A DNA stretch of 64,000 nucleotides, taken from the IMG/VR virus record IMGVR_UViG_3300029448_007456, positions 1-64,000 of that record; one strand, given 5' to 3'. The notes under the pieces were generated by a model. That model saw only the letters and a list, made by a program, of their open reading frames with translations, ran no database searches and was not told the origin of the DNA. Shown here one piece after another: positions 1-64,000 of this stretch; position 1 is the first letter of the stretch; every line of letters starts with the position of its first letter. The stretch is from a virus. The translations under genes were made by a program, and so were the position numbers.

Positions 1-248
1 TCTCGATCTGTTTCACCAGCAACCATTGATTTATAACCGTCTAACTCTTTCATCAGTTTGGCCAAAACCATTTTGTCTGCACTATCCAATTCACGTGCTT
101 CTTGCACTGGCGCATCAGTAGATGCTTGTGGTTGCAACTTGTTGAATTCATCACGTGACTGTTGCACAACCATTGAATGAAATGTTTCTTTGGCAGCCGC
201 TTCATCACCGGCCACTAGTTGGTCTAAAACTTTATCCAGGTCGCTCAT
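1..248 (-). CDS. Prohead core/scaffold-like protein (partial, runs off window start)
   Basis: Manually translated MSDLDKVLDQLVAGDEAAAKETFHSMVVQQSRDE..., resembling the T4 gp67-like N-terminus; not in ORF track. Confidence 0.45.
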   Translation of the reverse strand, partial: MSDLDKVLDQLVAGDEAAAKETFHSMVVQQSRDEFNKLQPQASTDAPVQEARELDSADKMVLAKLMKELDGYKSMVAGETDR

Positions 249-533
249 TTATTCTCCAGCCTTTGATATTGTAATGTAATATTTCGATCCTTCAAATGTA
301 AATGAATCATCTGCACTATCGATTTCAGCACCCAGTGTTGCAAGACTTTCTTGGATGTTGGATTTGATAGCAAGGATTTTTTTTGCATCTGCTTCACCAA
401 GTTTTTCTGCCTCAGCTGCAATGTCATCTAATGCTTTGTAGAGTTGACCTGAACGTTCTGGTGATGCTGTGAGGTCAATAAGATCTAACTTGTTGGTGAT
501 GTTTTTGAGTGTGTCTGCGTATTTGTTAGTCAT
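249..533 (-). CDS. Hypothetical phage protein
   Basis: ORF 249..554; likely start MTNKY at 533, overlapping the upstream stop. Confidence 0.5.
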   Translation of the reverse strand: MTNKYADTLKNITNKLDLIDLTASPERSGQLYKALDDIAAEAEKLGEADAKKILAIKSNIQESLATLGAEIDSADDSFTFEGSKYYITISKAGE

Positions 534-2013
534 TTCTAACCATTTCACAACCACCGAATGTGGAAGTTACTTCTCCAAACAGTTTAGAACCTAAATCTTC
601 ATACATGGCTTTGATCTTGTCAACAGCGTCAACATAATTCTCAAAGAAGTTTGCATCATTGAGATCCAAGTTGTTTAAATTGTGTTTGATTGGAAATGAC
701 CCATTGCCGTCTCTGGATAGATATGGAACTTCACCAGCTCCTACTTGTCCAACAATTTCATCTTCTACTATGTGATATGCAACTCTGTATGGTGTGGTGT
801 CACCTTCCCATGCCCCATCTTCAGCAACAAGTCCTTCATGACCTTTGCCAACAACTTCTGCAACCACAAAACGTGATCCGTCATACATGTTTTCATCTGC
901 AATCACTCTGGCTGAAGCAGTTAATCCTAGTTGTGCTTGTTTGCCACCAATCAACATTAATTCATATTGTTTGTTTAATTCAGCAATTAAAGAATCTGTG
1001 TCTGAATCTGAATCTTCTGATTTCTTTTTTTCTTTGTCCTTGAGTGCCTTTTTCATTGGCTCTTTTTTATCGCCATCTTTGTCAAAGTCTAAGTAGTCAG
1101 GCTTGCCATGTTTGGCTTCATCAACTTCTGCATCTTCTGGCAGTGGGTTGTCGCCTCTTGATGCCGCTGAAGGTCCCATGTCTTTGTTTGGCACTACATT
1201 TCTTTTGAGTTCATAATCGTCTTTGTCTAAAAACTTTTCATTTGGTTCGTTGTCATATGCTTCTGCTTCTGGCTCAGGTGCATCCATGTCAGGTGCATCC
1301 ATGTCTGGTGCATCAGGATTCATGTCCATAGCAGGTGCATCCATTGAGGGTTTGTTTTGGATATTCATCTGTTGTGGGTCAAGTCCTGCATTCTTTAAGA
1401 TAGCCATAAGAGCAATTTGATCTTCCAGTGTGTCTGTCTGAATACTGATGCCCTCACTCAGTTTCTGTTTTTTGTTGTCGTTCATTGTTGATTCTCCTAT
1501 GGATTGTGTGTCATCCTTCATTGCCATTTTTGTTGCTGTGGCATACATCACTGCATCAGCATCTTTACCGTATCGTTTTTTGAAACCTGCTTTGTCTGAT
1601 TTCATTGACTTTACAACCTTTTCTCTTTTGTCCATTTCGCCTTTGGTCATTGATCTTCCTGTGGTGCTGTGTTCGCCACCATGCTTTTCTTCTAGATCAT
1701 CTTCCATTGGTTCATCCTGTGTTGGATTTTGCAGATAATTTTTGACAGATGTTAATTTCTCAGCTGCAACAGCAATCTTGTTGGTCAACCAAGTGTCTAA
1801 GTTTTCACCGCCTGGTCTGTCTTTGAACATTTGATACAGCGCCATAGCATCTTTGGCTATTTGTGCTGTTTTGGCCTGCATAGAATCTGTGTCTGTGTGA
1901 CCATCTTCTGTCTGCTGATCCAAGTATTCTTGATATGTTTTTGGCTCTTCTACTAAATTAATCGCATTAAGAGCCTGCTTCATGTAACTAACTGAATTCT
2001 TATCTACTGACAT
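526..2013 (-). CDS. Acidic low-complexity head-associated/internal protein
   Basis: Modules typical of T4-like head proteins (WLTNKIAVAAEKL; GFKKRYGKDADAVMYATATKMA; DFDKDGDKKEPMKKA), PDMDA repeats, TAAATA 5 nt upstream. Confidence 0.5.
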   Translation of the reverse strand: MSVDKNSVSYMKQALNAINLVEEPKTYQEYLDQQTEDGHTDTDSMQAKTAQIAKDAMALYQMFKDRPGGENLDTWLTNKIAVAAEKLTSVKNYLQNPTQDEPMEDDLEEKHGGEHSTTGRSMTKGEMDKREKVVKSMKSDKAGFKKRYGKDADAVMYATATKMAMKDDTQSIGESTMNDNKKQKLSEGISIQTDTLEDQIALMAILKNAGLDPQQMNIQNKPSMDAPAMDMNPDAPDMDAPDMDAPEPEAEAYDNEPNEKFLDKDDYELKRNVVPNKDMGPSAASRGDNPLPEDAEVDEAKHGKPDYLDFDKDGDKKEPMKKALKDKEKKKSEDSDSDTDSLIAELNKQYELMLIGGKQAQLGLTASARVIADENMYDGSRFVVAEVVGKGHEGLVAEDGAWEGDTTPYRVAYHIVEDEIVGQVGAGEVPYLSRDGNGSFPIKHNLNNLDLNDANFFENYVDAVDKIKAMYEDLGSKLFGEVTSTFGGCEMVRND

Positions 2014-2024
2014 GTGAGTATTTA

Positions 2025-3107
2025 TTAGAAGCGAGCCTTGAAACTGCTCATAAATGGGCCTTGATCAAGGAAGTTACGCAGATATCCATACTTGTTAAAG
2101 GTAGATCTCACTTCAAAAATTAGTTTTTTAGATATTCTATCAAACACTTGTATAGAAGGATTCACTGCTTTTTGGATATAACGCACATCAATCTCTGAAG
2201 ATTTTATGGCTTTCTTTAGTTCCTTAATAGATTTGGCTGAAAGGACATTGTATCCTTTGTCGTCGAATTCAACAACGTCAACAAAGTCGTCATCTCCTAC
2301 AAATTCTTTTTGTATTGCATTTGCTAGATTACCTAACAACTTGTATTCTTTTTTCTCATCTGTGCGTTCATTTGCAAACGCTTTTTTCATTATTCTAGTC
2401 ATTGTTGAATATATGTCTGCAACTACAGGTTTGCCAATTTCAATTGCTTGTAGTGTATCATTTTTACGCATTTGTTCAAACTGACTAAACTTTTTTTCAT
2501 GCTTTGCAATAACTGACTGCACCTCATTGGAAAAGCCAAGAATCCCAAACAGTTTAGTAAATGGAACTTTACCAAATCCTGATGCTTGTCCGAATTTTTT
2601 GCTAGCCACTTTGAGACTTAAATTTAGTCTAGATAAAGGTTCAGTTATTTCGTTGCCTTCATTGTCTTTATAAGTTACCTTTGCTGACATGTCAATCTTT
2701 GCACCCTGTGTGCCTACAACATCAATAGATACAGAATCTTTTCTTTTATTGTTGTGAATAAACTCTACTTGCTCAACAATTTGTGCATTTGCATAATTGA
2801 TTGCTTGCTTTGTTATGCCTGTGAATATACCACCCATGTAATTAGACTTATCAATAACACAATCAATTACGTCTTGTTTTGCTTGTACCATAAGGTTAAA
2901 AACATCCTGTTTAGTTTTCTGTTGTCTTTGAATAGGAGTAACATTAGGAAGTTTGGTTAAAAAAGCAACTAATTGTTGTTCAGTGATTGGTTTGTTTTGT
3001 AATAACCTAAAATAAACTGCACACGCCAACACAACTTCTTGAGCATCGCCTCTATTACAAGTGCGATTCTGTTCGTTGATTCTTGTGCCTATGTCAGTGT
3101 ATCTCAT
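2025..3107 (-). CDS. Hypothetical protein, possible PD-(D/E)xK nuclease fold
   Basis: 360 aa; E...KID...SLK arrangement; fold is inference. Confidence 0.35.
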   Translation of the reverse strand: MRYTDIGTRINEQNRTCNRGDAQEVVLACAVYFRLLQNKPITEQQLVAFLTKLPNVTPIQRQQKTKQDVFNLMVQAKQDVIDCVIDKSNYMGGIFTGITKQAINYANAQIVEQVEFIHNNKRKDSVSIDVVGTQGAKIDMSAKVTYKDNEGNEITEPLSRLNLSLKVASKKFGQASGFGKVPFTKLFGILGFSNEVQSVIAKHEKKFSQFEQMRKNDTLQAIEIGKPVVADIYSTMTRIMKKAFANERTDEKKEYKLLGNLANAIQKEFVGDDDFVDVVEFDDKGYNVLSAKSIKELKKAIKSSEIDVRYIQKAVNPSIQVFDRISKKLIFEVRSTFNKYGYLRNFLDQGPFMSSFKARF

Positions 3108-3229
3108 TTTTTAAGTCCTTTGCTTGGGTCTTTGACCAACACAACTTTACCATTTTTGGTCTTTACCCTGTAAGGATAACGCAGAGTCGAATTACTGTAA
3201 CCCATTTTGGCGAACTCTTGTAATCGCAT
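3104..3229 (-). CDS. Small basic protein (41 aa)
   Basis: Manual translation MRLQEFAKMGYSNSTLRYPYRVKTKNGKVVLVKDPSKGLKK; TAAATA 5 nt upstream; ATGA overlap with next gene. Confidence 0.6.
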   Translation of the reverse strand: MRLQEFAKMGYSNSTLRYPYRVKTKNGKVVLVKDPSKGLKK

Positions 3230-3244
3230 GCGTGTATTTAACTA

Positions 3245-3688
3245 TTAAGATTGTATGCGTGGTTTGAGAGACTGGTCGATTAAGCCATCTGAGGCTTTAC
3301 TCTCCAGCAAACCAACATACACAGAGACTAATCTTCCAGTGGGCCCCATCACAGTGGCCTGCCACAGTTCTCCATTTTGTTTGTCACCATACAAATCAGG
3401 ATACACAGCAAGTTTCTCGACCAGTTGCACAGTATATCTGTAACTGCCGTCAAACACACATTCGCCTAACTGCAATGCAGAATACCATACTTGATCAGCC
3501 AGTTCATCATCTTCTTTGGTCTTTTCCGCCATCAAGTCTGCCATTACTTCCAACACATTAGATGTATTACACATGGACACCACTCTGGCAAAGTCGCCTG
3601 CGTGCCATTTGTCATCTTGTGCTGTCAAAGTATTAAAAGTAAGTAGGTAAGTTATAATAACTGATAAAAATATTTTTTTCATGTACAC
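3245..3688 (-). CDS. Secreted/periplasmic hypothetical protein
   Basis: N-terminal signal peptide (KKIFLSVIITYLLTFNTLTA). Confidence 0.55.
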   Translation of the reverse strand: MYMKKIFLSVIITYLLTFNTLTAQDDKWHAGDFARVVSMCNTSNVLEVMADLMAEKTKEDDELADQVWYSALQLGECVFDGSYRYTVQLVEKLAVYPDLYGDKQNGELWQATVMGPTGRLVSVYVGLLESKASDGLIDQSLKPRIQS

Positions 3689-3766
3689 ATATATTTAATT
3701 TTTGTTACATGTGTTTTACTGCAAAATTGGCAGGATTGTGTGCATAACAGCTATGCAAAAAAGTTA

Positions 3767-4249
3767 TTAGTTAGCACCCACGTGTGTGGCGCCCATGGCC
3801 TTGCCATCACGTGCAATCTTGTTCATACGCATGATAACATCATTGAAGTAACCTTGTCGCTTGCCGCCGGATATACTAGTCATGCCTCCTGGCATTTTTT
3901 CAACTTCAGCATCCTGCGCCGCGGATGGTTTGCCTATGTTCTTTTGCAACCATTGTGTTGCACGGGCAATGAATTCATCTATAGGAATACTGCCGCTATA
4001 CACATCATAACCTAGTGCATCAAACACTTCTCCTGCATTAACATTTGATAGATTAAGTGCATGTTCTGGATTGTATTTTGGATTAGCAAAATCTTTGGGA
4101 TCACCGTCGAAGCCACGATCATAAACAGCATCTTGATATCTGTCTTCGTCACCAGTGACCATGCTGAAATAGTTTTCACCTGGATTTTTTTTGTATGCAT
4201 GAAAACTCATGCTTTCAGATATATTATTATTAATCTCGTGTAGTCTCAT
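3767..4249 (-). CDS. Hypothetical phage protein
   Basis: 160 aa ORF in coupled operon; MRLHEI N-terminus. Confidence 0.6.
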   Translation of the reverse strand: MRLHEINNNISESMSFHAYKKNPGENYFSMVTGDEDRYQDAVYDRGFDGDPKDFANPKYNPEHALNLSNVNAGEVFDALGYDVYSGSIPIDEFIARATQWLQKNIGKPSAAQDAEVEKMPGGMTSISGGKRQGYFNDVIMRMNKIARDGKAMGATHVGAN

Positions 4250-4784
4250 TTTTTGACGCTGCCTGTAATTGTTTCACTGTATTATTTACCGTGCCATTGG
4301 TATGCTGGATGCCTATTCCGCCTGCAGACTGCCATTTCTTGATGTTGTAGCCAAAGTCATCTATTAATATATTTGGTGTGCCATCTGCCTGTTTTGCATA
4401 CATGCCTTTGTCTCCAGTGGCTGTCATTATGATAACTTCATTTGGTTGTGGTTGTAAATTGGTTTGCACCCATTGTTTTTTTTGTGTAACCACACGTTTA
4501 TCACCGGCTAATGCTTTGGAAAGTATTTTGTATTGTCCATTGAACAAAACTTTTATTGCAGACATCAACTTGGGCACATCTGACAACACATCAAGGTTAA
4601 TCCAAAAATCTTTTTGTTTGGCAATGTCTCTCAACACCTTACTCACAGTGTCTTTGGATGCATCTTTCCAGGATGACACTCCTGCCATTTGGTTAAATGG
4701 TCCATAAAAGTCAGCAACCACACCGTCCATGTCAACATATAATATAGGCGATTTAACCGTGGTTTCTAGTTCATACAGTATCAT
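4230..4784 (-). CDS. HAD-family 5'(3')-deoxyribonucleotidase
   Basis: YVDMDGVVADF motif I and ILIDD motif IV. Confidence 0.85.
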   Translation of the reverse strand: MILYELETTVKSPILYVDMDGVVADFYGPFNQMAGVSSWKDASKDTVSKVLRDIAKQKDFWINLDVLSDVPKLMSAIKVLFNGQYKILSKALAGDKRVVTQKKQWVQTNLQPQPNEVIIMTATGDKGMYAKQADGTPNILIDDFGYNIKKWQSAGGIGIQHTNGTVNNTVKQLQAASKNETTRD

Positions 4785-5635
4785 TTTAAACGCAATGCTT
4801 TCATAATCTTGCCCAATGTTTTTTTGTTAACATCTGCTGTGGTATTCTGTTTGGTGACAATACCAACACCGGCAGCTTCTTCAGGATTACGTTGCGTTAC
4901 TGGCGGCACATTTGATCTTTGTTTGTCTTTGGGATCAGTTTCTCTAGCGCCTCGTGCCTTAGCCGCTTTGCTCAATCTTCCTTTGACAAGATTACCTGTC
5001 TTGGTAAAATATGTGCCACGTGGTGCTTCTTTGGTTTCCACCTGTTTGATGTAGTCTTTCAGTGATTCTTTAATGCCCATGGCTTGTCTTAGGGTGTTGT
5101 AAATTTTTCTTTTGGTATCTTCAGAGCCAGCAAACATTGTGGCAAAGCCATCAAAGTCTCCTTGCACTGCGGCTTCACGTGCCTTGGATGCTGATACACC
5201 TTCTAATGTGTCTGCATCTGGATCTCTTGTGCCTGCTGATACAACATTGATGGTGTCAAATGTGTATTCTTTGCCATTGTATTTGTTTAATAAATCTTCA
5301 AATGCACTGACTCTGTCACTGCCAGCAACCATGGTTACATTTTTGTGTCCTGCTGTTTCTAAAAACTTCATCACATCAATGATTGTTCTAATGCTGGTGT
5401 CATTGATTATTCTATCTGCCATTTCTGGAAACTGTGCGTCTATAATTGCAATCTTTTGATTTCTTGATAATGGATTTTTCTTGTTGTCTTGTGTAGGCGA
5501 CACAAATACAAAATGCACGTCACTCACAGATGCAAGTTTGTCATACAATTTTTTATGACCTATTGTGGGAGGATTAAATCTACCAAAGACAAATGCCGCT
5601 GTGCTATGTTCTACTTCTGTGAGTTTCATCGTCAA
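4781..5635 (-). CDS. Cytidyltransferase-like (HIGH-fold) nucleotidyltransferase
   Basis: FGRFNPPTIGH, VAGSDR, SASKAR motifs of the T4-like phage family. Confidence 0.8.
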   Translation of the reverse strand: MTMKLTEVEHSTAAFVFGRFNPPTIGHKKLYDKLASVSDVHFVFVSPTQDNKKNPLSRNQKIAIIDAQFPEMADRIINDTSIRTIIDVMKFLETAGHKNVTMVAGSDRVSAFEDLLNKYNGKEYTFDTINVVSAGTRDPDADTLEGVSASKAREAAVQGDFDGFATMFAGSEDTKRKIYNTLRQAMGIKESLKDYIKQVETKEAPRGTYFTKTGNLVKGRLSKAAKARGARETDPKDKQRSNVPPVTQRNPEEAAGVGIVTKQNTTADVNKKTLGKIMKALRLK

Positions 5636-5876
5636 TCATTTCTTGATATACATTTATAGCAACTTGCTTTTTAAGTTCTGGTGTGATTGCAGTATAAGGC
5701 ACTTTAGACGCTTTGCTGAACTTCATACATGCATTATCAACAAGTTCCATGACACGTGATTGATTGTTTGGATTTTTACGCATGTATTGTTGCATGGGCA
5801 CAAAATGCCTTCTATACATGTCATCATCATTGAAAAGATATTCTGTAACTGCTGTGCTCAAGGATTCGTCATGCAT
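5604..5876 (-). CDS. Hypothetical phage protein
   Basis: 90 aa; TAAATA 7 nt upstream. Confidence 0.55.
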   Translation of the reverse strand: MHDESLSTAVTEYLFNDDDMYRRHFVPMQQYMRKNPNNQSRVMELVDNACMKFSKASKVPYTAITPELKKQVAINVYQEMIDDETHRSRT

Positions 5877-5889
5877 GATAAATTATTTA

Positions 5890-6294
5890 TTAAAAAAGTT
5901 TCTCCAGTAACCACTGCTCTATAGGCATATCAAATGCAAATTCTGTGGTGGCATTTTGATACAATCCTGTGGTGGAAGATCTTTCGAGAATCTGTGTTAG
6001 GTTGATTTCGTCAATCACAAGTTTTTGTAGTGTAATGAATGAATCTTCAACAATCTGTCCAGCGTCGTTGACCACAGTGTTATCGTGGTCTTTGTTGAAT
6101 AACCTAAATTTTATTACATTGTGTTTGGCTAGTATCACTTTTTTGTTAAGTGTATTGTGTGTATGGCCAGACACATCTAGATTGATTGAATGATCGTTGA
6201 CCAATATTTCCAAATACAATGGATGTTTGATCCAATTGTGGGTGTAAGTTACACTAAAGTTGACACTATGTTTTATAGGTAAATTCGTATCCAC
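5890..6294 (-). CDS. Hypothetical protein (resembles 51328..51897)
   Basis: Shared pattern NTVVND..QIVEDSFITLQKLVIDEINL vs [26 protein letters not shown]. Confidence 0.5.
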   Translation of the reverse strand: MDTNLPIKHSVNFSVTYTHNWIKHPLYLEILVNDHSINLDVSGHTHNTLNKKVILAKHNVIKFRLFNKDHDNTVVNDAGQIVEDSFITLQKLVIDEINLTQILERSSTTGLYQNATTEFAFDMPIEQWLLEKLF

Positions 6295-6454
6295 TTTTAT
6301 TTCCTACATATAATCCTGGTTTGGTTTTTTTCATATCCAGTTTGATGTCACCTGGTTGTAGGGCCACAGTCAACCATCCGTCTGTGTGATTGACTATTCG
6401 TGCTTCCACTAACTGATCATTGTCAGTGCAGTGTATTTTAATATCATCTTGCAT
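6266..6454 (-). CDS. Small hypothetical protein
   Basis: 62 aa; sigma70-like promoter directly upstream. Confidence 0.6.
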   Translation of the reverse strand: MQDDIKIHCTDNDQLVEARIVNHTDGWLTVALQPGDIKLDMKKTKPGLYVGNKSGYEFTYKT

Positions 6455-6492
6455 ACATTTATTTTACTACAAATAAACATTGTGTCAATGTG

Positions 6493-6843
6493 TTATTTTT
6501 GAAAACCAACAGTATCTCTGCAGATGTCTTTTTCTGGAAATTCTGCCCAGTACAGTTCATATGCCACAGCATCTTCCAAACATTCAAATTGATGTAGCAG
6601 TCCTGGTTTTACTTTGGTGTAGTCACCTGCTTTGAGCACAGTTTCATCACAGAGATCATAGTCTTTTTGCCACACTCTGATTAACAGCGATCCTGATTCT
6701 ACAAAGAATCCATTCCATTTGTATTCATGTAAATGTTTAGAACACACGCCACCTGCTTTGGTAACGATTCTGTGAAACTCAAGCACACCGTTGCGTTCAA
6801 CTAGTTCTGTGGTTCCCCACACTTTGCCTGATACATAACTCAT
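6493..6843 (-). CDS. Cupin-domain protein
   Basis: KVWG...CSKHLH...KPGLLHQF cupin motifs. Confidence 0.75.
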   Translation of the reverse strand: MSYVSGKVWGTTELVERNGVLEFHRIVTKAGGVCSKHLHEYKWNGFFVESGSLLIRVWQKDYDLCDETVLKAGDYTKVKPGLLHQFECLEDAVAYELYWAEFPEKDICRDTVGFQK

Positions 6844-6867
6844 GCAAATAGTTATAGAAAGGTTTTT

Positions 6868-7731
6868 TTAACGGGTTTTGATCTGAGTACCACAATGCTT
6901 TAAACATTTTGGATAAAACTTTTTGGTTTCAAACGTATGTTTGATATCTTCAGGAGTGTATGACTTGTTGTAAACATAACAGCATGGATGTAGGTTGCCA
7001 TATGCAGACAGATACATGCTAGGATATGCTAGGTGCATACAATTTTTTTCAAACACAGTGACACCAGGATCACTTGCAAATGTTTCTAGAGAATTATCAA
7101 AACCAACATTTTTGATAGCAAGTTCTTGGCCTGTCTTGTAATGATAACTTTTTTTGTCACTTCTGATATTTTTAAGCACTTTAAAATCAGCAAAGTTCAT
7201 TTCTTGTGACAAGTTATAGCACTCAACCACATCATCCTTGTTGTGTGCAAACATAATAAATTGCCATATAGCTCTCCCTCCAGATTGTATAAACGTATCT
7301 GCGTTTTGAATTATTTTGTTATAACTTGTGCCTTGCCTGTAATAGCTGTGATTTTGTTCAGTGCCGTCAATGGCAAACCATACTTCAAGATTAATGTGTT
7401 TGGTTTTTTCTGCCAACTGCTTCCACCAGTGTTTTGTTCTTAGACTGCCGTTTGTGTTTACAGTGACATTTGTAATTTTGTCATAATTTAATACACATTC
7501 CAATTGTTTGTCAAAATTTTTGGCTGCCAAAGGATCGCCAAGATTACCACAGAACTGAATTGTGTGCAAACTAGGACTGTCTTCAACCACTTGTTGTAAT
7601 CTTTTGAGATTTAGATCTGTTATTTGCACATGTGATGCAAGACCAAAACCTTGATTGTTGCGTGGACAAAAAGGACACCAAGCATTACATCTTGTGGTGG
7701 ATTCCACGTGCAACCAAACAATGTTGCTCAT
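6868..7731 (-). CDS. Radical SAM protein with Cys-rich (twitch/SPASM-like) C-terminus
   Basis: CNAWCPFC, GNLGDP, TNG, C-terminal PCC...CLKHC. Confidence 0.85.
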   Translation of the reverse strand: MSNIVWLHVESTTRCNAWCPFCPRNNQGFGLASHVQITDLNLKRLQQVVEDSPSLHTIQFCGNLGDPLAAKNFDKQLECVLNYDKITNVTVNTNGSLRTKHWWKQLAEKTKHINLEVWFAIDGTEQNHSYYRQGTSYNKIIQNADTFIQSGGRAIWQFIMFAHNKDDVVECYNLSQEMNFADFKVLKNIRSDKKSYHYKTGQELAIKNVGFDNSLETFASDPGVTVFEKNCMHLAYPSMYLSAYGNLHPCCYVYNKSYTPEDIKHTFETKKFYPKCLKHCGTQIKTR

Positions 7732-7732
7732 A

Positions 7733-8083
7733 CTAAAAGTTTAATTGGATTTTGGTTACAGATCCTGTGGTAACAGTCACTGAAGATCTTAACCACACAA
7801 AGTTGCCAGTGAAGTTTTTGAATGTGGTAGCAACCACAGATGAACCATCTCCTACTTCTGTGTCGTCTATGTCAAACCAATCAACAGCATTGTCAGGATC
7901 AGTTGCTAAAGATCCCTGCATTTTAATTGTTCCTACAAAATCAGACGAACAAATGTATGCCACTGTATGAAGTCCGTCTGCATTTCCAAAGTAGCCGTCT
8001 GCTTTGACTTTATCTGACACTGTTGCGGCTGTTGAATCTGATGCGTCGACTTGTGATTGCACTGTTGTTGATACTGTTGGCAT
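7733..8083 (-). CDS. Virion structural protein (putative)
   Basis: Ser/Thr-rich beta protein ending FTGNFVWLR; late motif 5 nt upstream. Confidence 0.5.
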   Translation of the reverse strand: MPTVSTTVQSQVDASDSTAATVSDKVKADGYFGNADGLHTVAYICSSDFVGTIKMQGSLATDPDNAVDWFDIDDTEVGDGSSVVATTFKNFTGNFVWLRSSVTVTTGSVTKIQLNF

Positions 8084-8091
8084 GCGTATAT

Positions 8092-8373
8092 TTATTGCAT
8101 CTCTGGATAGAGTCTTGTGATCGTTGCTTCATCCATGCCATTAAGTTGATGCACTTTAGATGCTCCTATGATGTATTCATGTAGATTTTCTGGATCACAG
8201 CCTTTGATGTAAACAGTGCCTTTGGGTGTTTGAGCACAATCTTCATACAACAGATCTTTGGTTACTATGACCGGTTGTCCTCCTATGCCTGGAGCATTTA
8301 TTGTGGCATTCACCATGCAATTGTTCGTTACATAATTGTTTTTGATCATATATTCAATAATTTTTGATTTCAT
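8092..8373 (-). CDS. Hypothetical protein
   Basis: 93 aa ORF with SD (AGGAG), abutting clpA stop. Confidence 0.55.
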   Translation of the reverse strand: MKSKIIEYMIKNNYVTNNCMVNATINAPGIGGQPVIVTKDLLYEDCAQTPKGTVYIKGCDPENLHEYIIGASKVHQLNGMDEATITRLYPEMQ

Positions 8374-10590
8374 TTATTCTCCTATGACGAATTCGTCTTT
8401 GTCTTTGTTGTATGAAATAGTAAGTGCAATATCTTGCAACGACTCAAACAATATCTTCTTTGATAGTGGCAGTTTGATTCTGTTGTTGATAACTCTCTGT
8501 AGTGGACGAGCACCCATTTTTTCATCAAACCCTTCTTCTATGAGTTGTGTTTTTGCAGTTTCATCTAATTTAATTGCAATTCCTTTTTCATTCACTTGAT
8601 TATCCAGTTGTTGAACAAACTTTTCAACAATGTTTGTCATGACTTCTTTGGACAATGTTTTAAATCTTAACACAGCATCCAGCCTGTTTCTAAACTCTGG
8701 TGAAAAGAATGAGTTGATGTCTACTTCACCATCATGAGTGGTGTTATCCATAAATCCAAGTGTGTTAGCCTGCATGTCTTCTGCACCTAAGTTTGATGTC
8801 ATTAATATCACTGAATTGTTCAATCTAACTTTTTTACCGTTGGATGCAGTAATCACAGCATCGTCCATTGCCTGTAGCAATATTGTCATCACATCTCTGT
8901 GTGCTTTTTCAACTTCATCAAACAATATCACTGCATTAGGATGTTTTTCTAATTCATTTACCAATTGACCAGAGCCTGTGGCACCGTCATCATATCCAAC
9001 ATATCCCGGAGGCGCACCAATCAGTTTTGCCACCGCATGTTTTTCTTGATATTCTGACATGTCAAATTTTATAAGTGGGATGTTCATTCCATCAGCCAAT
9101 CTCCTAGCAGTTTCTGTTTTGCCACAACCTGTTGGCCCAACACACAAAAAAGATCCAATTGGTTTATTTTCCTGTTTCAATCCTGCTTGTGCAACCAAAA
9201 CTGTGTCCACTAATTTATCCACTACTTCATCTTGTCCAAACACTTGCGTTTTAATATTTGTGTTTAGGTTCTCCAGTGATTCTGTTTTAGTTTGCACAAT
9301 AGACTCGAACTTGACACCTGATATCTTGGCAACTTGTTCTTGAACATCTTTGACTTCGACATCTCTAAAGGCATCAAATATTTTTGCCTTTGAGCATGCC
9401 CTATCCAAAACGTCAATTGATTTGTCTGGCAGTTGCCTGTCAGTAATGTATTTTACAGAATAATCCACAGAAGCATCAATAGATGTGTTAGTAATTTTTA
9501 CATTATGAAATGCTTCAAACTGATCCTTTAGTCCAATCATTATTTGTTTGGCGTGTTCAACTGAAGGCTCTTCAATGTTGACTTTTGCAAATCTACGCAT
9601 CAAGGCACGATCTTTTTCAAAATGTTTGCGATATTCTTCCCAAGTGGTTGATGCTATTACTTTTAAATCGCCTCTCGCCAAATGTGGCTTTAGTAAATTA
9701 GCAAGATCAACTCCTCCTTGTCCGCCAGCTCCTGCTCCATGCATCATATGAGCCTCATCAATAAACATGATAGCTTTGTTGTTTTTTTCTAACACTCCTA
9801 GCAACACCTTTAAACGTTCTTCAAAGTCACCACGATACTTGGATCCTGCAATCAATGATCCAACGTCTACAGAATATATAATGTGATCTTTGATCACATC
9901 TGGCACTTTTCCATTCACAATCATATGTGCAAGTCCTTCTGCCACAGCAGTCTTTCCTACTCCAGGATCACCTATCATGATAACATTATTTTTAATTTTT
10001 CTTCCTAATACCAGAGTGATCTCATCAACCACATCTTGTCTTCCAATGCATTGAAATGTTTTTTGTGCTTTGGCTTGTTCGTTGAGATTCACTGTGTATT
10101 GTTTTAAAATCTTACTGGCTTGCTTAGAGGACACTTTTTGTTCTTCCATGTTTTCTGTGCCAACATCAGTCATGTGATCAATTACGATACGTTTTGGAAA
10201 GAAGTTTTTTTCTAAGTAATAATAGGCGTAGGATTCCTTTTCAGAATATATTGAACTCAGCAAATGAAATACATTAACCATTTCTGTGCCTTGGAATATG
10301 GCTGTGGTAAATGCACGATTAACACATCTTTCAGTGGCCTGTGTTCTTTTAGGATACACATCTTCATTTACTTTTACATCATTCATTTTGTTACCAATAT
10401 GATCTGCTAAGTCTTTTAACAATTGATCATATTTTACTGTTGGTTTATCTTTGACCATATCAACAACTTCTGGCTGTAACAACAGCACAGATAGTAGATG
10501 TTCTAATGTGATGTATTCGTGATTGTTTTTACGAGCAATCTTAATTGCTTCATCAAATAACCCTTTTAATCTATCGTCTGCTTGTATCAT
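8374..10590 (-). CDS. clpA: ATP-dependent Clp protease ATP-binding subunit ClpA
   Basis: Clp-N domain, two AAA modules (GDPGVGKT; GPTGCGKT), KYRGDFEERL, GAPPGYVG, LGF ClpP-docking loop. Confidence 0.93.
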   Translation of the reverse strand: MIQADDRLKGLFDEAIKIARKNNHEYITLEHLLSVLLLQPEVVDMVKDKPTVKYDQLLKDLADHIGNKMNDVKVNEDVYPKRTQATERCVNRAFTTAIFQGTEMVNVFHLLSSIYSEKESYAYYYLEKNFFPKRIVIDHMTDVGTENMEEQKVSSKQASKILKQYTVNLNEQAKAQKTFQCIGRQDVVDEITLVLGRKIKNNVIMIGDPGVGKTAVAEGLAHMIVNGKVPDVIKDHIIYSVDVGSLIAGSKYRGDFEERLKVLLGVLEKNNKAIMFIDEAHMMHGAGAGGQGGVDLANLLKPHLARGDLKVIASTTWEEYRKHFEKDRALMRRFAKVNIEEPSVEHAKQIMIGLKDQFEAFHNVKITNTSIDASVDYSVKYITDRQLPDKSIDVLDRACSKAKIFDAFRDVEVKDVQEQVAKISGVKFESIVQTKTESLENLNTNIKTQVFGQDEVVDKLVDTVLVAQAGLKQENKPIGSFLCVGPTGCGKTETARRLADGMNIPLIKFDMSEYQEKHAVAKLIGAPPGYVGYDDGATGSGQLVNELEKHPNAVILFDEVEKAHRDVMTILLQAMDDAVITASNGKKVRLNNSVILMTSNLGAEDMQANTLGFMDNTTHDGEVDINSFFSPEFRNRLDAVLRFKTLSKEVMTNIVEKFVQQLDNQVNEKGIAIKLDETAKTQLIEEGFDEKMGARPLQRVINNRIKLPLSKKILFESLQDIALTISYNKDKDEFVIGE

Positions 10591-11086
10591 TTGTTTTACT
10601 CTGTTTCTCCCTTGCTCTTTTTAATTTAAATTTACTGACATGGTCAATGAACAATACACCATCTAAATGTTCTAATTCATGCTGTATACATTGTGCCCAT
10701 AGATCTTCGAATCTGTCAACTGATTTGACTAATTTTTCGTCATAATATTCAACCAAAATTGATTTCGCCCTTGATATTCTCAAAAATAAATTTGGAAAAG
10801 ACAAACAACCTTCTTCAAGCAGTTGTGTTTCTTGAGAACGTTCAACAATCTTTGGATTGATAAATGTTTTGTTGCCCCACATCGTGAACATTCTTATGCC
10901 TACAGACACTTGGTTGGCAGCTAGACCAAGTCCATTTGCTTGTTTCATAGTGTCATGCATGAGATTTGAAATTTTGTCCCACTCTAAATCCTGTGTGATA
11001 TCAGTGTGTTCAATCTTTTGCAACAGTGAAGGATGCCCTTCTAAGTTAAGTTTAAGAATACTTTTTGGAGATTCGATCGATGTCAT
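10571..11086 (-). CDS. def: Peptide deformylase
   Basis: GLGLAANQV, EGCLS, QHELEHLDG motifs. Confidence 0.95.
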   Translation of the reverse strand: MTSIESPKSILKLNLEGHPSLLQKIEHTDITQDLEWDKISNLMHDTMKQANGLGLAANQVSVGIRMFTMWGNKTFINPKIVERSQETQLLEEGCLSFPNLFLRISRAKSILVEYYDEKLVKSVDRFEDLWAQCIQHELEHLDGVLFIDHVSKFKLKRAREKQSKTNDTSRR

Positions 11087-11882
11087 CTCTGTCCTCCTTG
11101 GTTAAATTTTTTGGTATAGCAACATTAATTTTTATAAAGTAATCACCAACTCTGCCACCTGCATTTATTAATCCATGCTCAGCAACTTTCATTACATTGC
11201 CAGGTTGAGTGCCTTGTGGCACTTTGACAGTTAAATTTTTCCCTTCTATGGTTGGCATTTGCACAGTGGTTCCATTAATGGCGTCCCATACACTAACGGA
11301 TTTTTCCGCGTATAAGTTTAACCCATCTCTCGCAAACAGTTCATGCTGTCTCACATGCACCTTGCATAGTAGATCACCTGCAGGCATGTTTGGATTGTTT
11401 TGTAGGCCTAAACCTTTGTATCTTATACTTTGTCCACTGGCGATGCCTTTGGGAATTTTTATTTCGATGCCTTTGTTGATCTGATCAATCTGCACTTGTT
11501 TGCTGTTTCCATAGTAAACATCTTCAAGTGTGATTTCAATGCCAATTTGTATATTTCTATTTGGCGGTTGTCTTCTATAATTCTTTGATTGTCTAAAGCC
11601 ATCACCAAAAAATTGTGCAAACATATCCTGCATGTCTAAAGAATCACCTTGTGAAAAATTAAAATTAAAACCATCTCCGCCAAATCTTTTAGACGCTTCA
11701 TACTGTTGGCGTTTTTGGTTGGTTTTTATTTTGTCATATGCTTCATTGATCTCTTTAAATTTGGACTCATCACCACCTCTATCTGGATGATACTTTACAG
11801 CAAGTTTTCTGAATGCTGATTTTATTTGCTGATCGTCTGCAGATTGGTCAACACCTAGAGTTTGATATGGATCCATAGCCAT
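11052..11882 (-). CDS. dnaJ: DnaJ/CbpA-type co-chaperone (no zinc finger)
   Basis: J domain with HPD, G/F linker, DnaJ C-terminal domain; likely start at 11876. Confidence 0.9.
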   Translation of the reverse strand: MAMDPYQTLGVDQSADDQQIKSAFRKLAVKYHPDRGGDESKFKEINEAYDKIKTNQKRQQYEASKRFGGDGFNFNFSQGDSLDMQDMFAQFFGDGFRQSKNYRRQPPNRNIQIGIEITLEDVYYGNSKQVQIDQINKGIEIKIPKGIASGQSIRYKGLGLQNNPNMPAGDLLCKVHVRQHELFARDGLNLYAEKSVSVWDAINGTTVQMPTIEGKNLTVKVPQGTQPGNVMKVAEHGLINAGGRVGDYFIKINVAIPKNLTKEDRDDIDRISKKYS

Positions 11883-11920
11883 AGTATATTATATAATGTT
11901 GATTTGTCAATTGACAACAG

Positions 11921-12271
11921 TTATTTGTCGTGTTTTTTTGATGAGCCTGTGTAGAGACCGAACCATGCCGCACCAGCACCTACCACAATTGAGATAAGTC
12001 CTGACTGTTCTAGGGTTGGCGTTTCAAGTGCCATGTACCATATCACACATTTGTATAATAAAATGATATATGTGGTAATGAATACTCTTGGAAATATTCT
12101 CCATGAGTCCACGGCACGAGCAAGATGAATCAATTTTGCATAAGGATTTGGACCCAAATCTTTGACAGAAGTGTCTACTTCTAGTTCAACTTGCACTTTT
12201 TTTGATGCTGTGCCACCGTCTGCTGGTGTTATAATTTTATCTTCTGTGATTGAGTCGTCTTCAATACGCAT
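11921..12271 (-). CDS. Membrane protein, holin candidate
   Basis: Two TM helices, WRIFPR motif, basic C-terminus, near lysis genes. Confidence 0.45.
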   Translation of the reverse strand: MRIEDDSITEDKIITPADGGTASKKVQVELEVDTSVKDLGPNPYAKLIHLARAVDSWRIFPRVFITTYIILLYKCVIWYMALETPTLEQSGLISIVVGAGAAWFGLYTGSSKKHDK

Positions 12272-12279
12272 ATTAATAT

Positions 12280-12441
12280 TTAATCTTTCTTAGCAATTTG
12301 CCATAATCCATAAGCAATGCCAACATATGCAAGTATTTTTGCCATTGATCCAAAAGCAATTATTAGTAGACAAGCAATGATGATGCCTGCTCCGTGTAAA
12401 CTGTCTTTTGCTTTTATTTTGTTTTTAATCCAATCAATCAT
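12280..12441 (-). CDS. Small membrane protein
   Basis: Start MIDWIK with SD; two hydrophobic segments. Confidence 0.5.
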   Translation of the reverse strand: MIDWIKNKIKAKDSLHGAGIIIACLLIIAFGSMAKILAYVGIAYGLWQIAKKD

Positions 12442-12442
12442 T

Positions 12443-12718
12443 TTATTTCTCCAATTTTTTGATGCGTGCTTCAAGTTCATCAATTTTCTTTGTTACATAT
12501 GGATATTTTTTACGCCATGCATCTACAGGCTGTTGAAGCCATGTCCAACCCCAGCGATCCACAAGATAATCAACGGCTGTGTCAAATTTTGCATACAGCC
12601 AAAGTCCTATGCGTGTTGATTTAAAATAAGTGGAAAACGCCAATCCAAACAACGATCCAATCAAAGCTGTGTATATCCACAAACGATCGGCAGCCATTCT
12701 TTCTATCATTTCCCACAT
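12443..12718 (-). CDS. Small membrane protein
   Basis: N-terminal TM, C-terminal coiled coil. Confidence 0.55.
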   Translation of the reverse strand: MWEMIERMAADRLWIYTALIGSLFGLAFSTYFKSTRIGLWLYAKFDTAVDYLVDRWGWTWLQQPVDAWRKKYPYVTKKIDELEARIKKLEK

Positions 12719-12735
12719 ATTAATACTTATTTCCG

Positions 12736-13299
12736 TTATGATCCAATTATATCAAGTTTTTCCATCCATTGTTTGTGTGCAAATTTACATAATTCCACAT
12801 CACAATTAAACTGTTTGAGATGTGTTTTCAAAAAAACTTCTATGTCGTGATCACATAGATCACTCAAAGGCACATGATATAAGTTTTTGTCACTAAGAAT
12901 TTGTCTTAAGTTTTGTCTTTTGTAGAGTTCGCATTGCTCAGCATATATGTATTCCCATTGATACCATTCGAGTAGTCTTGGAAATCTATGGCGTTTAGGA
13001 AAGTCAATGTTATTGTAGAGGGAAACAATCTGATAGGATTTTCTTCCAAGAATTTGTGGTCCATATCTTTCTCTCCACCATAAAAATTCTCCTAGGTGTG
13101 AGCAAAATACGTTTTTGTTGTTTTTGTTATACCAAGTTTCAATTGGCTTAGAAAGATTTGCATTAGAGGTGTGAGCGTTATCATCCATCTTATTGTAATC
13201 ATCTTTGCTCCACCTACTATTCAAATTTGGATCAGTTGATATGAGATTAGCTAAGTGGCTACCGCCTGTTCCTGGCGAGTATAAAACGAATACATTCAT
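12736..13299 (-). CDS. P-loop/sulfotransferase-like hypothetical protein
   Basis: YSPGTGGSHLANL N-terminal motif. Confidence 0.4.
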   Translation of the reverse strand: MNVFVLYSPGTGGSHLANLISTDPNLNSRWSKDDYNKMDDNAHTSNANLSKPIETWYNKNNKNVFCSHLGEFLWWRERYGPQILGRKSYQIVSLYNNIDFPKRHRFPRLLEWYQWEYIYAEQCELYKRQNLRQILSDKNLYHVPLSDLCDHDIEVFLKTHLKQFNCDVELCKFAHKQWMEKLDIIGS

Positions 13300-13676
13300 T
13301 ATTCAGTTGGTTCTAATTCGTAGTATTCACGATATTGATCAAGTGTGAGTTTTTGTTTGATCATGTATGCACGGATCTGTGCAAAATTCACTGCCAGTGT
13401 TTCATAGTCATCATCTGTGAGGCCAAACAACACAGGGTCAATATTTTTTTCTTCTAACTTTGCAAACACTTCATCTGCGTTTTCTGAAGTGATTATAATC
13501 CAATTTAGATCATCGATTTTTGGAGCTTCAGGATCAGGTAGGTCTAACTTTGCACGTGGCACTTCTGTTTTGAATACTTCTAACTGCTTTACTGAACTAC
13601 AACTACTGAGCAGGAACGTAGTTAGGATTAGCAAGGGAAGGACATTCAGAATTGATTTCACTTGGCTTGACTGCAT
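13299..13676 (-). CDS. Outer-membrane spanin (Rz1-like lipoprotein)
   Basis: Lipobox LSSC after hydrophobic stretch; overlaps 3' end of i-spanin. Confidence 0.7.
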   Translation of the reverse strand: MQSSQVKSILNVLPLLILTTFLLSSCSSVKQLEVFKTEVPRAKLDLPDPEAPKIDDLNWIIITSENADEVFAKLEEKNIDPVLFGLTDDDYETLAVNFAQIRAYMIKQKLTLDQYREYYELEPTE

Positions 13677-14091
13677 TTATTTCCTTTTCTGTAAGTGGTG
13701 ATCCCATGGCAATTTCTACACAACGTAGTGCATTGTCTGAGGCACGGTTTATTACACGTTCGACTGATGATGGCCTATTGACAGCTAAATCACCTATGTC
13801 ACGTTTCTTGCCTGAAGCATTTGTTTTATTAAACTTGTCATCTAAGTTTTGGAGTTCTGCTTTCAGTATGTCTCTGGTGTCTTGTAATTTTTTATTTGCA
13901 GACATGATTGTTTCAAAGTCTGCTTTTTGCTGTGCAATGACTTCTTGCTGTGATGATACAGCTTCTTCAAGTTTGATTTGATTTGCTTTTAAAATTGCGT
14001 TATCAGATCGCAGTTTCATAACATACAATCCTGCACCTGCCAGTGAACTGACCAAGATGCCTACCATCACAAGTTTAAAAGTGCCGAACAT
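13603..14091 (-). CDS. Inner-membrane spanin (Rz-like)
   Basis: N-terminal TM plus coiled coil; immediately after endolysin. Confidence 0.7.
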   Translation of the reverse strand: MFGTFKLVMVGILVSSLAGAGLYVMKLRSDNAILKANQIKLEEAVSSQQEVIAQQKADFETIMSANKKLQDTRDILKAELQNLDDKFNKTNASGKKRDIGDLAVNRPSSVERVINRASDNALRCVEIAMGSPLTEKEINAVKPSEINSECPSLANPNYVPAQ

Positions 14092-14606
14092 TATTTCATC
14101 ATTGACAGAGCCATTGCAGTAGTTTCAGTGACTCTTCTAGTCCATCCCCTACCAAATGTATCAAATGTGGAAAGACTCTCATAATATTTTTGTCTTTCTG
14201 ATTGATAATTCTCTATTGTTTCTTTTACTCCATGAGTTTCCACATAAGAGTCAAGTGTTTTAAGTGTGTTAGGACCAATACCGCCATCTGCGACTGTGCC
14301 AATAAGTGTTTGTAGATATTTGGCAGCTCTGCCTGTGCCTGCATTGACGCCAAAATCAAATACACAAAGATCTAGTCCTGCTGGTAATTGGTCTCCTTTG
14401 ACCCGGTCCCAATAATTCTTTTTATAAATTGGCTCTACGTCTTCTCTTGTTAATTCTTTCATGTCTTTATTGCCACCAAAATCTTCATACACTCTTTTGG
14501 TAACACCTAGATTGGTTTCTCCTCCAGGATCTTTTGGATGATTGACGTAACCGCCTTCATGATGTAGTATTGCTTCTAGTGATTTAATCCAATTTTCAGA
14601 TGCCAT
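14091..14606 (-). CDS. Endolysin, glycoside hydrolase family 108 with PG-binding domain
   Basis: EGGYVNHPKDPGGETNLGVT; DGGIGPNT; FGRGWTRR. Confidence 0.92.
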   Translation of the reverse strand: MASENWIKSLEAILHHEGGYVNHPKDPGGETNLGVTKRVYEDFGGNKDMKELTREDVEPIYKKNYWDRVKGDQLPAGLDLCVFDFGVNAGTGRAAKYLQTLIGTVADGGIGPNTLKTLDSYVETHGVKETIENYQSERQKYYESLSTFDTFGRGWTRRVTETTAMALSMMK

Positions 14607-14607
14607 C

Positions 14608-15318
14608 TTAAAACTCCTTTAGTTTTGCAAGTATTGACTTGGTGCCTTTAGTTATTTTAAATAAATCATCAACTTTTACAACTGAGTATCCGCCGCCTAG
14701 CCAATGATTGAGATAAGAGGCTTGTTCATTGGATTCTCTGTCAATTTTGTATGTGCCTTGCACATCTCTATTGAAAGATTCAATCACCATTTCATGATTG
14801 GTAAATGCTTTTTTTAATGTCAACTGTTTACCTTTGATCCTTCTGTGTAGTATAGAGGATGATTCAAAAAAGGATTTGATGTCTTCTTCAATGTTGTCGT
14901 CGGTTAAAAATTTGTATTGTGAAGATGATGTTGGCACTATCACGGATAATGTTTCTTCACTGAGTGAGTATTCATTGTCTTTTTTGTGAAATTTAAATTT
15001 CCATGGTAGCATGCCAGACACTTGTTCAATATCTCTTACCAGCTCCATAATCTTTTTTGGCAAATCGTCATTACGTTCTAGTTCAACAAATATATTGTAT
15101 CTGCCGTCTTCATTTTTTGCAGGACTGTTGTCAGCATCAAGCACAAATGAGCAACCTGTTTCTATAAAATGCACAAGGTCTTCTGCAACTGATTTGTTGT
15201 CTGTTTGAAACTTTACAACTGACACATCTTCGTCATTGCCTAGTTTTGCTTGAAAGTTATCAATAGTGATAAGTTCACTGACGTGATTTTGCATTTCTAA
15301 ATTTTTTATTGATTTCAT
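14608..15318 (-). CDS. Hypothetical phage protein
   Basis: 236 aa, coupled to neighbours. Confidence 0.6.
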   Translation of the reverse strand: MKSIKNLEMQNHVSELITIDNFQAKLGNDEDVSVVKFQTDNKSVAEDLVHFIETGCSFVLDADNSPAKNEDGRYNIFVELERNDDLPKKIMELVRDIEQVSGMLPWKFKFHKKDNEYSLSEETLSVIVPTSSSQYKFLTDDNIEEDIKSFFESSSILHRRIKGKQLTLKKAFTNHEMVIESFNRDVQGTYKIDRESNEQASYLNHWLGGGYSVVKVDDLFKITKGTKSILAKLKEF

Positions 15319-15791
15319 AGTTCTGCCGCATCCTGTTGTGATTGGTCTACAGCAACACCTGACACTGTTTTTGAAACTTGAGTTTCTGCATTAAAGTCTT
15401 CAATGATTTGATTAGGCAGTGTAATTTTTACTAACCAAACAGGAATCTCCTCTAACTTGGCTTTTCTAGTACCTGGTCTATAATCAGAATAGGACTCAAT
15501 CTTTCTTGGAGTCATTTTGATATCACGTTTGTAATGCACTTTGCCGCCTATGTTCAATATTCTTTTGCCAGCATCTGGATCTGGCATGGAATCTTGTTCC
15601 CACATAAAGGTTGCAGTGGTGTCATATTTGGTCACATGCGGTCCGTCTACTAGTTCGCCTAAAGACCAATTCTTGTAAGCATACAAGTTCACATCGTCAA
15701 TTACTTTTTCCATGTTCACAATTGTTTTAACAACTGCATCTGAGGCGTATATCTTCTTTACATTGCGTATTATATCGAGGGTATCAATCAT
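15315..15791 (-). CDS. Hypothetical phage protein
   Basis: MPDPDAG motif; start MIDTL 7 nt after TAAATA. Confidence 0.6.
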   Translation of the reverse strand: MIDTLDIIRNVKKIYASDAVVKTIVNMEKVIDDVNLYAYKNWSLGELVDGPHVTKYDTTATFMWEQDSMPDPDAGKRILNIGGKVHYKRDIKMTPRKIESYSDYRPGTRKAKLEEIPVWLVKITLPNQIIEDFNAETQVSKTVSGVAVDQSQQDAAEL

Positions 15792-15916
15792 TGTGTTGTA
15801 TTTATTGCATGACACACAACGCCATGCAAAGATATTATGTGCATACTTTAGTTAATTTTAAAACACCTAAATATTTTTATATGCATTCGCATAGACACAA
15901 ACACTCGGAGAACGTA

Positions 15917-16603
15917 ATGAAACACAAAACTGTCTTATCCTTTGACGACCTTCGTGACGATTACTCACGACATGAAGTAAAACCAAGATCAGCAAATCAA
16001 CACAAATATTGGAATATGTTGAAAGACGATAAAAAGTCTATTGTTATCGCACATGGCCCTGCAGGGTGCGGAAAAACGCTTTTAGCCACCCAAAATGGCA
16101 TTGATCTAATGAAACTGCAAAAGATAGGAAAGATAGTTATTACCAGACCTGTAGTGGGTGCTGATGAAGAAATTGGTTTTCTTCCAGGATCACTGCAACG
16201 CAAAATGGAGCCATGGACTAGACCACTTGTAGACATATTTCATAAAAATTACACAATAAACAGGGTCAACAGAATGATCCGTGAGGAACAAATTGAAATA
16301 GCACCTCTAGCTTTTATGCGTGGTAGAACTTTTGAAGACTCTTATATCATTGCTGATGAAATGCAAAACACCACAGTTAACCAATTTAAAATGTTGTTAA
16401 CAAGAATAGGAGAAGGCTCTAAACTGGTGATCACAGGTGACCTTGATCAAACGGATCGTGGCAAAAACAATGGCATGGCTGACTTCTTGCACAAACTTTG
16501 GCGCAGTCATTCACGTCATATCACTAATGTGCAATTGATGGGTGAAGATATTGTAAGGCACAAAGCTGTAACTGAAGCATTAAAGATTTATGATGAAGCT
16601 TGA
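15917..16603 (+). CDS. phoH: PhoH-like ATPase
   Basis: GPAGCGKT, GFLPG, MRGRTF, DEMQN, TRIGEGSK, GDLDQTD; SD GGAG before 15917. Confidence 0.93.
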   Translation: MKHKTVLSFDDLRDDYSRHEVKPRSANQHKYWNMLKDDKKSIVIAHGPAGCGKTLLATQNGIDLMKLQKIGKIVITRPVVGADEEIGFLPGSLQRKMEPWTRPLVDIFHKNYTINRVNRMIREEQIEIAPLAFMRGRTFEDSYIIADEMQNTTVNQFKMLLTRIGEGSKLVITGDLDQTDRGKNNGMADFLHKLWRSHSRHITNVQLMGEDIVRHKAVTEALKIYDEA

Positions 16604-16893
16604 TTGAGAGCGGCAAGCACAGGATCCATGTATTGCTTGTATGCTTTGTAAAAATAATCGTGCAATTGGTCATAAGTTAGTTTTGAATCTAATCTATTTT
16701 TTTCTATTGTCTTAGTTTCAAGGTTAATAATTACAGAAGCACTTTCGTCTTTGGTTCTGATCTTTGAATCAAAGAACACTTGTTCGTCATATTGAACATT
16801 GTCAGGATCTTTTTGCCAATTAGGCACTGATGTGACAGATGGATTTTTAGGAACCATGATGTAGTTGCAAATGAGATATTTTGTTTTAGCCAT
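16588..16893 (-). CDS. Hypothetical protein
   Basis: ORF coupled to clamp loader. Confidence 0.55.
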   Translation of the reverse strand: MAKTKYLICNYIMVPKNPSVTSVPNWQKDPDNVQYDEQVFFDSKIRTKDESASVIINLETKTIEKNRLDSKLTYDQLHDYFYKAYKQYMDPVLAALNQASS

Positions 16894-17812
16894 TTTTAAC
16901 TCTTGCAAGTTTAATTAATGTTGCACTTAGATTTATTTCTGCCTCTGCTACAAAAGAATGATCCACTATACCTTGTTTGATAATAAGTGTGGCCTCATCT
17001 TGTTGATCTTCTGTGTCGCCAAATATTTCAATGTTGTCATACATCCATCTGTAGACGTCTTCCATCTCTTCTGGACGTGCCTGTGAACACAACAGTTTTC
17101 TTGCTTCCGTAATCTTGCCTGCTTTGAACAGTTCAACCATTTCTATCCTGTAGTCTTGTTCGCCAACATCTGCTGTGTTAGGTGCTTGTAAACTGCCATC
17201 TGCTGAATTCATTTGCAGTGTGTTGATACACTTTCTAAGATCAGGATATGTTGCTTTGACGTATGTGTCTAGTGTGTCTAGTTCAAACTCAATGCCTTCA
17301 CCAACCAATATCTCTGCCGCACGTGCAGTAAATTCTGTCTTGTCTATTTTCTCAATGTGGAATCCTTGACATCTTGAATGCAGTGCAGGAATAACCCTGT
17401 TGGGATAGTTGCAAGTCAGTATGAATCTTGCTGATTGATGATACATTTCCATAACGCCACGCAATGCCGCCTGTCCATTTGGGGATATGTAATCTGCTTC
17501 ATCTAGTAAAACAACTTTGAATTCACCAAATGGCATAGTTTGGACAAAGTTTGTGATCTTGTCACGAATAACATCAACTGAATTTTCTCGAGATGCATTT
17601 ATCTCAAGTATATCTGTGGCTTCAACTTCCAACAAGTTCAGCAATATTTTAGCCAGTGTTGTCTTGCCAACGCCAGGAGCACCGGAAAATAATAAATGTG
17701 GAATGGATTTTGATGAGACCCATTGTTCTACTTGTTTTTTCTGTGCGTCATCTCGAAACACATATCCTTGCAGTGTGTCAGGACGATGCTTTTCTACCCA
17801 AAGTGTATTCAT
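16886..17812 (-). CDS. Clamp loader subunit (RFC/T4 gp44-like)
   Basis: LWVEKHRP, GAPGVGKTT, LDEAD, SRC motifs. Confidence 0.92.
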   Translation of the reverse strand: MNTLWVEKHRPDTLQGYVFRDDAQKKQVEQWVSSKSIPHLLFSGAPGVGKTTLAKILLNLLEVEATDILEINASRENSVDVIRDKITNFVQTMPFGEFKVVLLDEADYISPNGQAALRGVMEMYHQSARFILTCNYPNRVIPALHSRCQGFHIEKIDKTEFTARAAEILVGEGIEFELDTLDTYVKATYPDLRKCINTLQMNSADGSLQAPNTADVGEQDYRIEMVELFKAGKITEARKLLCSQARPEEMEDVYRWMYDNIEIFGDTEDQQDEATLIIKQGIVDHSFVAEAEINLSATLIKLARVKNG

Positions 17813-17851
17813 ACTTTTAGTATAACAGTTTTAAACAAGTTTGTCTAATGA

Positions 17852-18202
17852 TTATTCTTTATATGGAGCAGTAATTGTGTTAACATCTGGCTCATGGTCT
17901 GTGATTAACAAAATATCATTTTCATCAACCATTCTTACATCAACATCTGTATCGCCTTGATCTAACCATACTTGTCTTGTCCAACGGCCGTGTGCAATCA
18001 ACACCCATTTGCCGACCTCAACGTCTTTTTGATCTGGCCCAATTGCATACACTTTAGCCCAACGGGGATGTGTCCCAGCCGCTGTTCCATCGTTGTCAGG
18101 CAAAATAACTCCTGACTTGGTTGTAAGCATTCCAAAGTGCATGTTGGATACAAGCACTCTTTTTTTAAGTGGTTTAATTTTTCCTTGTACTCTAGTTGGC
18201 AT
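17852..18202 (-). CDS. groES: Co-chaperonin GroES-like
   Basis: IKPLKKRVLV...TKSGVIL...AIGP...ENDIL. Confidence 0.8.
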   Translation of the reverse strand: MPTRVQGKIKPLKKRVLVSNMHFGMLTTKSGVILPDNDGTAAGTHPRWAKVYAIGPDQKDVEVGKWVLIAHGRWTRQVWLDQGDTDVDVRMVDENDILLITDHEPDVNTITAPYKE

Positions 18203-18204
18203 CT

Positions 18205-18384
18205 TTACTTCTCATCACGCTTCTTAATGATTTTGCCACCTTTGCCTATTTCATCACCTCTAGCATTAACATTTACGTTGCCTACTGCTATCGCTTTTTC
18301 ATGCTTGACTCTAATAGCATCGAAGTCAACTGCTTTGCCTTGCATTGAGTAATGAACTTTTTTTCCTGGTATTTTTCTTGGCAT
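18205..18384 (-). CDS. Small basic protein (59 aa)
   Basis: Manual translation MPRKIPGKKVHYSMQGKAVDFDAIRVKHEKAIAVGNVNVNARGDEIGKGGKIIKKRDEK; SD AGGAG. Confidence 0.7.
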   Translation of the reverse strand: MPRKIPGKKVHYSMQGKAVDFDAIRVKHEKAIAVGNVNVNARGDEIGKGGKIIKKRDEK

Positions 18385-18393
18385 GTTTTTCTC

Positions 18394-18918
18394 CTATCTC
18401 AAAAATTCCTTGTAGTTCAAATTGTATTTAATTGGGTCAATGTGGTGAACATCTAACAAATGAAGCACCAAACTGCTCACAGAAGATCCTCTTCCTATGC
18501 CAGTAACAATATTATGTTCTGTGCAGGTATTAATCAAATAGTGTAAAAAACGCAGTGCATTGGTCATGTTTCTATTACTATATTCTTCTAGTTCTTCTGA
18601 CACTCTTTGTTTGTATTGTGGTGTATCAAGTCCTTTGGTAACAAGTTTCTGCATCAACAATTTTTCTATATCAAGTGTTTTGTATTCATCGGGCATTTTC
18701 CAATTGCTGGATTGTGCTCCATGATAATCAACAGCAGACACACTTGGCATAGGTGCTAAGTTTAACTGTGCAATTTCAAACAAGTTAGCATGTTGTTGGT
18801 GCAATGATTGTTCGTGTTCATCAATTGGCCTACAATTATCAATATTTTGACCAACATACAACATTGACAGTAATTCTTGATTATCAAAACTTACTTGACC
18901 ATATTCGTTAGTGATCAT
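18394..18918 (-). CDS. DNA polymerase III alpha (DnaE) fragment, stand-alone
   Basis: GIGRGSSVSSLVLHLLDVHHIDPIKYNL..EFL matches DnaE GxGRGS motif; only 174 aa. Confidence 0.8.
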   Translation of the reverse strand: MITNEYGQVSFDNQELLSMLYVGQNIDNCRPIDEHEQSLHQQHANLFEIAQLNLAPMPSVSAVDYHGAQSSNWKMPDEYKTLDIEKLLMQKLVTKGLDTPQYKQRVSEELEEYSNRNMTNALRFLHYLINTCTEHNIVTGIGRGSSVSSLVLHLLDVHHIDPIKYNLNYKEFLR

Positions 18919-19478
18919 ATGCCACCTTTAATAATTTTAAACTTGTCATGTGTGTTGTCTATTTTAAAGCCAAGATCGTCCCATGTCAAGTTTTTAGTGG
19001 TAAAGTTAGAAAAACGTGGTGATTTTTCTAACCACCATGCATTTTTAATACCACTTTCGTTCATCAAAGAATATTCTGGAGAGTCAGTTGTGATAATAAA
19101 CTTTAAATTTTCTCCTTGATATGATTCAATTTCAACTGCTGTTACTTGTAGATAGTCTCCTGCTATTGCATTGAGTTTAGTAAGAAGGCAGACACCCACA
19201 ACTTGATCAATAGGGCGCGAAAAGAAATCAACCACTGTGTTTTTTAGATTACTAAAAGCGGTATGTTCAGTTTCGTTGTGTGTAATAAAAATAGAATCTT
19301 GCATGAACCTACTCATTACGTATTTGTATTTTTCAAATGCAATGTGTTGCTGTTGTGGTTCATCAGTCATAGGAGTCATGTGTAGACTGACTTCAGTGTC
19401 GTTGGGCCATAGTTTTAAGTTTAGAAATAAAGAGTTGGTAAACCTACTCTTCCATACTAAGCCATCATCATTTAACAT
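18915..19478 (-). CDS. Hypothetical phage protein
   Basis: 187 aa ORF, coupled to neighbours. Confidence 0.6.
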   Translation of the reverse strand: MLNDDGLVWKSRFTNSLFLNLKLWPNDTEVSLHMTPMTDEPQQQHIAFEKYKYVMSRFMQDSIFITHNETEHTAFSNLKNTVVDFFSRPIDQVVGVCLLTKLNAIAGDYLQVTAVEIESYQGENLKFIITTDSPEYSLMNESGIKNAWWLEKSPRFSNFTTKNLTWDDLGFKIDNTHDKFKIIKGGI

Positions 19479-19704
19479 TGATTAAATTATCAAATTGATC
19501 ATCGTCGTCAGCAGATTTTTTTTGTGTTTTTAATTTGCGTTGCTCGTTTTCCAATTGGAGAGTGTTGTTAATTGCTAACAGTTGTTCATAAAAATTTCTA
19601 TTGTTCATTCTTGATGCTTGATTTATTTTAAGTGTAACATCTTTTATTTTAGATTCCAACTCTGAATCAGACAGCCCTTTAGGGTCTAAAGTAGGGTGAA
19701 ACAT
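19468..19704 (-). CDS. Small coiled-coil protein
   Basis: MFHP..LSDSELESKI. Confidence 0.6.
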   Translation of the reverse strand: MFHPTLDPKGLSDSELESKIKDVTLKINQASRMNNRNFYEQLLAINNTLQLENEQRKLKTQKKSADDDDQFDNLINVK

Positions 19705-19707
19705 TTA

Positions 19708-20304
19708 TTAGGTGCTTGCAGGATATTCGAGTATTGTGCTTATGAACTTTGTAGTTCCGCCATCAACTGAATACACATCAAATACAAATGTGCCTTTTCT
19801 TTCAGGAAAAGTAGTGCTCATTGTTGATGAATCTAAGTTGGACTCATTGAAACTTGCAACAGTTGGAAAACTTACACCTGTTAGTGTGACCGAATTAGTA
19901 GAAGTTCCTTTGGTTAACAATACTTTCATTGATGCAAAAGTGTTTGTGCTGGCATCATCTTCTAGAGGGAAGTTTGTAAATGTAAGAGTTACATCGCCAC
20001 CGGTTGTCAAAGTAGTAACATTGCCATCTTCGAAACTGCATGCAACTGATCCTGAAACAGAACCTTTTGCAACAATTTTTTGTCCCCAATCTTGTAGATT
20101 TGCTCTTTTGACATCATGACCATTAAAGTCAGTTGTTGCGTCAGTTGTTGCTCTGTTAGCTTGTATTGCTGTGATTTCAGTGCTTGCGGTACTTAATTGT
20201 GTTTTGATTTGAGAGAAATTATCTCTAAAACCTTGTGAATCATTGTCTTGACCTGCTACAGGATATGTAGCATCAATGTTTGTTACTGATATTGAACTTG
20301 CCAT
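19708..20304 (-). CDS. Baseplate/tail structural protein
   Basis: IDATYPVAGQDNDSQGFRDNF N-terminus; late motif upstream. Confidence 0.65.
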   Translation of the reverse strand: MASSISVTNIDATYPVAGQDNDSQGFRDNFSQIKTQLSTASTEITAIQANRATTDATTDFNGHDVKRANLQDWGQKIVAKGSVSGSVACSFEDGNVTTLTTGGDVTLTFTNFPLEDDASTNTFASMKVLLTKGTSTNSVTLTGVSFPTVASFNESNLDSSTMSTTFPERKGTFVFDVYSVDGGTTKFISTILEYPAST

Positions 20305-20317
20305 GTTGTATTATTTA

Positions 20318-21760
20318 TTACACAGTTCTCACTAATTCCCTATGTTTTGAAATATGAGTGATATTGTCAGTTACTGAAGATTTTGTGAAGTATAATTGCT
20401 GTTGATTATTGTCTTTTGTGTCAAAAAATACTGCTTCGCCTATGAACCTTGTGCCATCGCTGTCAAATGTGGTTGAGGTAAATGTTGTATCAACTAGATT
20501 TCCAAAAGTCGTATTTTGCATTTTGATCACCACAGAAGTACCATCAGCAGGAGCACTATCAAACGTGATTTGTGGAGTAGTGGCACTTGCATTTAATGTG
20601 TATGCAGTTGTTCCTAGGCCATCAATAGTTACAATGAGATGATTTTTGGCAGTTACATTGTATACGTTGGTAAACACTGTGGAGGATCCATCACCAGTAT
20701 AGGTTACATCAGACACAGTGTCAAATGTTGTGCCAAGATTATTGTCCATTACCCATCGATCAATAGTCACGTTAAGTTGTTTTGGATCATATGTAATTTC
20801 ATTTTTTAATCTATACAGTGCTTGTTCGCCTTCGCCAGGTTTCAAATATCTAATAGGTAGGGCAAGTCGCCATCCTCTCACAGGACTTGCTGGTGTTTTC
20901 ATCCATGATGGAAGATAATCAAAGTTATTAATGGTCAACCCATCTTTGAGTTCATTTTGCATGTTAATAATATCATTGGAAAACAATTTATCTTGTGTTT
21001 TGTTTGGCAATGGAAAAGATTCGTCAGCAATAATTTCAAGAGAGTCAGATTTAATTTGCACAGTGAGTGCTGGCAAATCGACAAGAGATAAAATCTTACT
21101 GTCGTTGGCTCCTTGATTAGGATCAGTCAACACACAATAAACTATTTCATAAATTACATTGCCTGCTGTGTCTTTGGCATAGGCTAGTTCAAAATCTCCT
21201 ACACTAAGTTTAAAATTGTAGTTGTTGTATTTCATTAACGATAATATGGTGCTAGTGAGTTTGAGTTCGACTCCTGACAGAAACAAAAATTTCGGAATGG
21301 TGGTGTTAAAATTTTCATCATTGGCTCTATAAATTGTATCGTTCACAAAAACTTTAGTGTTTAAAACCAGTGCTTGCCAGTCATCTAGTGATTGGTTGTC
21401 AGGACGTAATGTGCCATAAATGTTTGTGGCATTTTTTATAGGGCCTTTGACAACATCAATCGAATACTGTTGTGTGCCGGATACATTGCCAAATTGTCCG
21501 TTGGCCTCTACAGTAAAAGTATATTTTTTATCAATAGTGAAAGTGGTTTGATCAAAAGTGGTTTCGCCATTGTCCATTTCAAAAGTGGCATCACCGCAAG
21601 TTCCTATTATTTCTCCATCTGGATTGACTGATAAGCCTGGAGGTAATTTTCCATTTTTGTATGCATAGCTTAAAACTACATTGTCCACAGAAGAAGTTGC
21701 TGAAACTTTAAATAGACTGACTTTGCCAGTGGTAATTGTGCCTAAGTCGTAAACAGCCAT
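20318..21760 (-). CDS. Baseplate wedge-like structural protein with Ig-like domain
   Basis: GKLPPGLSV Ig repeat; YLPSWMKT; TFD repeats. Confidence 0.6.
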   Translation of the reverse strand: MAVYDLGTITTGKVSLFKVSATSSVDNVVLSYAYKNGKLPPGLSVNPDGEIIGTCGDATFEMDNGETTFDQTTFTIDKKYTFTVEANGQFGNVSGTQQYSIDVVKGPIKNATNIYGTLRPDNQSLDDWQALVLNTKVFVNDTIYRANDENFNTTIPKFLFLSGVELKLTSTILSLMKYNNYNFKLSVGDFELAYAKDTAGNVIYEIVYCVLTDPNQGANDSKILSLVDLPALTVQIKSDSLEIIADESFPLPNKTQDKLFSNDIINMQNELKDGLTINNFDYLPSWMKTPASPVRGWRLALPIRYLKPGEGEQALYRLKNEITYDPKQLNVTIDRWVMDNNLGTTFDTVSDVTYTGDGSSTVFTNVYNVTAKNHLIVTIDGLGTTAYTLNASATTPQITFDSAPADGTSVVIKMQNTTFGNLVDTTFTSTTFDSDGTRFIGEAVFFDTKDNNQQQLYFTKSSVTDNITHISKHRELVRTV

Positions 21761-22851
21761 TAAATTACAAATTCCTTTTCTGGTTTAGTAAAAGTCAATG
21801 CTTCAAAGGCTTTGCCTGTGATTCTTAGTGTAAGTGATTGATCCGTAAACACTTCAGGAAATATGGTGCTGGTTTTGGTTGCCCTCACTGTGAATGTGTA
21901 ATCTGTGAAACTTACTAAACTGTTACTAACAATTCCTGATATGGTTCCTGTTTCAGTATCAATACTCAATCCTGGTGGCAAAGAACCTGATACAATTGCA
22001 AAACTTATTGTGGTGTTGCCGTCTAGTCCAAGAGTTTTATCAGGATCAACCACAGTTAATTTTACAATGTGATAGTTGTTGGCAACCAGGCTTGCAATAA
22101 TCCCCGACTGTGTAAAATAAAGTCCTCTAATATCTGATAGATCAGCTAGGAAATTTTCAGCATCAGCAGTAATTTGATCAGTGTCTGTGCTGAATCTTGA
22201 AGTGCCTCTAACATCTAAGGCAAATTCTCTGTCAGTGAATGTGATGCCATCAGAGGCTCGCACAGTGAACTCCCATAGTCTGTCAATGGATCCAATTGTT
22301 AATGTAAGATCAAATGGTTGCGATTGGTCGAAAGCGTCTACATCAAATCCAAATTGGGAAGAATCAAATGAATTTATTAATATTGCAGATACTATTCCTG
22401 TAAGTCTTCCAGTTGATGATAAAGACAAACTGTCAGGTAAACTGCCATCAACAATATCATAACTTATCGCAGTTGAATCTGGAGTGTCTACATCAGTTAC
22501 TGCCAATTGAATATCAACATATTGTCCATCATACACTGTGTCCAGAGTGCCGGCTGTGGTTACCCACGTTGGGGCATCTGATCCTTCTACAAATAGTGTG
22601 AATGTTCTATCAGCAATGTCTGTGCCATTAGTAACTCTTATAACAAATGTTTTTTCTGTCCTAAATGAAACTTCATTAGCAAAGCCTGTAATATTTCCTG
22701 TGCTGGTCAAGTTTAAGCCACTGGGCAAAGATCCTGCGTGTATGCTGTATCTTAAAGTGCCACTGCCTGTAGCGACAAGTTGTTGTTCATACAGCACTCG
22801 TTCTTCGATTGTGGCTAATGTGCCAGAATTTGTTTGCCATTTAATTGCCAT
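21760..22851 (-). CDS. Structural protein with putative Ig (He_PIG-like) repeats
   Basis: Three GSLPxGLxL-type repeats; late motif 6 nt upstream. Confidence 0.65.
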   Translation of the reverse strand: MAIKWQTNSGTLATIEERVLYEQQLVATGSGTLRYSIHAGSLPSGLNLTSTGNITGFANEVSFRTEKTFVIRVTNGTDIADRTFTLFVEGSDAPTWVTTAGTLDTVYDGQYVDIQLAVTDVDTPDSTAISYDIVDGSLPDSLSLSSTGRLTGIVSAILINSFDSSQFGFDVDAFDQSQPFDLTLTIGSIDRLWEFTVRASDGITFTDREFALDVRGTSRFSTDTDQITADAENFLADLSDIRGLYFTQSGIIASLVANNYHIVKLTVVDPDKTLGLDGNTTISFAIVSGSLPPGLSIDTETGTISGIVSNSLVSFTDYTFTVRATKTSTIFPEVFTDQSLTLRITGKAFEALTFTKPEKEFVI

Positions 22852-22873
22852 TTTGTATATTTATTGTAGGGGT

Positions 22874-23164
22874 TTATTCGGCTATGATTGGTTTTTTGTC
22901 ACCATCAACTGTGAAAGCTCTATTAGTGATTTTGGACACATTGCCACCATCGACTGCAATCCTGAATTCATTCTCTGACAGTGTTCCGGCTGGTTTGGCA
23001 ACCAAAGTGCATACAGATGATACTTCACCTATTTGTAATTTAAACTTTTTGGTAGACCTTTGGGAAATAATTCTAGCATCAGTGCCATCTTGTTCTTGGC
23101 CTTCATGTAGTCTATATGAAGCCACAGTAATACTATCAAAATATTTTTTGTTTAGTCTACCCAT
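22874..23164 (-). CDS. Hypothetical phage protein
   Basis: MGRLNKKYF N-terminus; 96 aa. Confidence 0.55.
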   Translation of the reverse strand: MGRLNKKYFDSITVASYRLHEGQEQDGTDARIISQRSTKKFKLQIGEVSSVCTLVAKPAGTLSENEFRIAVDGGNVSKITNRAFTVDGDKKPIIAE

Positions 23165-23180
23165 GATAAACTAGTATACA

Positions 23181-23489
23181 CTACTTGAATATTTTTAAAA
23201 AGCTGAAAAATCCTTTTGGTTTTTGAAAAGCTGCCATTCTATCTTTTCTAATGTTGGCTTCGTTGACCTGTGACTGCACACCCACACTGTCCATGCGTTC
23301 TTTGTTGCCGTACATTGTATTACACTTTGGACATACCAATACCACATCATTTATTCCCATGATCATGTGCATTGGTGCATGTTTGGCGGCGCCTTTTATT
23401 CCTCCAGAACAGGTCACCTCGGTATCATCAATGTAAACAATGTCGTTCCAGTTCCAATGTGGTGCTGATGGTTTGTTATTACTATGCAT
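23181..23489 (-). CDS. zf-CHCC-like zinc-binding protein
   Basis: VTCSGG...HAP...CPKC. Confidence 0.5.
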   Translation of the reverse strand: MHSNNKPSAPHWNWNDIVYIDDTEVTCSGGIKGAAKHAPMHMIMGINDVVLVCPKCNTMYGNKERMDSVGVQSQVNEANIRKDRMAAFQKPKGFFSFLKIFK

Positions 23490-23553
23490 AAAAAATATTT
23501 AATTGAAGATGAAATGGTGCCCATGTAAAATGAGCACCATGATGTTAGTCGAT

Positions 23554-24147
23554 TTAGGTAAACGCTGTTGCGAGTGTGCCATCACTGAAGTTGACACCGG
23601 TCACATACCAAAGAGCGTCTGTGATACATACATAGTTGAGCATGCTACCAAGGAAACGTCCTTTTGTGTCAGCACCAGCAACAAACTGGTGATCAGCCGC
23701 TGCCGGGATGTCTAGTCCAAGTGTTGCACCTGCGTTAGTAGCCACTACACTACCCACGTTGTCCTTATCAATCATAATAAGGGCGCCTTGTAGCACATCA
23801 GATGATGAAGCTGCGTTGACTGTGAATGTGTTTGATGTCACAGTGGTTCCTAAGTGGAAACTGTAACATAAACCAGCTGTTGCCGCTGGAAGTGTTACCA
23901 CACAACCTGCCGCCGCATTGATAGTAAAAATACTACCTGACTGTGCGATTGTTGGAGCTAGTGTTGCGGCAGTGCTTGCCACAATGTTTTGCTTTAAGTT
24001 AAGTGATAAAGGCACACCACCTGCTGTTGAGCCATCTGAGATAAAGAACTGATTGGAAGAATCATCGAAGAATAAATCTCCGTCTTGACCTGTGTGACTT
24101 GCACGAGCCTGTGTTATAACCTTGGCGTGAAATTTACGTGTTGCCAT
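23554..24147 (-). CDS. Virion structural protein (putative decoration/fibre)
   Basis: Ala/Thr-rich; VTLPAATAG; strong SD; late promoter and structured leader. Confidence 0.55.
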   Translation of the reverse strand: MATRKFHAKVITQARASHTGQDGDLFFDDSSNQFFISDGSTAGGVPLSLNLKQNIVASTAATLAPTIAQSGSIFTINAAAGCVVTLPAATAGLCYSFHLGTTVTSNTFTVNAASSSDVLQGALIMIDKDNVGSVVATNAGATLGLDIPAAADHQFVAGADTKGRFLGSMLNYVCITDALWYVTGVNFSDGTLATAFT

Positions 24148-24168
24148 TTTGTTTTCTCCTTATAAGAA

Positions 24169-24237
24169 GTCCAATGTACGTTTTAGGTACTACGCGGAGG
24201 TCCGCATAAGTCTTACATCCTGTAAGCTCTATTAGAC
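24169..24237 (-). ncRNA. Putative structured 5' leader (four-way junction)
   Basis: P1 GUCUAAU/AUUGGAC enclosing CUUAC/GUAAG, UAUGCGG/CCGCGUA and GUAC/GUAC hairpins, between TAAATA (24242-24247) and SD. Confidence 0.55.
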
Positions 24238-24277
24238 ACAGTATTTAACACTGTGCCTAATGAAAAATAAGTAGGTA

Positions 24278-25573
24278 TTATGATACAGTTGCGCCTTGAA
24301 CGCTAACAATGTTCCATTTGCCAGTGGTGCCATCAAACAGTAAAGTAGCTGCTTCGCCCACTGCATTGAACAATATTTGTGTTGCCCAGTTGCCGTTGGT
24401 GTTGTCTAGGATAGCATTGTTGCCTGCCACAACCATCACAATATGTATAACTTGTCCATTAACACCATCTGCAATGGACAAAGTTGCTGTGTCACTGCCT
24501 GTGTTCAATAAGCACACACCAACAGTGATTTCGATGGCATTTGATCCACCAGCACCTGTGATTGTGTCTGTTTCTAATATTTGGAATGCATGATTGACTG
24601 AGCCGTTTACTCTTGTAGGGCCTTCAACATGTAAAGCATCGTCGATTGTTACTTCAGTTGAGTCTGTTGATTGAATTGATCCACCAATACTGATGCCATC
24701 ATTGATTGTTACTCTTGAAGAGTCATTGGATGATATTGTGTTGGTATCAATGGTGTCTGCTGAAAGTGTGCCTGACACATTCACAGCTTCAGTGATTTGT
24801 ATTCCTGCTGATGCTGTGGATGATATGATGTCTGTGTCCAAAGATTGGATTTGCACACTGACAGAATCTTCTCCAACTATTTCTTGCACCCTTAAAGTTC
24901 CACCAATTGTTACAGCGCCAGAAACATTTAATCCATCGTCGATTTGAATTGCTGTTGAATCTGTTGATGAAATTGTGTTTGTATCAATGGTATCAACACT
25001 CAGTGTGCCTGACACATTTAATCCATCATTTAATTGTATTGCTGTTGAATCTCCAGATGATATTTCGTTGATTTGTAACGTGTCGCCTTCAAAGTTTGCC
25101 ACAATAGTTGCTGTGGCGTTTAATGACACTGCTGAAGAATCTGATGTGCCTGCTGTGCCAGCTCTAAATTTGTCTGTGCCTTCATCCCAGAAGAAATATG
25201 CCGCATCAGATGAGCCTCTGTTGACATAAAATCCAGCATCAATGTCTGCACCAGAGGAGTTGTTGCTGTTAAGTTCTAGAAAGTTGTCTTCTACTGTGAG
25301 TTGGCTTGTTTCTATTTGTGTGTTTGTTCCGTTTACTACTAGGTCGCCTTCGATCACAACTTTGCCTGTTCCGTTTGCGTCAATTGTTAAGTCCCCGTTT
25401 GTGATCGTGTTGGTTATTGTTGATCCTGTGAGTGTAATATTTGATAGACTGCTTCCGCCTAATTTGTCATATACTTCATTGAAGTTGTCGTTGATTTTAT
25501 CAAATGCTGTTCTTAGCGGATCACCGGTGCCATCATTGGCTGCTGATCCTATGTTAATCGTTTGTTGGCTCAT
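24278..25573 (-). CDS. Tail fibre/baseplate protein, T4 gp9/gp10-like N-terminus with internal repeats
   Basis: INIGSAANDGTGDPLRTAFDKINDNFNEVY; repeats of ISSxDSTAIQIxDGLNVSGTLSxDTIDTNT. Confidence 0.75.
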   Translation of the reverse strand: MSQQTINIGSAANDGTGDPLRTAFDKINDNFNEVYDKLGGSSLSNITLTGSTITNTITNGDLTIDANGTGKVVIEGDLVVNGTNTQIETSQLTVEDNFLELNSNNSSGADIDAGFYVNRGSSDAAYFFWDEGTDKFRAGTAGTSDSSAVSLNATATIVANFEGDTLQINEISSGDSTAIQLNDGLNVSGTLSVDTIDTNTISSTDSTAIQIDDGLNVSGAVTIGGTLRVQEIVGEDSVSVQIQSLDTDIISSTASAGIQITEAVNVSGTLSADTIDTNTISSNDSSRVTINDGISIGGSIQSTDSTEVTIDDALHVEGPTRVNGSVNHAFQILETDTITGAGGSNAIEITVGVCLLNTGSDTATLSIADGVNGQVIHIVMVVAGNNAILDNTNGNWATQILFNAVGEAATLLFDGTTGKWNIVSVQGATVS

Positions 25574-25627
25574 AATTAGTCTCCTCTGGTATGTTTATTT
25601 ACTAAATATTCTATAAACCTAAAGTAA

Positions 25628-25909
25628 ATGTTCATCAAAGAAACCACAGAAATACACCTACATCAACGCGAATCTAAGTTGGGCAACGTTCATAATTTCA
25701 AACGCAGACGTAGTGTGTATCACTTCAAATGTGACTGCTGTGATAAGGAGTTCATGCGTGACAAATCCAAAGTAACACCCAGCAGAGCATCTAATAATTT
25801 TCATCATGTGTGTGCCAAATGTGATGTCCATAAATATGCTCAGCAAGTAGGCGTCAACATGCGTAAGATTTACAAATTAGATGCCAGTTCAATAGAGGTC
25901 AAAATATAG
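25628..25909 (+). CDS. Cys-rich hypothetical protein
   Basis: CDCC...HVCAKC; TAAATA at 25603-25608. Confidence 0.6.
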   Translation: MFIKETTEIHLHQRESKLGNVHNFKRRRSVYHFKCDCCDKEFMRDKSKVTPSRASNNFHHVCAKCDVHKYAQQVGVNMRKIYKLDASSIEVKI

Positions 25910-27768
25910 TGTCAAAACAAAACATTTATCTGTGCCAGTTTTCATCGTGTTATCCTGGTGCTAGAAAGATATTGTATTATCCTTACAGCGTTGGCATGAT
26001 TTGGAGTTATGCTAAAACGATACCGGAAATCGATCAATCATTCCATTGTAAGTTTTTTCTGGAGAAAAAAGAATTCACAGAGATCATAGACAGACTGGAA
26101 GATCCTGCATTGATCGGATTGTCTTCATATGTGTGGAACCACAACTACAATCTTAAACTTGCTGAAATGATTAAAGAAAAATATCCAGATTGTCTCACTG
26201 TGATTGGTGGCCCTAGTGTGCCTTTCAGAGACAAAAACTTCCTACAAGACCATTCCTACATTGATTTTGCAATATATCACGAAGGTGAACTTGCATTCAC
26301 AGACCTACTACTTCACATCAAAAAAAACAAACCAAAACATGATATTCGAGGCATAGGATTTATAGACAGCAACGGAGAAATTGTAGCCAACAAGGCCGAA
26401 AGGATTCCTGATCTTGATAACATCCCTTCACCTTATTCAACAGGACTTTTTGATGAACTCACAGAAGAATACAAAGACACAGACATAATATTAAATGTGG
26501 TAACAGAAACCAACAGAGGTTGTCCATATTCATGCACATTCTGTGACTGGGGAAATGGTACTCTTGGCAAAGTGCATCAAATGGACATATGTAGAACTTT
26601 ACAGGAACTTGATTGGTTCAGTGAAAACAAGATTGAGTATCTGCACATTGCTGATGCAAACTTTGGACTAAAACGTAAAAAAGACTTAGACATAATCGGA
26701 TATGCGGCAAAATTAAAACGCGAAACAGGATTTCCAAGAACTATCAATTATACCTTGAGTAAAAAATTTTTTCCAGAACATTTGGAAATTGCAAAAGTTT
26801 TATTAGACAATCAAATGATGAGACATTTCACACTAAGTCTTCAAGACAGACACGATGATGTTTTAGATGCTATCAAAAGAAAAAACATAGATCATGACTC
26901 ATACATGAACATCAAAGATATGTGCGATGAAAGAAATATTCCAATGTGCACCGAGTTGATGATTCCATTACCCAGACAAACATTTGACAGTTTTATGGAC
27001 CAAATAGAATTTTTGATAAAACACAACATATATCCACATTTTAGTCCCACCACTATTCTTCCTGGTGCTGAAATGGCCGACCCAGAATATCAAAAAAAGT
27101 ATGGAATGAAAACAGTATTAAGTGCCATGAAACACAGTGAATATGCAGAAGAATATGAAGAAGTTGTGATTGAAACAAATACAATGAAAAAAGAAGATAT
27201 GAACGAAGCACTGATCTTGGTTTGGTTGATTGATGTATTTCAATCATACGGATTTGCTGACATAGTTTGCGACTTTTATTGTAAAACAGAAAACAAAAGA
27301 TTAAGAGATTTTTATCGTTTGCTGTTTCAGTTTTTTGTTGATAAACCAGACAGCATGTTGTTTAAGTATTTTGATCCAGTTAAAGATCATGTCAATACCA
27401 AAGACACCTATAAATTATATCCAGGTAAAGATACAGAAGGAATAATACAAGAAATAGGATATGATTGCAGAGAACAATTTTTCAAAGAATTTGAAACATT
27501 CATGCACACTGTGATTCCAGAACAATACATCAAAGACTTATTGGCCATACAAAAAGTAAGGCAAACACATTCGTATGACAAAACAGAAGAAATAGTACTA
27601 TTAGATCAAGATGTTTATGGATATACCAAACACGAGTCCGAACTAGCGCCAGCCACATACAAAATAAAATACAAACCCATCGAAAAACATTTCGAATACT
27701 ACTGCAATTTTATGGTGCACGGGGTAATGTTCAAAAGATGGAAACCTTTAGAAATAAAGAAAATTTAA
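25909..27768 (+). CDS. B12-binding radical SAM protein (class B-like)
   Basis: IGLSSYVWN, VIGGP, EGE; ETNRGCPYSCTFCDW. Confidence 0.88.
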   Translation: MSKQNIYLCQFSSCYPGARKILYYPYSVGMIWSYAKTIPEIDQSFHCKFFLEKKEFTEIIDRLEDPALIGLSSYVWNHNYNLKLAEMIKEKYPDCLTVIGGPSVPFRDKNFLQDHSYIDFAIYHEGELAFTDLLLHIKKNKPKHDIRGIGFIDSNGEIVANKAERIPDLDNIPSPYSTGLFDELTEEYKDTDIILNVVTETNRGCPYSCTFCDWGNGTLGKVHQMDICRTLQELDWFSENKIEYLHIADANFGLKRKKDLDIIGYAAKLKRETGFPRTINYTLSKKFFPEHLEIAKVLLDNQMMRHFTLSLQDRHDDVLDAIKRKNIDHDSYMNIKDMCDERNIPMCTELMIPLPRQTFDSFMDQIEFLIKHNIYPHFSPTTILPGAEMADPEYQKKYGMKTVLSAMKHSEYAEEYEEVVIETNTMKKEDMNEALILVWLIDVFQSYGFADIVCDFYCKTENKRLRDFYRLLFQFFVDKPDSMLFKYFDPVKDHVNTKDTYKLYPGKDTEGIIQEIGYDCREQFFKEFETFMHTVIPEQYIKDLLAIQKVRQTHSYDKTEEIVLLDQDVYGYTKHESELAPATYKIKYKPIEKHFEYYCNFMVHGVMFKRWKPLEIKKI

Positions 27769-27773
27769 CTATT

Positions 27774-28094
27774 TTATTTTACTGAAAAACTAGTGCCGCA
27801 ACCACACGAAGAATGTGCATTGGGATTGTCATATGTAAAATAAGATCCAAAAATTTCCTGTTTGTAATCAATGCGTGTGCCTAATATAAACATTTCAGAA
27901 CGTTCATCCACCAGCACTTTGACATCGCCAAATGCTAGTTCTTGATCTCTATCCTTTTTTTCATCAGCAACATCAATCTTGTAGTTAAATCCCGCACAGC
28001 CACCACCTTTGACTCCAAATCTAATATAAGGCTTGCTTGCATCTTCACAGACTTCCTTCATTTTTGCAATTGCTGGCACAGTTATTTCTATCAT
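27774..28094 (-). CDS. iscA: A-type Fe-S carrier (IscA/ErpA)
   Basis: GGGCAG and NPNA..SCGCGTSF. Confidence 0.9.
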   Translation of the reverse strand: MIEITVPAIAKMKEVCEDASKPYIRFGVKGGGCAGFNYKIDVADEKKDRDQELAFGDVKVLVDERSEMFILGTRIDYKQEIFGSYFTYDNPNAHSSCGCGTSFSVK

Positions 28095-28102
28095 ACTTGT
28101 AT

Positions 28103-28420
28103 TTACATACCTAAATACAATCTACCATCGTCACTGACCATCTCAGGAGTCCATGGTGGATCAAATGTTAATTCTATTCTAACTTTGTCATGTCCTGCTT
28201 TTTCCACTGCTTCTTGGATCCACTGTGGTAACTCTCCTGCCACTGGACAATTAGGTGCTGTAAGGGTCATTGTGACATCTACTGAGTTGTCTTCCTGTAA
28301 AATAATGTCATATATCAAACCAAGTTCAAACACATCAATGGGAATCTCTGGATCATAAACTGATCTTAATTCATGAACTATGTTTGGAAAAGTGGTTTCA
28401 AAGTGTTTGCGGTCAATCAT
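28103..28420 (-). CDS. sufT: DUF59 Fe-S assembly protein (SufT-like)
   Basis: VYDPEIPIDVFELGLIY, MTLTAPNCP, FDPPW. Confidence 0.88.
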   Translation of the reverse strand: MIDRKHFETTFPNIVHELRSVYDPEIPIDVFELGLIYDIILQEDNSVDVTMTLTAPNCPVAGELPQWIQEAVEKAGHDKVRIELTFDPPWTPEMVSDDGRLYLGM

Positions 28421-28986
28421 TCAGTTGACCTGACGCCACGCACTTCTGGAATATAATGTTTCATCATATTTTCGATTCCAGACTTTAGTGTTGCTGTGGA
28501 ACTTGGACATCCTTGACAAGCGCCTTGCAGTTCTAACACAATCCATCCATCTTGGTATGATTCAAATATTATGTCCCCACCATCCAGGGCCACTGCAGGA
28601 CGTATTTTGACATCAAGTATTTCTTTAATTTTTTTTACTGTGTCGCTGTCACTGTCTTTAACTCCATGCTTGTTGTCGACATAATTTTTTTTGAATTGTG
28701 GTTCCCGTATTAATGGTTTATCCGTGGCAAATTGCGTAATGATAGCACCCATGATGGCTGGTTTCAACAATTTCCATTCAGCAAACTTATGCTTACTGAT
28801 TGTAATAAAGTCTGCACCATAAAACACACTTTCAACTCCTTTGATTTGAAAAAGTTGTTCGGCTAGGATTGAATTACCAGTGCTACTTTCATCTTGATAA
28901 AATTGTGTTCCATGACTCATAACTGTGACGCCAGGAATAAATTTTAGGGTTGCTGGATTTGGCGTTTGTTCTACTTGCACAAACAT
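28417..28986 (-). CDS. nfuA: Nfu/NifU family Fe-S protein with Nfu_N domain
   Basis: QTPNPATLKF; IRPAVALDGGD; GACQGCPSS. Confidence 0.9.
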   Translation of the reverse strand: MFVQVEQTPNPATLKFIPGVTVMSHGTQFYQDESSTGNSILAEQLFQIKGVESVFYGADFITISKHKFAEWKLLKPAIMGAIITQFATDKPLIREPQFKKNYVDNKHGVKDSDSDTVKKIKEILDVKIRPAVALDGGDIIFESYQDGWIVLELQGACQGCPSSTATLKSGIENMMKHYIPEVRGVRSTE

Positions 28987-28992
28987 GGAACA

Positions 28993-29625
28993 TTATGCCT
29001 CTAGCAATCTTGATTCTATAAATTTGTAATTGATCAGTTCGTTGATTACTCTTGTGAGATGTTCTTTTCGATCATTTTTGTAATCCAGATAGTATGAGTG
29101 TTCCCACACATCGAATGCGGCAAGTATATCAACATCTTCACCAACTGGATTATCTGCATTTGGATAAGTTTTAAATTTTAGATCTCCATTTTCTAAAACC
29201 AAATACACCCAACCAGATCCAAATCTTTTCATGCCTGCATCAACAAATGCTTCTTTGAACTGGTCCATTGTGTCAAATGAATCTTCAATATGATCTTGCA
29301 TTTCTTGTGATGGCTCTTCATAGTCTGGAGTCAATGATTGAAAGTATATAATATGATTAAAGTTTTGGCCTGCGTTGTTGAATATTGCTTGATCGTTATC
29401 TCTTGACTCAACAATAATTTGTTTGAGACTTTTGTCTTCATATTCTGTGCCTTTGATAAGGTCGTTTAATTTATCAACATATCCGGAATGGTGCTTTCCA
29501 TAGTGTAAGTCTATGGTTTCCCGACTTATTACTGGTTCAAGATCTTTTCTATCATAAGGCAAATCCATTATGGTGAACTTGCCACCGTTGACATTTACGT
29601 CATCTGCTACTTGATCTAGTTTCAT
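28993..29625 (-). CDS. sodB: Fe/Mn superoxide dismutase
   Basis: LHYGKHH, FNNAGQNFNH, FGSGW, DVWEHSYY. Confidence 0.9.
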   Translation of the reverse strand: MKLDQVADDVNVNGGKFTIMDLPYDRKDLEPVISRETIDLHYGKHHSGYVDKLNDLIKGTEYEDKSLKQIIVESRDNDQAIFNNAGQNFNHIIYFQSLTPDYEEPSQEMQDHIEDSFDTMDQFKEAFVDAGMKRFGSGWVYLVLENGDLKFKTYPNADNPVGEDVDILAAFDVWEHSYYLDYKNDRKEHLTRVINELINYKFIESRLLEA

Positions 29626-29807
29626 TATTTTTTCTTTGGTCTACCACGGCCTTTTTTAGCAGTAGTCTTTTTGGTTGTTTTCTTTGTTGACTTTTTTGTA
29701 GTCACCTTTTTTGTTTTCTTTGGTGTTATGGTTGTTGACTTTGTGGTCACAGCCGCAGATGCAGTTGGTCCACTAGTATCACCAAATATCCATTTTAATA
29801 TCTTCAT
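29625..29807 (-). CDS. Lys/Thr-rich histone-like protein with AT-hook
   Basis: KKTTKKTT repeats, C-terminal KKGRGRPKKK; sigma70 promoter and SD upstream. Confidence 0.65.
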   Translation of the reverse strand: MKILKWIFGDTSGPTASAAVTTKSTTITPKKTKKVTTKKSTKKTTKKTTAKKGRGRPKKK

Positions 29808-29857
29808 TAGTTTGGTCTCCTTTGTGTATATTATACTTATTTTTTACAATCTGTCAA

Positions 29858-30889
29858 TCACAACACAGGTGATCCAATTGATATTAATTCATATTGTGCC
29901 GCCAACAAAGATGATGCAAGATTCTTGGCTTTGGATTCGCACTGTATATCAAACAATTTTCCAAATGGTTTTATCCAATTGTTTGTTGGTATATGCCAGT
30001 AATAATCAGAGTGTGCTCTAATGGTTGTTCTGTTTTCTCCCTGTTCAAATAATTTTTCTCTATCCAAAAGTTTTGCCTGGTCAACCTTGTTGTGCAATAT
30101 TTCTTTTGGCTGTGAATAATGCATCACTGGTCGCACACCACGCCACGAATCAATGATTCTTTTGATCCTGTCATCATCTACTGTGATCCATTCTCCACAG
30201 TTGACCCAATGATGATGTATATCAAACACCAGTGCCAAATGTTTTTCCAATTGTAAAACATCACCTAGTCCCCATTTCATTTCTTCATTTTCAATTGTGA
30301 TAGTATTCCTTGCTTCAGGCGACAGTCTTGGCAAAACATCAATGATGCCTTGTGGACCTCTTCGCCCAGATATATGCACGTTAATTTTAAAGTCCTGGAA
30401 TGTTTTACCATAACCCATCCAACGTGCCATGTTAACATGATATTCAAATTCTTCAATGCTACGGTCAATGATGTCATCCGACTCTGATGCCAACACAGTG
30501 AACTGTCCAGGATGAAAAGACAATCTCACACCCAATGATCTTGCTGTGTTGCCAACTTCAGCAAAATGTTTTTCACAGTATGCAATCACATCTGGTTTGG
30601 ACCAAAAGTATTTCCATGTGGCTTCTGTGGCCACAGGTAATATCGGTGAACTTAATCTACACATACGCAATGAGGGAGGCAGTGCACCAGTGTATTTGAC
30701 CAGTTCATGTATAGAAGATATATTATGGCGCATGAGATCCCACAGTCTTTCTTCTGCTTGATCTTTGTGTTCGTTGAGCCAACGCACAGTGGTTGCTCTA
30801 CAGTTGAGTGGCTGTTCAGTTTCCTTTAATAGTTTGGGTTTAAGTGTTCTATCATGATGTAGATACTTGCAACAATAGCCTATACGCAT
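29858..30889 (-). CDS. uvsE: UV damage endonuclease UvsE/UVDE
   Basis: RIGYCC, RLSFHPGQFTVL, IENEE, FDIHHHW, HYS, HSD, ESKAK. Confidence 0.92.
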   Translation of the reverse strand: MRIGYCCKYLHHDRTLKPKLLKETEQPLNCRATTVRWLNEHKDQAEERLWDLMRHNISSIHELVKYTGALPPSLRMCRLSSPILPVATEATWKYFWSKPDVIAYCEKHFAEVGNTARSLGVRLSFHPGQFTVLASESDDIIDRSIEEFEYHVNMARWMGYGKTFQDFKINVHISGRRGPQGIIDVLPRLSPEARNTITIENEEMKWGLGDVLQLEKHLALVFDIHHHWVNCGEWITVDDDRIKRIIDSWRGVRPVMHYSQPKEILHNKVDQAKLLDREKLFEQGENRTTIRAHSDYYWHIPTNNWIKPFGKLFDIQCESKAKNLASSLLAAQYELISIGSPVL

Positions 30890-30903
30890 AACGCTATTAT
30901 AGT

Positions 30904-32013
30904 TTAAGAATACAAACTGTCAACATCTGATGGCACACCAATTGTTGCGTTTATTTTACACACTGTATCAACTACTTTGTTGATTTCATCATGGCTTAAC
31001 CATTGGTGACATGGTATACACACTGCATGATCAACATAAAAATCTGTATTAGGATATGTTCTATTATCTACATTAAGTGCAGGATATTTGGAAAAATTAT
31101 AGGTGTAATGTAAATTACATTCTATGCCCTTGTCATGCATCATTTTGGCAAACAACTTCTTATTTTTAGTAAAAATACAAAACTTATGATGATTGGAGGT
31201 GCTGTAGCCTGGTGATGGTTTGACCATAACTCCTTTGTTATCAAACACATCTTTGTAATACAGATTGATTTCAGTTCTGGTGTTTTGCCAACTGGCCAAT
31301 CTTTGCATTGAAGCCAAACATTGTGCTGACTTGTCTTCACTGGGTTTGCCGTTGATCCCTATCTGTGATATCTGCACTTCTTCAGCATTGTTATAACCAT
31401 TTGAATTGATGATTTTCAATTTGCCATACAGAGTGGCATCATCAGTTGAAACTGATCCATATGTGCCAAACACAGGTGCATTTTTATTAAAAGCAAAACT
31501 TAAAGTGGTCATGTCGCCATACTGTGTTGCCATGTTGTTACGATATTTGGTTGTAAGGCATTGAGCACTGTCGTTAAGCACAGGCACTTCAATGTCTTTG
31601 ATTTGGTCCCAGTCCACAGAATCGCCATACAAGCCAGTCACAATACATGCCTTGGTGTTTTTGGTAACAGGCAGATTAGACAAATCCATACAGCCATAAT
31701 TGTTGATGTCCACAAACACAGGAACTGCTCCTAGTAATTTAATTGGCATCACACTTGCAGGATTACTATAATTCACACACAACACTTCATCGTTTGGTTG
31801 TATGCCAATGGCCAACAACATGCTTGTAATAGCAGTTGTACCACTTGTGGTCACCACTGTGTGCTGTTTGGTGTGTTGCGAAATAATTTCAGCACATTGT
31901 GTTGTATAGGTGCCATCAACATGGTTGTCGTTACTGTATACATCTTTATAATACGCAGACAATGTCGGCATGATATCATTGTATAAACGTGACAGTGGAG
32001 CAATTTTAATCAT
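30904..32013 (-). CDS. DegT/DnrJ/EryC1/StrS family aminotransferase
   Basis: SGTTAI, GAVPVFVDI, DSAQ, SFAFNKN (PLP Lys). Confidence 0.85.
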   Translation of the reverse strand: MIKIAPLSRLYNDIMPTLSAYYKDVYSNDNHVDGTYTTQCAEIISQHTKQHTVVTTSGTTAITSMLLAIGIQPNDEVLCVNYSNPASVMPIKLLGAVPVFVDINNYGCMDLSNLPVTKNTKACIVTGLYGDSVDWDQIKDIEVPVLNDSAQCLTTKYRNNMATQYGDMTTLSFAFNKNAPVFGTYGSVSTDDATLYGKLKIINSNGYNNAEEVQISQIGINGKPSEDKSAQCLASMQRLASWQNTRTEINLYYKDVFDNKGVMVKPSPGYSTSNHHKFCIFTKNKKLFAKMMHDKGIECNLHYTYNFSKYPALNVDNRTYPNTDFYVDHAVCIPCHQWLSHDEINKVVDTVCKINATIGVPSDVDSLYS

Positions 32014-33152
32014 TTTTTTGAAGAGTGATTGTATCCTGGCATCATAATTCCAATTTGTTTTTGTTTAAAATCTGGTTGTGACCAAACATAATCAAACGTG
32101 TTTTCTACATCATCTATTGTAATTTTATACACATCTAAGTGTTGTGAAAGTGTTGACCAGATTTTATATTGATCATCAGTGCCAAAAGATTTCTGCAAAT
32201 TGCAATGGCCAATTTTAATATATCCAAGAGCAAGTTTAGGATCGGCAGGATCGAAACCATTTTGTTTCAGCCATGCATTAAACTGTTGTTGTTCTTCTTT
32301 GTGCCAAGGCGCAGTTGCTTCGGTTACATCTTTGCCCCACTCAATGTCAAATTCTCCAGTATAATATTTCAATGCATTAATTGTTGAACATACCACATCA
32401 TCCACAGGTGCACCATCTTCATCTCTAAACACTTCGATATGTGTTTTTCCAATTTGTGCCCAATGCAAATACACACCACCTATTTGTCGATCAAAACTAT
32501 TTTTTTCGAACATTGCAAAATCCTGTGATACAAGATTCTGTCTTGGTGCTTGAAGCCAAGTCATTATTTGACTAGGTCTTTGCCATTGTGGTTCAACAAC
32601 AGATTTGCGTAAACTCAACACATATGATTCAAGTTCATGACACAAATCATTAAGTTGCCTAATGGCGTATTTTGTATCGTAATCAGCAATTTTGTAATAT
32701 TTGCTTAGTCCCCAGGCTTCTCCTTGTAGATCCTCAAAGTATCTGTGTAAACGATTCATTGCATCATGTTTTAGCCTTAGACCTAGTGTGCCTGATTCGT
32801 CGCCATTGTCTGCTTTGCCTACAGGAAGATTACCAGGCCACATCACTGTGTCCTCGTTGAAGTGGTCATCTATGTGATAAGCATCCAGTCCTGCAACTTG
32901 CCATTTGTTAAATGTGTTGAACCTATTGATTTGCCATATTGCTTGATTTATTTCATTGCATAAAAATTTTACGTCTCTAGGATTGTTTTCTACAAATCCC
33001 ATAAAGCAGTAATTTTTTTCTAAATGATAGTCTTGCTTCAGTAGATTTTTGAGTTGTTGTTTCCAACGTGCAGTAAACTCATTGCTATCGATGTCAAAGT
33101 GAACATCAATGGTCTGATCTGGTGTTAACGGATTTCTATAGGTAATGATCAT
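32010..33152 (-). CDS. Hypothetical phage protein
   Basis: 380 aa, coupled between queD and aminotransferase. Confidence 0.6.
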   Translation of the reverse strand: MIITYRNPLTPDQTIDVHFDIDSNEFTARWKQQLKNLLKQDYHLEKNYCFMGFVENNPRDVKFLCNEINQAIWQINRFNTFNKWQVAGLDAYHIDDHFNEDTVMWPGNLPVGKADNGDESGTLGLRLKHDAMNRLHRYFEDLQGEAWGLSKYYKIADYDTKYAIRQLNDLCHELESYVLSLRKSVVEPQWQRPSQIMTWLQAPRQNLVSQDFAMFEKNSFDRQIGGVYLHWAQIGKTHIEVFRDEDGAPVDDVVCSTINALKYYTGEFDIEWGKDVTEATAPWHKEEQQQFNAWLKQNGFDPADPKLALGYIKIGHCNLQKSFGTDDQYKIWSTLSQHLDVYKITIDDVENTFDYVWSQPDFKQKQIGIMMPGYNHSSKK

Positions 33153-33598
33153 TCAACTGTATATACAGCAGAATTACGTTCATGTTCCCATATTTCGACC
33201 TTGGTTAGTTTAACACGGCCATCTGTTTTTTTATCAATCATAGGCGCCACATGATCATGCACAAATTTACAAGATGCTTCTATGCCAGGACCCCAGCCTT
33301 TGTCTACATCCATAATATTGATGCTCATGGTGCCTAGTGAATGCATGTTTTTAAACTGTCCAAGATGTGGATCATCTGATGCAAGAAGCAGTCTGTGATC
33401 CCACTGTTCTTCAAGCCATTGTTTTACATCTCTTAGATCACCAAAATCCATGACCCACTGACGTTCATCTAGTTCGCCTTCAAATGTAAATTGAATGTAT
33501 CTACCATAGCCATGCACCCATGCACAGTGTCCTTTGTCACGCCATTGTCTGTGTCCTACAGATATTGGCCCTAGTTTTTTTGTTGATTGAAACTTCAT
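33149..33598 (-). CDS. queD: 6-pyruvoyl-tetrahydropterin synthase/QueD family
   Basis: HR...HCAWVHGY, WVMDFG, DH, EIWEH..NSA. Confidence 0.8.
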   Translation of the reverse strand: MKFQSTKKLGPISVGHRQWRDKGHCAWVHGYGRYIQFTFEGELDERQWVMDFGDLRDVKQWLEEQWDHRLLLASDDPHLGQFKNMHSLGTMSINIMDVDKGWGPGIEASCKFVHDHVAPMIDKKTDGRVKLTKVEIWEHERNSAVYTVE

Positions 33599-34338
33599 TG
33601 TATGGTTATGTTATATATTCTAATTCTGTATCCATCCTGTTTCATTTGCATCATGGTGTCAGCAAAATCTTTGATGTTATACACTGTGTTCATTTCAAAA
33701 GGCCTTTTGTGTGAAACAATCATGACCAATTCATTTGGATTTTCTTCTTTCACAGTTCTAATGATATAGTCTGAAGAAGGCACAGTCAAGTCTTTATATG
33801 CACGATCTTGTTCATAATCGTTAGGATACACTTTCACTGCTCTGTCATTCAACACAAAAATTTTATAATACTGTTCGCTTTCACCATATATGGATATTCG
33901 CATGTGGTCATTGTTGTAGTATTCACCATTCTGGTTAAATGTAGCAGAAAAATTATGGTCAGGAGCATACATTCTTTCTATAGGAATCACTCTGCCCTGC
34001 ACTTTAGCAATACAAAATCGTCTACTATCACGTTCTTCAATGTGTGTGTCAAACTTACTGTTCTGCACAATTCCAGGAAATGCAATCCATTTAAATGAAT
34101 TAAGATTGCAATTGTCGTTGGTGCATGTTTTAATGTCGTTGACTTGTATGACTTGGCCTATTTCATTTTCAATCAATTGTTTTGTTGCCTTAAGTTTAGC
34201 AATTTCACAGGATTGATTTTCTGTGATGTTAGGTCCAAAGTCGTGTATGCCAATGGCAGTGCCAGACCATGCTGACAGTGACCAAAGGCACACAACGATT
34301 GTGGTGGTTAATTTACTCAATGATGTCTGATTGAGCAA
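33595..34338 (-). CDS. Secreted hypothetical protein
   Basis: Signal-peptide-like N-terminus, paired Cys. Confidence 0.5.
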   Translation of the reverse strand: MLNQTSLSKLTTTIVVCLWSLSAWSGTAIGIHDFGPNITENQSCEIAKLKATKQLIENEIGQVIQVNDIKTCTNDNCNLNSFKWIAFPGIVQNSKFDTHIEERDSRRFCIAKVQGRVIPIERMYAPDHNFSATFNQNGEYYNNDHMRISIYGESEQYYKIFVLNDRAVKVYPNDYEQDRAYKDLTVPSSDYIIRTVKEENPNELVMIVSHKRPFEMNTVYNIKDFADTMMQMKQDGYRIRIYNITIQ

Positions 34339-34861
34339 ATGCTTCTTCGACGTCGTCTTGATTGATAGTCACCACACGAGCGGGTGGATACCAATCCGTC
34401 CTATCGAATTTCATTAATATGAAAGATCTATAGTGTGATCCTTCATTAAGCACCACTTTGTTTACTATAACATAGCCACCCATGTCCAACTCATCAATCA
34501 CTGCTTGTGACATTTTAGTTGTCTGTTGCACTGTGTTACCTGAAACTACAGATCCAGAATCTTCAATGTATCTTTTGAAGTCACCATTGATGTAGTTCTG
34601 TAGTTTATCTGCAACCATGACCTTGGCGTCATGGATACCTTTGTCGATAGCGAACTGCATGTCTTCACTATGTCCTGTGGCAACTCCATACACCCATTCG
34701 TCATCCTTTGGATAATCAAAGAACCACTCGGGAACTTCACTGCCACCACGCAGTTTTACTGTATCAACATCTACGCCTTTGTTGATGTTCTTGTTCAATG
34801 GATTTATTGATGAACAAGCACCAAGCATCATTGTAAAGGCAATTATTACTAGTTGTTTCAT
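34313..34861 (-). CDS. LPP20-like lipoprotein
   Basis: Lipobox LGAC; VPEWF...YGVATG. Confidence 0.6.
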   Translation of the reverse strand: MKQLVIIAFTMMLGACSSINPLNKNINKGVDVDTVKLRGGSEVPEWFFDYPKDDEWVYGVATGHSEDMQFAIDKGIHDAKVMVADKLQNYINGDFKRYIEDSGSVVSGNTVQQTTKMSQAVIDELDMGGYVIVNKVVLNEGSHYRSFILMKFDRTDWYPPARVVTINQDDVEEAFAQSDIIE

Positions 34862-34891
34862 ACTGTTATTATACTATAGAAAGGTAATGTG

Positions 34892-35998
34892 TCAAGCACC
34901 AAAAAAGTCTTGATAAATGGGGATTTTTTGTGTGTATCTGCGGACTGATTGCACACTTTGGCCTTTTACTTCTATTGCATATGGTAAATCTTTGTAGTCT
35001 GATATGATTTGATCCACACTACTGAAAAACGCATCTGCTATGTCTTTGCGTCCTAGTTTGATCAATTCTCTGTGGGCGACTTTGTTTTTTGGTTTCTCTA
35101 GTTCTATTGCCGTTTTACCAAGCAGGTGAAAATCAATGAAATGATGTCCTGTGCTTTCCAGTCCCATTGCGTGTAGCATATCCAATTTTTTGTGTGCAGG
35201 TTGATTGCTGTAATTTATTAGATTGCCCGACACAACGGATGTGTCAAGTAAACCATAGGTCATTGCCACAGTGAGTTCGGGATTTTCTTTGTCAAAAAAC
35301 AATGGCAATATATTTTCACATCCCATTGTTTCGCTGATGGTAGAATCCAATTGGCACCAATACAACACATCGTTTTCCCGCACCACAGAAGGTTTGTCTA
35401 TGCCAGTGATAGTTAGAGTTTCTTCTAGTGGAAGATTTGTTTTTTTATAATACAAACCTATGATGTGCCATCTTCCTGGCAAATGATTTCCTTTCACAAT
35501 GTTGGGATTCTTGTACCATCCTTCGGTCAGCACTGTTTCTAACTCATCGATTGTTGGGTGTGATCGAATCACGGTGCCAATACATGAGCCAATGTGTTGT
35601 TCTGCATATCGCAGTGCTGGTTCAAATTCTATGTTTGGCCTAAACAAATTTTTATTGATGCTGGTCATTTCGCAAAACACTTCATCAATGTAGATGTCAT
35701 GAGCCACACAATATTTTAAAATTGAAAAACTATCAGTACCTCCTCCCAGAGCAAGTCGCAGATATTTGTGTTGTTTACGCAACTGTTTCAGTCTTGCCAC
35801 TATGAGATTTTTGATGTATTGATGATTTAGGTTTTTAGGACGTCTGATATTTTTGATTGAGTCAATATATTCTTGATCAAACTGGTAACTTGGAAAATGG
35901 CCTGATTGCTTTTGATAATCAAATGCTTGCCAAATGTTATGGAAATGCTTGTCACCGCACTCATACCATTGATTGAACAATATATGAGAGCGGGACAT
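34892..35998 (-). CDS. PP-loop (adenine nucleotide alpha hydrolase-like) protein
   Basis: LALGGGTDS motif; GIDKP. Confidence 0.55.
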   Translation of the reverse strand: MSRSHILFNQWYECGDKHFHNIWQAFDYQKQSGHFPSYQFDQEYIDSIKNIRRPKNLNHQYIKNLIVARLKQLRKQHKYLRLALGGGTDSFSILKYCVAHDIYIDEVFCEMTSINKNLFRPNIEFEPALRYAEQHIGSCIGTVIRSHPTIDELETVLTEGWYKNPNIVKGNHLPGRWHIIGLYYKKTNLPLEETLTITGIDKPSVVRENDVLYWCQLDSTISETMGCENILPLFFDKENPELTVAMTYGLLDTSVVSGNLINYSNQPAHKKLDMLHAMGLESTGHHFIDFHLLGKTAIELEKPKNKVAHRELIKLGRKDIADAFFSSVDQIISDYKDLPYAIEVKGQSVQSVRRYTQKIPIYQDFFGA

Positions 35999-36007
35999 AA
36001 AATAATT

Positions 36008-36760
36008 TTATGCTATTTTCTTTTCTTTTGCAAGTTCATTCACATCAATAAAAGACATGGTTTCATTTTTAACTAAGTTGTCAATCCATTCATTTCTTTT
36101 CACAATCAACATGAATGCATTTCTTGGTACTTCTGTAAGATTCTGTGTCTGATGTCCAGTAAGATCTGGATTAAAGACCAAGAATTGTCCTTTTTGCAAG
36201 TTGATAGACACATCAGAATCTGATGTTTGGAATTTATACCATGCACCGCCAGGTTGATCTGTGAGTTGGACAAATATTCTTAGAGTTTCACCAAACTTCT
36301 CAACGCCTCTTTGATTGTCAAAATCTGTGTGCATTGGCATGTGAACGCCAGGCTGTTGTTGGAATATTCTGATTCTTGTCTTGTCACATTCAAACCAGTC
36401 AAGGATTGCTCTTAACTTTGGTGAATTGTAATATGATGGTGTGTATTGACAGGTTGACGGATCTTCTTCGCCCCAAAATTGACCACTAATTTCAGTTGTG
36501 GTTGATTTTCCATCAGCACTTCTAAAAGCATTGTAAAGATATGCAGATACCAGTCCTTTGTCTTCATCTGTTTGAGCTGCTTCGTCGTGCTTGATCACTC
36601 TTTTTTTATAATCTAAAGCATTAAGTTCATCTTCCCATTCGCCTTGAAAAATGTAACTTGACGCATAGATTCCTGTAGTTGGATTGTATCCATTAGGCTT
36701 GTGATTGATGATATTTTCAATCTCACCTTTTTCATTTGTTTGTGTTTCAAACTTGTACAT
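36008..36760 (-). CDS. Cupin/Fe(II)-2OG dioxygenase-like (Asp/Asn hydroxylase-like)
   Basis: MPMHTD...GHQTQN...R HxD..H triad. Confidence 0.65.
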   Translation of the reverse strand: MYKFETQTNEKGEIENIINHKPNGYNPTTGIYASSYIFQGEWEDELNALDYKKRVIKHDEAAQTDEDKGLVSAYLYNAFRSADGKSTTTEISGQFWGEEDPSTCQYTPSYYNSPKLRAILDWFECDKTRIRIFQQQPGVHMPMHTDFDNQRGVEKFGETLRIFVQLTDQPGGAWYKFQTSDSDVSINLQKGQFLVFNPDLTGHQTQNLTEVPRNAFMLIVKRNEWIDNLVKNETMSFIDVNELAKEKKIA

Positions 36761-36875
36761 AGTTTGTTCTCCTATAGGTTTTTTCTTGCGACTAAAAGTA
36801 TTGCTACTTTATAGAAGCTGGCCCACGCATTCAAGCATTGAGGTCATTTAATGCTTCACGTCTAAAAGGCGTTGT
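36761..36875 (-). ncRNA. Putative structured 5' leader RNA
   Basis: AAGCAUU/AAUGCUU stem, AAAGUA-GCAA-UACUUU and UC-GCAA-GA GNRA hairpins, CC-UAUA-GG overlapping SD. Confidence 0.45.
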
Positions 36876-36899
36876 CTTGTATATTTACCTAACAACGCC
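36864..36899 (-). terminator. Rho-independent terminator with TAAATA in its loop
   Basis: GGCGTTGT/ACAACGCC stem followed by TTTT; TAAATA at 36882-36887. Confidence 0.7.
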
Positions 36900-36912
36900 C
36901 TGTGACATTTGA

Positions 36913-37920
36913 CTAGTTTAGAGTTGCATTGACGGCATCAATGCCATCTTGGTCTAGCCATTTAATCCATACATCAGGATATGCTTTGAGGAACGATTCC
37001 ACAGATTCTTCAGCAGTTTCTTGCTGTTCATCCATTTTTACGATCAAACTGTTGAACAAGTTGATGTCAATGGATCTTGTGCCTAGATACTGCATGACAT
37101 CGCCATTTTGTGACATGTCACTTGATACCATTGTGTACAGAGTTGGCACACTGAAATCTGTAATTTTAGGTGAATCACAATCTTCCTTTTGGATACAATT
37201 GACCCAATGATCTGTTCCTGCAAATCCTTTGCCTGTTGGGATAGGTTGTAGATCGTACTTGCTAACCATGCCTGCTGGTTCCCAATAGAATCCAAACCAG
37301 TGATCGTCACTGTTGCCTGCCTTGCCAATACTACCGTCTAGGCCAACACCTGAACCTGGATCAACTATTTCCCAACCTTTTTCTTCTGCTCCATAGGCTT
37401 CTAAGATTTTTACTGTTGTGGTTGCACAACCCCACCCCACTGGACAGACATAAACTTTGCCGCCAAATATTTGAGGATTGTCTAACACATCTTCAACAGT
37501 TTTAAGTTCTGGATATGCTTCAAGTGTCTTAGGAAGCACATACCAATTTTCGCTAGCTCCACCTGAGATTGGCTCTTCGTTGGCAATAACTCCTGTGCCT
37601 CTTGCCAACGCATCGTCAACAATGCCTTGCACAGTTGATGCCCACAGTTCGCTGGCAACATCTGGTTCGCTTTTTTCTGCAAGGCTGGTGGCCAGTCCTA
37701 CAGTTCCGCCTTGAATCATTTGAATATTACAACCATACACTGTTTCTAGTATATACTTGTCCAAGTGGCCTAAGAATGCCGCAGATGACCATGTCATTTC
37801 TGCAACAGTGATATCGCCACAAGTTGTGTCAGCAATACTTGTCTTAGATTGCAACATTAATGCACCTGAGAACAATAATGCCACCAACATTGCTAATGTT
37901 ACTCCTGTTTTAGTCTTCAT
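36913..37920 (-). CDS. Glycine betaine/proline-type ABC substrate-binding protein
   Basis: Signal peptide, AEMTWSSA, CPVGWGC, FYWEP (OpuAC/ProX family). Confidence 0.8.
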   Translation of the reverse strand: MKTKTGVTLAMLVALLFSGALMLQSKTSIADTTCGDITVAEMTWSSAAFLGHLDKYILETVYGCNIQMIQGGTVGLATSLAEKSEPDVASELWASTVQGIVDDALARGTGVIANEEPISGGASENWYVLPKTLEAYPELKTVEDVLDNPQIFGGKVYVCPVGWGCATTTVKILEAYGAEEKGWEIVDPGSGVGLDGSIGKAGNSDDHWFGFYWEPAGMVSKYDLQPIPTGKGFAGTDHWVNCIQKEDCDSPKITDFSVPTLYTMVSSDMSQNGDVMQYLGTRSIDINLFNSLIVKMDEQQETAEESVESFLKAYPDVWIKWLDQDGIDAVNATLN

Positions 37921-37929
37921 TTTTTCTCC

Positions 37930-38442
37930 TTATTGTATGTCCCATATTCTCAATATGGTGTGTGTTTGCTGACGAACAATTTGTTCACAAGCAAGTTTAG
38001 TCATTGCATACCATTGATGATGCTCTGACAAAGATGTAATATCAACATCTTGCACAGTAGGACCAAAAGGTATATCAATGATTTGATTTTTGTAGTCTTT
38101 GGCATTGACAAAATATTTGCCTATGTCTTGTCTGGACACAGGTTTAACTTCGTTGTCAGTGATGCCATACACCACTTTGGTGCTGGTGTAGACAATGTGG
38201 GCATTTGGAAATGCACGACATATTGTGACCACACCAGCCACTTCTTTTGAAAATGTTATGTAATCTCTGCGTGGTTGTTGTTTTCTGCAGGCTCTTGCAA
38301 CCAGCCAAACAGTGTCCACTTGATCATATGAATCGGTCCAATCAACCACTTGATGTTCAAACCTGTGTCTTGCTGTGACTGGTTTGTATGCATCTTTGAG
38401 ATGTTCACCAAGATAGCCTGTTGCACCTATCAACAGATTCAT
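37930..38442 (-). CDS. Short NAD-dependent epimerase/dehydratase-like protein
   Basis: GATGYLG, YTSTKVVYG, YAMTK (YxxxK). Confidence 0.7.
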   Translation of the reverse strand: MNLLIGATGYLGEHLKDAYKPVTARHRFEHQVVDWTDSYDQVDTVWLVARACRKQQPRRDYITFSKEVAGVVTICRAFPNAHIVYTSTKVVYGITDNEVKPVSRQDIGKYFVNAKDYKNQIIDIPFGPTVQDVDITSLSEHHQWYAMTKLACEQIVRQQTHTILRIWDIQ

Positions 38443-38549
38443 ATGTCTAAGTTACCAACATAATGTACAATCAACACAGTGGCCACGCAAGCAATTGCAA
38501 GGCCAATCCATTCAAAAATGTTTCTGTGTTTCTTGAACCAATCAAGCAT
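38439..38549 (-). CDS. Small membrane protein (36 aa)
   Basis: Manual translation MLDWFKKHRNIFEWIGLAIACVATVLIVHYVGNLDI; overlaps both neighbours. Confidence 0.5.
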   Translation of the reverse strand: MLDWFKKHRNIFEWIGLAIACVATVLIVHYVGNLDI

Positions 38550-39345
38550 ATTTGGCTCCAGTAATGCTCATTGAAAGTTTGAGACTCATGCCAGCATTTG
38601 TACTGAGATGATACACTTCCATTGGTATCTCCCACACGTCACCTGATTTCCATTTTGGCCAAAATGTATTGGCCATCTGCAACATGTGTCCCCAATGCCA
38701 GTCAGTGATCATCACAAGATATCTTTTCATGTCACCTATGTCACATTTTCTTGTGTCTGGATTAGGATTGAGATGCTTGTTGATTCTACACCATCCACCC
38801 AAATAGTCAAAGTGCCACGGCAAGGTTTGACCTGGCATGTAAGCCAATAGTCTCATCAGTGCTGTGTCGTAATCGATCTTGATGCTTTCGAAATATTCTT
38901 TGCCTAACAATTCCTTTAGTTTGTCATTGGAATCGCCATAAAGTCCCCAGTTGTATTCACAGCAGTTGCCTTTGTTGTATCCAACTTTGGTAGGCAATTC
39001 CAACGTGAACTCATTTCTTCCTGTATGATAAGGTCTTGCTTCATAATATTTTTTTTGACAAGTGTCTTTGTTGTCTTTGATGAATTGTATGAATTTGTTT
39101 TGATCAATAGGCACATTACTAATATAGTGTGGTTCTGGGTCACACTCGTCTGTTAGGTTTGCTCCTGTTTCTTCTGCAAATGCAATCCATTCTTTGTCAG
39201 GTCTGTGTTCTAAAAAAGTCCAAAGGTCAAGTTCTTGGCCTGGTCCTGGCATTTTAGAATTTTTAACATAATATTCAGGATCTGTTGGCACCCAGCCATC
39301 AGCCGCAACTATGTCTTTCATCTTGTAGTCTTTATTCTTTTCCAT
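38542..39345 (-). CDS. Cupin/Fe-2OG dioxygenase-like paralogue
   Basis: PGQTLPWHFD...DWHWGH...WKSGD...YHLSTNAG. Confidence 0.65.
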   Translation of the reverse strand: MEKNKDYKMKDIVAADGWVPTDPEYYVKNSKMPGPGQELDLWTFLEHRPDKEWIAFAEETGANLTDECDPEPHYISNVPIDQNKFIQFIKDNKDTCQKKYYEARPYHTGRNEFTLELPTKVGYNKGNCCEYNWGLYGDSNDKLKELLGKEYFESIKIDYDTALMRLLAYMPGQTLPWHFDYLGGWCRINKHLNPNPDTRKCDIGDMKRYLVMITDWHWGHMLQMANTFWPKWKSGDVWEIPMEVYHLSTNAGMSLKLSMSITGAKYA

Positions 39346-39967
39346 TGATTTCTCCTGTGATGGTAAGTGTTAGTTTTGGTTTGAATCCAGCATTGCCACT
39401 CAAATGCCATAGATCATTTGGAATGAACCAGGTGTCTCCAGGATTCCAACCGTATATCATTTTGTCGTGTACCTGTAGGAAATGACCCCAGTCCCATTCG
39501 CTGACAGCGACAAAAAATCTGTCTGGTGTGCGAGATGTTGCAAACATATTTTTGAAACCTTCTTTGCCATCAACATGCAGTGGCAAAATATGTCCTGGAT
39601 TGTATTCCAACAATCGTATCAAGGTTTTGTTGGGGTCCAGTTGCAACTGTTCTAAATTTTTACTGCCAACAATATCAACCAGCATGCGATTGTGCTTGGG
39701 ATCCAACCCCCAATTGGATTCTATTGTGTTGTGTTTGTTGTATCCCACCCAATTGGCACACGTGGCAATATGGTTAGAGTAATGATCTAGAAAAGGTCTA
39801 GGACGGAAGGACTTGACTGTGGCTTCTGATCTATATTTTTCTGTAAAAGATTCGAATGCCTTTGGATCAATATCCAGAGTTGTGTTTTTTTCGATTTGGA
39901 TTGGTTGTTTTAGATCAACTCCAGCATCGTCAAGCAGTGTTTGATAGTAGTGGCCTTCTATTGCCAT
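39332..39967 (-). CDS. Cupin/Fe-2OG dioxygenase-like paralogue
   Basis: PGHILPLHVD...EWDWGH...WNPGD...WHLSGNAG. Confidence 0.65.
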   Translation of the reverse strand: MAIEGHYYQTLLDDAGVDLKQPIQIEKNTTLDIDPKAFESFTEKYRSEATVKSFRPRPFLDHYSNHIATCANWVGYNKHNTIESNWGLDPKHNRMLVDIVGSKNLEQLQLDPNKTLIRLLEYNPGHILPLHVDGKEGFKNMFATSRTPDRFFVAVSEWDWGHFLQVHDKMIYGWNPGDTWFIPNDLWHLSGNAGFKPKLTLTITGEINGKE

Positions 39968-40719
39968 TTATCCCAACCTTCCCAATCGTCTACAAGTTCT
40001 CCACTCCAGTGAATAGTAATTTTAGGAGTAGGTCCTGAGTTGGCTGATCCATGATACACACCTGGTGTTAGATCCCACAGATCTCCTGCCTTCCATTGAT
40101 TCATACAATGATTGCCATAATGGAAAAAATGTCCAAAGTCCCAATCTCTAGGAAATATCATGAAACGTCTTAGTCTTGTATAGTTTGCCTTGGTATCGCC
40201 TGTGCGTCTTATGAATGACGAATATGTGTCAACATGACTCCAATGCATACTGCCTGGGATCTGTACAAACAAACTTATACCTAGTTTATCTTGTTTGAGC
40301 ATAGGAAACATATCTCTCAAAGGTTGTTCCCAATGTTCAAAATCTTGATTTGCAATTTTAAAATACTGTGTGTTGCCTGTTGTGAATGTGTTGTTTTTGA
40401 ACATCAACAATGCCTGTTCACGTATTGGAGTATGGGTTGCGTCATCTCCACCATGTGAAATAAAACCTGTTTCGTAATTGTAGTCCCACCATTTGTTAGG
40501 TAGTCTCATTTTGTTTACTTTTTCAATACACCATTTGGACAAACCTTCCCAATCCAATTTGTTTGACCAATTGCCTATTAATCCTTTGCCGTCATCATGA
40601 TCTTGTTTCATAGGATCCCAATGCCAAGGATACTGTTCCCTGATTTCGGGTAAAACTGTTTCTTTGGGATCATGGCGACCTGTGGTTAGATCAAAACTAA
40701 GGGGCTCTACTTTAGACAT
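39958..40719 (-). CDS. Cupin/Fe-2OG dioxygenase-like paralogue
   Basis: PGSMHWSHVD...DWDFGH...WKAGD...YHGSANSG; SD AAGGAG before 40719. Confidence 0.65.
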   Translation of the reverse strand: MSKVEPLSFDLTTGRHDPKETVLPEIREQYPWHWDPMKQDHDDGKGLIGNWSNKLDWEGLSKWCIEKVNKMRLPNKWWDYNYETGFISHGGDDATHTPIREQALLMFKNNTFTTGNTQYFKIANQDFEHWEQPLRDMFPMLKQDKLGISLFVQIPGSMHWSHVDTYSSFIRRTGDTKANYTRLRRFMIFPRDWDFGHFFHYGNHCMNQWKAGDLWDLTPGVYHGSANSGPTPKITIHWSGELVDDWEGWDKWQ

Positions 40720-40786
40720 TATATCTCCTTTTTTTAATTGTAACACTTTAATTACAATTATGTCAATTAAAAGGTTAGATATACAT

Positions 40787-40883
40787 CATAGGAGCCGGCG
40801 GTTTTTTCGATTTGCATCGCCATTCGCTTGTGCTACTAGGCCGTCGGTGTGTGCTCTCCACGTCACTTGAAAGTGGCGTCACC
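40787..40883 (-). ncRNA. Putative small structured RNA downstream of late promoter
   Basis: GC-rich intergenic block; CCGACGG/CCGCCGG, GGAG/CUCC and CGAU-GCAA-AUCG helices; TAAATA at 40889-40894. Confidence 0.45.
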
Positions 40884-40897
40884 AAAGGTATTTATAT

Positions 40898-41173
40898 TTA
40901 GAAAAGTAAAGTTTGCCAAGAACCGTCTGGTAGGCGACATTTTCTTGATGGAGACATAAGTCCATTCACATTGACTTGCCAAATTCTGTTGGCACACAGT
41001 AGGCCATCTTTAGAAACAAAAAAATCTCCATGACCTTCTGTTGTGTTAGGATCAACCCATGCTCCAGAAGGAGTATCATTCTTAGGATCCAGCACAACAC
41101 CTGCGTTGGCAATGTAAGGAATAGTTAACACAATTACAAACAGGACAATTGAAATTATAACATTTCTGATCAT
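40898..41173 (-). CDS. Secreted protein with C-terminal CRLPDGSW motif
   Basis: Signal peptide; motif resembles 17-kDa surface antigen C-terminus. Confidence 0.5.
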   Translation of the reverse strand: MIRNVIISIVLFVIVLTIPYIANAGVVLDPKNDTPSGAWVDPNTTEGHGDFFVSKDGLLCANRIWQVNVNGLMSPSRKCRLPDGSWQTLLF

Positions 41174-41553
41174 ACTTTTTTTCCTGCTGTTTTTAAATCT
41201 TCTTTTGCAATAACCATATAAGGACCTTTGTTATAAGCAGGCGCAATAGAATATTGACTGCTGACTTCAAGTCTCTCACGATCATCACGTTTGGGTTGAG
41301 CAACTCCAGGCGCCTTACTAGGTGCAGAATAATACGGATTACACACAGTTTTACGTGGATTGTTAAATGTGTTTGAATCAGCAAAAGCACCAAAATTTTG
41401 CTTGTAATTTCGCTTTTTAGGTGTCACACCAAAGGATTCAAGATACTTGGCATAGTCTGCCTGTGCTTGTTTATCTCTGGCTGTAAGACCCTTTGTTTTG
41501 CGTTTGCGTGTTGAATTCATGCTTAACGCAGGGCCTACAAGATGCATAGTCAT
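41170..41553 (-). CDS. Conserved T4-like hypothetical protein
   Basis: MHLVGP N-terminus; IAPAYNKGPYMVI C-terminus. Confidence 0.6.
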   Translation of the reverse strand: MTMHLVGPALSMNSTRKRKTKGLTARDKQAQADYAKYLESFGVTPKKRNYKQNFGAFADSNTFNNPRKTVCNPYYSAPSKAPGVAQPKRDDRERLEVSSQYSIAPAYNKGPYMVIAKEDLKTAGKKV

Positions 41554-41567
41554 AATATTATTATAAC

Positions 41568-41876
41568 TTATTCTTTGTCTTTGTCAAGTGATGCTAAAAA
41601 GCCGTTATCGCTGTAAAGATTGGATATGTCTGCGTTTTGTTCCCAATTTAATTGTTCAATATCAACGCCATTCATTTTACCAAAAAATACCAACAATGAT
41701 CTAATCACTTCGCCTAGTTCCCTGCTGTCTATGATTGGATTGATATCACAACCTGCTTCATGGGCATATTCAAGCAAAAGTTCTACAGCATCAAAAACCA
41801 TCATGTCTGATTCGCTGAAGCCTTTGTCCGACTTTTTTATTTTAGGACTATTGAACTTAATAATTTTTGCTGTCAT
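41568..41876 (-). CDS. Hypothetical protein
   Basis: Likely start MTAKIIKF overlapping upstream stop. Confidence 0.5.
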   Translation of the reverse strand: MTAKIIKFNSPKIKKSDKGFSESDMMVFDAVELLLEYAHEAGCDINPIIDSRELGEVIRSLLVFFGKMNGVDIEQLNWEQNADISNLYSDNGFLASLDKDKE

Positions 41877-42109
41877 GTTGGATTGTTGATTATGCCTCTG
41901 ATTGAATGTGCCCATCGCCATGCCGCCAGTGCCATAATTGCCCAAGCACCTGTTAAAACGCCAATGGCGAAAAAGAATGGCTGTGCCCACACCGACACCC
42001 ACATGCCAAATTTTCTTTCTTTATTAGTTTTTCCTGACACATAGTATATTGATGTCAAACTGCCTGCAAGTGCAACAGCATTAACAATGTGAAACACCAA
42101 ACTATCCAC
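41873..42109 (-). CDS. Small membrane protein
   Basis: Three hydrophobic segments. Confidence 0.55.
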
Positions 42110-42329
42110 GTTTTTTTCCGCGGTATGTTATGCGTCCTTTTGTAAGATCATATGGAGTCATCTCAATTGAGACTTTATCACCTACTAACATTCTAATTTT
42201 AAATTTTTTTAACTTGCCTGCGGTGTAGCACAACACCTTGTGCCCATTTTCTAGTTCTACCATACACCTTGATTCTGGCAACAGATCAATTACTGTGCCT
42301 TGAAACTCTAGATTATCTTCTTTACTCAA
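42102..42329 (-). CDS. infA: Translation initiation factor IF-1
   Basis: [43 protein letters not shown]. Confidence 0.95.
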
Positions 42330-42342
42330 TCAATCTCCTTGC

Positions 42343-42696
42343 TTACCAGATGTCTTCGTATTTGCCTTGAATGTCTTCATACTTGAGTATTTTGCCTCGA
42401 GTAAAAAATTCAGGTTTTTTTTCAGCAACTTTGAAAGTGCCCACGGTAATAAACACAGCAACTAAAAATACAAAGTGTGCCACCGCGGTGTAGCCAAACA
42501 CAGTCCAACTCCCTACCAGTAATGAAAATACAATACACCACATCCATGCCAACACTTGTGTGATCATGTGTCTTGTGTTAAAGTCTTTGATATGCCGCAA
42601 AGGGTTTTTGTCGTGTTCCATTACAGAACTGTATGCATCATAAATCATTTCTCGCATGTTGTGTTGTCCTTTCTTGTTACTCATACTTTTTACCAA
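42343..42696 (-). CDS. Membrane protein
   Basis: NPLRHI...QVLAWMWCIVFS; two TM helices. Confidence 0.6.
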   Translation of the reverse strand: MVKSMSNKKGQHNMREMIYDAYSSVMEHDKNPLRHIKDFNTRHMITQVLAWMWCIVFSLLVGSWTVFGYTAVAHFVFLVAVFITVGTFKVAEKKPEFFTRGKILKYEDIQGKYEDIW

Positions 42697-42859
42697 AAAA
42701 TCCTGTCACAGTCTTTATTGGACTTTTAAGTCCTTCATAGGTTTTATCAATAAAGGCAATGTGTTTTACAAGTTTAGCATCCATTTTGTCCATTGTCAAT
42801 TGAAGTTGATCAATTTTGTCTTCAAGTTGGCTGATGCGTTGTTCAAAGTCTCTAGGCAT
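42677..42859 (-). CDS. Small coiled-coil protein
   Basis: Likely start MPRDFEQR. Confidence 0.55.
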   Translation of the reverse strand: MPRDFEQRISQLEDKIDQLQLTMDKMDAKLVKHIAFIDKTYEGLKSPIKTVTGFFGKKYE

Positions 42860-42941
42860 TCTTGCCCCAGCCACATAGACTACAACCATCTTCTGTGATG
42901 TCTACTTCACATGAAGGACAAATTATTACTTCGCTAGCCAT
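42852..42941 (-). CDS. Zinc-ribbon microprotein (29 aa)
   Basis: Manual translation MASEVIICPSCEVDITEDGCSLCGWGKNA; SD AAGGAG upstream. Confidence 0.55.
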   Translation of the reverse strand: MASEVIICPSCEVDITEDGCSLCGWGKNA

Positions 42942-43093
42942 AACCATACTCCTTTCGCTGTGCTTCTATCACAACCACCGCCTATGCCGCCGTCGCAATC
43001 CATGCCATGATACAATAATCTAGCTGGTTCAAAGACTACAAATATCACAACCAACACCACACTTACTATCACTGCTGTAATAAATGGCTTCAT
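42926..43093 (-). CDS. Small membrane-anchored protein (55 aa)
   Basis: Manual translation MKPFITAVIVSVVLVVIFVVFEPARLLYHGMDCDGGIGGGCDRSTAKGVWLWLAK; ATGA overlap with ligase. Confidence 0.55.
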   Translation of the reverse strand: MKPFITAVIVSVVLVVIFVVFEPARLLYHGMDCDGGIGGGCDRSTAKGVWLWLAK

Positions 43094-44403
43094 ATTTTTT
43101 CTCCTATCTCAAATCCCCTGAATGTTTTAAATCTAGGAAATCTAAGGCTGTATGAACCATCTTGATTTTGTGTTACAGCATCTCCCCTAACTTCTACAAG
43201 TTGGTTTACTATTTTATCCCTGTTGCTCCAAAACTGGTCTCTTTGGGCATCAGAAAAGCCAGAACCTACATTGACTTCGATTGTTTTGTCTCCGTCTGTG
43301 CCTTTGCACACAAATGCACCCAGTCTGCCTTCATTTCTGCCTGTGCCTGGTTCTATGTCCAACACATTCAGTGTTACTTCAATGAACGGTTTTGCTTTCA
43401 ACATGTGATGTGATCTCTTGCATTCATATGGAGCATCAACATCTTTAATCATTACTCCTTCGAATCCATTTGCGATGGCATCTTTGTTGAACTTTAAATA
43501 TTTTTTATAACCTTCAGGTGTGTCCAAATTTACTAAATGTTTCTCTAAAGGAAATAGATAATCAAACTGCTTGTCTTGAAACAGTGCATTCACCATGGCA
43601 TCTCTATCAGCACAGCCAAGGATACTTTTGCCTTTGATAAATTCGTGCTGTGCAATCATATCAAACACAGCAAACTTGGCATCACTGGCTTCAACGTTTT
43701 CTTTACGATGCACCTGCTTCATTAATGCTTGGAAACTTTTGCTGACCATTTCTCCGTCCAATATAGTTGGCACTTCAAAGCCAGGCATAATTTTTTCTCT
43801 AATCTCTTGTTCAACGTGACCAAAGTTGTGCAACTGTTTGCCGTTCCTAGTATACATGGCCACTGTGTCTTTGTCAGGATCAAAAAATGCAAGCACTCTG
43901 ACACCATCCAATTTGTAATCAATAAACTTTTCGCCATGCATCTTGTTGGCATGGTTGGCTGAGTCATGTGCCAGCATCACTTCAAATGTTGGAATCTTAT
44001 ATTTGTCTATGTTTAATTTTTTAGCAACATTGTTAATTGTTTTTTCTGTGACACCACATCGCAAGTCTTTAATCAATATTCTTCTATACCAATTGTTCCA
44101 TTGCTCACATGTGGCTTGTTTCATACGGTCTGCTATAAGATCTCTTGCCGCATGTCCGGTCACTGTTCTGTTATTAAGTTGGCGTTGCAGATCCCAGAAA
44201 GACTCTCTATCTAGTCCTGGACCGTCTTGCTCTAATGTGTCTACTTTTTGCACATTGAAAACATATAATTTGTTTAGTGCAATTCCTAATCCTTCAAAAA
44301 ACTGATCATTGCCTGCTTCCATTTCACGGGCAATTACTCCTTCTTTGAACAATCGTGAATTATCTGATTCCAGTTCTTGTATTATTGTGTATGGCTCATT
44401 CAT
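43090..44403 (-). CDS. ATP-dependent DNA ligase
   Basis: KLDGVR, LDGE, FDM, EGVMIK, VGSGF, LRFPRF. Confidence 0.93.
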   Translation of the reverse strand: MNEPYTIIQELESDNSRLFKEGVIAREMEAGNDQFFEGLGIALNKLYVFNVQKVDTLEQDGPGLDRESFWDLQRQLNNRTVTGHAARDLIADRMKQATCEQWNNWYRRILIKDLRCGVTEKTINNVAKKLNIDKYKIPTFEVMLAHDSANHANKMHGEKFIDYKLDGVRVLAFFDPDKDTVAMYTRNGKQLHNFGHVEQEIREKIMPGFEVPTILDGEMVSKSFQALMKQVHRKENVEASDAKFAVFDMIAQHEFIKGKSILGCADRDAMVNALFQDKQFDYLFPLEKHLVNLDTPEGYKKYLKFNKDAIANGFEGVMIKDVDAPYECKRSHHMLKAKPFIEVTLNVLDIEPGTGRNEGRLGAFVCKGTDGDKTIEVNVGSGFSDAQRDQFWSNRDKIVNQLVEVRGDAVTQNQDGSYSLRFPRFKTFRGFEIGEKI

Positions 44404-44434
44404 ACACTTATTATATGATATTTGGAAAATGTGT

Positions 44435-44460
44435 CAATCGGGGGCAAAAACCCCCGATTG
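44435..44460 (-). terminator. Perfect 10-bp hairpin after porin gene
   Basis: CAATCGGGGG-6nt-CCCCCGATTG; overlaps -35 of ligase promoter. Confidence 0.65.
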
Positions 44461-44470
44461 TATTAGGTTT

Positions 44471-45259
44471 TTAGAATGATAATTCAACACCCATTGCTGG
44501 AGTTGTTTCTTCTGAGTCTAAATTGTAGTTTGCTTCAACATAGTAACCTAGATCTTTCCAAGTTCCTTTGTATCCTGCACCCACGTTCTTTGACCAGTCT
44601 GCTTCATTACCATCAACATAAGCAGATAAACCGCCTATTGATAGTATTGATTCATATGCAACTTCATCAGTAAGTGATGCGTCCTGTGTTACCACAGTTG
44701 AAACATTTGCTGACTCGTTGAGTGCAAACGCAACTGAACCTGCATAGATGTTGTCATCTGATGCAATTGTGTGATCCACAGATGCACCTACAGTGAACTT
44801 GCTTACTGTTGTGCTGTATTTTGCCTGAACAGTATCAAAGTCTGAGATGTCTGTGTCTGTGTCAGAAAATTTACCTCTTACAGATAAACCACTGATGTTT
44901 AACACAATGCTCTCGCCTGCATCACTTGGGTTTGCGATTGTATTCGCTCCCACCGTTTCAAGACCTCCACCAATAAAGATGTCGCCCTGATCGCCGTATG
45001 ATACAGATGTCGTCGCAGTTATATTTGCACCTATTTGATATTCGTCTAGTACAAATTGATCCGAAGCATTTGTCTTAACGTCGATTGAACCAAAAGCAAC
45101 ACCTGAGTCGCCTGCGATTCCTAACTTGATTGATTCAGTTGAGATGTAGTCATTACTTGCGTTTTCTGTAATGTCAAGTTCCACTTTACCGGTAATTGTG
45201 GCAGCTTGTGTTACACCTGCAAAACCTAAAGCAATCAATAATGCTGTTAGTTTTTTCAT
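44471..45259 (-). CDS. Outer-membrane porin-like beta-barrel
   Basis: Signal peptide, amphipathic strands, C-terminal Phe (GVELSF). Confidence 0.65.
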   Translation of the reverse strand: MKKLTALLIALGFAGVTQAATITGKVELDITENASNDYISTESIKLGIAGDSGVAFGSIDVKTNASDQFVLDEYQIGANITATTSVSYGDQGDIFIGGGLETVGANTIANPSDAGESIVLNISGLSVRGKFSDTDTDISDFDTVQAKYSTTVSKFTVGASVDHTIASDDNIYAGSVAFALNESANVSTVVTQDASLTDEVAYESILSIGGLSAYVDGNEADWSKNVGAGYKGTWKDLGYYVEANYNLDSEETTPAMGVELSF

Positions 45260-45337
45260 GTAGTATAGTCTCCTCTATAGTTTGGTTTATTATATAATAA
45301 ACGTATACCAAATCGCAACCAAAAAATTGTGTCTGCG

Positions 45338-45375
45338 AAAAGGCATACCGCTTTATATAGTGTCAGCATGCCTTT
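45338..45375 (-). terminator. Rho-independent terminator after pstS
   Basis: GGCATGCTG/CGGTATGCC stem followed by TTTT. Confidence 0.7.
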
Positions 45376-45391
45376 GGTTTAAGTGTTATGA

Positions 45392-46408
45392 TTATTTAGA
45401 AGCCTTGGCTTTTAAATCCATTGTGGTTAAGTTTTCTACAATTGCTTTGACTTCTGCCGCCTTGTCTTCTGCAAGTGGCACCAGTCCGAGTGAACCAAGA
45501 AAACCATCAATAGATGTGGCTTCATCTGATATGAACAATTTAGCATATTCCTCAATGCCAGGAACGATGCCAACATGATCTTTTTTGATGTAGTAAAACA
45601 GAGGTCTTGCTATTGGATATTCATATGATTGAATTGTTTCCAATGAAGGCTTGACTCCGTTCACTGTAGATCCTTTGATGGCATCTTTATTTTCCAACAG
45701 ATATGAATAACCAAAGAATCCAAATCTATCAGGACTGTCTTTAAGTTTGTTCACAATGAGTGTGTCGTTCTCACCCATCTCTGTGGTTGCACCATCTTCT
45801 CTGAAGTGTTTGCACCCGTTTTTTTCTGTTTGTAGGTCTTTGGCTCCAGCTTCTTTACAGCCTTTTTTCATCACTAATGATTCCCAAGCATCTCTGGTGC
45901 CCGATGATGGTGGTGCCACCAATATATCGATTTTCATGTTTGGCAGTGATGCATCAATTTCTGACCACTTTGTGTATGGATTAGGCACTAGTTTGCCGTC
46001 CACAGGCACTTCTTTGGCCATTGCTAACCACAACTGTTTAGTGGTCACTTTCATGTCAGGACCTTCCAGTGAGTTGGCAAACACAATGCCGTCGTTGCCT
46101 ACAATAACTTCAACAACACTGTCAACGCCATTGTCTAAACACAATTTGGCTTCTTTGGACTTCATAGCCCTTGAAGCATTTGTGATGTCTGGATGTTCTA
46201 GGCCTACACCGGCACAGAACATTTTCATACCACCGCCTGATCCAGTGGATGCCACAGTGGGTGCTTTTGAACCAGCTTCGCTCAGTCTTTCTGCCACAAC
46301 AGTAGAGTATGGATACACTGTAGATGAACCTACAATGTTAATGATATCTCTTGCCTGTAGTGTGGAAGAAAGGAGAACTGAAGCTAGTAGGATTACTAAC
46401 TTGTTCAT
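45392..46408 (-). CDS. pstS: Phosphate ABC transporter substrate-binding protein
   Basis: IVGSSTVYP, STGSGGG, NASR, SSGTRD, YPIARPLFYY; SD before MNKLV. Confidence 0.92.
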   Translation of the reverse strand: MNKLVILLASVLLSSTLQARDIINIVGSSTVYPYSTVVAERLSEAGSKAPTVASTGSGGGMKMFCAGVGLEHPDITNASRAMKSKEAKLCLDNGVDSVVEVIVGNDGIVFANSLEGPDMKVTTKQLWLAMAKEVPVDGKLVPNPYTKWSEIDASLPNMKIDILVAPPSSGTRDAWESLVMKKGCKEAGAKDLQTEKNGCKHFREDGATTEMGENDTLIVNKLKDSPDRFGFFGYSYLLENKDAIKGSTVNGVKPSLETIQSYEYPIARPLFYYIKKDHVGIVPGIEEYAKLFISDEATSIDGFLGSLGLVPLAEDKAAEVKAIVENLTTMDLKAKASK

Positions 46409-46471
46409 GATAAATTTCCTTTCATTGTATGGAGTATCCATAGATATATATTAAAATTATATGCTTATATA

Positions 46472-46511
46472 ATTACACAATTGTTACAATTTCTTTAAGA
46501 ATTTATTACAG
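46472..46511 (-). promoter_or_regulatory. Pho-box-like 11-bp direct repeats upstream of pstS
   Basis: CTGTAAT-AAAT-TCTTAAA-GAAA-TTGTAAC-AATT-GTGTAAT vs PhoB consensus CTGTCAT-N4. Confidence 0.6.
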
Positions 46512-46559
46512 TGAACCAATGATATCTCATAGAAGAGTGTAAATGTTCTCTATGTGGGA

Positions 46560-46787
46560 TCAATGAATGGATACAGTTTTGCAATGATCACGTCGATTGA
46601 ATCCAGTGCCTTCTAGTTCTTCTTGTTTTGCAAACAGGCAAAACCATGCAGAATCTTCACAGTCTTTCTGACGATCATAAACACCATCGGATATAATTGC
46701 TTTGTGGGTATTGGGTTTACGATAATAGAATGCATGACCTTTGAGTTGGTCATCATAATACACAGTGATATGTGGTTCACGTGTCAT
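46560..46787 (-). CDS. Hypothetical protein
   Basis: Start MTREP 5 nt after TAAATA. Confidence 0.5.
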   Translation of the reverse strand: MTREPHITVYYDDQLKGHAFYYRKPNTHKAIISDGVYDRQKDCEDSAWFCLFAKQEELEGTGFNRRDHCKTVSIH

Positions 46788-47397
46788 GCAAATATTTATT
46801 GAAATTTTGCGTGGTATCCCTTGAAAAATTTGCATGTCTATGCCACTGTTTTGGACATTGATATTCTGCAGGTGCTATCCAAACAAAATTGACATGTGGA
46901 TAACTTTCAAACAGTTTGTCCAATTGATGATGCCAATACTTAGGATCGACTGCTTTGTTATCATATCCATTTGTATTGGCATACACATTAGTGTAGTTGT
47001 TTTGTTGTGTCATATCGAAACCGATCAGATAGCAAAGATTGGTTGTCTGCATGTTCCATTCATAGTTTTTAAATGCACAAGCAATGTTGATTGCATGTGG
47101 ACCTGAATTCCAATGCCAAGGGTTGTCTTCTCTTTCAGTTCCATTGTATGGCAGTTCTGGATAAGCACTTACCATGAACTTAGTATTCCAGTTTGGTCTA
47201 GTGTATAACTGTCCTGGGTAGTCAGATGATAATACCTCAGCAACCATTCGCTGATCAGCGGCTGACACTATGTCTGGATGAAAGTCTCTTACGATTGCGT
47301 TACAGCCGACAGTGACTCCTTGCTTTTTACAAGAGTCAAGATCTATCGGCTGTCTGCTCTCACCATTGCCTATTACAAAGGTGATGCGTTTTTTCAT
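46777..47397 (-). CDS. Hypothetical protein, GT29/DUF115-like Rossmann fold
   Basis: VIGNGESR, GCNA, NSGP, LIGFD. Confidence 0.5.
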   Translation of the reverse strand: MKKRITFVIGNGESRQPIDLDSCKKQGVTVGCNAIVRDFHPDIVSAADQRMVAEVLSSDYPGQLYTRPNWNTKFMVSAYPELPYNGTEREDNPWHWNSGPHAINIACAFKNYEWNMQTTNLCYLIGFDMTQQNNYTNVYANTNGYDNKAVDPKYWHHQLDKLFESYPHVNFVWIAPAEYQCPKQWHRHANFSRDTTQNFNKYLHDT

Positions 47398-49175
47398 TAA
47401 AATAGATATTTTAAACTGACAGCAAATTCTCTGCCAGGCTGTGTATATCCCATTGGTCTTTCATATGCCAAATCAGTCACGTTGTTGATTGTGGCAGTTA
47501 CTTCAGTGGCGTCACTCACTTTATACAAAAGTCCGATGTCTGTGTAGTGTTGTTCACTATTGGTCACAGTTGACCAATTGGTTGGGTGAATATCTTTGTG
47601 TTCACCATAGTAGTTCCAATCATACCAAACTTTCAACTTGTCTGTGACATCATGACCTAAACCAACCACAGCAGAATACTGCGGGCGTCTAGTTAATTGC
47701 ACATCATCTGAATCCTGTGCATGCACGGACGTTACACTAAAGTTGATTGTTGTGTCATCATACTGTTGTTTGTTCTGCAACTCCCAACCTTCCATAGAAC
47801 TGGTTCCAGTTGTGTTGTTATAAGTTGAGTTTGAATAAGATATCATGTTGTCAATTTTTGTGGAAAACACAACAAACTTGCTGTCCATACTGACATATTC
47901 GTTTTTGACTTTTGACACCAATCCAATTTCGTTGTTCACTGAACGTTCTTCTTCAAGACTAGCATTGCCTGAATATCCGAAGTTGTCAGCACCATACATT
48001 TCATACAGTGTAGGCGCACGGAATCCTGTGTTGTGTCCTGCAATGGCTGTCATGTGGTCATTTAATTTGTAACCAACACCAAGTCGATACGTGTTAACAT
48101 CATCATGTAAACTGTTAGTATCATGTCTAACTCCTGTGTTCAACAACACATTACCTAGTTTGTAATCTGCATTTAGAAAATATGCATTTGCTTGTGCTGA
48201 TTTGTCCACAGATGAATTGTAAGATCCTTTGTTGTCAAATTTTGCTGTGTAGGCTGATCCTTCTGTTCCAACGGTGTATTCTACTGGCCCAAATGTATTG
48301 GTATGGGATAGTTTGATATGATTAGTTGAACTGTCGTAAGTGTCTATCTCTGTGCCATTCACATATTCACGGTCATGCACGTTTCTATCAATGACAAAAT
48401 TTACAACATCTGATTCGTATCTTGCTTGTAAAAAGTAAAAATCTGAATCTGATGTGTAGTCAGTGTCGTCAGTGCCACCTGCATCAAGGTCAGCACTTGC
48501 ATCTCTATACACCACTGTGGTGCCAATTTTTGCATTTTCAGTGTAGTGCGTTGAATCAAAGTTCAATGTCTGATACTGATATCCGTCATTGTCTCCGCCT
48601 TCTACAATAGAATATCCATCGGATGATTCTTGATACATTTTAATAGAGTATATTCCTGATGGTTGTGCAGTAAAATAGTTTACTCCAAGGCCTGCGGTGT
48701 TGTTAGATCCAGTCTTAAGTTCTACACTGTCTTCTAATGTGCCTCCAGTGTTGATGTTAATAGCACCACCAATTGCACCAGGTCCCCAAAGTGTGCTCTG
48801 CGATCCTTTGTATAAATCAATTGAACCTGCATAAGTCACTGAATCTACACCTGCATCAAACAATCCGTTAGTTGTAGAATGGTCAGTTACTGGTGATCCG
48901 TTGATCATAAACAGTGTGTGGTTGGAATTAGTTCCTCTTGTAAACACAGAGGTTTGTTGTCCACGTGGTCCAGATCTTATTGCTTGAAATGAAGTATTGC
49001 TGTCCAGCACTTCACCTATGGTCACAGTGTTCTTATAGGACTGTGTTTTGACTGTGTCCACATTTGTTGTTAATAAACTTTTGTCACTTGGCACAATATA
49101 CAGTGTGACATCAAGAGCACTGGCAGTTGCTATTGATCCAAAAACAAAAGTCAAGATTATCGTTAGTATTTTCAT
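47397..49175 (-). CDS. btuB: TonB-dependent cobalamin receptor
   Basis: Plug motif SVFTRGTNSNHTLFMING, GFRAPTLYE, NNVTD..Y..PGR..YLF; preceded by Cbl riboswitch; start MKILT after SD. Confidence 0.88.
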   Translation of the reverse strand: MKILTIILTFVFGSIATASALDVTLYIVPSDKSLLTTNVDTVKTQSYKNTVTIGEVLDSNTSFQAIRSGPRGQQTSVFTRGTNSNHTLFMINGSPVTDHSTTNGLFDAGVDSVTYAGSIDLYKGSQSTLWGPGAIGGAININTGGTLEDSVELKTGSNNTAGLGVNYFTAQPSGIYSIKMYQESSDGYSIVEGGDNDGYQYQTLNFDSTHYTENAKIGTTVVYRDASADLDAGGTDDTDYTSDSDFYFLQARYESDVVNFVIDRNVHDREYVNGTEIDTYDSSTNHIKLSHTNTFGPVEYTVGTEGSAYTAKFDNKGSYNSSVDKSAQANAYFLNADYKLGNVLLNTGVRHDTNSLHDDVNTYRLGVGYKLNDHMTAIAGHNTGFRAPTLYEMYGADNFGYSGNASLEEERSVNNEIGLVSKVKNEYVSMDSKFVVFSTKIDNMISYSNSTYNNTTGTSSMEGWELQNKQQYDDTTINFSVTSVHAQDSDDVQLTRRPQYSAVVGLGHDVTDKLKVWYDWNYYGEHKDIHPTNWSTVTNSEQHYTDIGLLYKVSDATEVTATINNVTDLAYERPMGYTQPGREFAVSLKYLF

Positions 49176-49178
49176 AAA

Positions 49179-49278
49179 GTCTCCTTGCTTTGTTCTACCC
49201 CTAGGTGGCATTCGGACTATAACCGTATCAAGTAATGTGAACGAATTTCACGTCGCTTTCCCACTATGCTTTTAGGAA
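49179..49278 (-). ncRNA. Cobalamin riboswitch, class IIa (AdoCbl-variant)
   Basis: CCUAAAAGCAUAGUGGGAAAGCGACGUGAAAUUCGUUCACAUUACUUGAUACGGUUAUAGUCCGAAUGCCACCUAGG...GCAAGGAG; near-identical in layout to the env8 HyCbl riboswitch. Confidence 0.93.
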
Positions 49279-49284
49279 CTATTG

Positions 49285-49314
49285 TATTTTATATGTTTTA
49301 GATGTGTTTGTCAA
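49285..49314 (-). promoter_or_regulatory. Sigma70-type promoter for riboswitch-btuB
   Basis: TTGACA-17-TAAAAT directly upstream of aptamer. Confidence 0.7.
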
Positions 49315-49328
49315 GAACTTTGATTGTT

Positions 49329-49775
49329 TTATGCAAATCTAAATTTTGGTATTTCAAAAGTGTGCTTCTGCAGATATTCGAACATTTGTGCAAAGATCAA
49401 TGTGCTGATCAACATGTTCACATAGAACGGAATGGCCATCATATAACAAGTGATCAAACCTTCCAGAGTATAACCATACCATCCACCGGTCCACACAGCA
49501 AAATTAGTCACAACAAAAAACAGTGTTGCACTAAAAATTGCACCACGTTGAAAATATGCAATTGCAAATAGACTGGCGTATACCCACAGCATGTAAGAAT
49601 GAAACCCAATTATTGCATCTGAAATAATGTATGCAATTAAACATGGCAGTACACTGACAAGACCAGTCATCATAAACACAGCAATCACTGGTGTAAAGTT
49701 TGGTGGATGCGGAAGCAGTCTAGACGCCACTATGCAAAAAAGCATAAAAATTGTGGTATAAGTATTTTTTGACAT
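49329..49775 (-). CDS. DUF6580 family membrane protein (putative B12 uptake component)
   Basis: SRLLPHPPNFTP, FFVVTNFAVW, CYMMAIPF. Confidence 0.75.
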   Translation of the reverse strand: MSKNTYTTIFMLFCIVASRLLPHPPNFTPVIAVFMMTGLVSVLPCLIAYIISDAIIGFHSYMLWVYASLFAIAYFQRGAIFSATLFFVVTNFAVWTGGWYGYTLEGLITCYMMAIPFYVNMLISTLIFAQMFEYLQKHTFEIPKFRFA

Positions 49776-49823
49776 GGTTACGTTACTATATATTTATTTT
49801 ACTGTTTTGTCAAACAAATCGTA

Positions 49824-51350
49824 ATGATTGATTTCCTATTAATCACTGGCCCTGTGAGAGACTTAACTTTTGCACCAATGGCACTAGCACAGTTAAAAAG
49901 TATCAGCGAAGCGGCTGGATTCACATGTAAAACCATAGATTACAATCAAAAATACTTTCATCACCAATGCAACAAAGACAAAAACAAGTTTTATGAACAA
50001 ACCAAAATGTTTAGAAACACTTTGCCACTGACCTATGATGAAATTGCCAACAGTCATTGTGGTACTTGGTTGGCACATAAAGTAATACAAGATGTCAAAA
50101 AATACAATCCTAAGACAGTTGGGGTGAGCAGTTTTAGTAGATACAACAACATATCTTGCGTGTTGATCTGTAAAATTATCAAACAGCATTTTGCACACAT
50201 CAAAATTATTATTGGTGGATATGGTCTACACAATCCCCTAAATTATCTAGATGCCTTTGATGCAACTCTACAATCACAACCCGAAGTTGGCGAGTTACTC
50301 AAAGTCAACAACTTATGTGACACCTATATTATCGGTGATGCAGAACACAAATTGATAGAATGGTTGAAAGATCACACAGTGGATTATTCTGGATTGAACA
50401 AAAGGATTATTGATGCCAATTGGACTGATACTCCTTATGCTGACTTCGAGGATCTCGACATAGAAAATTACGACTATCACAAAGGATTAATACTACCAAT
50501 GACTGGCAGTAAAGGATGTGTAAGAAAATGCACTTTCTGTGACATCCCACATAACTTTGGTAAATTTTCGTTCAAGTCAGGAAAATCAATAGCAGATGAA
50601 GTGATGCATCTTTATGAACACTATGGAGCCAAAACAATTTATTTTACAGATTCGCTGGTGAATGGCAGCCTCAGTGCATTCATTGATTATGTAGAAACTT
50701 TAGCAGAACTAAAAGCAAAGAAAGGGTATGACGATCTAAGATGGACTGGACAATACATTGTGAGACCAGCACATCAAATTCCTGATCCGGAAAATTATTA
50801 TGCTCTGTTGAATGAAAGTGGAGCAGAAGGACTTACTATAGGTATTGAGTCTGGCAGTAACAAAGTTTTGGCTGAAATGAAAAAACACTGCACTGTGGAT
50901 GATATTCTCACTGAAATCAATTATTTTTCCTCACATGATGTGTCTTGTGGTATATTATTGTTTCCTGCATTTCCATCTGAGACTAGACAAGATTTTTTAG
51001 CCACAGTGAAAATGTTGAAAAAATTACAACCATATTGGTGCAACGGTACAATAAATCTTGTAAACTTCAACACATTTTATGGCAATGAAAATTACAGTGA
51101 ATGGGGTAAAAAGACAGAACAAGACGGCATGTATTCACATCCCAATGATCATAGTTTATGGTGGTATAAAAATAATCCAAAACTAGATTACAAAGAGATT
51201 GTGTTTAGGAGACTGGTATTGAATAAGTTGGTTGAAACTCTCAATATTCCAACCAATCACGAATATGACTACATGACCCAAATTCATAATTATTTTACAA
51301 CAAACATAGGAAAGGTAAAAAAGTTTCATGCTGACATTAAAAAACATTGA
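49824..51350 (+). CDS. B12-binding radical SAM protein
   Basis: APMALA, VGVSSFS, IIGG, GDAE; SKGCVRKCTFCD; IGIESGS. Confidence 0.85.
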   Translation: MIDFLLITGPVRDLTFAPMALAQLKSISEAAGFTCKTIDYNQKYFHHQCNKDKNKFYEQTKMFRNTLPLTYDEIANSHCGTWLAHKVIQDVKKYNPKTVGVSSFSRYNNISCVLICKIIKQHFAHIKIIIGGYGLHNPLNYLDAFDATLQSQPEVGELLKVNNLCDTYIIGDAEHKLIEWLKDHTVDYSGLNKRIIDANWTDTPYADFEDLDIENYDYHKGLILPMTGSKGCVRKCTFCDIPHNFGKFSFKSGKSIADEVMHLYEHYGAKTIYFTDSLVNGSLSAFIDYVETLAELKAKKGYDDLRWTGQYIVRPAHQIPDPENYYALLNESGAEGLTIGIESGSNKVLAEMKKHCTVDDILTEINYFSSHDVSCGILLFPAFPSETRQDFLATVKMLKKLQPYWCNGTINLVNFNTFYGNENYSEWGKKTEQDGMYSHPNDHSLWWYKNNPKLDYKEIVFRRLVLNKLVETLNIPTNHEYDYMTQIHNYFTTNIGKVKKFHADIKKH

Positions 51351-51897
51351 ATCAGAGATTGATAAATGTGTTGCTCTAGCAGATGAGTATTCCTATAGAT
51401 TTGAAATTGAACTGCAAGGTGTATTGTGCAACGGAGATCCTAACACATTTATAAAAATTAATCAAACCACATACTATGAAGAAAAGTTTAATGGTGACAA
51501 AAGTTTTGTGATCGATTGTGTGTTGCCAAAAGATAGTGTGTGCAACATTGTGATTGGATTACAGCACAAACAAACTTCCAACACAATACTACAGAACAAT
51601 AAAATCATACAAGATCAATTTGTCAAAATACGAGACATAAGAATCAATCAAATCAGTTTAGTAAAAAATAATTTATACTTTTGGGACCATTCCAAGTTTG
51701 TGATGCAAAACAATGGTGAAGTCCTGCACAACAGAGATGGAGCATATTTTAATGGTGAATTCATATTGTCGTTGCAGACACCTATATTTCCTTATCTCAG
51801 TAAATTGTTTCAGGACAATATAAAAAATTACAATGTTGAAAACAAATTTTTGTCATCTGAACACAGACAGGAATTGATTCAAGCAGTGTATGATTAG
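51328..51897 (+). CDS. Hypothetical radical-SAM-associated protein
   Basis: Coupled to rSAM gene; similar to 5890..6294. Confidence 0.55.
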
Positions 51898-52490
51898 ATG
51901 TCTTCTCTGTGAGCGATAATTTTATCAACTAATCCAAACTCTAATGCTTCTTCAGGAGACATGAATTTATCACGTTCCATAGAATCATTAATAGTTTCGA
52001 TTGTTTGCCCTGTATGGTCAGCATACATTTGGTTGAGTTTTTTCTTGATCTTTGTGATTTCTTCTGCATGGATAAGGATGTCAGTGGCTTGACCTGATGC
52101 TCCTCCTGATGGTTGATGAATCATGATGCGTGAATTTTTCAGTGCATATCGTTTTCCTTTGGTACCTGCCATAGCCAGTAGGGATCCTGCTGAACAAGCT
52201 TGTCCTATGACTAGTGTTGATATGTCACACTTGATAAACTGCATTGTGTCATACATGGCTAGACCTGCTGTGACCAGTCCGCCTGGCGAATTAATATACA
52301 TAAAAATGTCTTTGTCAGGTGCCTGTGATTCCAAAAATAGTAATTGTGCTGACACAATAGAGGACACTTGTTCGTTGATGCCTCCAGTCAAAAATATAAT
52401 TCTTTCTTTTAATAAACGTGAAAATATATCATAGGACCTTTCGCCCTTTGATGTCTGTTCTATAACAACAGGTACTAAACTCATATCCAT
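51894..52490 (-). CDS. clpP: ATP-dependent Clp protease proteolytic subunit
   Basis: [25 protein letters not shown] (Ser), MIHQP (His), ERD (Asp). Confidence 0.97.
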
Positions 52491-52502
52491 GCTAATATTA
52501 TA

Positions 52503-52886
52503 CTACTCCTCTACAGTCTCGTCAACTGGTTGACGTTGTTCCGTTGGTTTTTCACATGCCCAACCTGTTCCATCAAACCACCTACCATCATCACACAGAT
52601 AATAGTAACCCCAAAAACCAGGCTTGTATCTTCCACATTCATCTTTGTATCTTCTATAAAATTTTTTTCTACGCACTTTGCCTTGATAGTGAGATCCATC
52701 TGGTTCAACAACATAGTTGCTTCCGCCAAAAGATTCATACATCCTTGCTACAAATGTGCCATTGATATCAATGTTGGATAGTAGTTTAGGAAATGCTAAT
52801 CGTTTCTTAAGTTCTTGCTTGGCTAGATAATCTTTATATTTTTCAGGATCGGTTACCCTTAAAAATGCGAGTTCTTTATCTTCCAT
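52503..52886 (-). CDS. Hypothetical protein
   Basis: 127 aa ORF; DGRWFD. Confidence 0.55.
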   Translation of the reverse strand: MEDKELAFLRVTDPEKYKDYLAKQELKKRLAFPKLLSNIDINGTFVARMYESFGGSNYVVEPDGSHYQGKVRRKKFYRRYKDECGRYKPGFWGYYYLCDDGRWFDGTGWACEKPTEQRQPVDETVEE

Positions 52887-52912
52887 TATCTAACCAAACT
52901 GTATATTTTCAT

Positions 52913-53098
52913 TTACTTGGACGAAGCAGCTGCCTTCTCTTCAAGTATTTCTTTTCTTCTTGTCTTGATCAACTTGCCAAGTTCTTGTAAAGCCTTTCTG
53001 GCTCTTGTTGCAGATGCTTTAACACCCTTTTCAGCAAACTTAGTATTTTCTGCCATGTAAGCTTCCATTTGATTTTGTATTTCATCCGTTGTTGACAT
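52913..53098 (-). CDS. Histone H1-like (Hc1) DNA-binding protein
   Basis: KGVKASATRARKALQEL..L....RKEI; SD before MSTTD. Confidence 0.75.
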   Translation of the reverse strand: MSTTDEIQNQMEAYMAENTKFAEKGVKASATRARKALQELGKLIKTRRKEILEEKAAASSK

Positions 53099-53166
53099 AT
53101 TAATATATCTCCTTATTGCATTATTATATGCTCTGTAGACTGTTTCATGCAAGAAAAAGATTATTG

Positions 53167-53844
53167 TTAATTAAAAATTAATCCAGTAAATGACACAGTG
53201 AACTGTGGACAGTAGCCAAAATTGCTTGATGCATGGCCATGCCCCCATGGGATATGATACACTTGTCCTGCTTTCCAATGTGTTAACACAGTCTTTGATA
53301 TTTGAAATGCATGACCATCACTCCACTCATTAACAGACCACCACAGTCTTTTGAGTTGGCCTTGCTCATTTGTTTTAGTGACCGGATCCAAATTGATGTG
53401 TGGAAACTTTTTTGCATATGATCCTGCATCATCTTGATGCCATGCAACACCATGTCCTGGAAATTTTACTAAAAGTCTTATTAATATTGAAGCCGGATCC
53501 ACATTAAGTTTTGCAATGTTCTCCTTACCCAAAAGATCTTTCAGTTGTTCGTTGGTGTCTCCAAGTATGCCATAGTTTAATTCAAAGGTATTGTGTTCAT
53601 TTCTGCCTAACAAATTATTAATATTGGCCCATTGTTTAGCATGTGCAGGATAATGGTCCTTTGGCATTTCCCATTCTTGTTTTGCATTATGGAAATTTTC
53701 TATGGTAAAGTCAATCCATTGTTGAGGATTAATAGATAGTTGTGTAATTGATTTAACTGTTACAGGATCTAGGGAATCAAAATGTTTTTGCATTTCTGCC
53801 CATGGCTTATTGGCAAGCAAATCAACGTATTCATCTTTGTTCAT
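53167..53844 (-). CDS. Cupin/Fe-2OG dioxygenase-like paralogue
   Basis: PGHGVAWHQD...EWSDGH...WKAGQ...GHASSNFG. Confidence 0.65.
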   Translation of the reverse strand: MNKDEYVDLLANKPWAEMQKHFDSLDPVTVKSITQLSINPQQWIDFTIENFHNAKQEWEMPKDHYPAHAKQWANINNLLGRNEHNTFELNYGILGDTNEQLKDLLGKENIAKLNVDPASILIRLLVKFPGHGVAWHQDDAGSYAKKFPHINLDPVTKTNEQGQLKRLWWSVNEWSDGHAFQISKTVLTHWKAGQVYHIPWGHGHASSNFGYCPQFTVSFTGLIFN

Positions 53845-54017
53845 AACAATTTAAATTTCTCATAATCAACTTTTAAAACTTTTTTGCCTGTGTTTTGAAA
53901 ATTTATTGTCACAGTGCCGTTAATACAGGATTGAACCTGTCCTTGACCCCATTCTGGATAGTCTACATGTTCAACAACTGCGCCAGGCACTAGTATTGAT
54001 TCTGATTGTCCAAGCAT
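53841..54017 (-). CDS. DUF3553-like protein (58 aa)
   Basis: Manual translation ...PGAVVEHVDYPEWGQGQVQSCINGTVTINFQNTGK... Confidence 0.75.
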   Translation of the reverse strand: MLGQSESILVPGAVVEHVDYPEWGQGQVQSCINGTVTINFQNTGKKVLKVDYEKFKLL

Positions 54018-54532
54018 TATACTTTTAATTTAGCATAAGATTGTTGGACTGCTTGAGTTTGTGCCACAGCATCTGTAAGTGCATTGTGTTTGCCTTCTAT
54101 CTTTACACTGACATCAGCAAGATCAAACAGTGTGCGTGTGTCTCTCACTTCCCAAAACTTCCAAGTGACTGCTTGTTGCAATGATCGACAGACATCTTCT
54201 ATGATCACAACATCAAAAATTGCGCCATGACTCCACACATTAGAAGTGCCAAGGCCAAATGTATATAATTTTTTCATTGCATCTTTAAGATCAATTCGAT
54301 CATCACCTTCACCGAATGCATCTTCTTGTATCTGTTTGTCTTGTTGGCTCCACCAACCAAGTGTGTCTTCATTGATCACTCTGCCATAACTTTCTTGTGT
54401 TTCAAGAATAATTCTTTCATAATAGGTAGACTCTATATCTGTTGCATGTGGATCAAATCTACATGCTCCAATGGTCAATATGGCCGCATTGGGCGATGTT
54501 GCCAGTGTTTCTAAATCAATCATTAAATGCAT
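54017..54532 (-). CDS. DEDDh 3'-5' exo(ribo)nuclease
   Basis: MIDLETL, WSHGAIFD, RDTRT, HNALTDA. Confidence 0.85.
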   Translation of the reverse strand: MHLMIDLETLATSPNAAILTIGACRFDPHATDIESTYYERIILETQESYGRVINEDTLGWWSQQDKQIQEDAFGEGDDRIDLKDAMKKLYTFGLGTSNVWSHGAIFDVVIIEDVCRSLQQAVTWKFWEVRDTRTLFDLADVSVKIEGKHNALTDAVAQTQAVQQSYAKLKV

Positions 54533-54569
54533 AATTTGAGTATATAAGGAAAAAAAGATACTGTCAACA

Positions 54570-54786
54570 CTGCTTGGAGGGCCTTGCTATGAACTCACCC
54601 CCAACGTCCGGCTAGCAGATCACATCATCTCTATGAAGTTTAAATGTGAGCCTACTTCCAACCATCCCCTTGCAAACTTAGCCATTGGGCCATCTAAAAC
54701 AAGGTCATGTGCGTTATCCCCCTGCCGAAGGATTATTCCGCCACAAGCTCTAAAAAGTTGCAACTAATTAGAATGCGTTGTTCAGT
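54570..54786 (-). ncRNA. Putative ~200-nt structured non-coding RNA
   Basis: GC-rich ORF-free block with own TTGACG-16-TATTAT promoter; multiple helices (AUCCUUC/GGGGGAU, UCACAU/AUGUGA, UUGGGGG/CCUCCAA). Confidence 0.6.
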
Positions 54787-54892
54787 AATAGTATAATAGC
54801 ACTTTTATTAAATGCGTCAACCATATAAAAAATCATTGTTTTTTGCAGTTTTTTTGCCTGGAAAATCTTAATCCATAAATATTTGACTTATC

Positions 54893-56809
54893 ATGCTTAA
54901 TTTAGTGTTAGCACAACCTGGTTTCAGTTGGGGACCATCTCATCTGAATGCTCATTATCTTCCTTATTCAGTTGGTTGTTTGTGGGCGAAATGTCTAGAC
55001 AATCAAACAATTGTTGAAAATGTTGAACTTTTAGACATGATTGCTGTGCGTGAAGATATTCAACACTTTGTTGACAAATATGATAAAATTGATGTTATTG
55101 GTTTTTCTTGCTATGTTTGGAATTACAATTATGTCAATGCTTTAGCCAAAGCAATCAAACGCAAGTTTCCTGAGTGTGTTGTGGTTTTCGGAGGCCCAGA
55201 ACCAGAACACAGTGATCAAGACATATTTGTCAATAAACCTTGGCTTGACTGTGTGGTGGTGCAGGAAGGCGAAGTTAGTTTTGAAAGAATTCTTGAATGC
55301 TTGATTACTAAAAAAAGTTTGGAAACAATTCCTGGATTGGTAATCAACAAACGGGGTCAAAGACTGGTTACACCCATATCACAAAGAATAACTGATCTTG
55401 AGTCCTTGCCTTCACCCTACATCAAGGGCGTGTTTGATCATTTGTTTCACAAACACCCTGATATCACTTGGACAGCCATAATGGAAACCAACAGAGGTTG
55501 TCCTTACAAATGCACATACTGTGATTGGGGTAGCCTCACATTAAGCAAGATCAAAAAGTTTTTGCTGGACAAAGTGGAACAAGAAATCAAATGGATGAGT
55601 GATAAAAAAATAGACTTTGTTAACATAGCAGATGCCAACTATGGCATTTTCAAAGAAAGAGATTTAGCCATCACACGACTATTTGGCAAATATAGATCAA
55701 TCACTGGATGGCCAAAAGCAGTCACAACCAATTGGACAAAAAATGCCAAGAAGCATGTGTTGGACATTGCTCAAGAATTCAAGGATCAAGGCATTGCAAA
55801 CAGTGTGACAGTCAGTTTACAGAGTCTACACGATGATGTGTTGGATGCTGTTGAAAGGAAAAATTTTGAACTCAACAATATCGAAGAAATGTCCATGGCT
55901 TGTTTTGAAAAACAATTACCAGTGGCTGTTGATTTAATTTTGGGATTGCCTATGGAAACAAAAAAATCTTGGAGGCAGACATACTACAAGTTATTTGATC
56001 TAGACATTCATCAAGATTTTTACACACATCAAGCCATGCTGTTGGAAAATGCACACATGAATCAAAATCAATTGCATCAGTATGGTATGGAAAAATTTAC
56101 AAGGCCCATCAAGTTTACTGAAGACAATATGCAACACACTGAATACGCAACCTTTGTCAAAAGCACAAACACAATGACGTATGATGATATGATTGACTGT
56201 GCAATGCACACCAATTGGATTTATGCTCTGCATCACACTGGCCTAAGTTCTGAGCAGAGCAAATTTTTGCACAAACACAGCGGGATACCTTATGCAACTT
56301 TTTACAATGGTCTGATTGAATTTTTGTTGCAACATGATTTTATGCACAATTGTTATCAGCAAAGCGTTGAGCAAATCAAGATGTCCTACAGTGATATAAA
56401 CCAACCCACTTTGGAACAAATTGACCTTAGCCTAAGTGGTGAGTTTAATATACTTGAATGGAATATTATTAATAAAAAGATTGAAACTGATATACAAAAT
56501 TGCATCAAAGAGTTCATTGACACACGATTTACAATTGACAAGGATCTAGTTGATCAGTTGGACGTATATGCACAACTCAGTTACTTGACATTTGAAAATC
56601 ATACGAAGTTTGATCAACTGTCACATGAATTTGATTATAATTTTTATGAGGTCAACAATTTAAATGCTGACATGGCAAAAGGCAAACATACATATGTTTT
56701 TAAGAAAAAGTTATCACAGACTTTTGAAAACACTGTGGACTATGCAAATTACATGATTGTGCGAAAACGTAACATTCCTTCAAAGAACATCATCACACAA
56801 CAAGATTAG
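54893..56809 (+). CDS. B12-binding radical SAM protein (paralogue of 25909..27768)
   Basis: LPYSVG, IGFSCYVWN, FGGP, EGE; ETNRGCPYKCTYCDW; TAAATA at 54876-54881. Confidence 0.88.
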   Translation: MLNLVLAQPGFSWGPSHLNAHYLPYSVGCLWAKCLDNQTIVENVELLDMIAVREDIQHFVDKYDKIDVIGFSCYVWNYNYVNALAKAIKRKFPECVVVFGGPEPEHSDQDIFVNKPWLDCVVVQEGEVSFERILECLITKKSLETIPGLVINKRGQRLVTPISQRITDLESLPSPYIKGVFDHLFHKHPDITWTAIMETNRGCPYKCTYCDWGSLTLSKIKKFLLDKVEQEIKWMSDKKIDFVNIADANYGIFKERDLAITRLFGKYRSITGWPKAVTTNWTKNAKKHVLDIAQEFKDQGIANSVTVSLQSLHDDVLDAVERKNFELNNIEEMSMACFEKQLPVAVDLILGLPMETKKSWRQTYYKLFDLDIHQDFYTHQAMLLENAHMNQNQLHQYGMEKFTRPIKFTEDNMQHTEYATFVKSTNTMTYDDMIDCAMHTNWIYALHHTGLSSEQSKFLHKHSGIPYATFYNGLIEFLLQHDFMHNCYQQSVEQIKMSYSDINQPTLEQIDLSLSGEFNILEWNIINKKIETDIQNCIKEFIDTRFTIDKDLVDQLDVYAQLSYLTFENHTKFDQLSHEFDYNFYEVNNLNADMAKGKHTYVFKKKLSQTFENTVDYANYMIVRKRNIPSKNIITQQD

Positions 56810-57045
56810 GATTTTTTGGTATTAGATGTCCAAATTTTGTGCAACACATAGAACCAAACTGAATTAATGGCTGGTTCGACAATGGCCACAGTACCAGCTT
56901 CCCATAAACTTGCTCCAGTCATAATACTAACCACTATCATTGCAATGATAATGTGCCCAATAAAAAATATTACTGCAAGAGATATGCTTGATGTGCCTGC
57001 TACATTTTTAAATGTATTCCATATGCCATTTGTTAATTCTGTCAT
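56806..57045 (-). CDS. DUF2061-like membrane protein
   Basis: GHIIIAM..V...TG....AG..A.VEP..N.VWFYVL. Confidence 0.6.
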   Translation of the reverse strand: MTELTNGIWNTFKNVAGTSSISLAVIFFIGHIIIAMIVVSIMTGASLWEAGTVAIVEPAINSVWFYVLHKIWTSNTKKS

Positions 57046-57097
57046 TTACTCTTCCCAAAAAGTTAGCTTGGTCTAATTTTAAGATATTTATAAATGG

Positions 57098-58465
57098 CTA
57101 ATTGCCCTGGGTGGTAGAAAGAGTGCAACCTGCTTGTGTGCCACAGGTCATGTCAATGCTGTAATCTTGATCAGTGGATCCTTGCTGTGACAGATCAAAA
57201 TCAGTGGAATAGCCATCTAGATCAACACGAGCCGCATGGTTACCAGTGCCAGTTTGACTGATATCCACATCATGTGCATAACTGCCTGTACCAAGTGTTA
57301 GATCTAAATAGTGTTCACCTGTGCCTGACTGATTGATATCAACAGTGTTGTTGCCATTGTCTATGTCCACAAACAAAAACTTATCCCCATCGTTTAACTG
57401 TTGCATGGTGATCACATTAGAAGAAGAATCTAAATCCACACTCATGAAGTGCTCTGAAGATGTTGTACCATCATTGCGTTGTTGTAAAGTCAATGTGTTG
57501 GTTGATCCATCAATATCAATCAGCATTCTGTGATCTCCTACATCAGTGGCATAGTCACCTTGGGATAGATTCAGTGTGTTGGTATTGCCTGTGATGTCTA
57601 GTCCTATGCCGTTCCTACCACTGCTTCCAGATGTAGTCACATTGCCTTGATCAATATTGAGTGTGTTGTCGTTGCCTGTGATTTGTGAATCACTGGACCA
57701 ATCACTGCCAACAACAAAATTATCATTGCCTGCTTGTTCAATATTAATTGTGTTGTTGTTGCCTTGCACATTCATTTTAATCCCGCTGTCTGATGTGCCT
57801 TTGGCTGTGTTCACTGCTGTGGTTTGTGAAGATGTGATTGTAACATTAACTGTGTTTTGGTCAGTGGTTGCAAAACCAGAGTTAGGCATATCTAACCAAC
57901 CACTTGTAGAGTTTAAACTTAAATTAGATAAACTATAATGTATATCCATATTAGCAGAACCACCCCATTCATACCAGTTAATTTGTATTGGGTACCATTG
58001 ACCACCAACACCAGAAAATGAACCACTAGAGTTCCAATATGTTGGTCCTTGTTGAGCCCAGTCAGATATTACTTTAGTATTATTGATGTTTACAATAAGT
58101 CCATCATCATTACGACCAGCAAAATAAACTGTTGATGTTTGACCTGTGGTTCCTGGATGTTGCCAATAACCGGTGATAACTACCATTCTCTGATTAGCAC
58201 CATAATTATTATTATGAAGAACTATATTTCCACTATTCCAGTTGTAATTTAAACTGTCAGTAGTACCAGTTCCTTGTGATAGACCTACATAACTTGGACT
58301 AGAATTATTACAGGTAGAGAGATATGTATAGTTGTTAAAACAAGGTGACTCTACATAAGGTGCATAATGACTAATTGCAAATACTTCATAATTTAAACTT
58401 CCTGCATATGCACTTGAACAAAGCAAAAACAAGATGCTACTGATTTTGAAGAATGCTAATTTCAT
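57098..58465 (-). CDS. Secreted PA14-like domain plus curlin-like repeat protein
   Basis: Signal peptide; NDDG...YEWGG (PA14); repeated IxQxGxxN units. Confidence 0.7.
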   Translation of the reverse strand: MKLAFFKISSILFLLCSSAYAGSLNYEVFAISHYAPYVESPCFNNYTYLSTCNNSSPSYVGLSQGTGTTDSLNYNWNSGNIVLHNNNYGANQRMVVITGYWQHPGTTGQTSTVYFAGRNDDGLIVNINNTKVISDWAQQGPTYWNSSGSFSGVGGQWYPIQINWYEWGGSANMDIHYSLSNLSLNSTSGWLDMPNSGFATTDQNTVNVTITSSQTTAVNTAKGTSDSGIKMNVQGNNNTINIEQAGNDNFVVGSDWSSDSQITGNDNTLNIDQGNVTTSGSSGRNGIGLDITGNTNTLNLSQGDYATDVGDHRMLIDIDGSTNTLTLQQRNDGTTSSEHFMSVDLDSSSNVITMQQLNDGDKFLFVDIDNGNNTVDINQSGTGEHYLDLTLGTGSYAHDVDISQTGTGNHAARVDLDGYSTDFDLSQQGSTDQDYSIDMTCGTQAGCTLSTTQGN

Positions 58466-59534
58466 TTTCCTGTCCGTTAATGGTGTAATCTATTATTTCG
58501 TAATCTTGTTGTTGCACATTTAATATATAAGTGTTTTCTTTGTCCAGCCTTAATTCAATAAAGTTGCCTGCCGCATCTTCTCTGCTCCACACAAAATGTG
58601 GATCTTCGTCTAGCAGTATAATTCCTGTTGTTGGATCTTTTCCAAACCGCTGTCCTTCGACTTTTTTGTCAAATTCACTTCTCATCTGTTTGGCCAGTTC
58701 TTCGTTGATTTGTTTTAGAATATCCACAAGAAAGTTTTGTTCTAAAAAATCAATATCCAATCCCGTTGCCCAATTTTCAATTTCTTCTTCTAAAGCATCG
58801 ACATTAAGATCATCAAATTCCAAAAAGTCAATGTCAAGTGCATTGGCCACAGCATTATAGGATGAATTGTCCTGTTGTTCTTGGATTTCTTTTGGCTTGC
58901 TAATAATTAACAAATTGTTGATCATATCTTCTTCTAAACTAAGAATCACTGGCCGCATGGGCACACTTGCAACAGTATCAACAACTGTAGCCTGGAATGC
59001 CTGGTTCATTATGACTTGACCAGCATCTGATTCAACTGATATTTCCCCCACATAACATTTTCCATCTGTGTTGCAACTTGGCAATAATATAATTGTGCTA
59101 CTTCCTATTTCGTCCACTGTCATGGCAAAATCAGTGCCTCTAACTCCTATGGTTGCTGTTGGAGTTTGTATCAATACATTCTGTTTGGAGTTTTTGGCAA
59201 TTTGTCCTGATGCATAACGCACAGTGCCAAGACCTGCTTTAAGCGACAACTTGCCTGTGCCACTGGCAGGATCATACACAAATTCATCAATAACAAGTTT
59301 TGAATGTTGGGTGATATCTACTCTGGTTTCATCAACAAATTCAATGGCAGTCTTGCCTTTGCCAGTTCGGACTGTGTCGTATGAAAACACATCAAGGTCA
59401 ATTTCAGTGACTGCTTCTTCGCCATCAGTACGCTCCACAGCACCAGTGCCTTCGTGCAGTATGACATTCCCTATACTGGCCCATGAGTTTACTGTCAGCA
59501 CAAAACTGCACAGCAAATAAAAAAGAAAGTTCAT
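58437..59534 (-). CDS. FecR-domain protein
   Basis: Signal peptide; DTVRTG; IQTPTATIGVRGTDF. Confidence 0.85.
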   Translation of the reverse strand: MNFLFYLLCSFVLTVNSWASIGNVILHEGTGAVERTDGEEAVTEIDLDVFSYDTVRTGKGKTAIEFVDETRVDITQHSKLVIDEFVYDPASGTGKLSLKAGLGTVRYASGQIAKNSKQNVLIQTPTATIGVRGTDFAMTVDEIGSSTIILLPSCNTDGKCYVGEISVESDAGQVIMNQAFQATVVDTVASVPMRPVILSLEEDMINNLLIISKPKEIQEQQDNSSYNAVANALDIDFLEFDDLNVDALEEEIENWATGLDIDFLEQNFLVDILKQINEELAKQMRSEFDKKVEGQRFGKDPTTGIILLDEDPHFVWSREDAAGNFIELRLDKENTYILNVQQQDYEIIDYTINGQENEISILQNQ

Positions 59535-60217
59535 TAGTCTGTTTGACTAATGTCTATATCCGCGTTATCACCTGATGTTGTTAGTGTAATCATTTGATCG
59601 TTGATGCCACTCTGTACAATGTCCACATCTGCGATGCCACCTGTATGTGTGTGTATTAAAGTGTGTCCATTTACATCACCGTTGCCATCAATGTCAACCA
59701 ACCAGTTGTTAGTGTCACCGTCAACTGTGATTGTTAATATAGCACTGGTACCGTCGATGGTTGCCGCAATAACGTTTGAGTCATCATCACCTGCAGATGT
59801 AATTGTTGCAGTTGTGTTTGATGCATCTGATGTTTCGCCAATATCTAAATCAATATCATTGCTGTTTCCTACCATGGTCACATTAGCTGTTACAGTGCCA
59901 CAAGAACTGTTATTTCCTGTGCTGTCACACATGATATCAATATCATTGCTGTTTCCTGTAACATTAAATGTACCAGTATACGAAGCACCATTGATATCAA
60001 ACTTTAATATGTTAGAGTTACCAACTTGATCAATATCAATTGTTGTGGTAGCTCCAGTGACAGTTGATGCAGTAGTCGAGTTACCCACTTGGTTGTTTTG
60101 ACCATCTTGTGTGATGTCCAAATCCAAAGTAGCACCTGATTGTGTCACATAGATATCATTGGCGTTTGCAGATGTTACAAACAAAAACGATAGTATTAAT
60201 GTTATTAGTTTTGTCAT
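59534..60217 (-). CDS. Curlin-like repeat secreted protein
   Basis: ANDIYVTQSG; repeated ITQDGQNN/IDQVGNSN/GNSNDID. Confidence 0.7.
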   Translation of the reverse strand: MTKLITLILSFLFVTSANANDIYVTQSGATLDLDITQDGQNNQVGNSTTASTVTGATTTIDIDQVGNSNILKFDINGASYTGTFNVTGNSNDIDIMCDSTGNNSSCGTVTANVTMVGNSNDIDLDIGETSDASNTTATITSAGDDDSNVIAATIDGTSAILTITVDGDTNNWLVDIDGNGDVNGHTLIHTHTGGIADVDIVQSGINDQMITLTTSGDNADIDISQTD

Positions 60218-60232
60218 TTATTTGTGTATCCC

Positions 60233-61030
60233 CTAAAAATATTTAATTTTCCATAACCCTTCTTTATCACCCAGTTTTAATAATTCCAGCACACAATATT
60301 CAATTGCACTGCGTACCGCATAATTTACTGGTTCATTTGTAGCAACACCGGTCTCAACTTCAAATGCTTTTGTGCTCATGTCTAAAAACCTAAACACATC
60401 AGCCGACGTCTTATGGCTTGCAATTGTTTTTGTTGCTTCTGCTGTTAGTAAAACTTCTCCAGTTTGCACAGCAACTAATCTCATGCTGACTGTGACTTGA
60501 TCTATTCTGTATTCTTCTGACAGGCCGATGCCGAAATATCTAGCACCATCACCACCAGAAGCCACATTTGCATCATATCCAATGATGCCTCCTTCAACAA
60601 GTAGTCCTGCAAACACAAGCGGTTTTAAAACATTTCCTACTTCTTGACTTCCATCATACAGTTCTCTAGTTGATCTTATCAACTGTCTTTCTTTGACCAA
60701 ACTGTCTAAACCTTTTCGTTCAACCACTCTGAACCATGTGCCTTCGCCCACTGCCTTGAGTGCTGAAATCACCCAGACATCTGCACCTTGTGAAACTGCC
60801 ATAGACAGTTGACTAAACTTTGTGCTTGGCTTACGCTGTCCTGTAAGATCAGGAAACTTATATACAGCAATGGTTATCACTGGTTGTTCAACAAGTGGAG
60901 GCAATGATTGTAAAATTTGCATTGTGGGTGTGCCTTCGATGAAAGGATCATCACCACTTTTAACTGTGTTCTGTGTGGTAGCACAAGATGTCAATATCAA
61001 AAGCATGCCTATTATAATAAAATTTTTCAT
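60233..61030 (-). CDS. csgG: Curli secretion channel lipoprotein CsgG
   Basis: Lipobox LTSC; AVYKFPDLTGQRKP; VVER.GLD.LVKERQLIRSTR; EGGIIGYD. Confidence 0.92.
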   Translation of the reverse strand: MKNFIIIGMLLILTSCATTQNTVKSGDDPFIEGTPTMQILQSLPPLVEQPVITIAVYKFPDLTGQRKPSTKFSQLSMAVSQGADVWVISALKAVGEGTWFRVVERKGLDSLVKERQLIRSTRELYDGSQEVGNVLKPLVFAGLLVEGGIIGYDANVASGGDGARYFGIGLSEEYRIDQVTVSMRLVAVQTGEVLLTAEATKTIASHKTSADVFRFLDMSTKAFEVETGVATNEPVNYAVRSAIEYCVLELLKLGDKEGLWKIKYF

Positions 61031-61031
61031 G

Positions 61032-61490
61032 TTAAAAATTAAAGTCTCCTAGTGGAACAGACATTGTGGTTACATTGTTGTTGGGGTCTGTAATTGTTAG
61101 TGTTATTATTTCGGTTGATGTGTCCTTGACCCAATAAATTGTTGATCCTTCAACGTTTGCTGTGCCTGAAGTCGGACATGTGCCTGTGCATGATGTTCCA
61201 AACATGTTGTCCACCAATTGTTTGGACAGGTTTGCATATATTCTTGATTCAACATTCTTAATAAATTTGTTTATGGTTGTGTTGTTTGCTAATCTTTCAG
61301 CCGCAGCTGCCGCAGATTTTCTTTCATCTTTGAGATCATTCTTTCTGCTATACTGCAATTGTTCAATTGATAACACATGAGAAGAATATCCCTGCTTGCT
61401 GAAAGAAGGATTTCCAAATTCATGATGCAACTGATCAGCATGTGCAGAAGTCATAATAATAGCCAGTGTAATAACCAAGGTTTTTAACAT
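61032..61490 (-). CDS. csgF: Curli assembly protein CsgF
   Basis: Signal peptide then L.H.F.NPSF; ESRIYANLS; adjacent to csgG. Confidence 0.8.
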   Translation of the reverse strand: MLKTLVITLAIIMTSAHADQLHHEFGNPSFSKQGYSSHVLSIEQLQYSRKNDLKDERKSAAAAAERLANNTTINKFIKNVESRIYANLSKQLVDNMFGTSCTGTCPTSGTANVEGSTIYWVKDTSTEIITLTITDPNNNVTTMSVPLGDFNF

Positions 61491-61495
61491 GCTTG

Positions 61496-61561
61496 TATTT
61501 AATGGTTTTTGAACCCAAATGATGTGCAGACACTTATGAACAGTTGTGCAAAAGTTAAATA
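61496..61561. promoter_or_regulatory. Back-to-back TAAATA late-type promoters
   Basis: TAAATA (-) at 61496-61501 and (+) at 61556-61561, each 5-7 nt before an ATG. Confidence 0.6.
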
Positions 61562-61568
61562 CACACAT

Positions 61569-61847
61569 ATGGAGTTTTTAAAAATAGTAGGCGAAGTTGG
61601 ATTTCCCATAGCAGGAGCCATCGCCGCAGGATATTTTGTGTTTCTCACAATCAAGTTCATACTGGCAGGAGTTACTGGCGGTGTAAATGGACTTAAAAAT
61701 ATCATCACAGCACTAGACAATCGAGTGCAAACCATGAACAACGACTTAGTGCAGATTGATGCTAAAATGAGTCATGTGTTAGGAGTAAAACCAAACGTAG
61801 AAAGAATAGCTGCCAATGAAGGCAAGGAGGATGCAAGACGTGATTAA
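61569..61847 (+). CDS. Small membrane protein (GFPI family)
   Basis: VGFPIAGAIAAGYFVF; coiled coil LDNRV. Confidence 0.65.
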   Translation: MEFLKIVGEVGFPIAGAIAAGYFVFLTIKFILAGVTGGVNGLKNIITALDNRVQTMNNDLVQIDAKMSHVLGVKPNVERIAANEGKEDARRD

Positions 61848-62037
61848 GAATTTGAAAGACCTAATAGTGGTAGCATTAGTGGTAGGCGTATTAACTTTGT
61901 TGGGCGTGATCATCATTGGTGACTATTACGTGGCACTACAAGAAAATAGACCAGTTGACGAGTCAGTGATCACACTGATGAAAATGGCTCTCACAGGACT
62001 AATTGGCATCATAGCAGGCTACATAGGATCGAAATGA
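61840..62037 (+). CDS. Small two-TM membrane protein
   Basis: Two hydrophobic helices; start uncertain. Confidence 0.5.
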   Translation: MIKNLKDLIVVALVVGVLTLLGVIIIGDYYVALQENRPVDESVITLMKMALTGLIGIIAGYIGSK

Positions 62038-62177
62038 AAATAGTGCATGTAAAAGAAGAACAGTTATACTGTGATGGTGAAGATCACGATCATCCTAGAG
62101 TGTATTACAACCTAGCCAAAAAAGGTGAGGCCATCTGTGGATACTGTAATATAAAGTATGTGTTGGATAAAAAATGA
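62034..62177 (+). CDS. zf-CHCC zinc-finger protein (47 aa)
   Basis: Manual translation MKIVHVKEEQLYCDGEDHDHPRVYYNLAKKGEAICGYCNIKYVLDKK. Confidence 0.8.
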   Translation: MKIVHVKEEQLYCDGEDHDHPRVYYNLAKKGEAICGYCNIKYVLDKK

Positions 62178-62449
62178 GTGGACCAATAGTAGAAGCAATC
62201 AATCAATATGGATTTCCAATCATTGCCGCAATGGGTCTTGGATACTTTGTGTTTTACATTTGGCAGTGGGTGACCACTGAGATAAAACCTGTGCTAGGTG
62301 CGGCCAACACCACATTAATTGCACTCATAGACAGAATTAGAATGTTGGACAATGATCTAATCAGACTCAACACCAAACTTAAAATGATCGAAGAACTGCA
62401 AAACAAATCCAACAAAGAGATTGCTGACAAAGTAAAAAATAAAAAGTGA
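62174..62449 (+). CDS. Small membrane protein (GFPI family, paralogue of 61569..61847)
   Basis: YGFPIIAAMGLGYFVF; LIDRIRMLDND. Confidence 0.65.
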   Translation: MSGPIVEAINQYGFPIIAAMGLGYFVFYIWQWVTTEIKPVLGAANTTLIALIDRIRMLDNDLIRLNTKLKMIEELQNKSNKEIADKVKNKK

Positions 62450-64000
62450 CCAAACTTCTAACACATTGGCTAACTGTTTTGATAACCCTTGCTGTGTTAG
62501 TAGGGTTGAGATTTCAAGATGGTGGACTTACTGAAACTGCTAGACTAAAATCCTTTGACTATCTTCAGTCAACAGATGCTAAGGAGATGTCACAAGACAT
62601 TGTCATTGTTGAATTTGACGAAAAGGCAATAGAAGGCTTTGGACAATGGCCATGGCCAAGGGATTATCTTGCTGATGTGATCAATCATTTGCGGAGTCAA
62701 GGTGCTGGGTTAATTGTGATGCCCATACTGTTTTCAGAAGAAGACAGAGCAGGCATGGACGATGTGCTTGCACAAACACTGCAAGGCAATGGAGTCATCA
62801 TTGCACAAACAGGAACCACACAAACAAATAAAAATGCAGTGCCAAGAGGCATTGCCAAAATAGGTGATCCAATACCATATCTTTTTCAATGGCCAGGCAT
62901 GTTGGGTCCTATACCTAAATTAGGTCAATCAGCAGATGGTGTTGGTGTATTAAACATTGCTCCTGAAAGAGATGGAGTTGTAAGACGTATGCCACTCATC
63001 ATGACAGTGTCAGGAGAAACATATCCTGCATTAGCCATTGAAACAATTCGTGTGGCCACACAGGCACCATCCTATCAAGTCAAAGCAGGCCCAACAGGAG
63101 TGCAGGCAGTGAGGGTGCCAGGTTATAATGTTATCACAACTGATGCCAATGCTAGAATTTGGTTACGTTGGAACAAACAGTTTCCTTCTGTTAGTATCAT
63201 GGAAGCCACACAAGAGCATGTGCAAGGCAAAATTGTTGTGATTGGACTCACAGCAGAAGGCATTGGATCCACCATTGCCGCACCCACAGGCACAGAATAT
63301 GCCCACACACCAGTGGCTGTATCCTTGCAAACTATCATTAATGGTGACAACATTGTTAGATCCGATCTAGCAGACACATACGAACTTGCATATCTGTTTG
63401 TGATTGGACTGTTATTGATCATTGCCGCAAGATTCTTTCACTATGGTGTGGTGGCAGGACTTATTGTATTAATTGGTGTGGGCACAGTGTATGGTTCTGT
63501 TCACATATATTCAACAAGACTGTTGCTGTTTGATTTTTCATGGCCTGTAATCACAACTGTGTTAGTAGGACTTCATGCTGTGTTCAATCGTTTTGTTTCT
63601 GAATACATGCAGAAGCAAGCCATAAAAAAACAGTTTGGTGGTTATGCATCGCCCACAGTGGTTAAGATGCTACAGGAAAATCCAGCACTTATCAAAGAAG
63701 GTGTTAAAAAAGAAGTGTCAATATGTTTTTCAGATCTACGTGGTTTTACACCACTTGGTGAATCGTTCGGCGATGATGTGAAAGGTTTGACTCAAGTGAT
63801 GAATGGATACATGGACGCCATAACCAAACCAGTGCTTGATGCAGATGGCATGATTATCAAGTATATTGGAGATGCAAGTATGCACATCCACAACGCACCA
63901 ATTGATGATGCTGATCATCCACGCACTGCTGTGCAAACTGGTTTGAATATGTTGAAAGCAGTTGAACAATTTAACAACAAGATCACAGCAGAAGGTAGAC
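62446..64000 (+). CDS. CHASE2-domain class III adenylate/guanylate cyclase (partial)
   Basis: Manual translation from GTG 62446: GQWPWPR (CHASE2), TM helices, FSDLRGFT, KYIGDA; runs off window end. Confidence 0.9.
   Translation, partial: MTKLLTHWLTVLITLAVLVGLRFQDGGLTETARLKSFDYLQSTDAKEMSQDIVIVEFDEKAIEGFGQWPWPRDYLADVINHLRSQGAGLIVMPILFSEEDRAGMDDVLAQTLQGNGVIIAQTGTTQTNKNAVPRGIAKIGDPIPYLFQWPGMLGPIPKLGQSADGVGVLNIAPERDGVVRRMPLIMTVSGETYPALAIETIRVATQAPSYQVKAGPTGVQAVRVPGYNVITTDANARIWLRWNKQFPSVSIMEATQEHVQGKIVVIGLTAEGIGSTIAAPTGTEYAHTPVAVSLQTIINGDNIVRSDLADTYELAYLFVIGLLLIIAARFFHYGVVAGLIVLIGVGTVYGSVHIYSTRLLLFDFSWPVITTVLVGLHAVFNRFVSEYMQKQAIKKQFGGYASPTVVKMLQENPALIKEGVKKEVSICFSDLRGFTPLGESFGDDVKGLTQVMNGYMDAITKPVLDADGMIIKYIGDASMHIHNAPIDDADHPRTAVQTGLNMLKAVEQFNNKITAEGR

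Follow-up and report, generated by a model that had tools for sequence, protein, structure and literature searches.

Can an RNA leader fold according to where its transcription began? The question is raised by a spacer of 130 nt in a 64,000-nt viral stretch (the window, that is, the whole stretch of DNA analysed here), which runs on the minus strand from the stop codon of a 431-aa gene to the ATG of a 197-aa gene. A sequence-only reading had proposed that the spacer encodes a start-site-dependent switch, in which read-through RNA from an upstream fibre gene forms a hairpin around a late promoter, and RNA started inside that hairpin folds into a protein-binding four-way junction. All helices named in that reading are present in the spacer, on the minus strand, and the 151-nt stretch folds with a z score of −3.56, matched by none of 200 shuffles. 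There is indeed a gene upstream; its product is a gp9/gp10-like baseplate wedge or tail-fibre connector, not a fibre proper.

Judged by its sequence, the source is an uncultured marine T4-like myovirus. Besides the gp9/gp10-like gene, the window encodes a clamp-loader-like ATPase, and an ATP-dependent ligase is present. The 197-aa protein has its relatives in marine assemblies, those of Tara among them, and many ENA/Tara proteins are 60–98% identical to it; blastn found no counterpart of the locus among GenBank phages. The features of the locus, all on the minus strand, are these:

24278..25573 (−): 431-aa gp9/gp10-like baseplate gene (Pfam PF07880, PHROG 677), the source of any read-through RNA
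24231..24261 (−): 13-bp hairpin around the late promoter, with arms 24261..24249 and 24243..24231 and loop UUAAA at 24248..24244
24242..24249 (−): T4-type late-promoter motif GTTAAATA, with its core TAAATA at 24247..24242
24231..24237 (−): GUCUAAU, which ends the hairpin's 3′ arm (its final 7 nt), forms the 5′ strand of the outer stem P1 and is expected to open the late transcript
24227..24145 (−): cmscan match to Rfam RF02980 (freshwater-2), comprising P2, P3, P4, a single-stranded AAGGAG tail and the start codon
24212..24226 (−): P2 hairpin CUUACA-GGA-UGUAAG, with two-sided changes at 5 of 6 pairs among 11 relatives
24191..24208 (−): P3 hairpin UAUGCGG-ACCU-CCGCGUA, its stem invariant in 11 of 11 relatives and its loop 4 nt long here
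24176..24190 (−): P4 hairpin GUAC-CUAAAAC-GUAC, with two-sided changes at 2 of 4 pairs and 100% of cells paired
24169..24175 (−): AUUGGAC, 3′ strand of P1, pairing with GUCUAAU
24156..24169 (−): weak hairpin CUUCU-UAUA-AGGAG over the ribosome-binding site, with the Shine–Dalgarno sequence (SD) at 24160..24156
23554..24147 (−): open reading frame of the 197-aa late gene behind the leader, the N-terminus of its product weakly like the Mtd receptor-binding protein
23514..23540 (−): terminator-like hairpin just 3′ of the 197-aa gene, an 11-bp stem followed by a T-rich tail
36908..36866 (−): second promoter-in-hairpin, GGCGUUGU-[UAGGUAAAUAUACAAG]-ACAACGCC, terminator-like and GC-rich, with 8 bp and then UUUU

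The folded leader and its RNA family

By its match to a covariance model, the folded stretch is a copy of a catalogued RNA motif, freshwater-2, and the multi-helix leader is not new. A comparison with Rfam, proposed in the sequence-only reading, returned RF02980 over its full length (model positions 1–84 of 84; 68.3 bits, E = 1.3e-10, with a gathering cut-off of 49.9 bits); this is the single copy in the phage record of 114,778 nt. Like the family, the window copy has three consecutive hairpins, the invariant UAUGCGG/CCGCGUA stem, a UA(G/A)AAC loop and, at its 3′ end, AAGGAG and AUG with a gene directly downstream. It departs from the family in its P3 loop (4 nt, against about 7 in the consensus) and in the gene behind it, a 197-aa MATRK gene where the family usually has an MGRP gene. 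Because the Rfam model begins at the first inner hairpin (P2), it contains no outer stem, promoter or upstream hairpin, whereas the window copy has all three. Freshwater-2 was reportedly first described in a comparative screen of 224 motifs. A full-text literature search for 'freshwater-2' found no paper, and the motif is absent from the main-text discussion of that 224-motif screen (PMC5737381).

For comparison, viral contigs were scanned for the invariant third hairpin, and more than 120 loci were found. Adding the loci reached by way of the 197-aa protein made 108 distinct leaders ending in an SD and ATG, 105 of which are uncut by a contig end. Two narrower searches of the viral contigs added nothing: an exact-tail pattern had 0 matches, and the new loci among the 120 that fit TAAATA-N3-6-GTCTAATAG were all chance matches. 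Among 11 close relatives of the window copy, 94.7% of cells are paired overall, compared with 28–51% when partners are slid. The conserved P4 loop agrees with UAGAAC, the consensus of the family.

Across more than 100 copies, the P3 stem and the P4 loop are invariant while the P2 and P4 stems covary; the invariance of P3 is partly imposed by a search pattern keyed on that hairpin, but it holds also in relatives fetched by protein similarity instead of the P3 motif. Such a pattern could mark a regulatory RNA that senses a ligand or a factor, either in the manner of a riboswitch or as the target of a shared protein of phage or host; P1 and the hairpin around the promoter would then be accessories. 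Rfam places RF02980 in its Cis-reg class, and the occurrence of the leader on unrelated genes (below) fits a common trans factor. However, the ligand, the binding protein and the expression platform of such a device are all hypothetical, and pairing of the P3 loop with the start codon cannot form in the window, where the shortened loop (ACCU) allows only 2 pairs with the start-codon (AUGGCA) region; a crude run-length test of this pairing was not discriminating (native mean 3.54 versus non-native 3.37). We regard a sensing RNA as possible but doubtful.

The late promoter and the outer stem

TAAATA lies 14–41 nt upstream of P3 in all 105 untruncated distinct leaders, with the consensus g-A-TAAATA-C, and the RNA therefore probably serves as the 5′ leader of late messages of the T4 type. 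Marine T4-like phages have NATAAATA as their late promoter (PMC2984593); the window motif, GTTAAATA, has T where 70% of copies have A. Sigma-70-like promoter matches were no commoner than in shuffled sequences. Because T4 geometry puts the start about 5 nt after the motif, we infer by analogy that late transcription begins at G24237 or U24236, the first bases of GUCUAAU. An orphan RNA motif is thereby placed directly behind T4-type late promoters in aquatic myoviruses, a setting that gives freshwater-2 testable roles in message stability and translation level.

In the minimum free energy structure of an RNA beginning at G24237, P1 and the three inner hairpins form a four-way junction, followed by CUUCU-UAUA-AGGAG and, nine nt later, the AUG. 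P1, at −7.1 kcal/mol, comprises 7 pairs, including one U-G. The outer stem GUCUAAU/AUUGGAC and the junction that it closes were thus correctly called from the letters alone, and so was the small helix over the SD, which adjoins the 3′ strand of P1.

Beyond the window, the outer stem is far from universal, being present in about a third of copies. Among the 11 relatives, 92% of P1 cells are paired and all changes are one-sided (wobble); the hairpin over the ribosome-binding site has 81% of cells paired and little covariation. Of 38 distinct leaders with a GGAC-type tail, 26 can form a P1 of 6–8 contiguous pairs, beginning 4–6 nt past TAAATA, a further 3 have 5 pairs, and 8 have no partner. Across subfamilies only one double change was found, A-U to G-C (L030/L081). 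Another subfamily has a shifted equivalent, CAGAGCC/GGCUCUG, and the largest lacks both P1 and a CUUCU or CUCCU anti-SD; these anti-SD sequences occur in P1-bearing subfamilies and are also missing from L061 and L062. It is plausible, then, that P1 is a recurrent element specific to some subfamilies, although it is not proven by covariation. In L027, L069 and L111, whose tail is CGGAC, a complementary GUCC stands just upstream of TAAATA (UUGUCCAUAAAUA); it would exist only in read-through RNA, the opposite of the arrangement in the window.

What might closure by P1 achieve? 5′-terminal stem-loops, such as that of the ompA leader, stabilise bacterial mRNAs against 5′-end-dependent decay by RNase E. 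P1 resembles these stem-loops in that it would pair the first nucleotides of the late transcript, and differs from them in that most freshwater-2 copies lack it. By analogy with this E. coli parallel, a buried 5′ end may stabilise the late RNA. The dependence of RNase E on the 5′ end is cited in a review of T4 (PMC3014915).

The hairpin around the promoter

The hairpin that the sequence-only reading had placed around the promoter, 13 bp with TAAATA at its loop, is present on the minus strand with a predicted stability of −16.9 kcal/mol. Two of its 13 pairs are G-U, and TAAATA runs from the loop into the upper end of the 3′ arm. Of random positions in the genome, just 0.3% are enclosed by a hairpin of such strength. 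It occurs in 7 of the 105 distinct leaders (the window, L151, L152, L169, L154, L167 and L061), in which the hairpin segments fold at −14.7 to −19.3 kcal/mol, and three further loci (L307–L309) have leaders identical to that of L061.

Within this clade, 96.9% of hairpin cells are paired (15–48% in slid-partner controls). Two-sided changes are found at 4 of the 13 pairs and one-sided changes at 2, only the two bottom pairs are ever lost, and the covariation score was reached by none of 500 shuffles. The window and L154 differ at a single base in the leader and by three flipped pairs in the hairpin. In L167, an A of the GUCUAAU strand has become G; the hairpin has a compensating change in its other arm, and P1 accommodates the substitution as a G-U pair. 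These compensatory changes, together with the pairing across the clade, indicate that the hairpin is under selection and is maintained in the window's clade. The covariation comes from five distinct sequences and, with one arm variant common to L154 and L061, from few independent events. The switch proposal depended on conservation among homologues, and it is found there: the hairpin covaries within the clade, and P2 and P4 covary among the 11 relatives.

This selection appears to be local. Hairpins enclosing the promoter at −8 kcal/mol or below were found in 12 leaders, where chance would give about 5; the window's clade accounts for 7 of them. Outside that clade, promoter-enclosing helices were no commoner than with mismatched partners, and TAAATA sites genome-wide showed no enrichment in hairpins. 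The clade hairpin offers what looks to be a clean example from nature of two helices that are both selected and exclude each other at a transcription start, one that could be used to ask whether the leader needs P1 closure to work.

The position of the hairpin points to the end of the upstream message. It starts 14–25 nt past the upstream stop codon in 7 of 7 carriers, and it occupies the place of the canonical terminator that is present in 41 of 105 other leaders as a GC-rich hairpin and T-run, at a median of 27 nt upstream of the promoter; no canonical terminator precedes the promoter in the window's clade. The order is therefore comparable to the terminator-then-late-promoter order of other freshwater-2 leaders, with a hairpin between the upstream stop codon and the leader, but the window hairpin has no U-run, is richer in A and U, and contains the promoter instead of preceding it. 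The hairpin was rejected as an intrinsic terminator: the terminator scan was negative, there is no T-run, and the 3′ flank is AGAGCUUACA. Because a U-run is missing, termination there is not predicted, and a 3′-end role for the hairpin is conjecture. Downstream of the 197-aa gene, the terminator-like hairpin at 23540..23514 would, as modelled, bound a one-gene late message.

These observations bear on the simplest alternative, that the hairpin is nothing but a 3′-end or boundary structure of the upstream message (an exonuclease stabiliser or a weak terminator), with the promoter overlap due to compaction and the P1 overlap functionless. In its favour, along with the position of the hairpin, the same genome contains a comparable merger at 36908..36866, where the loop of the GC-rich hairpin with UUUU carries the late-promoter motif GGTAAATA; an OpuAC-like gene flanks it on one side and a 250-aa ORF on the other, and the leader there is 121 nt long. 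Moreover, L157, L166, L062 and L055 work without the hairpin. Against it stand not only the missing U-run and the negative terminator scan but also the company that the hairpin keeps, because it travels with the leader and not with the upstream gene. The gene ahead of hairpin and leader is the gp9/gp10-like one in the window but another, fibre-like gene in L151, L152, L154, L167 and L061, whereas L157 shares the window's upstream gene and has no promoter hairpin. In addition, the strand shared with P1 is either invariant or changed in ways compatible with both helices. We hold a boundary-only hairpin to be unlikely.

Ribosome access, gene partners and the favoured reading

In T4, the late promoters of e, soc, 49 and I-TevI lie inside regions encoding inhibitory hairpins, by which the SD or AUG is occluded when these regions are read through from early or middle promoters (reviewed in PMC3014915). 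The window resembles e and soc in having a TAAATA-type late promoter in a hairpin whose 5′ arm would be missing from transcripts started there, the start in the window being placed by geometry. The two cases differ in what the hairpin withholds. The T4 hairpins sequester the SD or AUG; the window hairpin sequesters a strand of a distal junction helix and leaves the predicted pairing of the SD unchanged. They differ also in the nature of the long RNA, which is an early or middle message in T4. By contrast, the upstream gene in the window, a baseplate gene, is probably itself late: its own motif of the TAAATA type, AGTAAATAA (25601), lies 22 nt ahead of its start, with a divergent region beyond.

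In the predicted folds, the long RNA makes the promoter hairpin, which excludes P1, and the RNA from G24237 makes P1 and the junction. Because GUCUAAU is common to two mutually exclusive helices and the promoter lies in the stronger one, read-through and late-start RNAs should fold differently; the folds and the maintained hairpin support this part of the switch proposal. The ribosome-binding site is predicted to sense little of it. The mean unpaired probability of AGGAG is 0.21 in the long form and 0.39 in the late form, and that of the SD core GAG is below 0.1 in both; L061 lacks an anti-SD, and its two values are 0.93 and 0.92. The hairpin ends about 70 nt ahead of the SD. Predicted access to the site therefore differs little between the two forms, so that the proposal is upheld as regards predicted folding, whereas the accompanying difference in translation is not predicted.

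A switch of the e/soc type, with a junction that binds a protein for autoregulation, perhaps the 197-aa product, is accordingly very unlikely in our view. The T4 precedent is real (PMC3014915), the promoter does lie in the stronger of two mutually exclusive helices, compensatory changes keep that hairpin, and the invariant P3 is suggestive of sequence-specific recognition. The second half of the e/soc logic, occlusion of the SD on the long RNA only, does not hold, with the SD core predicted to be paired in both forms and the hairpin far from it. Moreover, because the upstream gene is probably late and has its own late-promoter motif, an early message to silence is not expected and a timing device would have no obvious use, and the hairpin is found in only 7 of 105 leaders.

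The genes behind the leader argue against autoregulation in particular. Orthologues of the 197-aa protein at 84–86% identity have a short plain spacer and no freshwater-2 leader, and those at 78–80% identity have a different long leader behind GGTAAATA. Most freshwater-2 leaders head genes for MGRP-type proteins of about 130–160 aa that are unrelated to the 197-aa protein by BLAST. That close orthologues lack the leader and unrelated genes share it makes control by the 197-aa product, as the sequence-only reading had it, unlikely, and we reject it. Leaders that are nearly identical stand before an MGRP gene in L304 but before MATKK genes in L055 and L310, which is direct evidence of leader exchange between gene families. 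With two types of upstream gene and two downstream families, the leader therefore behaves as a portable promoter-leader cassette, and this portability points to a factor common to all copies, if to any.

For the 197-aa protein, a PDB search gave a single weak match, to Mtd (1yu2, E = 0.016). Pfam and PHROGs hold no family for it or for the MGRP proteins, and a protein atlas returned only viral hypothetical proteins for it. The leader behind GGTAAATA in the orthologues at 78–80% identity (L163–L165, L126 and L127) is conserved, measures about 125 nt and is found about 130 nt ahead of the orthologous gene; it is not freshwater-2 and may be a further late leader with structure. In L061 (10857..10560, minus strand), the MGRP gene is interrupted (MGRPITD, then a stop) and the family sequence resumes in another frame; in L307–L309, with leaders identical to that of L061, the MGRP genes are intact.

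The account that we lean towards, and hold to be somewhat likelier true than false, is that of a freshwater-2 late leader whose junction is closed by P1 and whose clade-specific hairpin is a boundary structure merged with the promoter. The element would be the 5′ leader, about 90 nt long, of a single-gene late mRNA. The phage late machinery would start about 5 nt past GTTAAATA, at G24237 or U24236, and the first 7 nt of the late RNA would pair with AUUGGAC, closing P2–P4 into the four-way junction and burying the 5′ end. Beside the junction, the weak CUUCU/AGGAG hairpin would temper ribosome access. The leader would act in cis as a portable module that determines how stable late virion-gene messages are and how strongly they are translated, with the invariant P3 stem and P4 loop as the likely contact for a family-wide factor and not for the product of the downstream gene. 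On read-through RNA, the promoter hairpin would form first and withhold the P1 strand, and the closed junction would arise only on transcripts from the leader's own promoter. The hairpin would serve mainly as a boundary or 3′-end structure of the upstream message, merged with the promoter, and the alternative fold would be a consequence of that merger, not a demonstrated translational switch.

A bolder version of the same folding, which we think unlikely, is a start-site sensor confined to one marine clade, in which RNAs from the leader's own promoter close the junction and read-through RNAs are locked open by the hairpin. If true, the difference in fold would change stability, factor binding or translation, and would widen the e/soc principle, in which the SD is occluded directly, to control at a distance by a leader of several helices. 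Because freshwater-2 is already catalogued and the alternative fold has no demonstrated functional consequence, the finding adds detail, a modest clade-specific addition to a known family, and not a new kind of system.

Elsewhere, the window encodes an AdoCbl-II riboswitch (RF01689, 78.4 bits; 49278..49198, minus strand), directly 5′ of a gene for a phage-borne TonB-dependent receptor (49211..47397, minus strand) with a Plug and a beta-barrel, BtuB-like. Three genes for B12-binding or radical-SAM proteins are found near this riboswitch (25909..27768, 49824..51350 and 54893..56809). On the minus strand, the window also encodes a ClpB-like AAA+ chaperone (8374..10590), the OpuAC-like glycine-betaine-binding protein (36913..37920) and a FecR-like protein (58437..59534).

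Follow-up and report, generated by a model that had tools for sequence, protein, structure and literature searches.

Comparison with described systems

Phage genes for cobalamin uptake, iron-sulfur (Fe-S) proteins and radical SAM (rSAM) enzymes have been catalogued before. A survey of pelagimyophages (Zaragoza-Solas et al. 2020, PMC7029224) names among the phage genes a TonB-dependent vitamin B12 receptor, IscA/IscU/SufE, radical SAM, SPASM and curli genes, and notes that radical SAM cassettes differ between close relatives; riboswitches were not found, B12-dependent rSAMs were not separated, and the parts were not linked. The arrangement described here is a variation on auxiliary genes that are already known and are listed separately in that survey.

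TokK and ThnK (carbapenem) and CysS (cystobactamid) are cobalamin-dependent radical SAM sequential C-methylases, whose three-domain fold is matched over its full length by a model of the phage enzyme rSAM3. In TokK, Trp76 lies under the cobalt and Trp215 is the second signature tryptophan (10.1101/2021.07.10.451909). The phage proteins are only 24% identical to TokK-type enzymes, and in the phage neither a natural-product cluster nor genes for a carrier protein or for handling pantetheine are visible. On the uptake side the locus can be compared with the btuB leader of E. coli, with BtuM, the solitary cobalamin ECF S-component of Thiobacillus denitrificans (PDB 8OVV), and with a module found beside the rRNA operon in SAR11 (Pelagibacteraceae), which has the same parts as the phage: an AdoCbl-II riboswitch, a BtuB-like receptor, DUF6580 and a class-B rSAM.

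The phage record

The window, the whole stretch of DNA analysed, comprises 64,000 nt (positions 1-64,000 of virus record IMGVR_UViG_3300029448_007456), and the region in focus spans 25628-56809. The source of the record (115 kb, about 34% complete) is a large T4-like marine phage; at an estimated ~340 kb and 38% G+C, it seems to be larger than the pelagimyophages surveyed. SAR11, or a bacterium streamlined in a similar way, is the probable host. Further uptake genes in the window are OpuAC and PstS, which share their stretch with UvdE and ClpP.

In the reading favoured below, changeable radical SAM cassettes sit here on a conserved cofactor-supply backbone. The minus-strand bias around the plus-strand rSAM genes, pointed out in the first-pass annotation, is real.

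Radical SAM genes

Seven rSAM-domain genes were found in the 115-kb record, and three or four of them are B12-dependent radical SAM methylase genes. The three B12-binding genes that had been proposed on the plus strand (25909, 49824 and 54893) are all present, and matches to PF02310 in the record are confined to them. Two of these, rSAM1 (25909-27768, +; PF02310 39.7 bits, PF04055 43.4 bits) and rSAM3 (54893-56809, +; PF02310 50.8 bits, PF04055 49.5 bits), are TokK/CysS-type cobalamin-dependent methylases. Both keep the two signature tryptophans, which are the invariant W76 and W212 in an alignment that includes rSAM1, and the CX3CX2C cluster motif of this type is intact; in rSAM1 it accompanies the signatures YVWN and CDWG. 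The rSAM family profile matches TokK with an E value of 4e-129, and a model of rSAM3 (pLDDT 86) aligns with TokK from end to end (TM 0.88) and with CysS at a TM of 0.77. The N-terminal domains are homologous to TokK's cobalamin domain and retain Trp76, in keeping with predicted cobalamin binding. The KedN5 subfamily scores of rSAM1 (208 bits) and rSAM3 (231 bits) are far under the cut-off of 700.

The third gene, rSAM2 (49824-51350, +; PF04055 54.8 bits), encodes a probable class-B, PhpK-like enzyme (PhpK family, 95 bits) with a divergent cobalamin domain, its PF02310 score of 20.5 bits being under the family cut-off. Comparison with a TokK-like profile (hhalign) gave 96% probability over residues 70-355, a stretch that includes both Rossmann domain and core; at the Trp76 position there is an Arg, which recalls Arg69 of TsrM. 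A paralogue of rSAM2 at record position 98724-100196 is one of the seven rSAM genes.

Two small genes overlap the ends of these cassettes. The stop codon of orf93 (25628-25909, +), which encodes a small Cys-rich protein (CxCC ... CxxC), overlaps the start of rSAM1; a family search with it gave no match. At the other site orf189 (51328-51897, +) overlaps the end of rSAM2 and showed neither a family match nor a homologue in any fetched locus.

The enzymes most likely add methyl groups to unactivated carbons, the substrate being a small molecule, a nucleotide-sugar or a glycan. The idea that virion proteins are methylated found no support; the nearest solved relatives act on small molecules, and the gene contexts are of the sugar and deazapurine type. 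Small-molecule or sugar C-methylation is the more likely.

The first-pass annotation had also placed two of the rSAM genes behind late TAAATA motifs. Such promoter-like motifs do stand 25 nt before orf93-rSAM1 (25603-25608, +) and 17 nt before rSAM3 (54876-54881, +), late timing being a prediction from the motif. TAAATA is a real upstream element: of its 56 copies, 29 are no more than 60 nt from the start of an ORF, and it also occurs ahead of DUF6580 and a baseplate gene; none lies upstream of rSAM2 on its own strand. The T4 late box TATAAATA has only two copies in the window.

Fe-S cluster and superoxide dismutase operon

The minus-strand operon sod-nfuA-sufT-iscA converges on rSAM1, as had been claimed, with 5 nt between the stop codons of rSAM1 and iscA. 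Its first recognised gene encodes an Fe/Mn superoxide dismutase (28993-29625; PF00081 and PF02777). This is followed by the Fe-S carrier gene nfuA (28417-28986; Nfu_N, PF08712, 96 bits, and NifU, PF01106, 87 bits), a gene for a SufT/DUF59-like Fe-S assembly protein (28103-28420; PF01883, 55 bits) and iscA, encoding an A-type Fe-S carrier (27774-28094; PF01521, 68 bits). Cys33 and Cys97-Gly-Cys99 are present in IscA, and residues 157-160 of NfuA read CQGC. We propose that the operon would supply [4Fe-4S] clusters and curb superoxide damage.

The same convergent arrangement is seen in a syntenic relative (G024), where iscA is 88%, sod 94% and orf93 62% identical; the rSAM1 orthologue, at 40% identity, groups with rSAM1 at 100/100 support. 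In the jumbo phage G029 a SufT/DUF59-like gene lies beside nfuA, and a 12-gene rSAM array begins shortly downstream of the pair. Support for the claim that the phage delivers Fe-S clusters to its rSAMs is weak. In its favour, the genes are intact, their layout recurs in G024, the record has seven rSAM genes, and 6 of 80 loci have IscA no further than 10 kb from a TokK-like rSAM. Against it, the carriers are rare partners, NfuA being found in three of 57 records, none of them among the four complete genomes.

Cobalamin uptake module

On the minus strand, DUF6580, an AdoCbl-II riboswitch and btuB run away from rSAM2, which confirms the divergence noted earlier. The btuB-like gene (47397-49175) encodes a TonB-dependent receptor that has both Plug and barrel domains and, much like that of E. 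coli, is gated by a cobalamin-sensing leader; the phage aptamer, however, belongs to the small class II (RF01689) and not to RF00174. The aptamer (49198-49278, -; 78.4 bits, gathering score 36.5) is full length, covering model positions 1-81 of 81, and a Shine-Dalgarno sequence, AAGGAG, lies 10-15 nt past its end. The ATG at 49175, with AAGGAG ahead of it and a clean signal peptide, is the likely start of btuB; the ORF is open to an ATG at 49211, which was rejected because it falls inside the aptamer. The protein ends in Phe, as in outer membrane proteins. Its best NCBIfam match is TonB-B12 (TIGR01779) at 166 bits, with a cut-off of 599.7. That the TonB-B12 and KedN5 scores fall so far below curated cut-offs was counted against the explanation favoured below, as was the low completeness of the record.

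The DUF6580 protein (49329-49775, -; PF20221, 92 bits) resembles a membrane-embedded ECF S-component. By sequence it matches none of the solved chains, but the best 15 structural matches to its model (pLDDT 85) are all S-components, among them BioY (Z 11.6) and BtuM with hydroxycobalamin (Z 10.6, 136 residues, six-helix fold). Like BtuM, it has btuB and not an ECF module as its partner, and we regard it from the model as a candidate inner-membrane cobalamin carrier with the S-component fold. The invariant residues of the family include His59 but no cysteine, so the cobalt ligation of BtuM is probably not shared. Unlike in E. coli, no BtuF or BtuCD was seen among the phage ORFs in a general rather than targeted scan, and TonB_C (PF03544), searched for across the record, is absent.

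Sigma-70-like promoters, each matching the consensus at 11/12 positions, precede the riboswitch-btuB transcript (49286-49314, -; TTGACA-17-TAAAAT) and DUF6580 (49785-49813, -; TTGACA-17-TATAGT). Aptamer, receptor and S-component-like carrier together make up a genuine, regulated module for B12 uptake, and these parts support the proposal that the phage imports B12. In our scheme, host-type promoters would drive DUF6580 and btuB, and the class-II riboswitch would gate btuB translation so that the cell makes the receptor at low cobalamin levels. The BtuB-like receptor would lie in the outer membrane, energised by host TonB, and DUF6580, as a solitary BtuM-like S-component, would move cobalamin across the inner membrane. 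The clients would include two TokK/CysS-type C-methylases (rSAM1 and rSAM3), together with one or two class-B enzymes resembling PhpK, to which we infer that both cobalamin and Fe-S clusters flow.

BtuB also serves as the receptor for some phages and colicins. The phage protein might be non-nutritional, acting as a superinfection block, decoy or docking site, and its TonB-B12 score under the curated cut-off fits such a role; we consider this very unlikely, because a cobalamin-sensing aptamer gates the gene, DUF6580 adjoins btuB in 41 of 50 viral loci, and host chromosomes show this operon layout too.

Linkage among phages

Among the 50 viral relatives of the receptor, 18 btuB loci have class-B rSAM genes within 10 kb, and the rSAMs near btuB fall in at least four deep clades. 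Their density at btuB loci is 0.68 per 20 kb versus 0.14 per 20 kb, an approximately 5-fold enrichment over a conservative baseline, the frequency of additional copies at rSAM-anchored loci. One lineage carries two rSAMs together with DUF6580 and btuB in one cluster, all on the same strand. Our phage and G024 have four B12-domain genes between them, and three of these are no more than 6 kb away from btuB (strand-corrected coordinates). The riboswitch occurs in 13 of 36 btuB-bearing viral records and in none of 21 lacking btuB. The expected co-occurrence is nevertheless one-sided: neither a TonB-dependent receptor nor a riboswitch was found in any of 21 long B12-rSAM-bearing phage records, three of them at least 93% complete, from which we surmise that phage B12-rSAMs normally draw on what the host supplies. 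No B12 domain is seen in several phage fragments with riboswitch-btuB-DUF6580, the longest of them 68 kb.

The cassettes themselves are changeable. That of rSAM2 is missing from the same site in G024 and in another relative, L100; L100 also lacks rSAM3 at the equivalent site, and G024 has other rSAMs there, its rSAM3 slot holding a SPASM-type rSAM.

A conserved B12/Fe-S supply backbone serving these cassettes is the explanation that we favour, with moderate confidence. A distinctly less probable reading, which still deserves weight, is that the parts are independent auxiliary genes for host upkeep or separate ends, brought together because a hypervariable island collects accessory genes. The absence of btuB from the 21 rSAM-bearing records, the scarcity of NfuA, and the swapping or loss of cassettes by close relatives while the backbone stays all fit it, as does the separate listing of B12 receptor, IscA/IscU and radical SAM genes in PMC7029224. 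With OpuAC and PstS in the same stretch, as well as UvdE and ClpP, btuB could be another general nutrient gene. Against this stand the enrichment of class-B rSAMs at btuB loci across several deep clades, the same-strand cluster, and the SAR11 genomes searched, in which a class-B rSAM, mostly located next to the uptake operon, is the one kind of B12-domain protein above cut-off, so that a general host need for B12 has no other visible client. The cofactor-supply arrangement is real and probably coupled to the rSAM enzymes.

Probable cobalamin clients and the SAR11 module

The ribonucleotide reductase of the record is class Ia (NrdA 1084 bits, cut-off 813; NrdB 452 bits, cut-off 346) and does not require B12, so a class II reductase on the record does not account for the uptake module; such a reductase was an alternative raised in the first-pass reading. 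Class-B rSAMs are the sole visible B12 clients on the record. Many bacteria couple btuB riboswitches to class II reductases or methionine synthase-type enzymes, and with the record only about one third of the genome, the module might serve such an enzyme in the remaining two thirds. We judge this improbable given the complete NrdAB pair, the closeness of most B12-domain genes to btuB, and likely SAR11 hosts without such enzymes: no class II reductase scored above cut-off in the SAR11 genomes searched.

In all five SAR11 genomes the B12-domain ORFs amount to essentially one class-B rSAM, one genome having a second, sub-cut-off match. In four of the five this rSAM sits near riboswitch-btuB-DUF6580, no more than 10 kb from btuB; the riboswitch stands ahead of btuB in 11 of 12 loci, with a divergent B12-rSAM neighbour. 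The linkage thus recurs in phages and in the likely host, which suggests that the uptake genes feed rSAM enzymes. Identity between the phage and SAR11 modules is 28-32% for the receptor and ~40% for DUF6580. In SAR11 DUF6580 follows btuB, whereas in the phage it lies ahead of the riboswitch with its own promoter, and the phage, unlike the SAR11 module, carries several rSAMs.

Gene content and layout

The record is linear and 114,778 bp long (the window being its first 64 kb), and since CheckV puts its completeness at ~34%, the genome should be roughly 340 kb in size. The gene content includes a T4 gp9/10-like baseplate gene, tail-fibre-like and virion proteins, DNA ligase, a Clp-type ATPase and ClpP. 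Host-like auxiliary genes are also present, namely those for a glycine-betaine-type binding protein (OpuAC), a PstS-like phosphate-binding protein and the UV endonuclease UvdE; for the three together, the coordinates are 36913-37920, 45392-46441 and 29858-30889, on the minus strand. Nearly all genes are on the minus strand, and the closest protein homologues come from marine metagenomes, Tara among them.

Seven radical SAM genes were found in the whole record, including a paralogue of rSAM2 at record position 98724-100196. The three plus-strand genes that the first-pass annotation had described as pairing a B12-binding domain with a radical SAM core (rSAM1, rSAM2 and rSAM3) are all present, the B12 domain of rSAM2 being weaker. 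The arrangement reported around them was confirmed as well: the iscA/SufT-like/nfuA/sod operon converges on rSAM1, its last stop lying 5 nt from the rSAM1 stop, and DUF6580, the riboswitch and btuB, all three on the minus strand (47397-49775), diverge from rSAM2.

Radical SAM enzymes

Both PF04055 and PF02310 are over the cut-off in rSAM1 (25909-27768, plus strand) and rSAM3 (54893-56809, plus strand). In rSAM2 (49824-51350, plus strand) PF04055 is over the cut-off and PF02310, at 20.5 bits, is below it. The [4Fe-4S] cluster motif CX3CX2C is present in all three. Profile alignment of rSAM2 with hhalign gave 96% probability across the Rossmann domain and the core, and this PhpK-like protein is probably a class-B radical SAM enzyme with a predicted N-terminal cobalamin-binding domain.

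The AlphaFold model of rSAM3 (pLDDT 86) superposes over its full length, cobalamin domain included, on TokK (TM 0.88), and also on CysS (TM 0.77); both are cobalamin-dependent radical SAM sequential C-methylases. The rSAM3 family profile matches TokK with an E-value of 4e-129. The TokK paper (10.1101/2021.07.10.451909) places Trp76 under the cobalt and Trp215 beside the cobalamin and the substrate, and names TokK, ThnK and CysS as the only enzymes that conserve the two residues. The equivalent residues, W76 and W212, are invariant in an alignment (A1) that includes rSAM1 and rSAM3. The proviso of the first-pass annotation that the N-terminal domains may not bind cobalamin finds no support in these two enzymes, for which the TokK superposition and both tryptophans point to a cobalamin-binding domain. 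With the KedN5 model, the NCBIfam subfamily of these methylases, the TokK-like pair scored 208 and 231 bits; since the cut-off is 700 bits, rSAM1 and rSAM3 are relatives of KedN5 and not members by the curated rule. The substrates of their nearest solved relatives, TokK and CysS, are small molecules, not proteins.

rSAM2 has Arg and Ile at the two signature positions, and the Arg, which takes the place of TokK Trp76 (residues ~96-102), recalls Arg69 of TsrM, a non-radical cobalamin methylase. The rSAM2 relatives in two fetched loci, L125 and L126, differ at this position.

Single-protein scans of viral contigs returned no matches, and alignments were required as queries. The rSAM3 family comprises more than 1,339 homologues and occurs on at least 595 viral contigs, which makes the TokK-like methylases a very large, unstudied viral family. 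PHROGs contains no family for rSAM1, rSAM2, rSAM3 or DUF6580; among GenBank phages we found no BtuB relative and two rSAM matches, both weak.

Cobalamin uptake module

An AdoCbl-II aptamer (RF01689) lies directly before btuB, scoring 78.4 bits against a gathering score of 36.5 and covering model positions 1-81 of 81. Ligand-dependent masking of the ribosome-binding site may occur: AAGGAG follows the aptamer, and pairing between a CUUG loop and CAAG is conceivable, although no stable platform emerged from plain folding of the leader (z = +1.9). In the receptor gene the first in-frame ATG, 49211, falls inside the aptamer. Translation from the ATG at 49175, behind AAGGAG, gives a protein with a typical signal peptide and a C-terminal Phe, and judging from the sequence this is likely the btuB start.

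The receptor carries the Plug (PF07715) and barrel (PF00593) domains over their cut-offs. The best-scoring of all receptor families was TIGR01779 (TonB-B12), at 166.6 bits against an equivalog cut-off of 599.7, which is not reached; the B12 specificity of the btuB-like product rests on the riboswitch and the gene context.

No PDB chain matches DUF6580 in sequence. In a wide structural search with its model (pLDDT 85), the top 15 matches were all ECF S-components, with BioY at Z 11.6; BtuM with hydroxycobalamin gave Z 10.6, and the Foldseek E-values were weak. The model has a six-helix S-component fold, and its btuB context makes DUF6580 a candidate cobalamin carrier, a function that can be tested. 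The gene adjoins btuB in 41 of 50 viral loci and in 27 of 54 cellular ones. The aptamer is present in 13 of the 36 btuB-bearing viral records vs none of the 21 that lack btuB. No phage TonB, CobS, CobT or flavodoxin family was found in the record; the module must use the TonB and the reductants of the host.

Candidate clients of cobalamin import

The first-pass annotation had considered that a B12-dependent class II ribonucleotide reductase might by itself explain the uptake module. This is not the case on the record, where the reductase is of class Ia (NrdA/NrdB, well over curated cut-offs) and the only matches to the B12-binding domain model are rSAM1-3, a result that covers about one third of the genome and is not final.

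A second point raised there was whether uptake genes and B12-dependent radical SAM genes occur together in related phages, and the answer depends on the side from which it is approached. Starting from the radical SAM genes it is negative: no TonB-dependent receptor or riboswitch was found in 21 long records with the TokK-like family, three of these being genomes at least 93% complete and 330-343 kb in size, and neither btuB nor DUF6580 was present in the flanks of 80 rSAM-anchored viral loci. Phage B12-radical SAM genes are thus usually without a phage uptake module. Starting from btuB it is positive, since 18 of 50 viral loci have one or two class-B radical SAM genes in the fetched flanks, a density of 0.68 per 20 kb vs 0.14 for the extra copies in rSAM-anchored loci, the latter being a generous baseline. 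In a ~140-kb phage lineage two such genes are packed tightly with DUF6580 and btuB in one same-strand cluster. A second lineage, one genome of which is complete at 328 kb, has a TokK-like gene ~4 kb from btuB, and the two signature tryptophans are present in it. The btuB-adjacent radical SAM proteins fall in at least four deep clades of the tree, so the linkage has arisen or been kept many times.

Relation to SAR11

The nearest cellular relatives of the receptor recovered belong to the Pelagibacteraceae (28-32% identity); because this cellular scan was pattern-limited, the host call is tentative. The AdoCbl-II aptamer stands directly before the BtuB-like gene in 11 of the 12 SAR11 loci scanned (L145-L175, Pelagibacteraceae), which bears on the B12 regulation of SAR11 btuB, a matter stated as open in 2022 (PMC9296465). 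The SAR11 layout is riboswitch-receptor followed by DUF6580, and it adjoins the rRNA operon or 23S rRNA gene.

Divergent from the riboswitch is a gene for a 657-residue B12-radical SAM protein with the TokK signatures. Neighbouring genes encode, among others, aldo/keto reductases, an epimerase/dehydratase, transketolase-like proteins, a glycosyltransferase-like protein and a further radical SAM protein. In five SAR11 genomes this type of protein is the sole B12-domain ORF above the curated cut-off, one of the five having a second, weak match (19.8 bits, below cut-off) in a 360-residue ORF; no class II reductase over the cut-off was found in the five, and in four of them the radical SAM gene lies within ~10 kb of btuB. 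The SAR11 data, a result of the present analysis, are the strongest independent support for an uptake module that feeds class-B radical SAM enzymes. If the link holds, B12 uptake in SAR11 gains a reason, a class-B radical SAM enzyme being the only B12-domain protein above cut-off.

Iron-sulfur carriers and superoxide dismutase

The genes for IscA, a SufT-like protein, NfuA and an Fe/Mn superoxide dismutase form a tight operon at 27774-29625 on the minus strand, with PF01521, PF01883 and PF08712 plus PF01106 over their cut-offs. The cluster-binding cysteines are intact in IscA (Cys33 and CGC 97-99) and in NfuA (CQGC 157-160). A search of 57 viral records found NfuA in only three, and all four complete genomes lack it. 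In one of the three records, G024, the convergent layout of rSAM1 and iscA-sufT-nfuA-sod is kept; in another, the jumbo phage G029, which has 23 radical SAM genes, nfuA-sufT is located just upstream of a 12-gene radical SAM array. Six of 80 loci have IscA-like genes within 10 kb of TokK-like radical SAM genes, and IscA and IscU have been reported in about half of the pelagimyophages, along with several radical SAM families (PMC7029224). The proposal that the phage delivers Fe-S clusters gains some support from the layouts in G024 and G029 and is weakened by the rarity of NfuA; supply to a radical-SAM-rich phage is a reasonable, loosely supported reading, and the dismutase may serve to protect the system. 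G029 and two further records, G030 and G005 (reached through L102, L103 and L031), are jumbo marine phages of 240-330 kb with 18 to 23 radical SAM genes each.

Turnover of the radical SAM genes

G024 is syntenic with the window over 13.6-60 kb, and its backbone genes are 55-95% identical. Its rSAM1 orthologue is only 40% identical, yet groups with rSAM1 at 100/100 support. The rSAM2-orf189 cassette is missing, so that DUF6580 abuts clpP; the rSAM3 slot is occupied by a SPASM-type radical SAM gene, and a different radical SAM gene with a weak B12 domain is carried at another place. At a further locus, L100, both cassettes are missing from the corresponding sites. From these comparisons btuB, DUF6580, the riboswitch and the Fe-S/SOD operon belong to the lineage backbone, and the radical SAM genes are a fast-changing repertoire, as was also found for pelagimyophages in a 2020 survey (PMC7029224). 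Flanking repeats were looked for and none were found, so the cassettes were rejected as mobile units.

Our preferred interpretation, which we hold to be somewhat the better bet, is that a conserved backbone of regulated B12 import and Fe-S carriers supplies a varying complement of radical SAM enzymes, putative TokK-type cobalamin-dependent C-methylases among them. If the link holds, the virus takes up a vitamin under the control of a metabolite sensor of its own, and supplies metal clusters, so as to run its own radical enzymes; this is more than the boost to host metabolism with which auxiliary genes are usually credited. The arrangement is a variation on known auxiliary genes and does not amount to a system of a new kind. 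Its parts are listed separately for pelagimyophages in the supplementary tables of the survey, which found no riboswitches and drew no functional link (PMC7029224). The Melnitz paper describes phage riboswitches as rare, with glutamine ones only, and our literature search found no paper tying phage btuB, riboswitch and B12-radical SAM genes together. Here several B12-radical SAM genes, an Fe-S/SOD operon and the riboswitch are brought together in one phage.

Possible substrates

In ~50 of 80 viral loci (L012-L091, e.g. L044, L021, L063 and L070) the rSAM3-type gene is part of a conserved block with epimerase/dehydratase, GTP cyclohydrolase I, HIT, QueD-like PTPS, QueE-like radical SAM and cytidylyltransferase genes, and also with DUF6071 and a 5′-3′ exonuclease. 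The make-up of the block is a hint that a compound of the deazapurine or pterin type undergoes a cobalamin-dependent step. In the window itself, genes for a QueD-like protein and a DegT aminotransferase lie 3-6 kb from rSAM1. No FolE, TGT/DpdA or GT2 glycosyltransferase gene was found in the record, and the absence of FolE and TGT/DpdA rules against 7-deazaguanine DNA modification in this phage.

Because of the block, the QueD-like/DegT context and the sugar-gene context in SAR11, we favour, from gene content, a small molecule, nucleotide-sugar or glycan as the putative substrate. The cofactor-supply interpretation of the first-pass annotation is partly supported, by the regulated B12 module and the class-B clients; nothing was found here in favour of virion proteins as targets. 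A broader scheme is that the cobalamin economy of SAR11 and large phages mainly feeds TokK-like iterative C-methylases, which would modify a surface glycan or a metabolite of deazapurine/pterin origin; the phage would bring its own supply and quickly exchanged enzymes so as to remodel the molecule during infection. We regard this scheme as unlikely; if true, SAR11 B12 uptake without classical B12 enzymes would be accounted for by TokK-like methylases, and DUF6580 would be a new family of cobalamin importers.

Promoters and other elements

The T4 late box TATAAATA has two copies in the window, which is not above chance, and was rejected as an element used here. The shorter TAAATA is another matter: the record has 56 copies, 29 of them no more than 60 nt upstream of an ORF start, where TAAATA/ATAAATA is strongly enriched, and an element related to the T4 late box, with a promoter-like TAAATA, is likely in use. 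It precedes orf93-rSAM1, rSAM3, DUF6580 and the baseplate gene; the TAAATA motifs, putatively late, that the first-pass annotation placed before two of the radical SAM genes are there. Both btuB and DUF6580 have, besides, a near-consensus sigma-70-type promoter. A 360-nt ORF-free stretch (54533-54892) precedes rSAM3 and contains two strong sigma-70-like promoters on the minus strand (54820-54793 and 54567-54539).

The small gene directly before rSAM1, orf93 (25628-25909, plus strand), encodes a basic protein whose CxCC and CxxC motifs may form a site for zinc or iron; the gene is kept with rSAM1 in G024, where it is located ~1.6 kb from the radical SAM gene. Three tandem paralogues of 211-267 residues at 38542-40746 (minus strand) have no family match. 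In a different phage lineage, nine loci have homologues immediately upstream of DUF6580-btuB. They were considered as B12-binding partners and rejected, since Atlas gives viral hypotheticals only, some of them cupin/hydroxylase-like. A "freshwater-2" RNA motif (RF02980), with 68.3 bits where the gathering score is 49.9, is located at 24145-24227 on the minus strand, directly upstream of a 197-residue ORF (23554-24147); in other respects the phage is marine.

Follow-up and report, generated by a model that had tools for sequence, protein, structure and literature searches.

The closest described counterpart of the RNA studied here is env8HyCbl, a cobalamin riboswitch of the AdoCbl-variant (Cbl-IIa) family (RF01689; Johnson et al. 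2012; Polaski et al. 2016, PMC5028336), in which a four-way-junction aptamer is followed by a linker and a P13 hairpin that carries the ribosome binding site (RBS). Its regulatory contact is a kissing loop between L5 and L13, with the RBS in L13, a J1/13 linker of ≈7 nt, a U-A pair, two unpaired purines and an A.G pair (PMC5028336). The E. coli btuB leader (RF00174) also represses translation of the outer-membrane B12 receptor in a cobalamin-dependent manner, by means of an AdoCbl-sensing riboswitch of the long class I type, and uptake across the inner membrane is carried out by BtuCDF. In bacteria without BtuCDF, BtuM is found beside btuB; this small six-helix S-component, described from Thiobacillus denitrificans (PDB 8OVV, 8C7P; Rempel et al. 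2018, PMC6072759), is solitary, with no ECF module as a partner. Among lytic phages of streamlined marine bacteria, a glutamine riboswitch occurs in Melnitz, the pelagimyophage Mosig and cyanophages (PMC9004378). A pelagimyophage survey from 2020 has a "TonB-dependent vitamin B12 receptor" among its supplementary table entries, and reports that no riboswitches were found (PMC7029224). Our literature search returned no paper describing a phage cobalamin riboswitch, and none mentioning DUF6580.

The locus described here lies in a 64,000-nucleotide stretch of DNA (the window), positions 1 to 64,000 of IMG/VR record IMGVR_UViG_3300029448_007456. The record is a linear 115-kb fragment of an uncultured marine jumbo phage, with a CheckV completeness of 34%. 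Like the glutamine riboswitch phages, it has a metabolite-sensing RNA in a marine phage genome, but the ligand and the regulated gene are different. The RNA family match, the covariation, the kissing-loop geometry, the protein family and fold matches, the gene order and the recurrence of the locus were all observed directly, and the best reading of these data, which we consider probable, is that the phage carries genes for B12 supply, with btuB under translational feedback.

The aptamer (49198..49278, minus strand) matched RF01689 (AdoCbl-II) in cmscan over model positions 1–81 of 81, with 78.4 bits (E 6e-18) against a gathering score of 36.5 bits. It comprises helices P1, P3, P4, P5 and P6, with loop L5 (UACUUG) at 49234-49229 on the minus strand, and scored 79.3 bits with a purpose-built covariance model. 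In an alignment of 37 distinct relatives, which was fitted to the covariance model and is thus biased toward the modelled structure, 95.2% of the cells were paired, compared to 67.6% in shuffles and 31–43% in slid controls. None of 500 shuffles reached the observed paired fraction, and both-side changes were seen in 19 of the 22 pairs. With the same bias, the viral copies alone had 94.7% of cells paired, and all six P1 pairs covaried. We relied on the covariance model and on covariation because thermodynamic folding is uninformative for an RNA driven by tertiary contacts; the MFE fold of the leader missed the aptamer (z-score +1.39). An RNAalifold consensus from a MAFFT alignment (model R1) gave the wrong structure and was replaced by a model built on the Rfam-derived structure (R2). 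By its likeness to env8HyCbl, the phage switch would have the ligand preference of Cbl-IIa, namely for cobalamins whose upper ligand is small (HyCbl, MeCbl).

The expression platform (49175..49197, minus strand), identified from its sequence and its conservation in phage copies, consists of a J1/13 linker of 6–7 nt (UAGAAC[A]), the P13 stem (A)AAG/CUU(U), and loop L13, CAAGGAGA, at 49187-49180. The Shine–Dalgarno (SD) sequence GGAG (49184-49181) thus lies in the loop of a small hairpin, 5 nt upstream of the btuB ATG (49175-49173), and is part of GCAAGGAG at 49188-49181. The loop matches env8HyCbl in the RBS in L13, the 7-nt linker, the U-A pair, the unpaired AG and the A.G pair: in the window, the L5-L13 pairing runs U-A, AG bulge, A.G, then C-G, U-A, U-A and G-C. 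Four complementary L5/L13 variants were found, namely CCUG/CAGG, CCCG/CGGG, CCAG/CUGG and the phage form CUUG/CAAG. Across 50 phage copies the P13 hairpin and its loop are retained, and the stem shows a compensatory exchange, GAG/CUC versus AAG/CUU. What sets the phage switch apart from env8HyCbl is its location in a phage, its L5/L13 letters (CUUG/CAAG), and the sublineage to which it belongs, which is specific to phages, varies hardly at all and in every case precedes btuB.

The riboswitch-btuB transcript would start from a sigma-70-type promoter (49286..49314, minus strand), with TTGACA at 49314-49309, a 17-nt spacer and TAAAAT at 49291-49286. It matches the consensus at 11 of 12 positions, and its -10 ends 7 nt ahead of the first aptamer base. 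Since promoter-like sites were not enriched in the region (13 found versus 14 expected from shuffles), what counts for this predicted promoter is its position rather than the occurrence of the motif. An independent viral contig (L004) has TTGACA-17-TAAATT-7 nt, with matching geometry and a different spacer sequence, and a further contig (L181) shares the promoter-to-aptamer geometry of the window. An earlier note, made from the letters alone, had claimed a TTGACA-17-TAAAAT promoter, a full Cbl-IIa aptamer, and an SD in the kissing-loop position directly before the ATG of a btuB gene. All of these were recovered here, and the env8HyCbl-like geometry and the L5/L13 covariation bear out the kissing-loop expression platform.

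The gene behind the riboswitch (47397..49175, minus strand) encodes a TonB-dependent outer-membrane receptor of 592 aa with a signal peptide, a Plug domain (PF07715, 48.8 bits) and a barrel domain (PF00593, TonB_dep_Rec_b-barrel, 100.2 bits). Its top sequence match in the PDB is E. coli BtuB (1NQE and others; E 9e-12), to which it aligns over the full length (residues 37–592 with 26–594). The top NCBIfam match is TIGR01779 (TonB-B12), at 166.8 bits against a cut-off of 599.7; a second BtuB comparison (TIGR01779 / PRK10641) gave 121.6 bits against a cut-off of 836, and haem-receptor models scored ≈100 bits. As these scores lie far under the equivalog cut-offs, we call the protein BtuB-like rather than an equivalog, and its assignment to cobalamin rests on the rank of the best hits and on the riboswitch. 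A possible TonB box (DVTLYIV), weakly conserved, follows the signal peptide. As the earlier note proposed, the receptor may depend on TonB-ExbBD of the host. TonB_C and ExbB were not found in the 115-kb fragment, nor was TonB_C in the five SAR11 genomes that carry the riboswitch-btuB-DUF6580 operon. The btuB stop overlaps the ATG of a 206-aa ORF (46777..47397, minus strand; TAATG), which is therefore probably translationally coupled to btuB. This ORF belongs to a virus-only family, and is conserved behind btuB in three other viral contigs (L094, L095 and L096).

On the other side of the riboswitch, a gene at 49329..49775 (minus strand) encodes a 148-aa membrane protein of the DUF6580 family (PF20221, 92.1 bits versus a gathering cut-off of 27), predicted to be an ECF-S-component-like inner-membrane cobalamin carrier. 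It is preceded by a sigma-70-type promoter of its own (TTGACA-17-TATAGT, 49785..49813, minus strand, 11 of 12 matches), whose -10 ends only 9 nt ahead of the ATG, so that its mRNA probably has little or no leader. The gene lies upstream of both the riboswitch and the btuB promoter and is thus not controlled by the switch, a refinement of the adjacency that had been noted earlier. An AF2 model of the protein (pLDDT 85.8) had BtuM as its top structural match (8ovv_A, Z 12.6, rmsd 3.6 Å, 139 residues aligned), with BioY and one more S-component level with it to within 1 Z. In all, 14 further ECF S-components matched at Z 8–11.8, and unrelated folds reached at most 5.9. DUF6580 shares with BtuM the small six-helix S-component fold, the solitary occurrence and the position beside btuB. 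Membership in the BtuM family was nevertheless rejected: there is no detectable sequence similarity, a PDB search with the single sequence or a profile giving no match up to E 10, and the cobalt-ligating cysteine that is invariant in BtuM is not conserved, with no invariant Cys among 29 DUF6580 sequences. The motifs that are invariant in DUF6580 are PHPPN, D..G.H and TNF..W, and H23, D53, H59 and W95 are among the invariant residues. We propose only that DUF6580 may work like BtuM, without being a member of its family.

The closest cellular relatives among reference genomes are found in SAR11 (Pelagibacteraceae), with 30–33% identity for the receptor and 35–44% for DUF6580. The SAR11 chromosomal operon has three matching parts, including a riboswitch of the same family, but in the order riboswitch, btuB, DUF6580, which would place both genes under control, whereas in the phage only btuB is controlled. 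The SAR11 switch also differs in having a conserved downstream extension of ≈60 nt and a 17-nt linker, with L13 (CAGGAAAA) away from the start codon. In two other Pseudomonadota, the order is RF00174, TBDR, DUF6580; the remaining one of the three non-SAR11 DUF6580 genes (in G038) had no B12-related neighbours within 1.5 kb. SAR11 appears to be without a convincing BtuCDF, the FecCD matches being weak (≈30 bits, in 270-aa ORFs) and taken as other metal permeases rather than BtuC. The S-component fold and the riboswitch operons in three bacterial lineages support the suggestion of the earlier note that DUF6580 could be the inner-membrane uptake step. A larger claim can be put forward tentatively, at somewhat less than even odds: that the DUF6580 proteins form a new family of cobalamin importers, built as solitary S-components, and would be the inner-membrane B12 carrier so far missing from SAR11 and many marine phages, and that the phage riboswitch lineage raises uptake on demand to feed viral B12-dependent radical SAM chemistry. 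Through the comparison, an uncharacterised membrane family of the most abundant marine bacterium gains a testable function.

Among uncultured viruses, the arrangement recurs. A BtuB-like ORF follows the phage-type aptamer in 30 of the 30 IMG/VR contigs that have one, and the switch is nearly invariant in these contigs while the receptors behind it are 25–62% identical. The window aptamer is 89–90% identical to copies that precede receptors of just 27–32% identity. Between the window and L004, the identity is 92.6% for the aptamer, 66.7% for the btuB coding sequence, 61.5% for DUF6580 and 64% for the promoter region. No other DNA of the module is as conserved as the aptamer and the SD-bearing loop, and compensatory pairs are retained in P1, P5, P13 and the kissing loop, from which we conclude that B12-dependent control of btuB is under selection, as judged from sequence conservation. 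At the protein level, BtuB and DUF6580 (62% and 55% identical between the two phages) diverge much faster than the neighbouring ClpP and PstS (92–94%). Phage riboswitches are rare, and this is a switch of textbook quality; since its sublineage is kept across dozens of viral contigs, the phages appear to retain metabolite feedback on an auxiliary gene, not mere over-expression. The description of the arrangement as unusual holds against the searchable literature, but not among marine viral contigs, where it is common.

Divergent from the DUF6580 gene is a gene for a putative class B (B12-binding) radical SAM enzyme (49824..51350, plus strand), with 54.8 bits for Radical_SAM and 20.5 bits for B12-binding, the latter under the cut-off of 32.1; its leading NCBIfam matches are all B12-radical-SAM families. 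Its product is a candidate consumer of the imported cofactor. The window contains two more class B radical SAM genes with both domains above cut-off, at 25909..27768 (plus strand; B12-binding 39.7 bits, Radical_SAM 43.4 bits) and 54893..56809 (plus strand; 50.8 and 49.5 bits). Of 80 viral btuB loci, 29 have such a homologue no more than 3 kb from the receptor gene, and all three riboswitch-bearing records examined contained them. This recurrent adjacency suggests that the phages bring both a B12 enzyme and the means of loading its cofactor. However, DUF6580-btuB also occurs in a complete 328-kb phage (G003) that has no riboswitch and no protein with a B12-binding domain, so that supply of radical SAM enzymes cannot be the sole reason for phages keeping the pair. 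A demand from class II ribonucleotide reductase was considered and rejected, as the phage enzyme is class I NrdAB, which is not B12-dependent.

On this reading, the marine jumbo phage would carry a module that brings vitamin B12 across both membranes, working as follows. Host RNA polymerase would transcribe it early in infection from the two sigma-70-type promoters, one giving the S-component-like carrier, which would act like BtuM in the inner membrane, and the other a leader of ≈105 nt with the env8HyCbl-type riboswitch, followed by the BtuB-like receptor. We infer that cobalamin binds at the four-way junction and represses: binding would stabilise the kissing contact between L5 (ACUUG) and L13, burying the SD and blocking translation of btuB and, via the TAATG overlap, of the coupled 206-aa ORF. 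The predicted outcome resembles that of the E. coli btuB leader, and the infected cell would make extra receptor only when intracellular B12 is low. The likeliest purpose would be to provide cobalamin for the phage's own B12-dependent radical SAM enzymes. Phages that bring an enzyme together with the means of loading its cofactor would bear on viral influence over marine vitamin B12 cycling, and, if the larger claim on DUF6580 and the riboswitch lineage is true, infected cells would be a regulated sink in the B12 economy of the ocean.

We considered the possibility that the segment is host DNA, either an assembly chimera, a possibility that the earlier note had raised, or a bacterial (e.g., SAR11) island miscalled as viral. 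A three-part operon of this kind is found in SAR11 chromosomes, the record is an incomplete fragment, and a tblastn search with the receptor gave no match among 50,697 deposited phage genomes (INPHARED), its viral relatives being restricted to uncultured viral contigs. These relatives, however, are encoded by 113 IMG/VR contigs, and the gene order and riboswitch subtype are unlike those of SAR11. The module is flanked on both sides by phage genes (baseplate, clamp-loader, tail-fibre, NrdAB, ClpXP, curli), among which CsgG has its top match in Pelagibacter phage HTVC008M and the clamp-loader in jumbo phage PA5oct. L004 is syntenic on both flanks, with its genes in identical order between ClpP and ligase. 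Of the words sampled from the 4-kb module stretch, at least 82% were present in 14 marine DNA runs from eight studies, every gene junction was bridged by metagenome contigs at 100% identity, and the GC content is even over the region. The DNA is viral and the record is no chimera, which leaves a host origin very improbable.

Phages and colicins classically use BtuB as their receptor, and the phage protein might instead act at the cell surface, replacing or masking host BtuB against superinfecting phages or bacteriocins, or serving as a decoy, with the riboswitch as inherited baggage. The fast divergence of BtuB and DUF6580 fits an arms race of an exposed protein, and G003 retains btuB in the absence of any B12-binding enzyme. 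The conservation and compensatory pairing of the aptamer and SD loop argue against a surface role, and the pairing with a carrier from B12 operons and with B12-dependent enzymes points to transport. We regard a surface role in place of nutrient uptake as unlikely; the two roles are not mutually exclusive. Slightly less likely still is that the substrate of the receptor and carrier is not complete cobalamin but, for example, cobinamide, pseudocobalamin, another tetrapyrrole or a metal chelate, with the riboswitch reporting only the end product. This would agree with the low BtuB scores, with the ≈100 bits of haem-receptor models, and with the binding of cobinamide by BtuM itself (PMC6072759), but BtuB is the best full-length match in both the PDB and NCBIfam, and control by a cobalamin riboswitch usually marks corrinoid transport (PMC2211319).

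ARAGORN found no tRNA or tmRNA across the whole record, and an Rfam search of bases 64–115 kb of the record gave no additional matches. The RNA-library data, which consist of contigs in which DNA carry-over is possible and uncovered parts carry no meaning, give a weak hint that the riboswitch-btuB region is expressed. Contigs from an oligo-dT library cover parts of btuB and of the 206-aa ORF, and in one metatranscriptome, within the 10 kb compared, contigs fell solely over 48191-49271, a stretch made up of the riboswitch and the 5' portion of btuB.

An 81-nt cobalamin aptamer lies on the minus strand at 49278–49198, where Rfam cmscan of the whole window assigned it to RF01689 (AdoCbl-II) with 78.4 bits against a cut-off of 36.5 (E = 6e-18, model positions 1–81 of 81). 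It was one of two matches in the window above the Rfam gathering score. Read along the minus strand, the leader opens with a promoter, TTGACA (49314–49309) and TAAAAT (49291–49286) separated by a 17-nt spacer, which agrees with the consensus at 11 of 12 positions; the aptamer begins 7 nt past the −10 element. It is followed by a 6–7-nt linker, UAGAAC(A), and a hairpin, (A)AAG/CUU(U), whose 8-nt loop, CAAGGAGA, contains the Shine–Dalgarno motif GGAG. The btuB start ATG, at 49175, is located 3′ of this hairpin. The full aptamer, the intact promoter and the Shine–Dalgarno sequence in the kissing-loop position before btuB, all claimed in the earlier note, were thus borne out, the aptamer by the Rfam covariance search that the note had proposed.

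The receptor profile matched 113 IMG/VR contigs, from which 80 viral btuB loci were fetched for comparison. A covariance model built on the Rfam-type structure detected the element in the window, in 25 of these 80 loci and in SAR11 loci. Standard pairs filled 95.2% of the cells among 37 distinct sequences, compared to 67.6% after shuffling and 31–43% when pairing partners were slid by 1–3 columns, and 19 of 22 pairs showed changes on both sides. The corresponding values for the 12 distinct viral sequences were 94.7%, 73.8% and 28–46%, with both-side changes in 14 of 22 pairs, including all six in P1. Fitting the alignments to the model favors the structure; given the effect size and the slid controls, the fold is nonetheless secure. 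The phage switch genuinely belongs to a known riboswitch class, of which it is a canonical example found in a new setting.

In env8HyCbl, a characterized RF01689-type riboswitch, the ribosome-binding site is located in L13, the loop of the expression-platform hairpin, L13 has to be presented by a hairpin, the J1/13 linker is 7 nt in the wild type, and the kissing loop between L5 and L13 always has two unpaired purines and a non-canonical pair (Polaski et al., PMC5028336). The phage leader reproduces all four features. Its L5 (U-A-C-U-U-G) and L13 (C-A-A-G-G-A-G-A) align antiparallel as U-A, a bulged A-G, an A·G pair, and then C-G, U-A, U-A and G-C. The four Watson–Crick positions covary across 70 copies from cells and phages: CUUG/CAAG is the phage type, most SAR11 copies have CCUG/CAGG, two loci (L022, L041) have CCCG/CGGG, and three viral loci (L102, L104, L108) have CCAG/CUGG alongside a compensatory change in P5. 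P13 is likewise compensated, with AAG/CUU in the window and GAG/CUC in most phages. By analogy with env8HyCbl, the phage element is predicted to be a translational OFF switch. The AdoCbl-II switches of SAR11 (L012, L021, L025, L027, L031, L036 and others) have a highly conserved extension of ≈60 nt past the aptamer (AGUCCGCUGUUGAAUGAAGGCCAGGAAAAGUCUAGUUCUACAAU...), with L13 placed 17 nt past P1 and no start codon adjacent to it, an expression platform that is longer than, and unlike, those of env8 and the phage.

The window comprises bases 1–64,000 of a 114,778-bp IMG/VR virus record that CheckV rates as 34% complete, implying a jumbo genome. Its coding density is 92% by ORF call, and the record encodes a baseplate wedge protein, a Lon-like protease, a gp44-type clamp loader, UvdE, ligase, NrdAB, ClpX, ClpP, an Mtd_N tail-fibre protein, CsgG and CsgF. 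CsgG shares 64.6% identity with its counterpart in Pelagibacter phage HTVC008M, and the clamp loader 57% with its counterpart in Pseudomonas jumbo phage PA5oct. The earlier note had raised the possibility that the segment was a chimeric, host-derived join. However, contigs of 100% identity from two independent runs span the btuB/206-aa ORF, riboswitch/DUF6580, DUF6580/radical-SAM and radical-SAM/ClpP junctions, and the gene order recurs in a second, independent viral contig, L004/L094 (ClpP, DUF6580, riboswitch, btuB, 206-aa and 91-aa ORFs, PstS, 262-aa ORF, ligase), placing the locus in a phage with no join. At least 0.82 of the words sampled from the 4-kb stretch were present in each of 14 marine DNA runs, which came from eight studies (2014–2025). 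The sole irregularity was a contig depth ≈3× that of the flanks at 49012–49345, over the aptamer, in two marine metagenomes, with loose contig ends resembling the expression platforms found in other phage lineages. Both the spike and the loose ends are expected if several phages in a sample carry this aptamer, as appears to be the case, and such sharing also breaks short-read assemblies at this point.

The receptor (592 aa; 47397–49175, minus strand) has Plug and TonB-dependent barrel domains, and among solved structures it is matched best, along its full length, by BtuB chains of E. coli (E ≈ 1e-11). Its top NCBIfam model is TIGR01779, “TonB-dependent vitamin B12 receptor”, but the 166.8 bits fall far under the equivalog cut-off. 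The btuB assignment therefore holds for receptor type and closest matches but not at equivalog level, and we refer to the protein as BtuB-like. A 206-aa ORF (46777–47397, minus strand) begins within the stop codon of btuB (TAATG), which makes translational coupling of the two genes probable. Its family has viral members only, it is kept 3′ of btuB in three related viral loci, and the named Atlas cluster that comes closest, MptE-like (PF01973, 34% of members; score 0.90), offers no more than a lead. The receptor is also 40% identical to MBR19515.1 (NCBI), a TonB-dependent receptor in the protein cluster of P0034 that is assigned to a “Euryarchaeota archaeon” MAG; since, to our knowledge, an archaeon has no use for an outer-membrane receptor, the source is probably a mis-binned viral contig.

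The DUF6580 ORF (49329–49775, minus strand; Pfam DUF6580, 92 bits) does adjoin the riboswitch and btuB, as claimed, but it lies upstream of the btuB promoter and switch and has a separate promoter (TTGACA, 17-nt spacer, TATAGT), so it is not under riboswitch control. When its AlphaFold model (mean pLDDT 85.8; 29 homologues) was searched against representative structures, the top match was BtuM in complex with hydroxycobalamin (8ovv_A; Z = 12.6, rmsd 3.6 Å, 139 residues aligned), the first three rows being tied within 1 Z. Fourteen further ECF S-components had Z of 8.0–11.8 and unrelated folds at most 5.9; Foldseek also ranked S-components first, weakly. No sequence similarity to solved chains was found, and DUF6580 does not conserve the cysteine whose invariance defines BtuM (PMC6072759). 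It is therefore a family of its own, one that may operate in a BtuM-like way. About 20 SAR11 loci have the order AdoCbl-II riboswitch, BtuB-like receptor, DUF6580. Among 401 sampled Pseudomonadota genomes, four contain DUF6580, three of them from outside SAR11; two of these three have it directly 3′ of a TonB-dependent receptor, behind a classical RF00174 riboswitch (117 and 100 bits). This gene context supports a B12 role; together with the BtuM fold match, it strengthens the earlier suggestion of an inner-membrane uptake step, with DUF6580 as a predicted carrier. No mention of DUF6580 was found in the literature searched.

Together with the receptor and the predicted carrier, the switch makes up a probable B12-uptake module of variant form, widespread among marine phages. 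An exact-pattern search found the phage-type aptamer in 30 IMG/VR contigs, all with a BtuB-like ORF behind it (27 significant against the receptor HMM, three cut by contig ends). DUF6580, switch and btuB occur in this order in the window and L004; eight loci have switch, DUF6580, btuB with a SAR11-like switch; sixteen have switch and btuB but lack DUF6580 within 3 kb; and others, such as L090–L095 and the complete 328-kb phage G003, have DUF6580-btuB without a switch. Within the module, conservation is highest in the aptamer, which is 92.6% identical between window and L004, compared to 66.7% for the btuB CDS, 61.5% for the DUF6580 CDS and 64% for the promoter region, and it is 89–90% identical to copies preceding receptors of 27–32% protein identity. 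Across 43090–52490, the module diverges from L004 much faster than its neighbors (protein identity 62% for BtuB and 55% for DUF6580 versus 92–94% for ClpP and PstS), which suggests either that cassettes are exchanged or that envelope proteins are under diversifying selection.

The closest cellular relatives of the receptor and DUF6580 among reference genomes are from Pelagibacteraceae, and the curli genes are like those of SAR11 and OM43 myophages (PMC7029224, PMC9004378). These sequence relationships make a SAR11-like host plausible; none of the SAR11 loci showed the switch subtype of the phage. The curli block (CsgF, CsgG, a FecR-domain protein and a curlin-repeat protein; 57098–61568, minus strand) is as in pelagimyophages and Melnitz. 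Auxiliary genes on the same strand encode two periplasmic substrate-binding proteins, a glycine-betaine-type OpuAC (36913–37920) and the phosphate-binding PstS (45392–46441), which fits a SAR11-like host living on such substrates. Neither TonB_C nor ExbB was found in the 115-kb fragment, nor TonB_C in five SAR11 genomes with a riboswitch-btuB-DUF6580 operon (G006–G010, including HIMB114), in which FecCD matches were weak.

Because the phage encodes a class I ribonucleotide reductase, a class II-type need for B12 was rejected. Three radical SAM proteins with B12-binding domains are encoded in the window; two exceed the Pfam cut-offs, and the third, whose gene is divergent from the DUF6580 gene, has a sub-threshold B12-binding domain. 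In 29 of the 80 viral loci, homologues of these radical SAM enzymes are encoded no more than 3 kb from btuB, and B12-binding radical SAM genes were present in 3/3 riboswitch-bearing whole records and 0/2 without the switch, a small sample uncorrected for relatedness. The 64–115 kb portion of the record (L007–L009) has four more radical SAM genes, three with SPASM domains; no tmRNA was found there with ARAGORN or Rfam.

A 2020 pelagimyophage survey has a “TonB-dependent vitamin B12 receptor” in its supplement, under the substrate-transport genes, and its riboswitch scan of those phages found none (PMC7029224). Phage glutamine riboswitches have been described (PMC9004378); no description of a phage cobalamin riboswitch was found in the literature searched. 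The window also contains a match to RF02980, “freshwater-2 RNA” (24145–24227, minus strand; 68.3 bits, cut-off 49.9), which ends in AAGGAGAAAACAAAUG directly 5′ of a 197-aa ORF (23554–24147), making it a candidate cis-regulatory motif in a marine phage.

Follow-up and report, generated by a model that had tools for sequence, protein, structure and literature searches.

The manA RNAs (Rfam family RF01745) were classed as riboswitch candidates located upstream of open reading frames (ORFs) (Weinberg et al. 2010, PMC2864571). For 15 years manA was an orphan riboswitch candidate, and a preprint of 2026, not peer reviewed, now reports RNA-only cages: in vitro, canonical manA RNAs assemble into decamers, octamers, and a cage of 60 subunits (Ren et al. 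2026, bioRxiv 10.64898/2026.07.01.735769). These assemblies are built of pentamers that are joined through kissing loops; their core is conserved, and their periphery varies (bioRxiv 10.64898/2026.07.01.735769). RNA-only homo-oligomers are also formed by GOLLD, ROOL, and OLE, which are large structured RNAs, some of them phage associated (Kretsch et al. 2025, PMC12286853). We describe here a phage locus whose largest ORF-free gap probably holds a free-standing RNA gene on the minus strand, with a sigma70 promoter of its own and an uncatalogued single-core variant of manA as its product. Together with its relatives, the locus provides a natural test set in which the question of leader or particle can be put to a short, defined RNA.

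The gap RNA has a good deal in common with manA as represented by RF01745. Both have their home in marine T4-like phages and lie a few tens of nucleotides before a start codon, and both show a hairpin P0, a junction closed by P1, GAAUAA and UAA strands around P2, and a G-rich P5 before the 3' strand of P1. However, where manA has a branched P3 domain and a consensus P4, the gap RNA has two long, unbranched hairpins; it does without the short linker that connects GAAUAA with P2 in manA, and its ends are joined by an additional helix of 11 pairs. A further difference is that a promoter of its own precedes the RNA described here and that the next gene is separately promoted. With GOLLD, ROOL, and OLE the likeness is an analogy of kind only. 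Those, too, are large structured RNAs, partly phage associated, and encoded by stand-alone genes, but their length is much greater, and neither by sequence nor by model was a match to them obtained here.

The stretch of DNA that was analyzed, referred to below as the window, comprises 64,000 nucleotides (positions 1 to 64,000 of IMG/VR record IMGVR_UViG_3300029448_007456). The complete record is 114.8 kb long and has a CheckV completeness estimate of 34%, which suggests that the genome of the source phage is well above 300 kb in size. The phage is a large, uncultured, and distant marine T4-like virus without a close isolate, and it is not a known cyanophage. A T4 gp9/10-like baseplate gene is present, and its nearest matches among isolates, confined to the N terminus, are from cyanomyoviruses and the Methylophilales phage Melnitz. 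BLAST searches of isolate phages at the DNA level with the gap, a 10-kb stretch, and a related RNA (L083) returned no match. The window encodes three B12-binding radical SAM enzymes (25909 to 27768, 49824 to 51350, and 54893 to 56809), and two Rfam families match elsewhere in it at gathering score, an AdoCbl-II cobalamin riboswitch (49198 to 49278, minus strand, 78.4 bits) and a freshwater-2 RNA (24145 to 24227, minus strand, 68.3 bits).

The gap RNA and its close copies

The earlier note had singled out this gap as the largest ORF-free stretch, richer in GC than its surroundings and equipped with a sigma70-type promoter and several predicted helices, and on each of these points it was correct. 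The gap (54533 to 54892, 360 nt) is the largest in the window in all six frames, with ORF cutoffs of at least 50, 60, and 80 amino acids. The GC content is 46.3% in the RNA segment (54559 to 54787), compared with 38.0% in the window, 38.6% in the downstream exonuclease gene, and 24.8% in the spacer from 54788 to 54892. The promoter, TTGACG-16-TATTAT, is found on the minus strand. For the minus-strand transcript of 54787 to 54559, the predicted fold is closed, at -73 kcal/mol, and has several helices, most of them with a pair probability above 0.9. A terminal GGGGG/CCCUC hairpin that had also been proposed is real and corresponds to P5 (54602 to 54577), but the end of the RNA had been placed too early. 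The RNA extends about 18 nt beyond P5 to take in the 3' strands of P1 and the closing helix, and it thus overlaps the -35 box of the exonuclease gene promoter, which sits within the closing helix. The features of the locus are collected in Table 1.

Table 1. Elements of the RNA locus and neighboring genes, in window coordinates
Feature	Position	Strand	Basis or remark
Downstream gene, Rv2179c-like 3'-5' exonuclease, 171 aa	54017..54532	-	Pfam PF16473, 133 bits, from residue 1; PHROG 255
Exonuclease gene promoter, TTGACA-17-TATACT, then 6 nt, then ATG (leaderless geometry)	54539..54567	-	11/12 consensus matches
Run of seven U, 2 nt past closing helix, possible termination site	54550..54556	-	Read from the sequence
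Structured RNA, about 229 nt, single-core manA-type variant	54559..54787	-	Fold; conservation; sub-threshold manA match
P5 hairpin (54577-54602), followed directly by P1 3' strand (54572-54576)	54572..54602	-	Fold; manA alignment
P4, long hairpin of 13 pairs with variable loop	54614..54656	-	Fold and comparison of eight copies
P3, two-tier hairpin	54668..54704	-	Pair probability 0.95-1.0
P1 5' strand (54744-54748), junction core (GAAUAA side, UAAC side), and P2 hairpin	54711..54748	-	manA model alignment
P0 hairpin, 6-nt palindrome UUGCAA in apical loop (54758-54763)	54749..54772	-	Loop invariant in 8/8 copies
Closing helix, 5' strand; pairs the two ends of the RNA	54775..54787, partner 54559-54570	-	5 + 6 pairs, probability 0.97-1.0
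RNA gene promoter, TTGACG-16-TATTAT, TG before the -10 box	54793..54820	-	10/12 consensus matches
Divergent neighbor, B12-binding radical SAM enzyme, 638 aa	54893..56809	+	Insertion relative to most sister loci

In the predicted fold, P1 closes a multi-helix junction and P2 consists of a short helix, an internal loop, and a hairpin. P3 occupies the place of the branched domain of canonical manA, and its inner hairpin is common to a more distant relative, L151. The single-sequence folding z-score of the minus strand is a modest -1.5 (plus strand, +1.2), so thermodynamics alone is no proof of structure, and the case rests on conservation and covariation among sequences.

Close copies were sought around homologs of the exonuclease and then by pattern scans, and the sequences obtained came from marine metagenomes and one viral contig. 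Tara Oceans was the source of the sister contigs L163, L164, and L166. Seven further near-identical copies were found, making eight with that of the window. Across the eight, mean identity was 95.9% for the RNA, 79.3% for the exonuclease gene, and 72.2% for an upstream gene of 80 amino acids, and conservation of the RNA was near total over the whole 229 nt, the peripheral helices included. Judged from these alignments, the RNA is demonstrably under very strong selection at the nucleotide level. What variation there is centers on the stem of P0, which is the most variable part of the RNA, and on the loops of P4 and P5, with the P4 loop holding the sole indels (3 nt and 1 nt). All nine substitutions within helices keep a standard pair, for example, by a change from A-U to G-U or from G-U to A-U, and paired cells make up 98.6%, compared with 38 to 46% in controls with slid partners. 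The closing helix has 98.9% of its cells paired and a single A-U to G-U change; P5 has one G-U to A-U change, and P1 has one U-A to U-G change. Pairs changed on both sides were absent among the eight close copies. A model built from them, R1, gives the window RNA 282.8 bits and detects it as the only copy in the 114.8-kb record.

Promoters, transcript ends, and neighboring genes

A dedicated host-type (sigma70) promoter would drive minus-strand transcription of a folded RNA of about 230 nt. The predicted start, at about 54786 to 54787, is the first base of the closing helix, and this agreement, together with the promoter itself, supports stand-alone status. Both promoter hexamers are kept in the sister copies, in a surrounding spacer that diverges. 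For the 3' end, formation at the closing helix and the U-run may be envisaged, or else processing. The U-run could end some transcripts; it is present in L212, L221, and L252 and missing from copies of the L004 type. A terminator scan reported none between the RNA and the exonuclease ATG, 27 nt downstream, and read-through into the exonuclease gene, which is possible, would therefore yield an exonuclease mRNA that begins with the RNA.

The exonuclease gene has a consensus promoter in leaderless geometry. L177, L212, L221, and L252 preserve its -10 box and the distance of 6 nt to the ATG, with a variable spacer. The same geometry recurs in the window. Eight genes, all on the minus strand, have TATA(A/C)T exactly 6 nt before the ATG (ATGs at 54532, 52490, 44403, 41553, 34861, 30889, 17812, and 11876), and in seven of them a TTGAC(A/G) -35 box is located 17 nt upstream. 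Compared with these eight cases at 6 nt, other spacings from 2 to 11 nt are represented by 0 to 2 cases. The 6-nt geometry points to what looks like a class of leaderless early mRNAs made from consensus host-type promoters.

The main rival to a free-standing gene is a cis-acting leader, in which the RNA would be a riboswitch-like or structural 5' untranslated region of the exonuclease mRNA (of a radical SAM mRNA in sister phages) that controls transcription, stability, or translation, as first proposed for manA. We consider this unlikely. The RNA is oriented like the next gene in all eight close copies, and the exonuclease ATG is 27 nt away with no terminator in between. However, the exonuclease gene has its own 11/12 promoter, in a leaderless geometry common to seven other genes, which counts against a leader, and the window offers no Shine-Dalgarno sequence at the exonuclease start that the RNA could sequester. 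Canonical manA RNAs in viral contigs mostly lie 10 to 50 nt before an ORF start (median, about 39 nt), and manA is classed as a riboswitch candidate (PMC2864571). Against this stand relatives of the window RNA that lie within same-strand tRNA arrays (L170, L182, and L225/L244) or, in the case of L219, face the end of a convergent gene for a family-A DNA polymerase. At these places there is no protein gene to regulate, which again argues against a leader. The gene that follows the RNA is thus not always one of the same transcript, as seen in L170, L182, L225, and L219 and, given the separate promoter, in the window. The run of seven U after the closing helix counts for a leader, but it is missing from the L004-type copies. 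A group of relatives represented by L083 has a terminator-like alternative hairpin, followed by 6 to 8 U, that uses the 3' strand of P1 and so competes with P1 in the manner of a riboswitch; the two folds are nearly equal at -57.6 and -56.7 kcal/mol. Near-total conservation over all 229 nt, peripheral helices included, is a further point against a leader.

The neighborhood of the RNA changes among the sister phages. In four sister copies, the next gene is a different one, encoding a radical SAM enzyme of 339 amino acids and beginning about 150 nt downstream. In the window and in L252, another radical SAM gene has been inserted upstream of the RNA; in the window this is the gene for the B12-binding enzyme, whereas in L004, L155, L163, L177, and L221 the RNA and the 80-aa ORF have no such gene between them. 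Despite these insertions, the RNA and its promoter keep their place, with the 80-aa gene on one side and the exonuclease gene on the other, and that they are unchanged while the neighboring genes change also speaks against a leader. In sum, the RNA's own promoter, its paired ends, the separate promoter of the next gene, and the location of relatives in tRNA arrays or beside convergent genes argue that at least the branch to which the window RNA belongs is free-standing. A free-standing RNA of this type would act in its own right and not as the leader of the exonuclease mRNA.

Several side observations concern these loci. Across sister phages, different radical SAM genes have been inserted on either side of the RNA (window, 54893 to 56809, plus strand; L004, 1498 to 2517, plus strand). 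In L182, a promoter with 11/12 matches, TTGACA-16-TATACT (492 to 519, plus strand), is located in the tRNA array between a tRNA-Lys and the manA-like RNA, about 30 nt before the RNA. In the group of L083, L292, and L179, one record with the L083-type RNA is classified as a provirus, and another occurrence is on a contig of an Enterobacterales metagenome-assembled genome; different small genes lie downstream, and a tRNA-Cys is found within 0.3 to 1.8 kb.

Relation to manA and to divergent relatives

At gathering score, no Rfam family matched at the locus. With a relaxed threshold, RF01745 aligned from end to end with 54567 to 54770 at 16.7 bits (E, 0.061), for a gathering score of 55.2, and the sister copy L252 and the RNA L154 reached 24.9 bits (E, 0.0025) and 20.6 bits, respectively, both below 55.2. 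The fit is good at P0, P1, the junction strands, P2, and P5. It is poor at P3 and P4, a region with gaps, non-standard pairs, and low posterior probability in the alignment and with two unbranched hairpins in the fold. The junction strands GUG-C-GAAUAA and UAA-G that flank P2 are present and align with the most conserved positions of manA at a posterior probability of about 1. Also present are the closure of the junction by P1, the placement of P5 directly before the 3' strand of P1, and the 5' hairpin P0.

Divergent relatives were gathered with a pattern taken from the window RNA's own core, which returned many chance matches as well. The pattern yielded several further groups of structured RNAs, among them bridging RNAs that score 51.9 bits (L151), 49.7 bits (L083), and 46.2 bits (L222) on RF01745, with E values of about 1e-9 to 1e-11, all below the gathering score. 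It is unexpected that a pattern from the window RNA only should pull out manA-type RNAs if the two were unrelated, and we infer a distant membership in manA. On this evidence, the window RNA is a distant, sub-threshold, uncatalogued single-core member of the manA superfamily and not a new class. Canonical manA was not found by R1 or by a sequence-only profile of the variants, so that the link to manA rests on the Rfam model and the intermediates. When the manA model was run on the window's own record and 50 related large-phage records, only the record of L083 matched. An exact 15-mer scan of viral contigs gave 58 matches, nearly all of them due to chance. The Rfam manA model misses a sizeable share of the family.

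It is improbable that the RNA, while structured, is unrelated to manA and represents a truly new family with a convergent or chance likeness. Such a reading would accommodate the low score of the window RNA (16.7 bits; E, 0.061), the misfit of P3 and P4, and the missing matches between variant-built models and canonical manA. However, RNAs found with a pattern from the window RNA alone match manA at E values of about 1e-11, which would otherwise be extremely unlikely, the order of helices is identical, and the positions shared are the most conserved ones of manA.

The earlier view of the RNA has to be amended at this point. Its claim that the RNA belongs to no known family did not hold, since RF01745 is a distant relative through intermediates at 46 to 52 bits. 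A scan against Rfam, which had been named as a check, did return nothing at gathering score, but it gave the sub-threshold manA match, so there is a family link in a weaker sense. The proposal of a stand-alone noncoding RNA is favored by the RNA's own promoter, the separate exonuclease promoter, and the contexts of relatives, yet not as an RNA of unknown family. The RNA had not been recognized as a tRNA or tmRNA, and a scan of the window for both found none. A test for self-cleavage had been suggested as well, but none of the results lends support to such an activity. A partial tmRNA match of 12 bits (54796 to 54855) falls on the promoter and spacer and was taken as chance.

Model R1 also detects other groups of relatives, among them L151 at 40.6 bits; because the core was forced in the pattern, R1 scores of the divergent relatives are inflated. 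In an alignment across groups that was fitted to R1, and in which pair counts are biased toward that model, 92.9% of the cells are paired and 46 of 64 pairs show changes on both sides. None of 500 shuffles matched this, and slid controls gave at most 19 pairs. In the stem of P2, the fitted alignment shows covariation from C-G to G-C at two pairs. An independent check on this structure comes from three RNAs of the L166 group that were folded alone. They have unrelated sequences and show the same order of helices, including the closing helix and P0. As far as comparison of sequences can establish it, the gap RNA is a real gene, structured at the RNA level.

That the gap holds no RNA gene and instead has a role at the DNA level (as divergent promoters, an origin, or a region bound by proteins) or encodes a small protein is hardly credible in spite of its location between divergent genes, the two promoters inside it, and overlapping short ORFs of 44 to 47 amino acids, as the many G-U pairs in its helices are workable only on the minus-strand transcript and thus make the structure specific to that RNA, the plus-strand fold is no better than shuffled sequence (z, +1.2), substitutions preserve RNA pairs, and the element matches a model of a structured RNA. 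With regard to coding potential, L155 and L163 have lost 1 nt, which puts the only sense ORF out of frame, and none of the ORFs spanning the element persists among the copies.

Possible self-assembly and the surroundings of canonical manA

The window RNA shares with the self-assembling manA RNAs (Ren et al. 2026) the core of the family, as well as a core fold that is kept while the peripheral helices differ. The contacts of the self-assembling RNAs are L5-L7' and L8-L9' kissing loops and a GNRA loop-receptor interaction, and they are formed in helices that are missing from the window RNA. The sole candidate contact seen here is the palindromic loop of P0. The loop is invariant in spite of the variability of its stem, which exceeds that of every other part of the RNA, and the L166 group has a different palindrome, UGAUCA, of which a variant in one member still self-pairs via G-U. 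The invariant palindrome UUGCAA fits a self-contact, which is only a lead. More speculatively, and by analogy with canonical manA, the window RNA may work as a homo-oligomeric particle in which the P0 palindrome is one self-contact. Other loop-loop contacts do no better than chance: the best complementarity, which links the internal loop of P3 to the loop of P4, is 5 nt, and half of the shuffles reach 6 nt.

A broader proposal, which we regard as doubtful and offer tentatively, is that the manA superfamily contains a branch not yet filed, marked by a GGCGGAAUAA-type core, an end-joining helix, and a palindromic P0 loop. Its members would be independent RNA genes across unrelated marine phages, often in tRNA arrays, and in infected cells would form oligomers or cages made of RNA only. 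If this were true, manA-type RNAs would be phage-encoded RNA particles and not riboswitches.

Two observations were made on canonical manA in viral contigs. About one-tenth of the canonical matches directly adjoin a tRNA on the same strand (L339, L354, L365, L382, L414, L419, L343, L391, and L446), with a tRNA-Asn or tRNA-Gly starting about 175 to 188 nt after the core motif or a tRNA-Thr ending 20 nt before. For these RNAs, the arrangement fits co-transcription and processing with the tRNAs, not the leader of a protein gene. Directly 3' of many canonical manA RNAs, before the next ORF, there is a conserved hairpin that ends in a U-run (e.g., L347, L351, L356, L360, L374, L378, L383, L384, L390, and L394).
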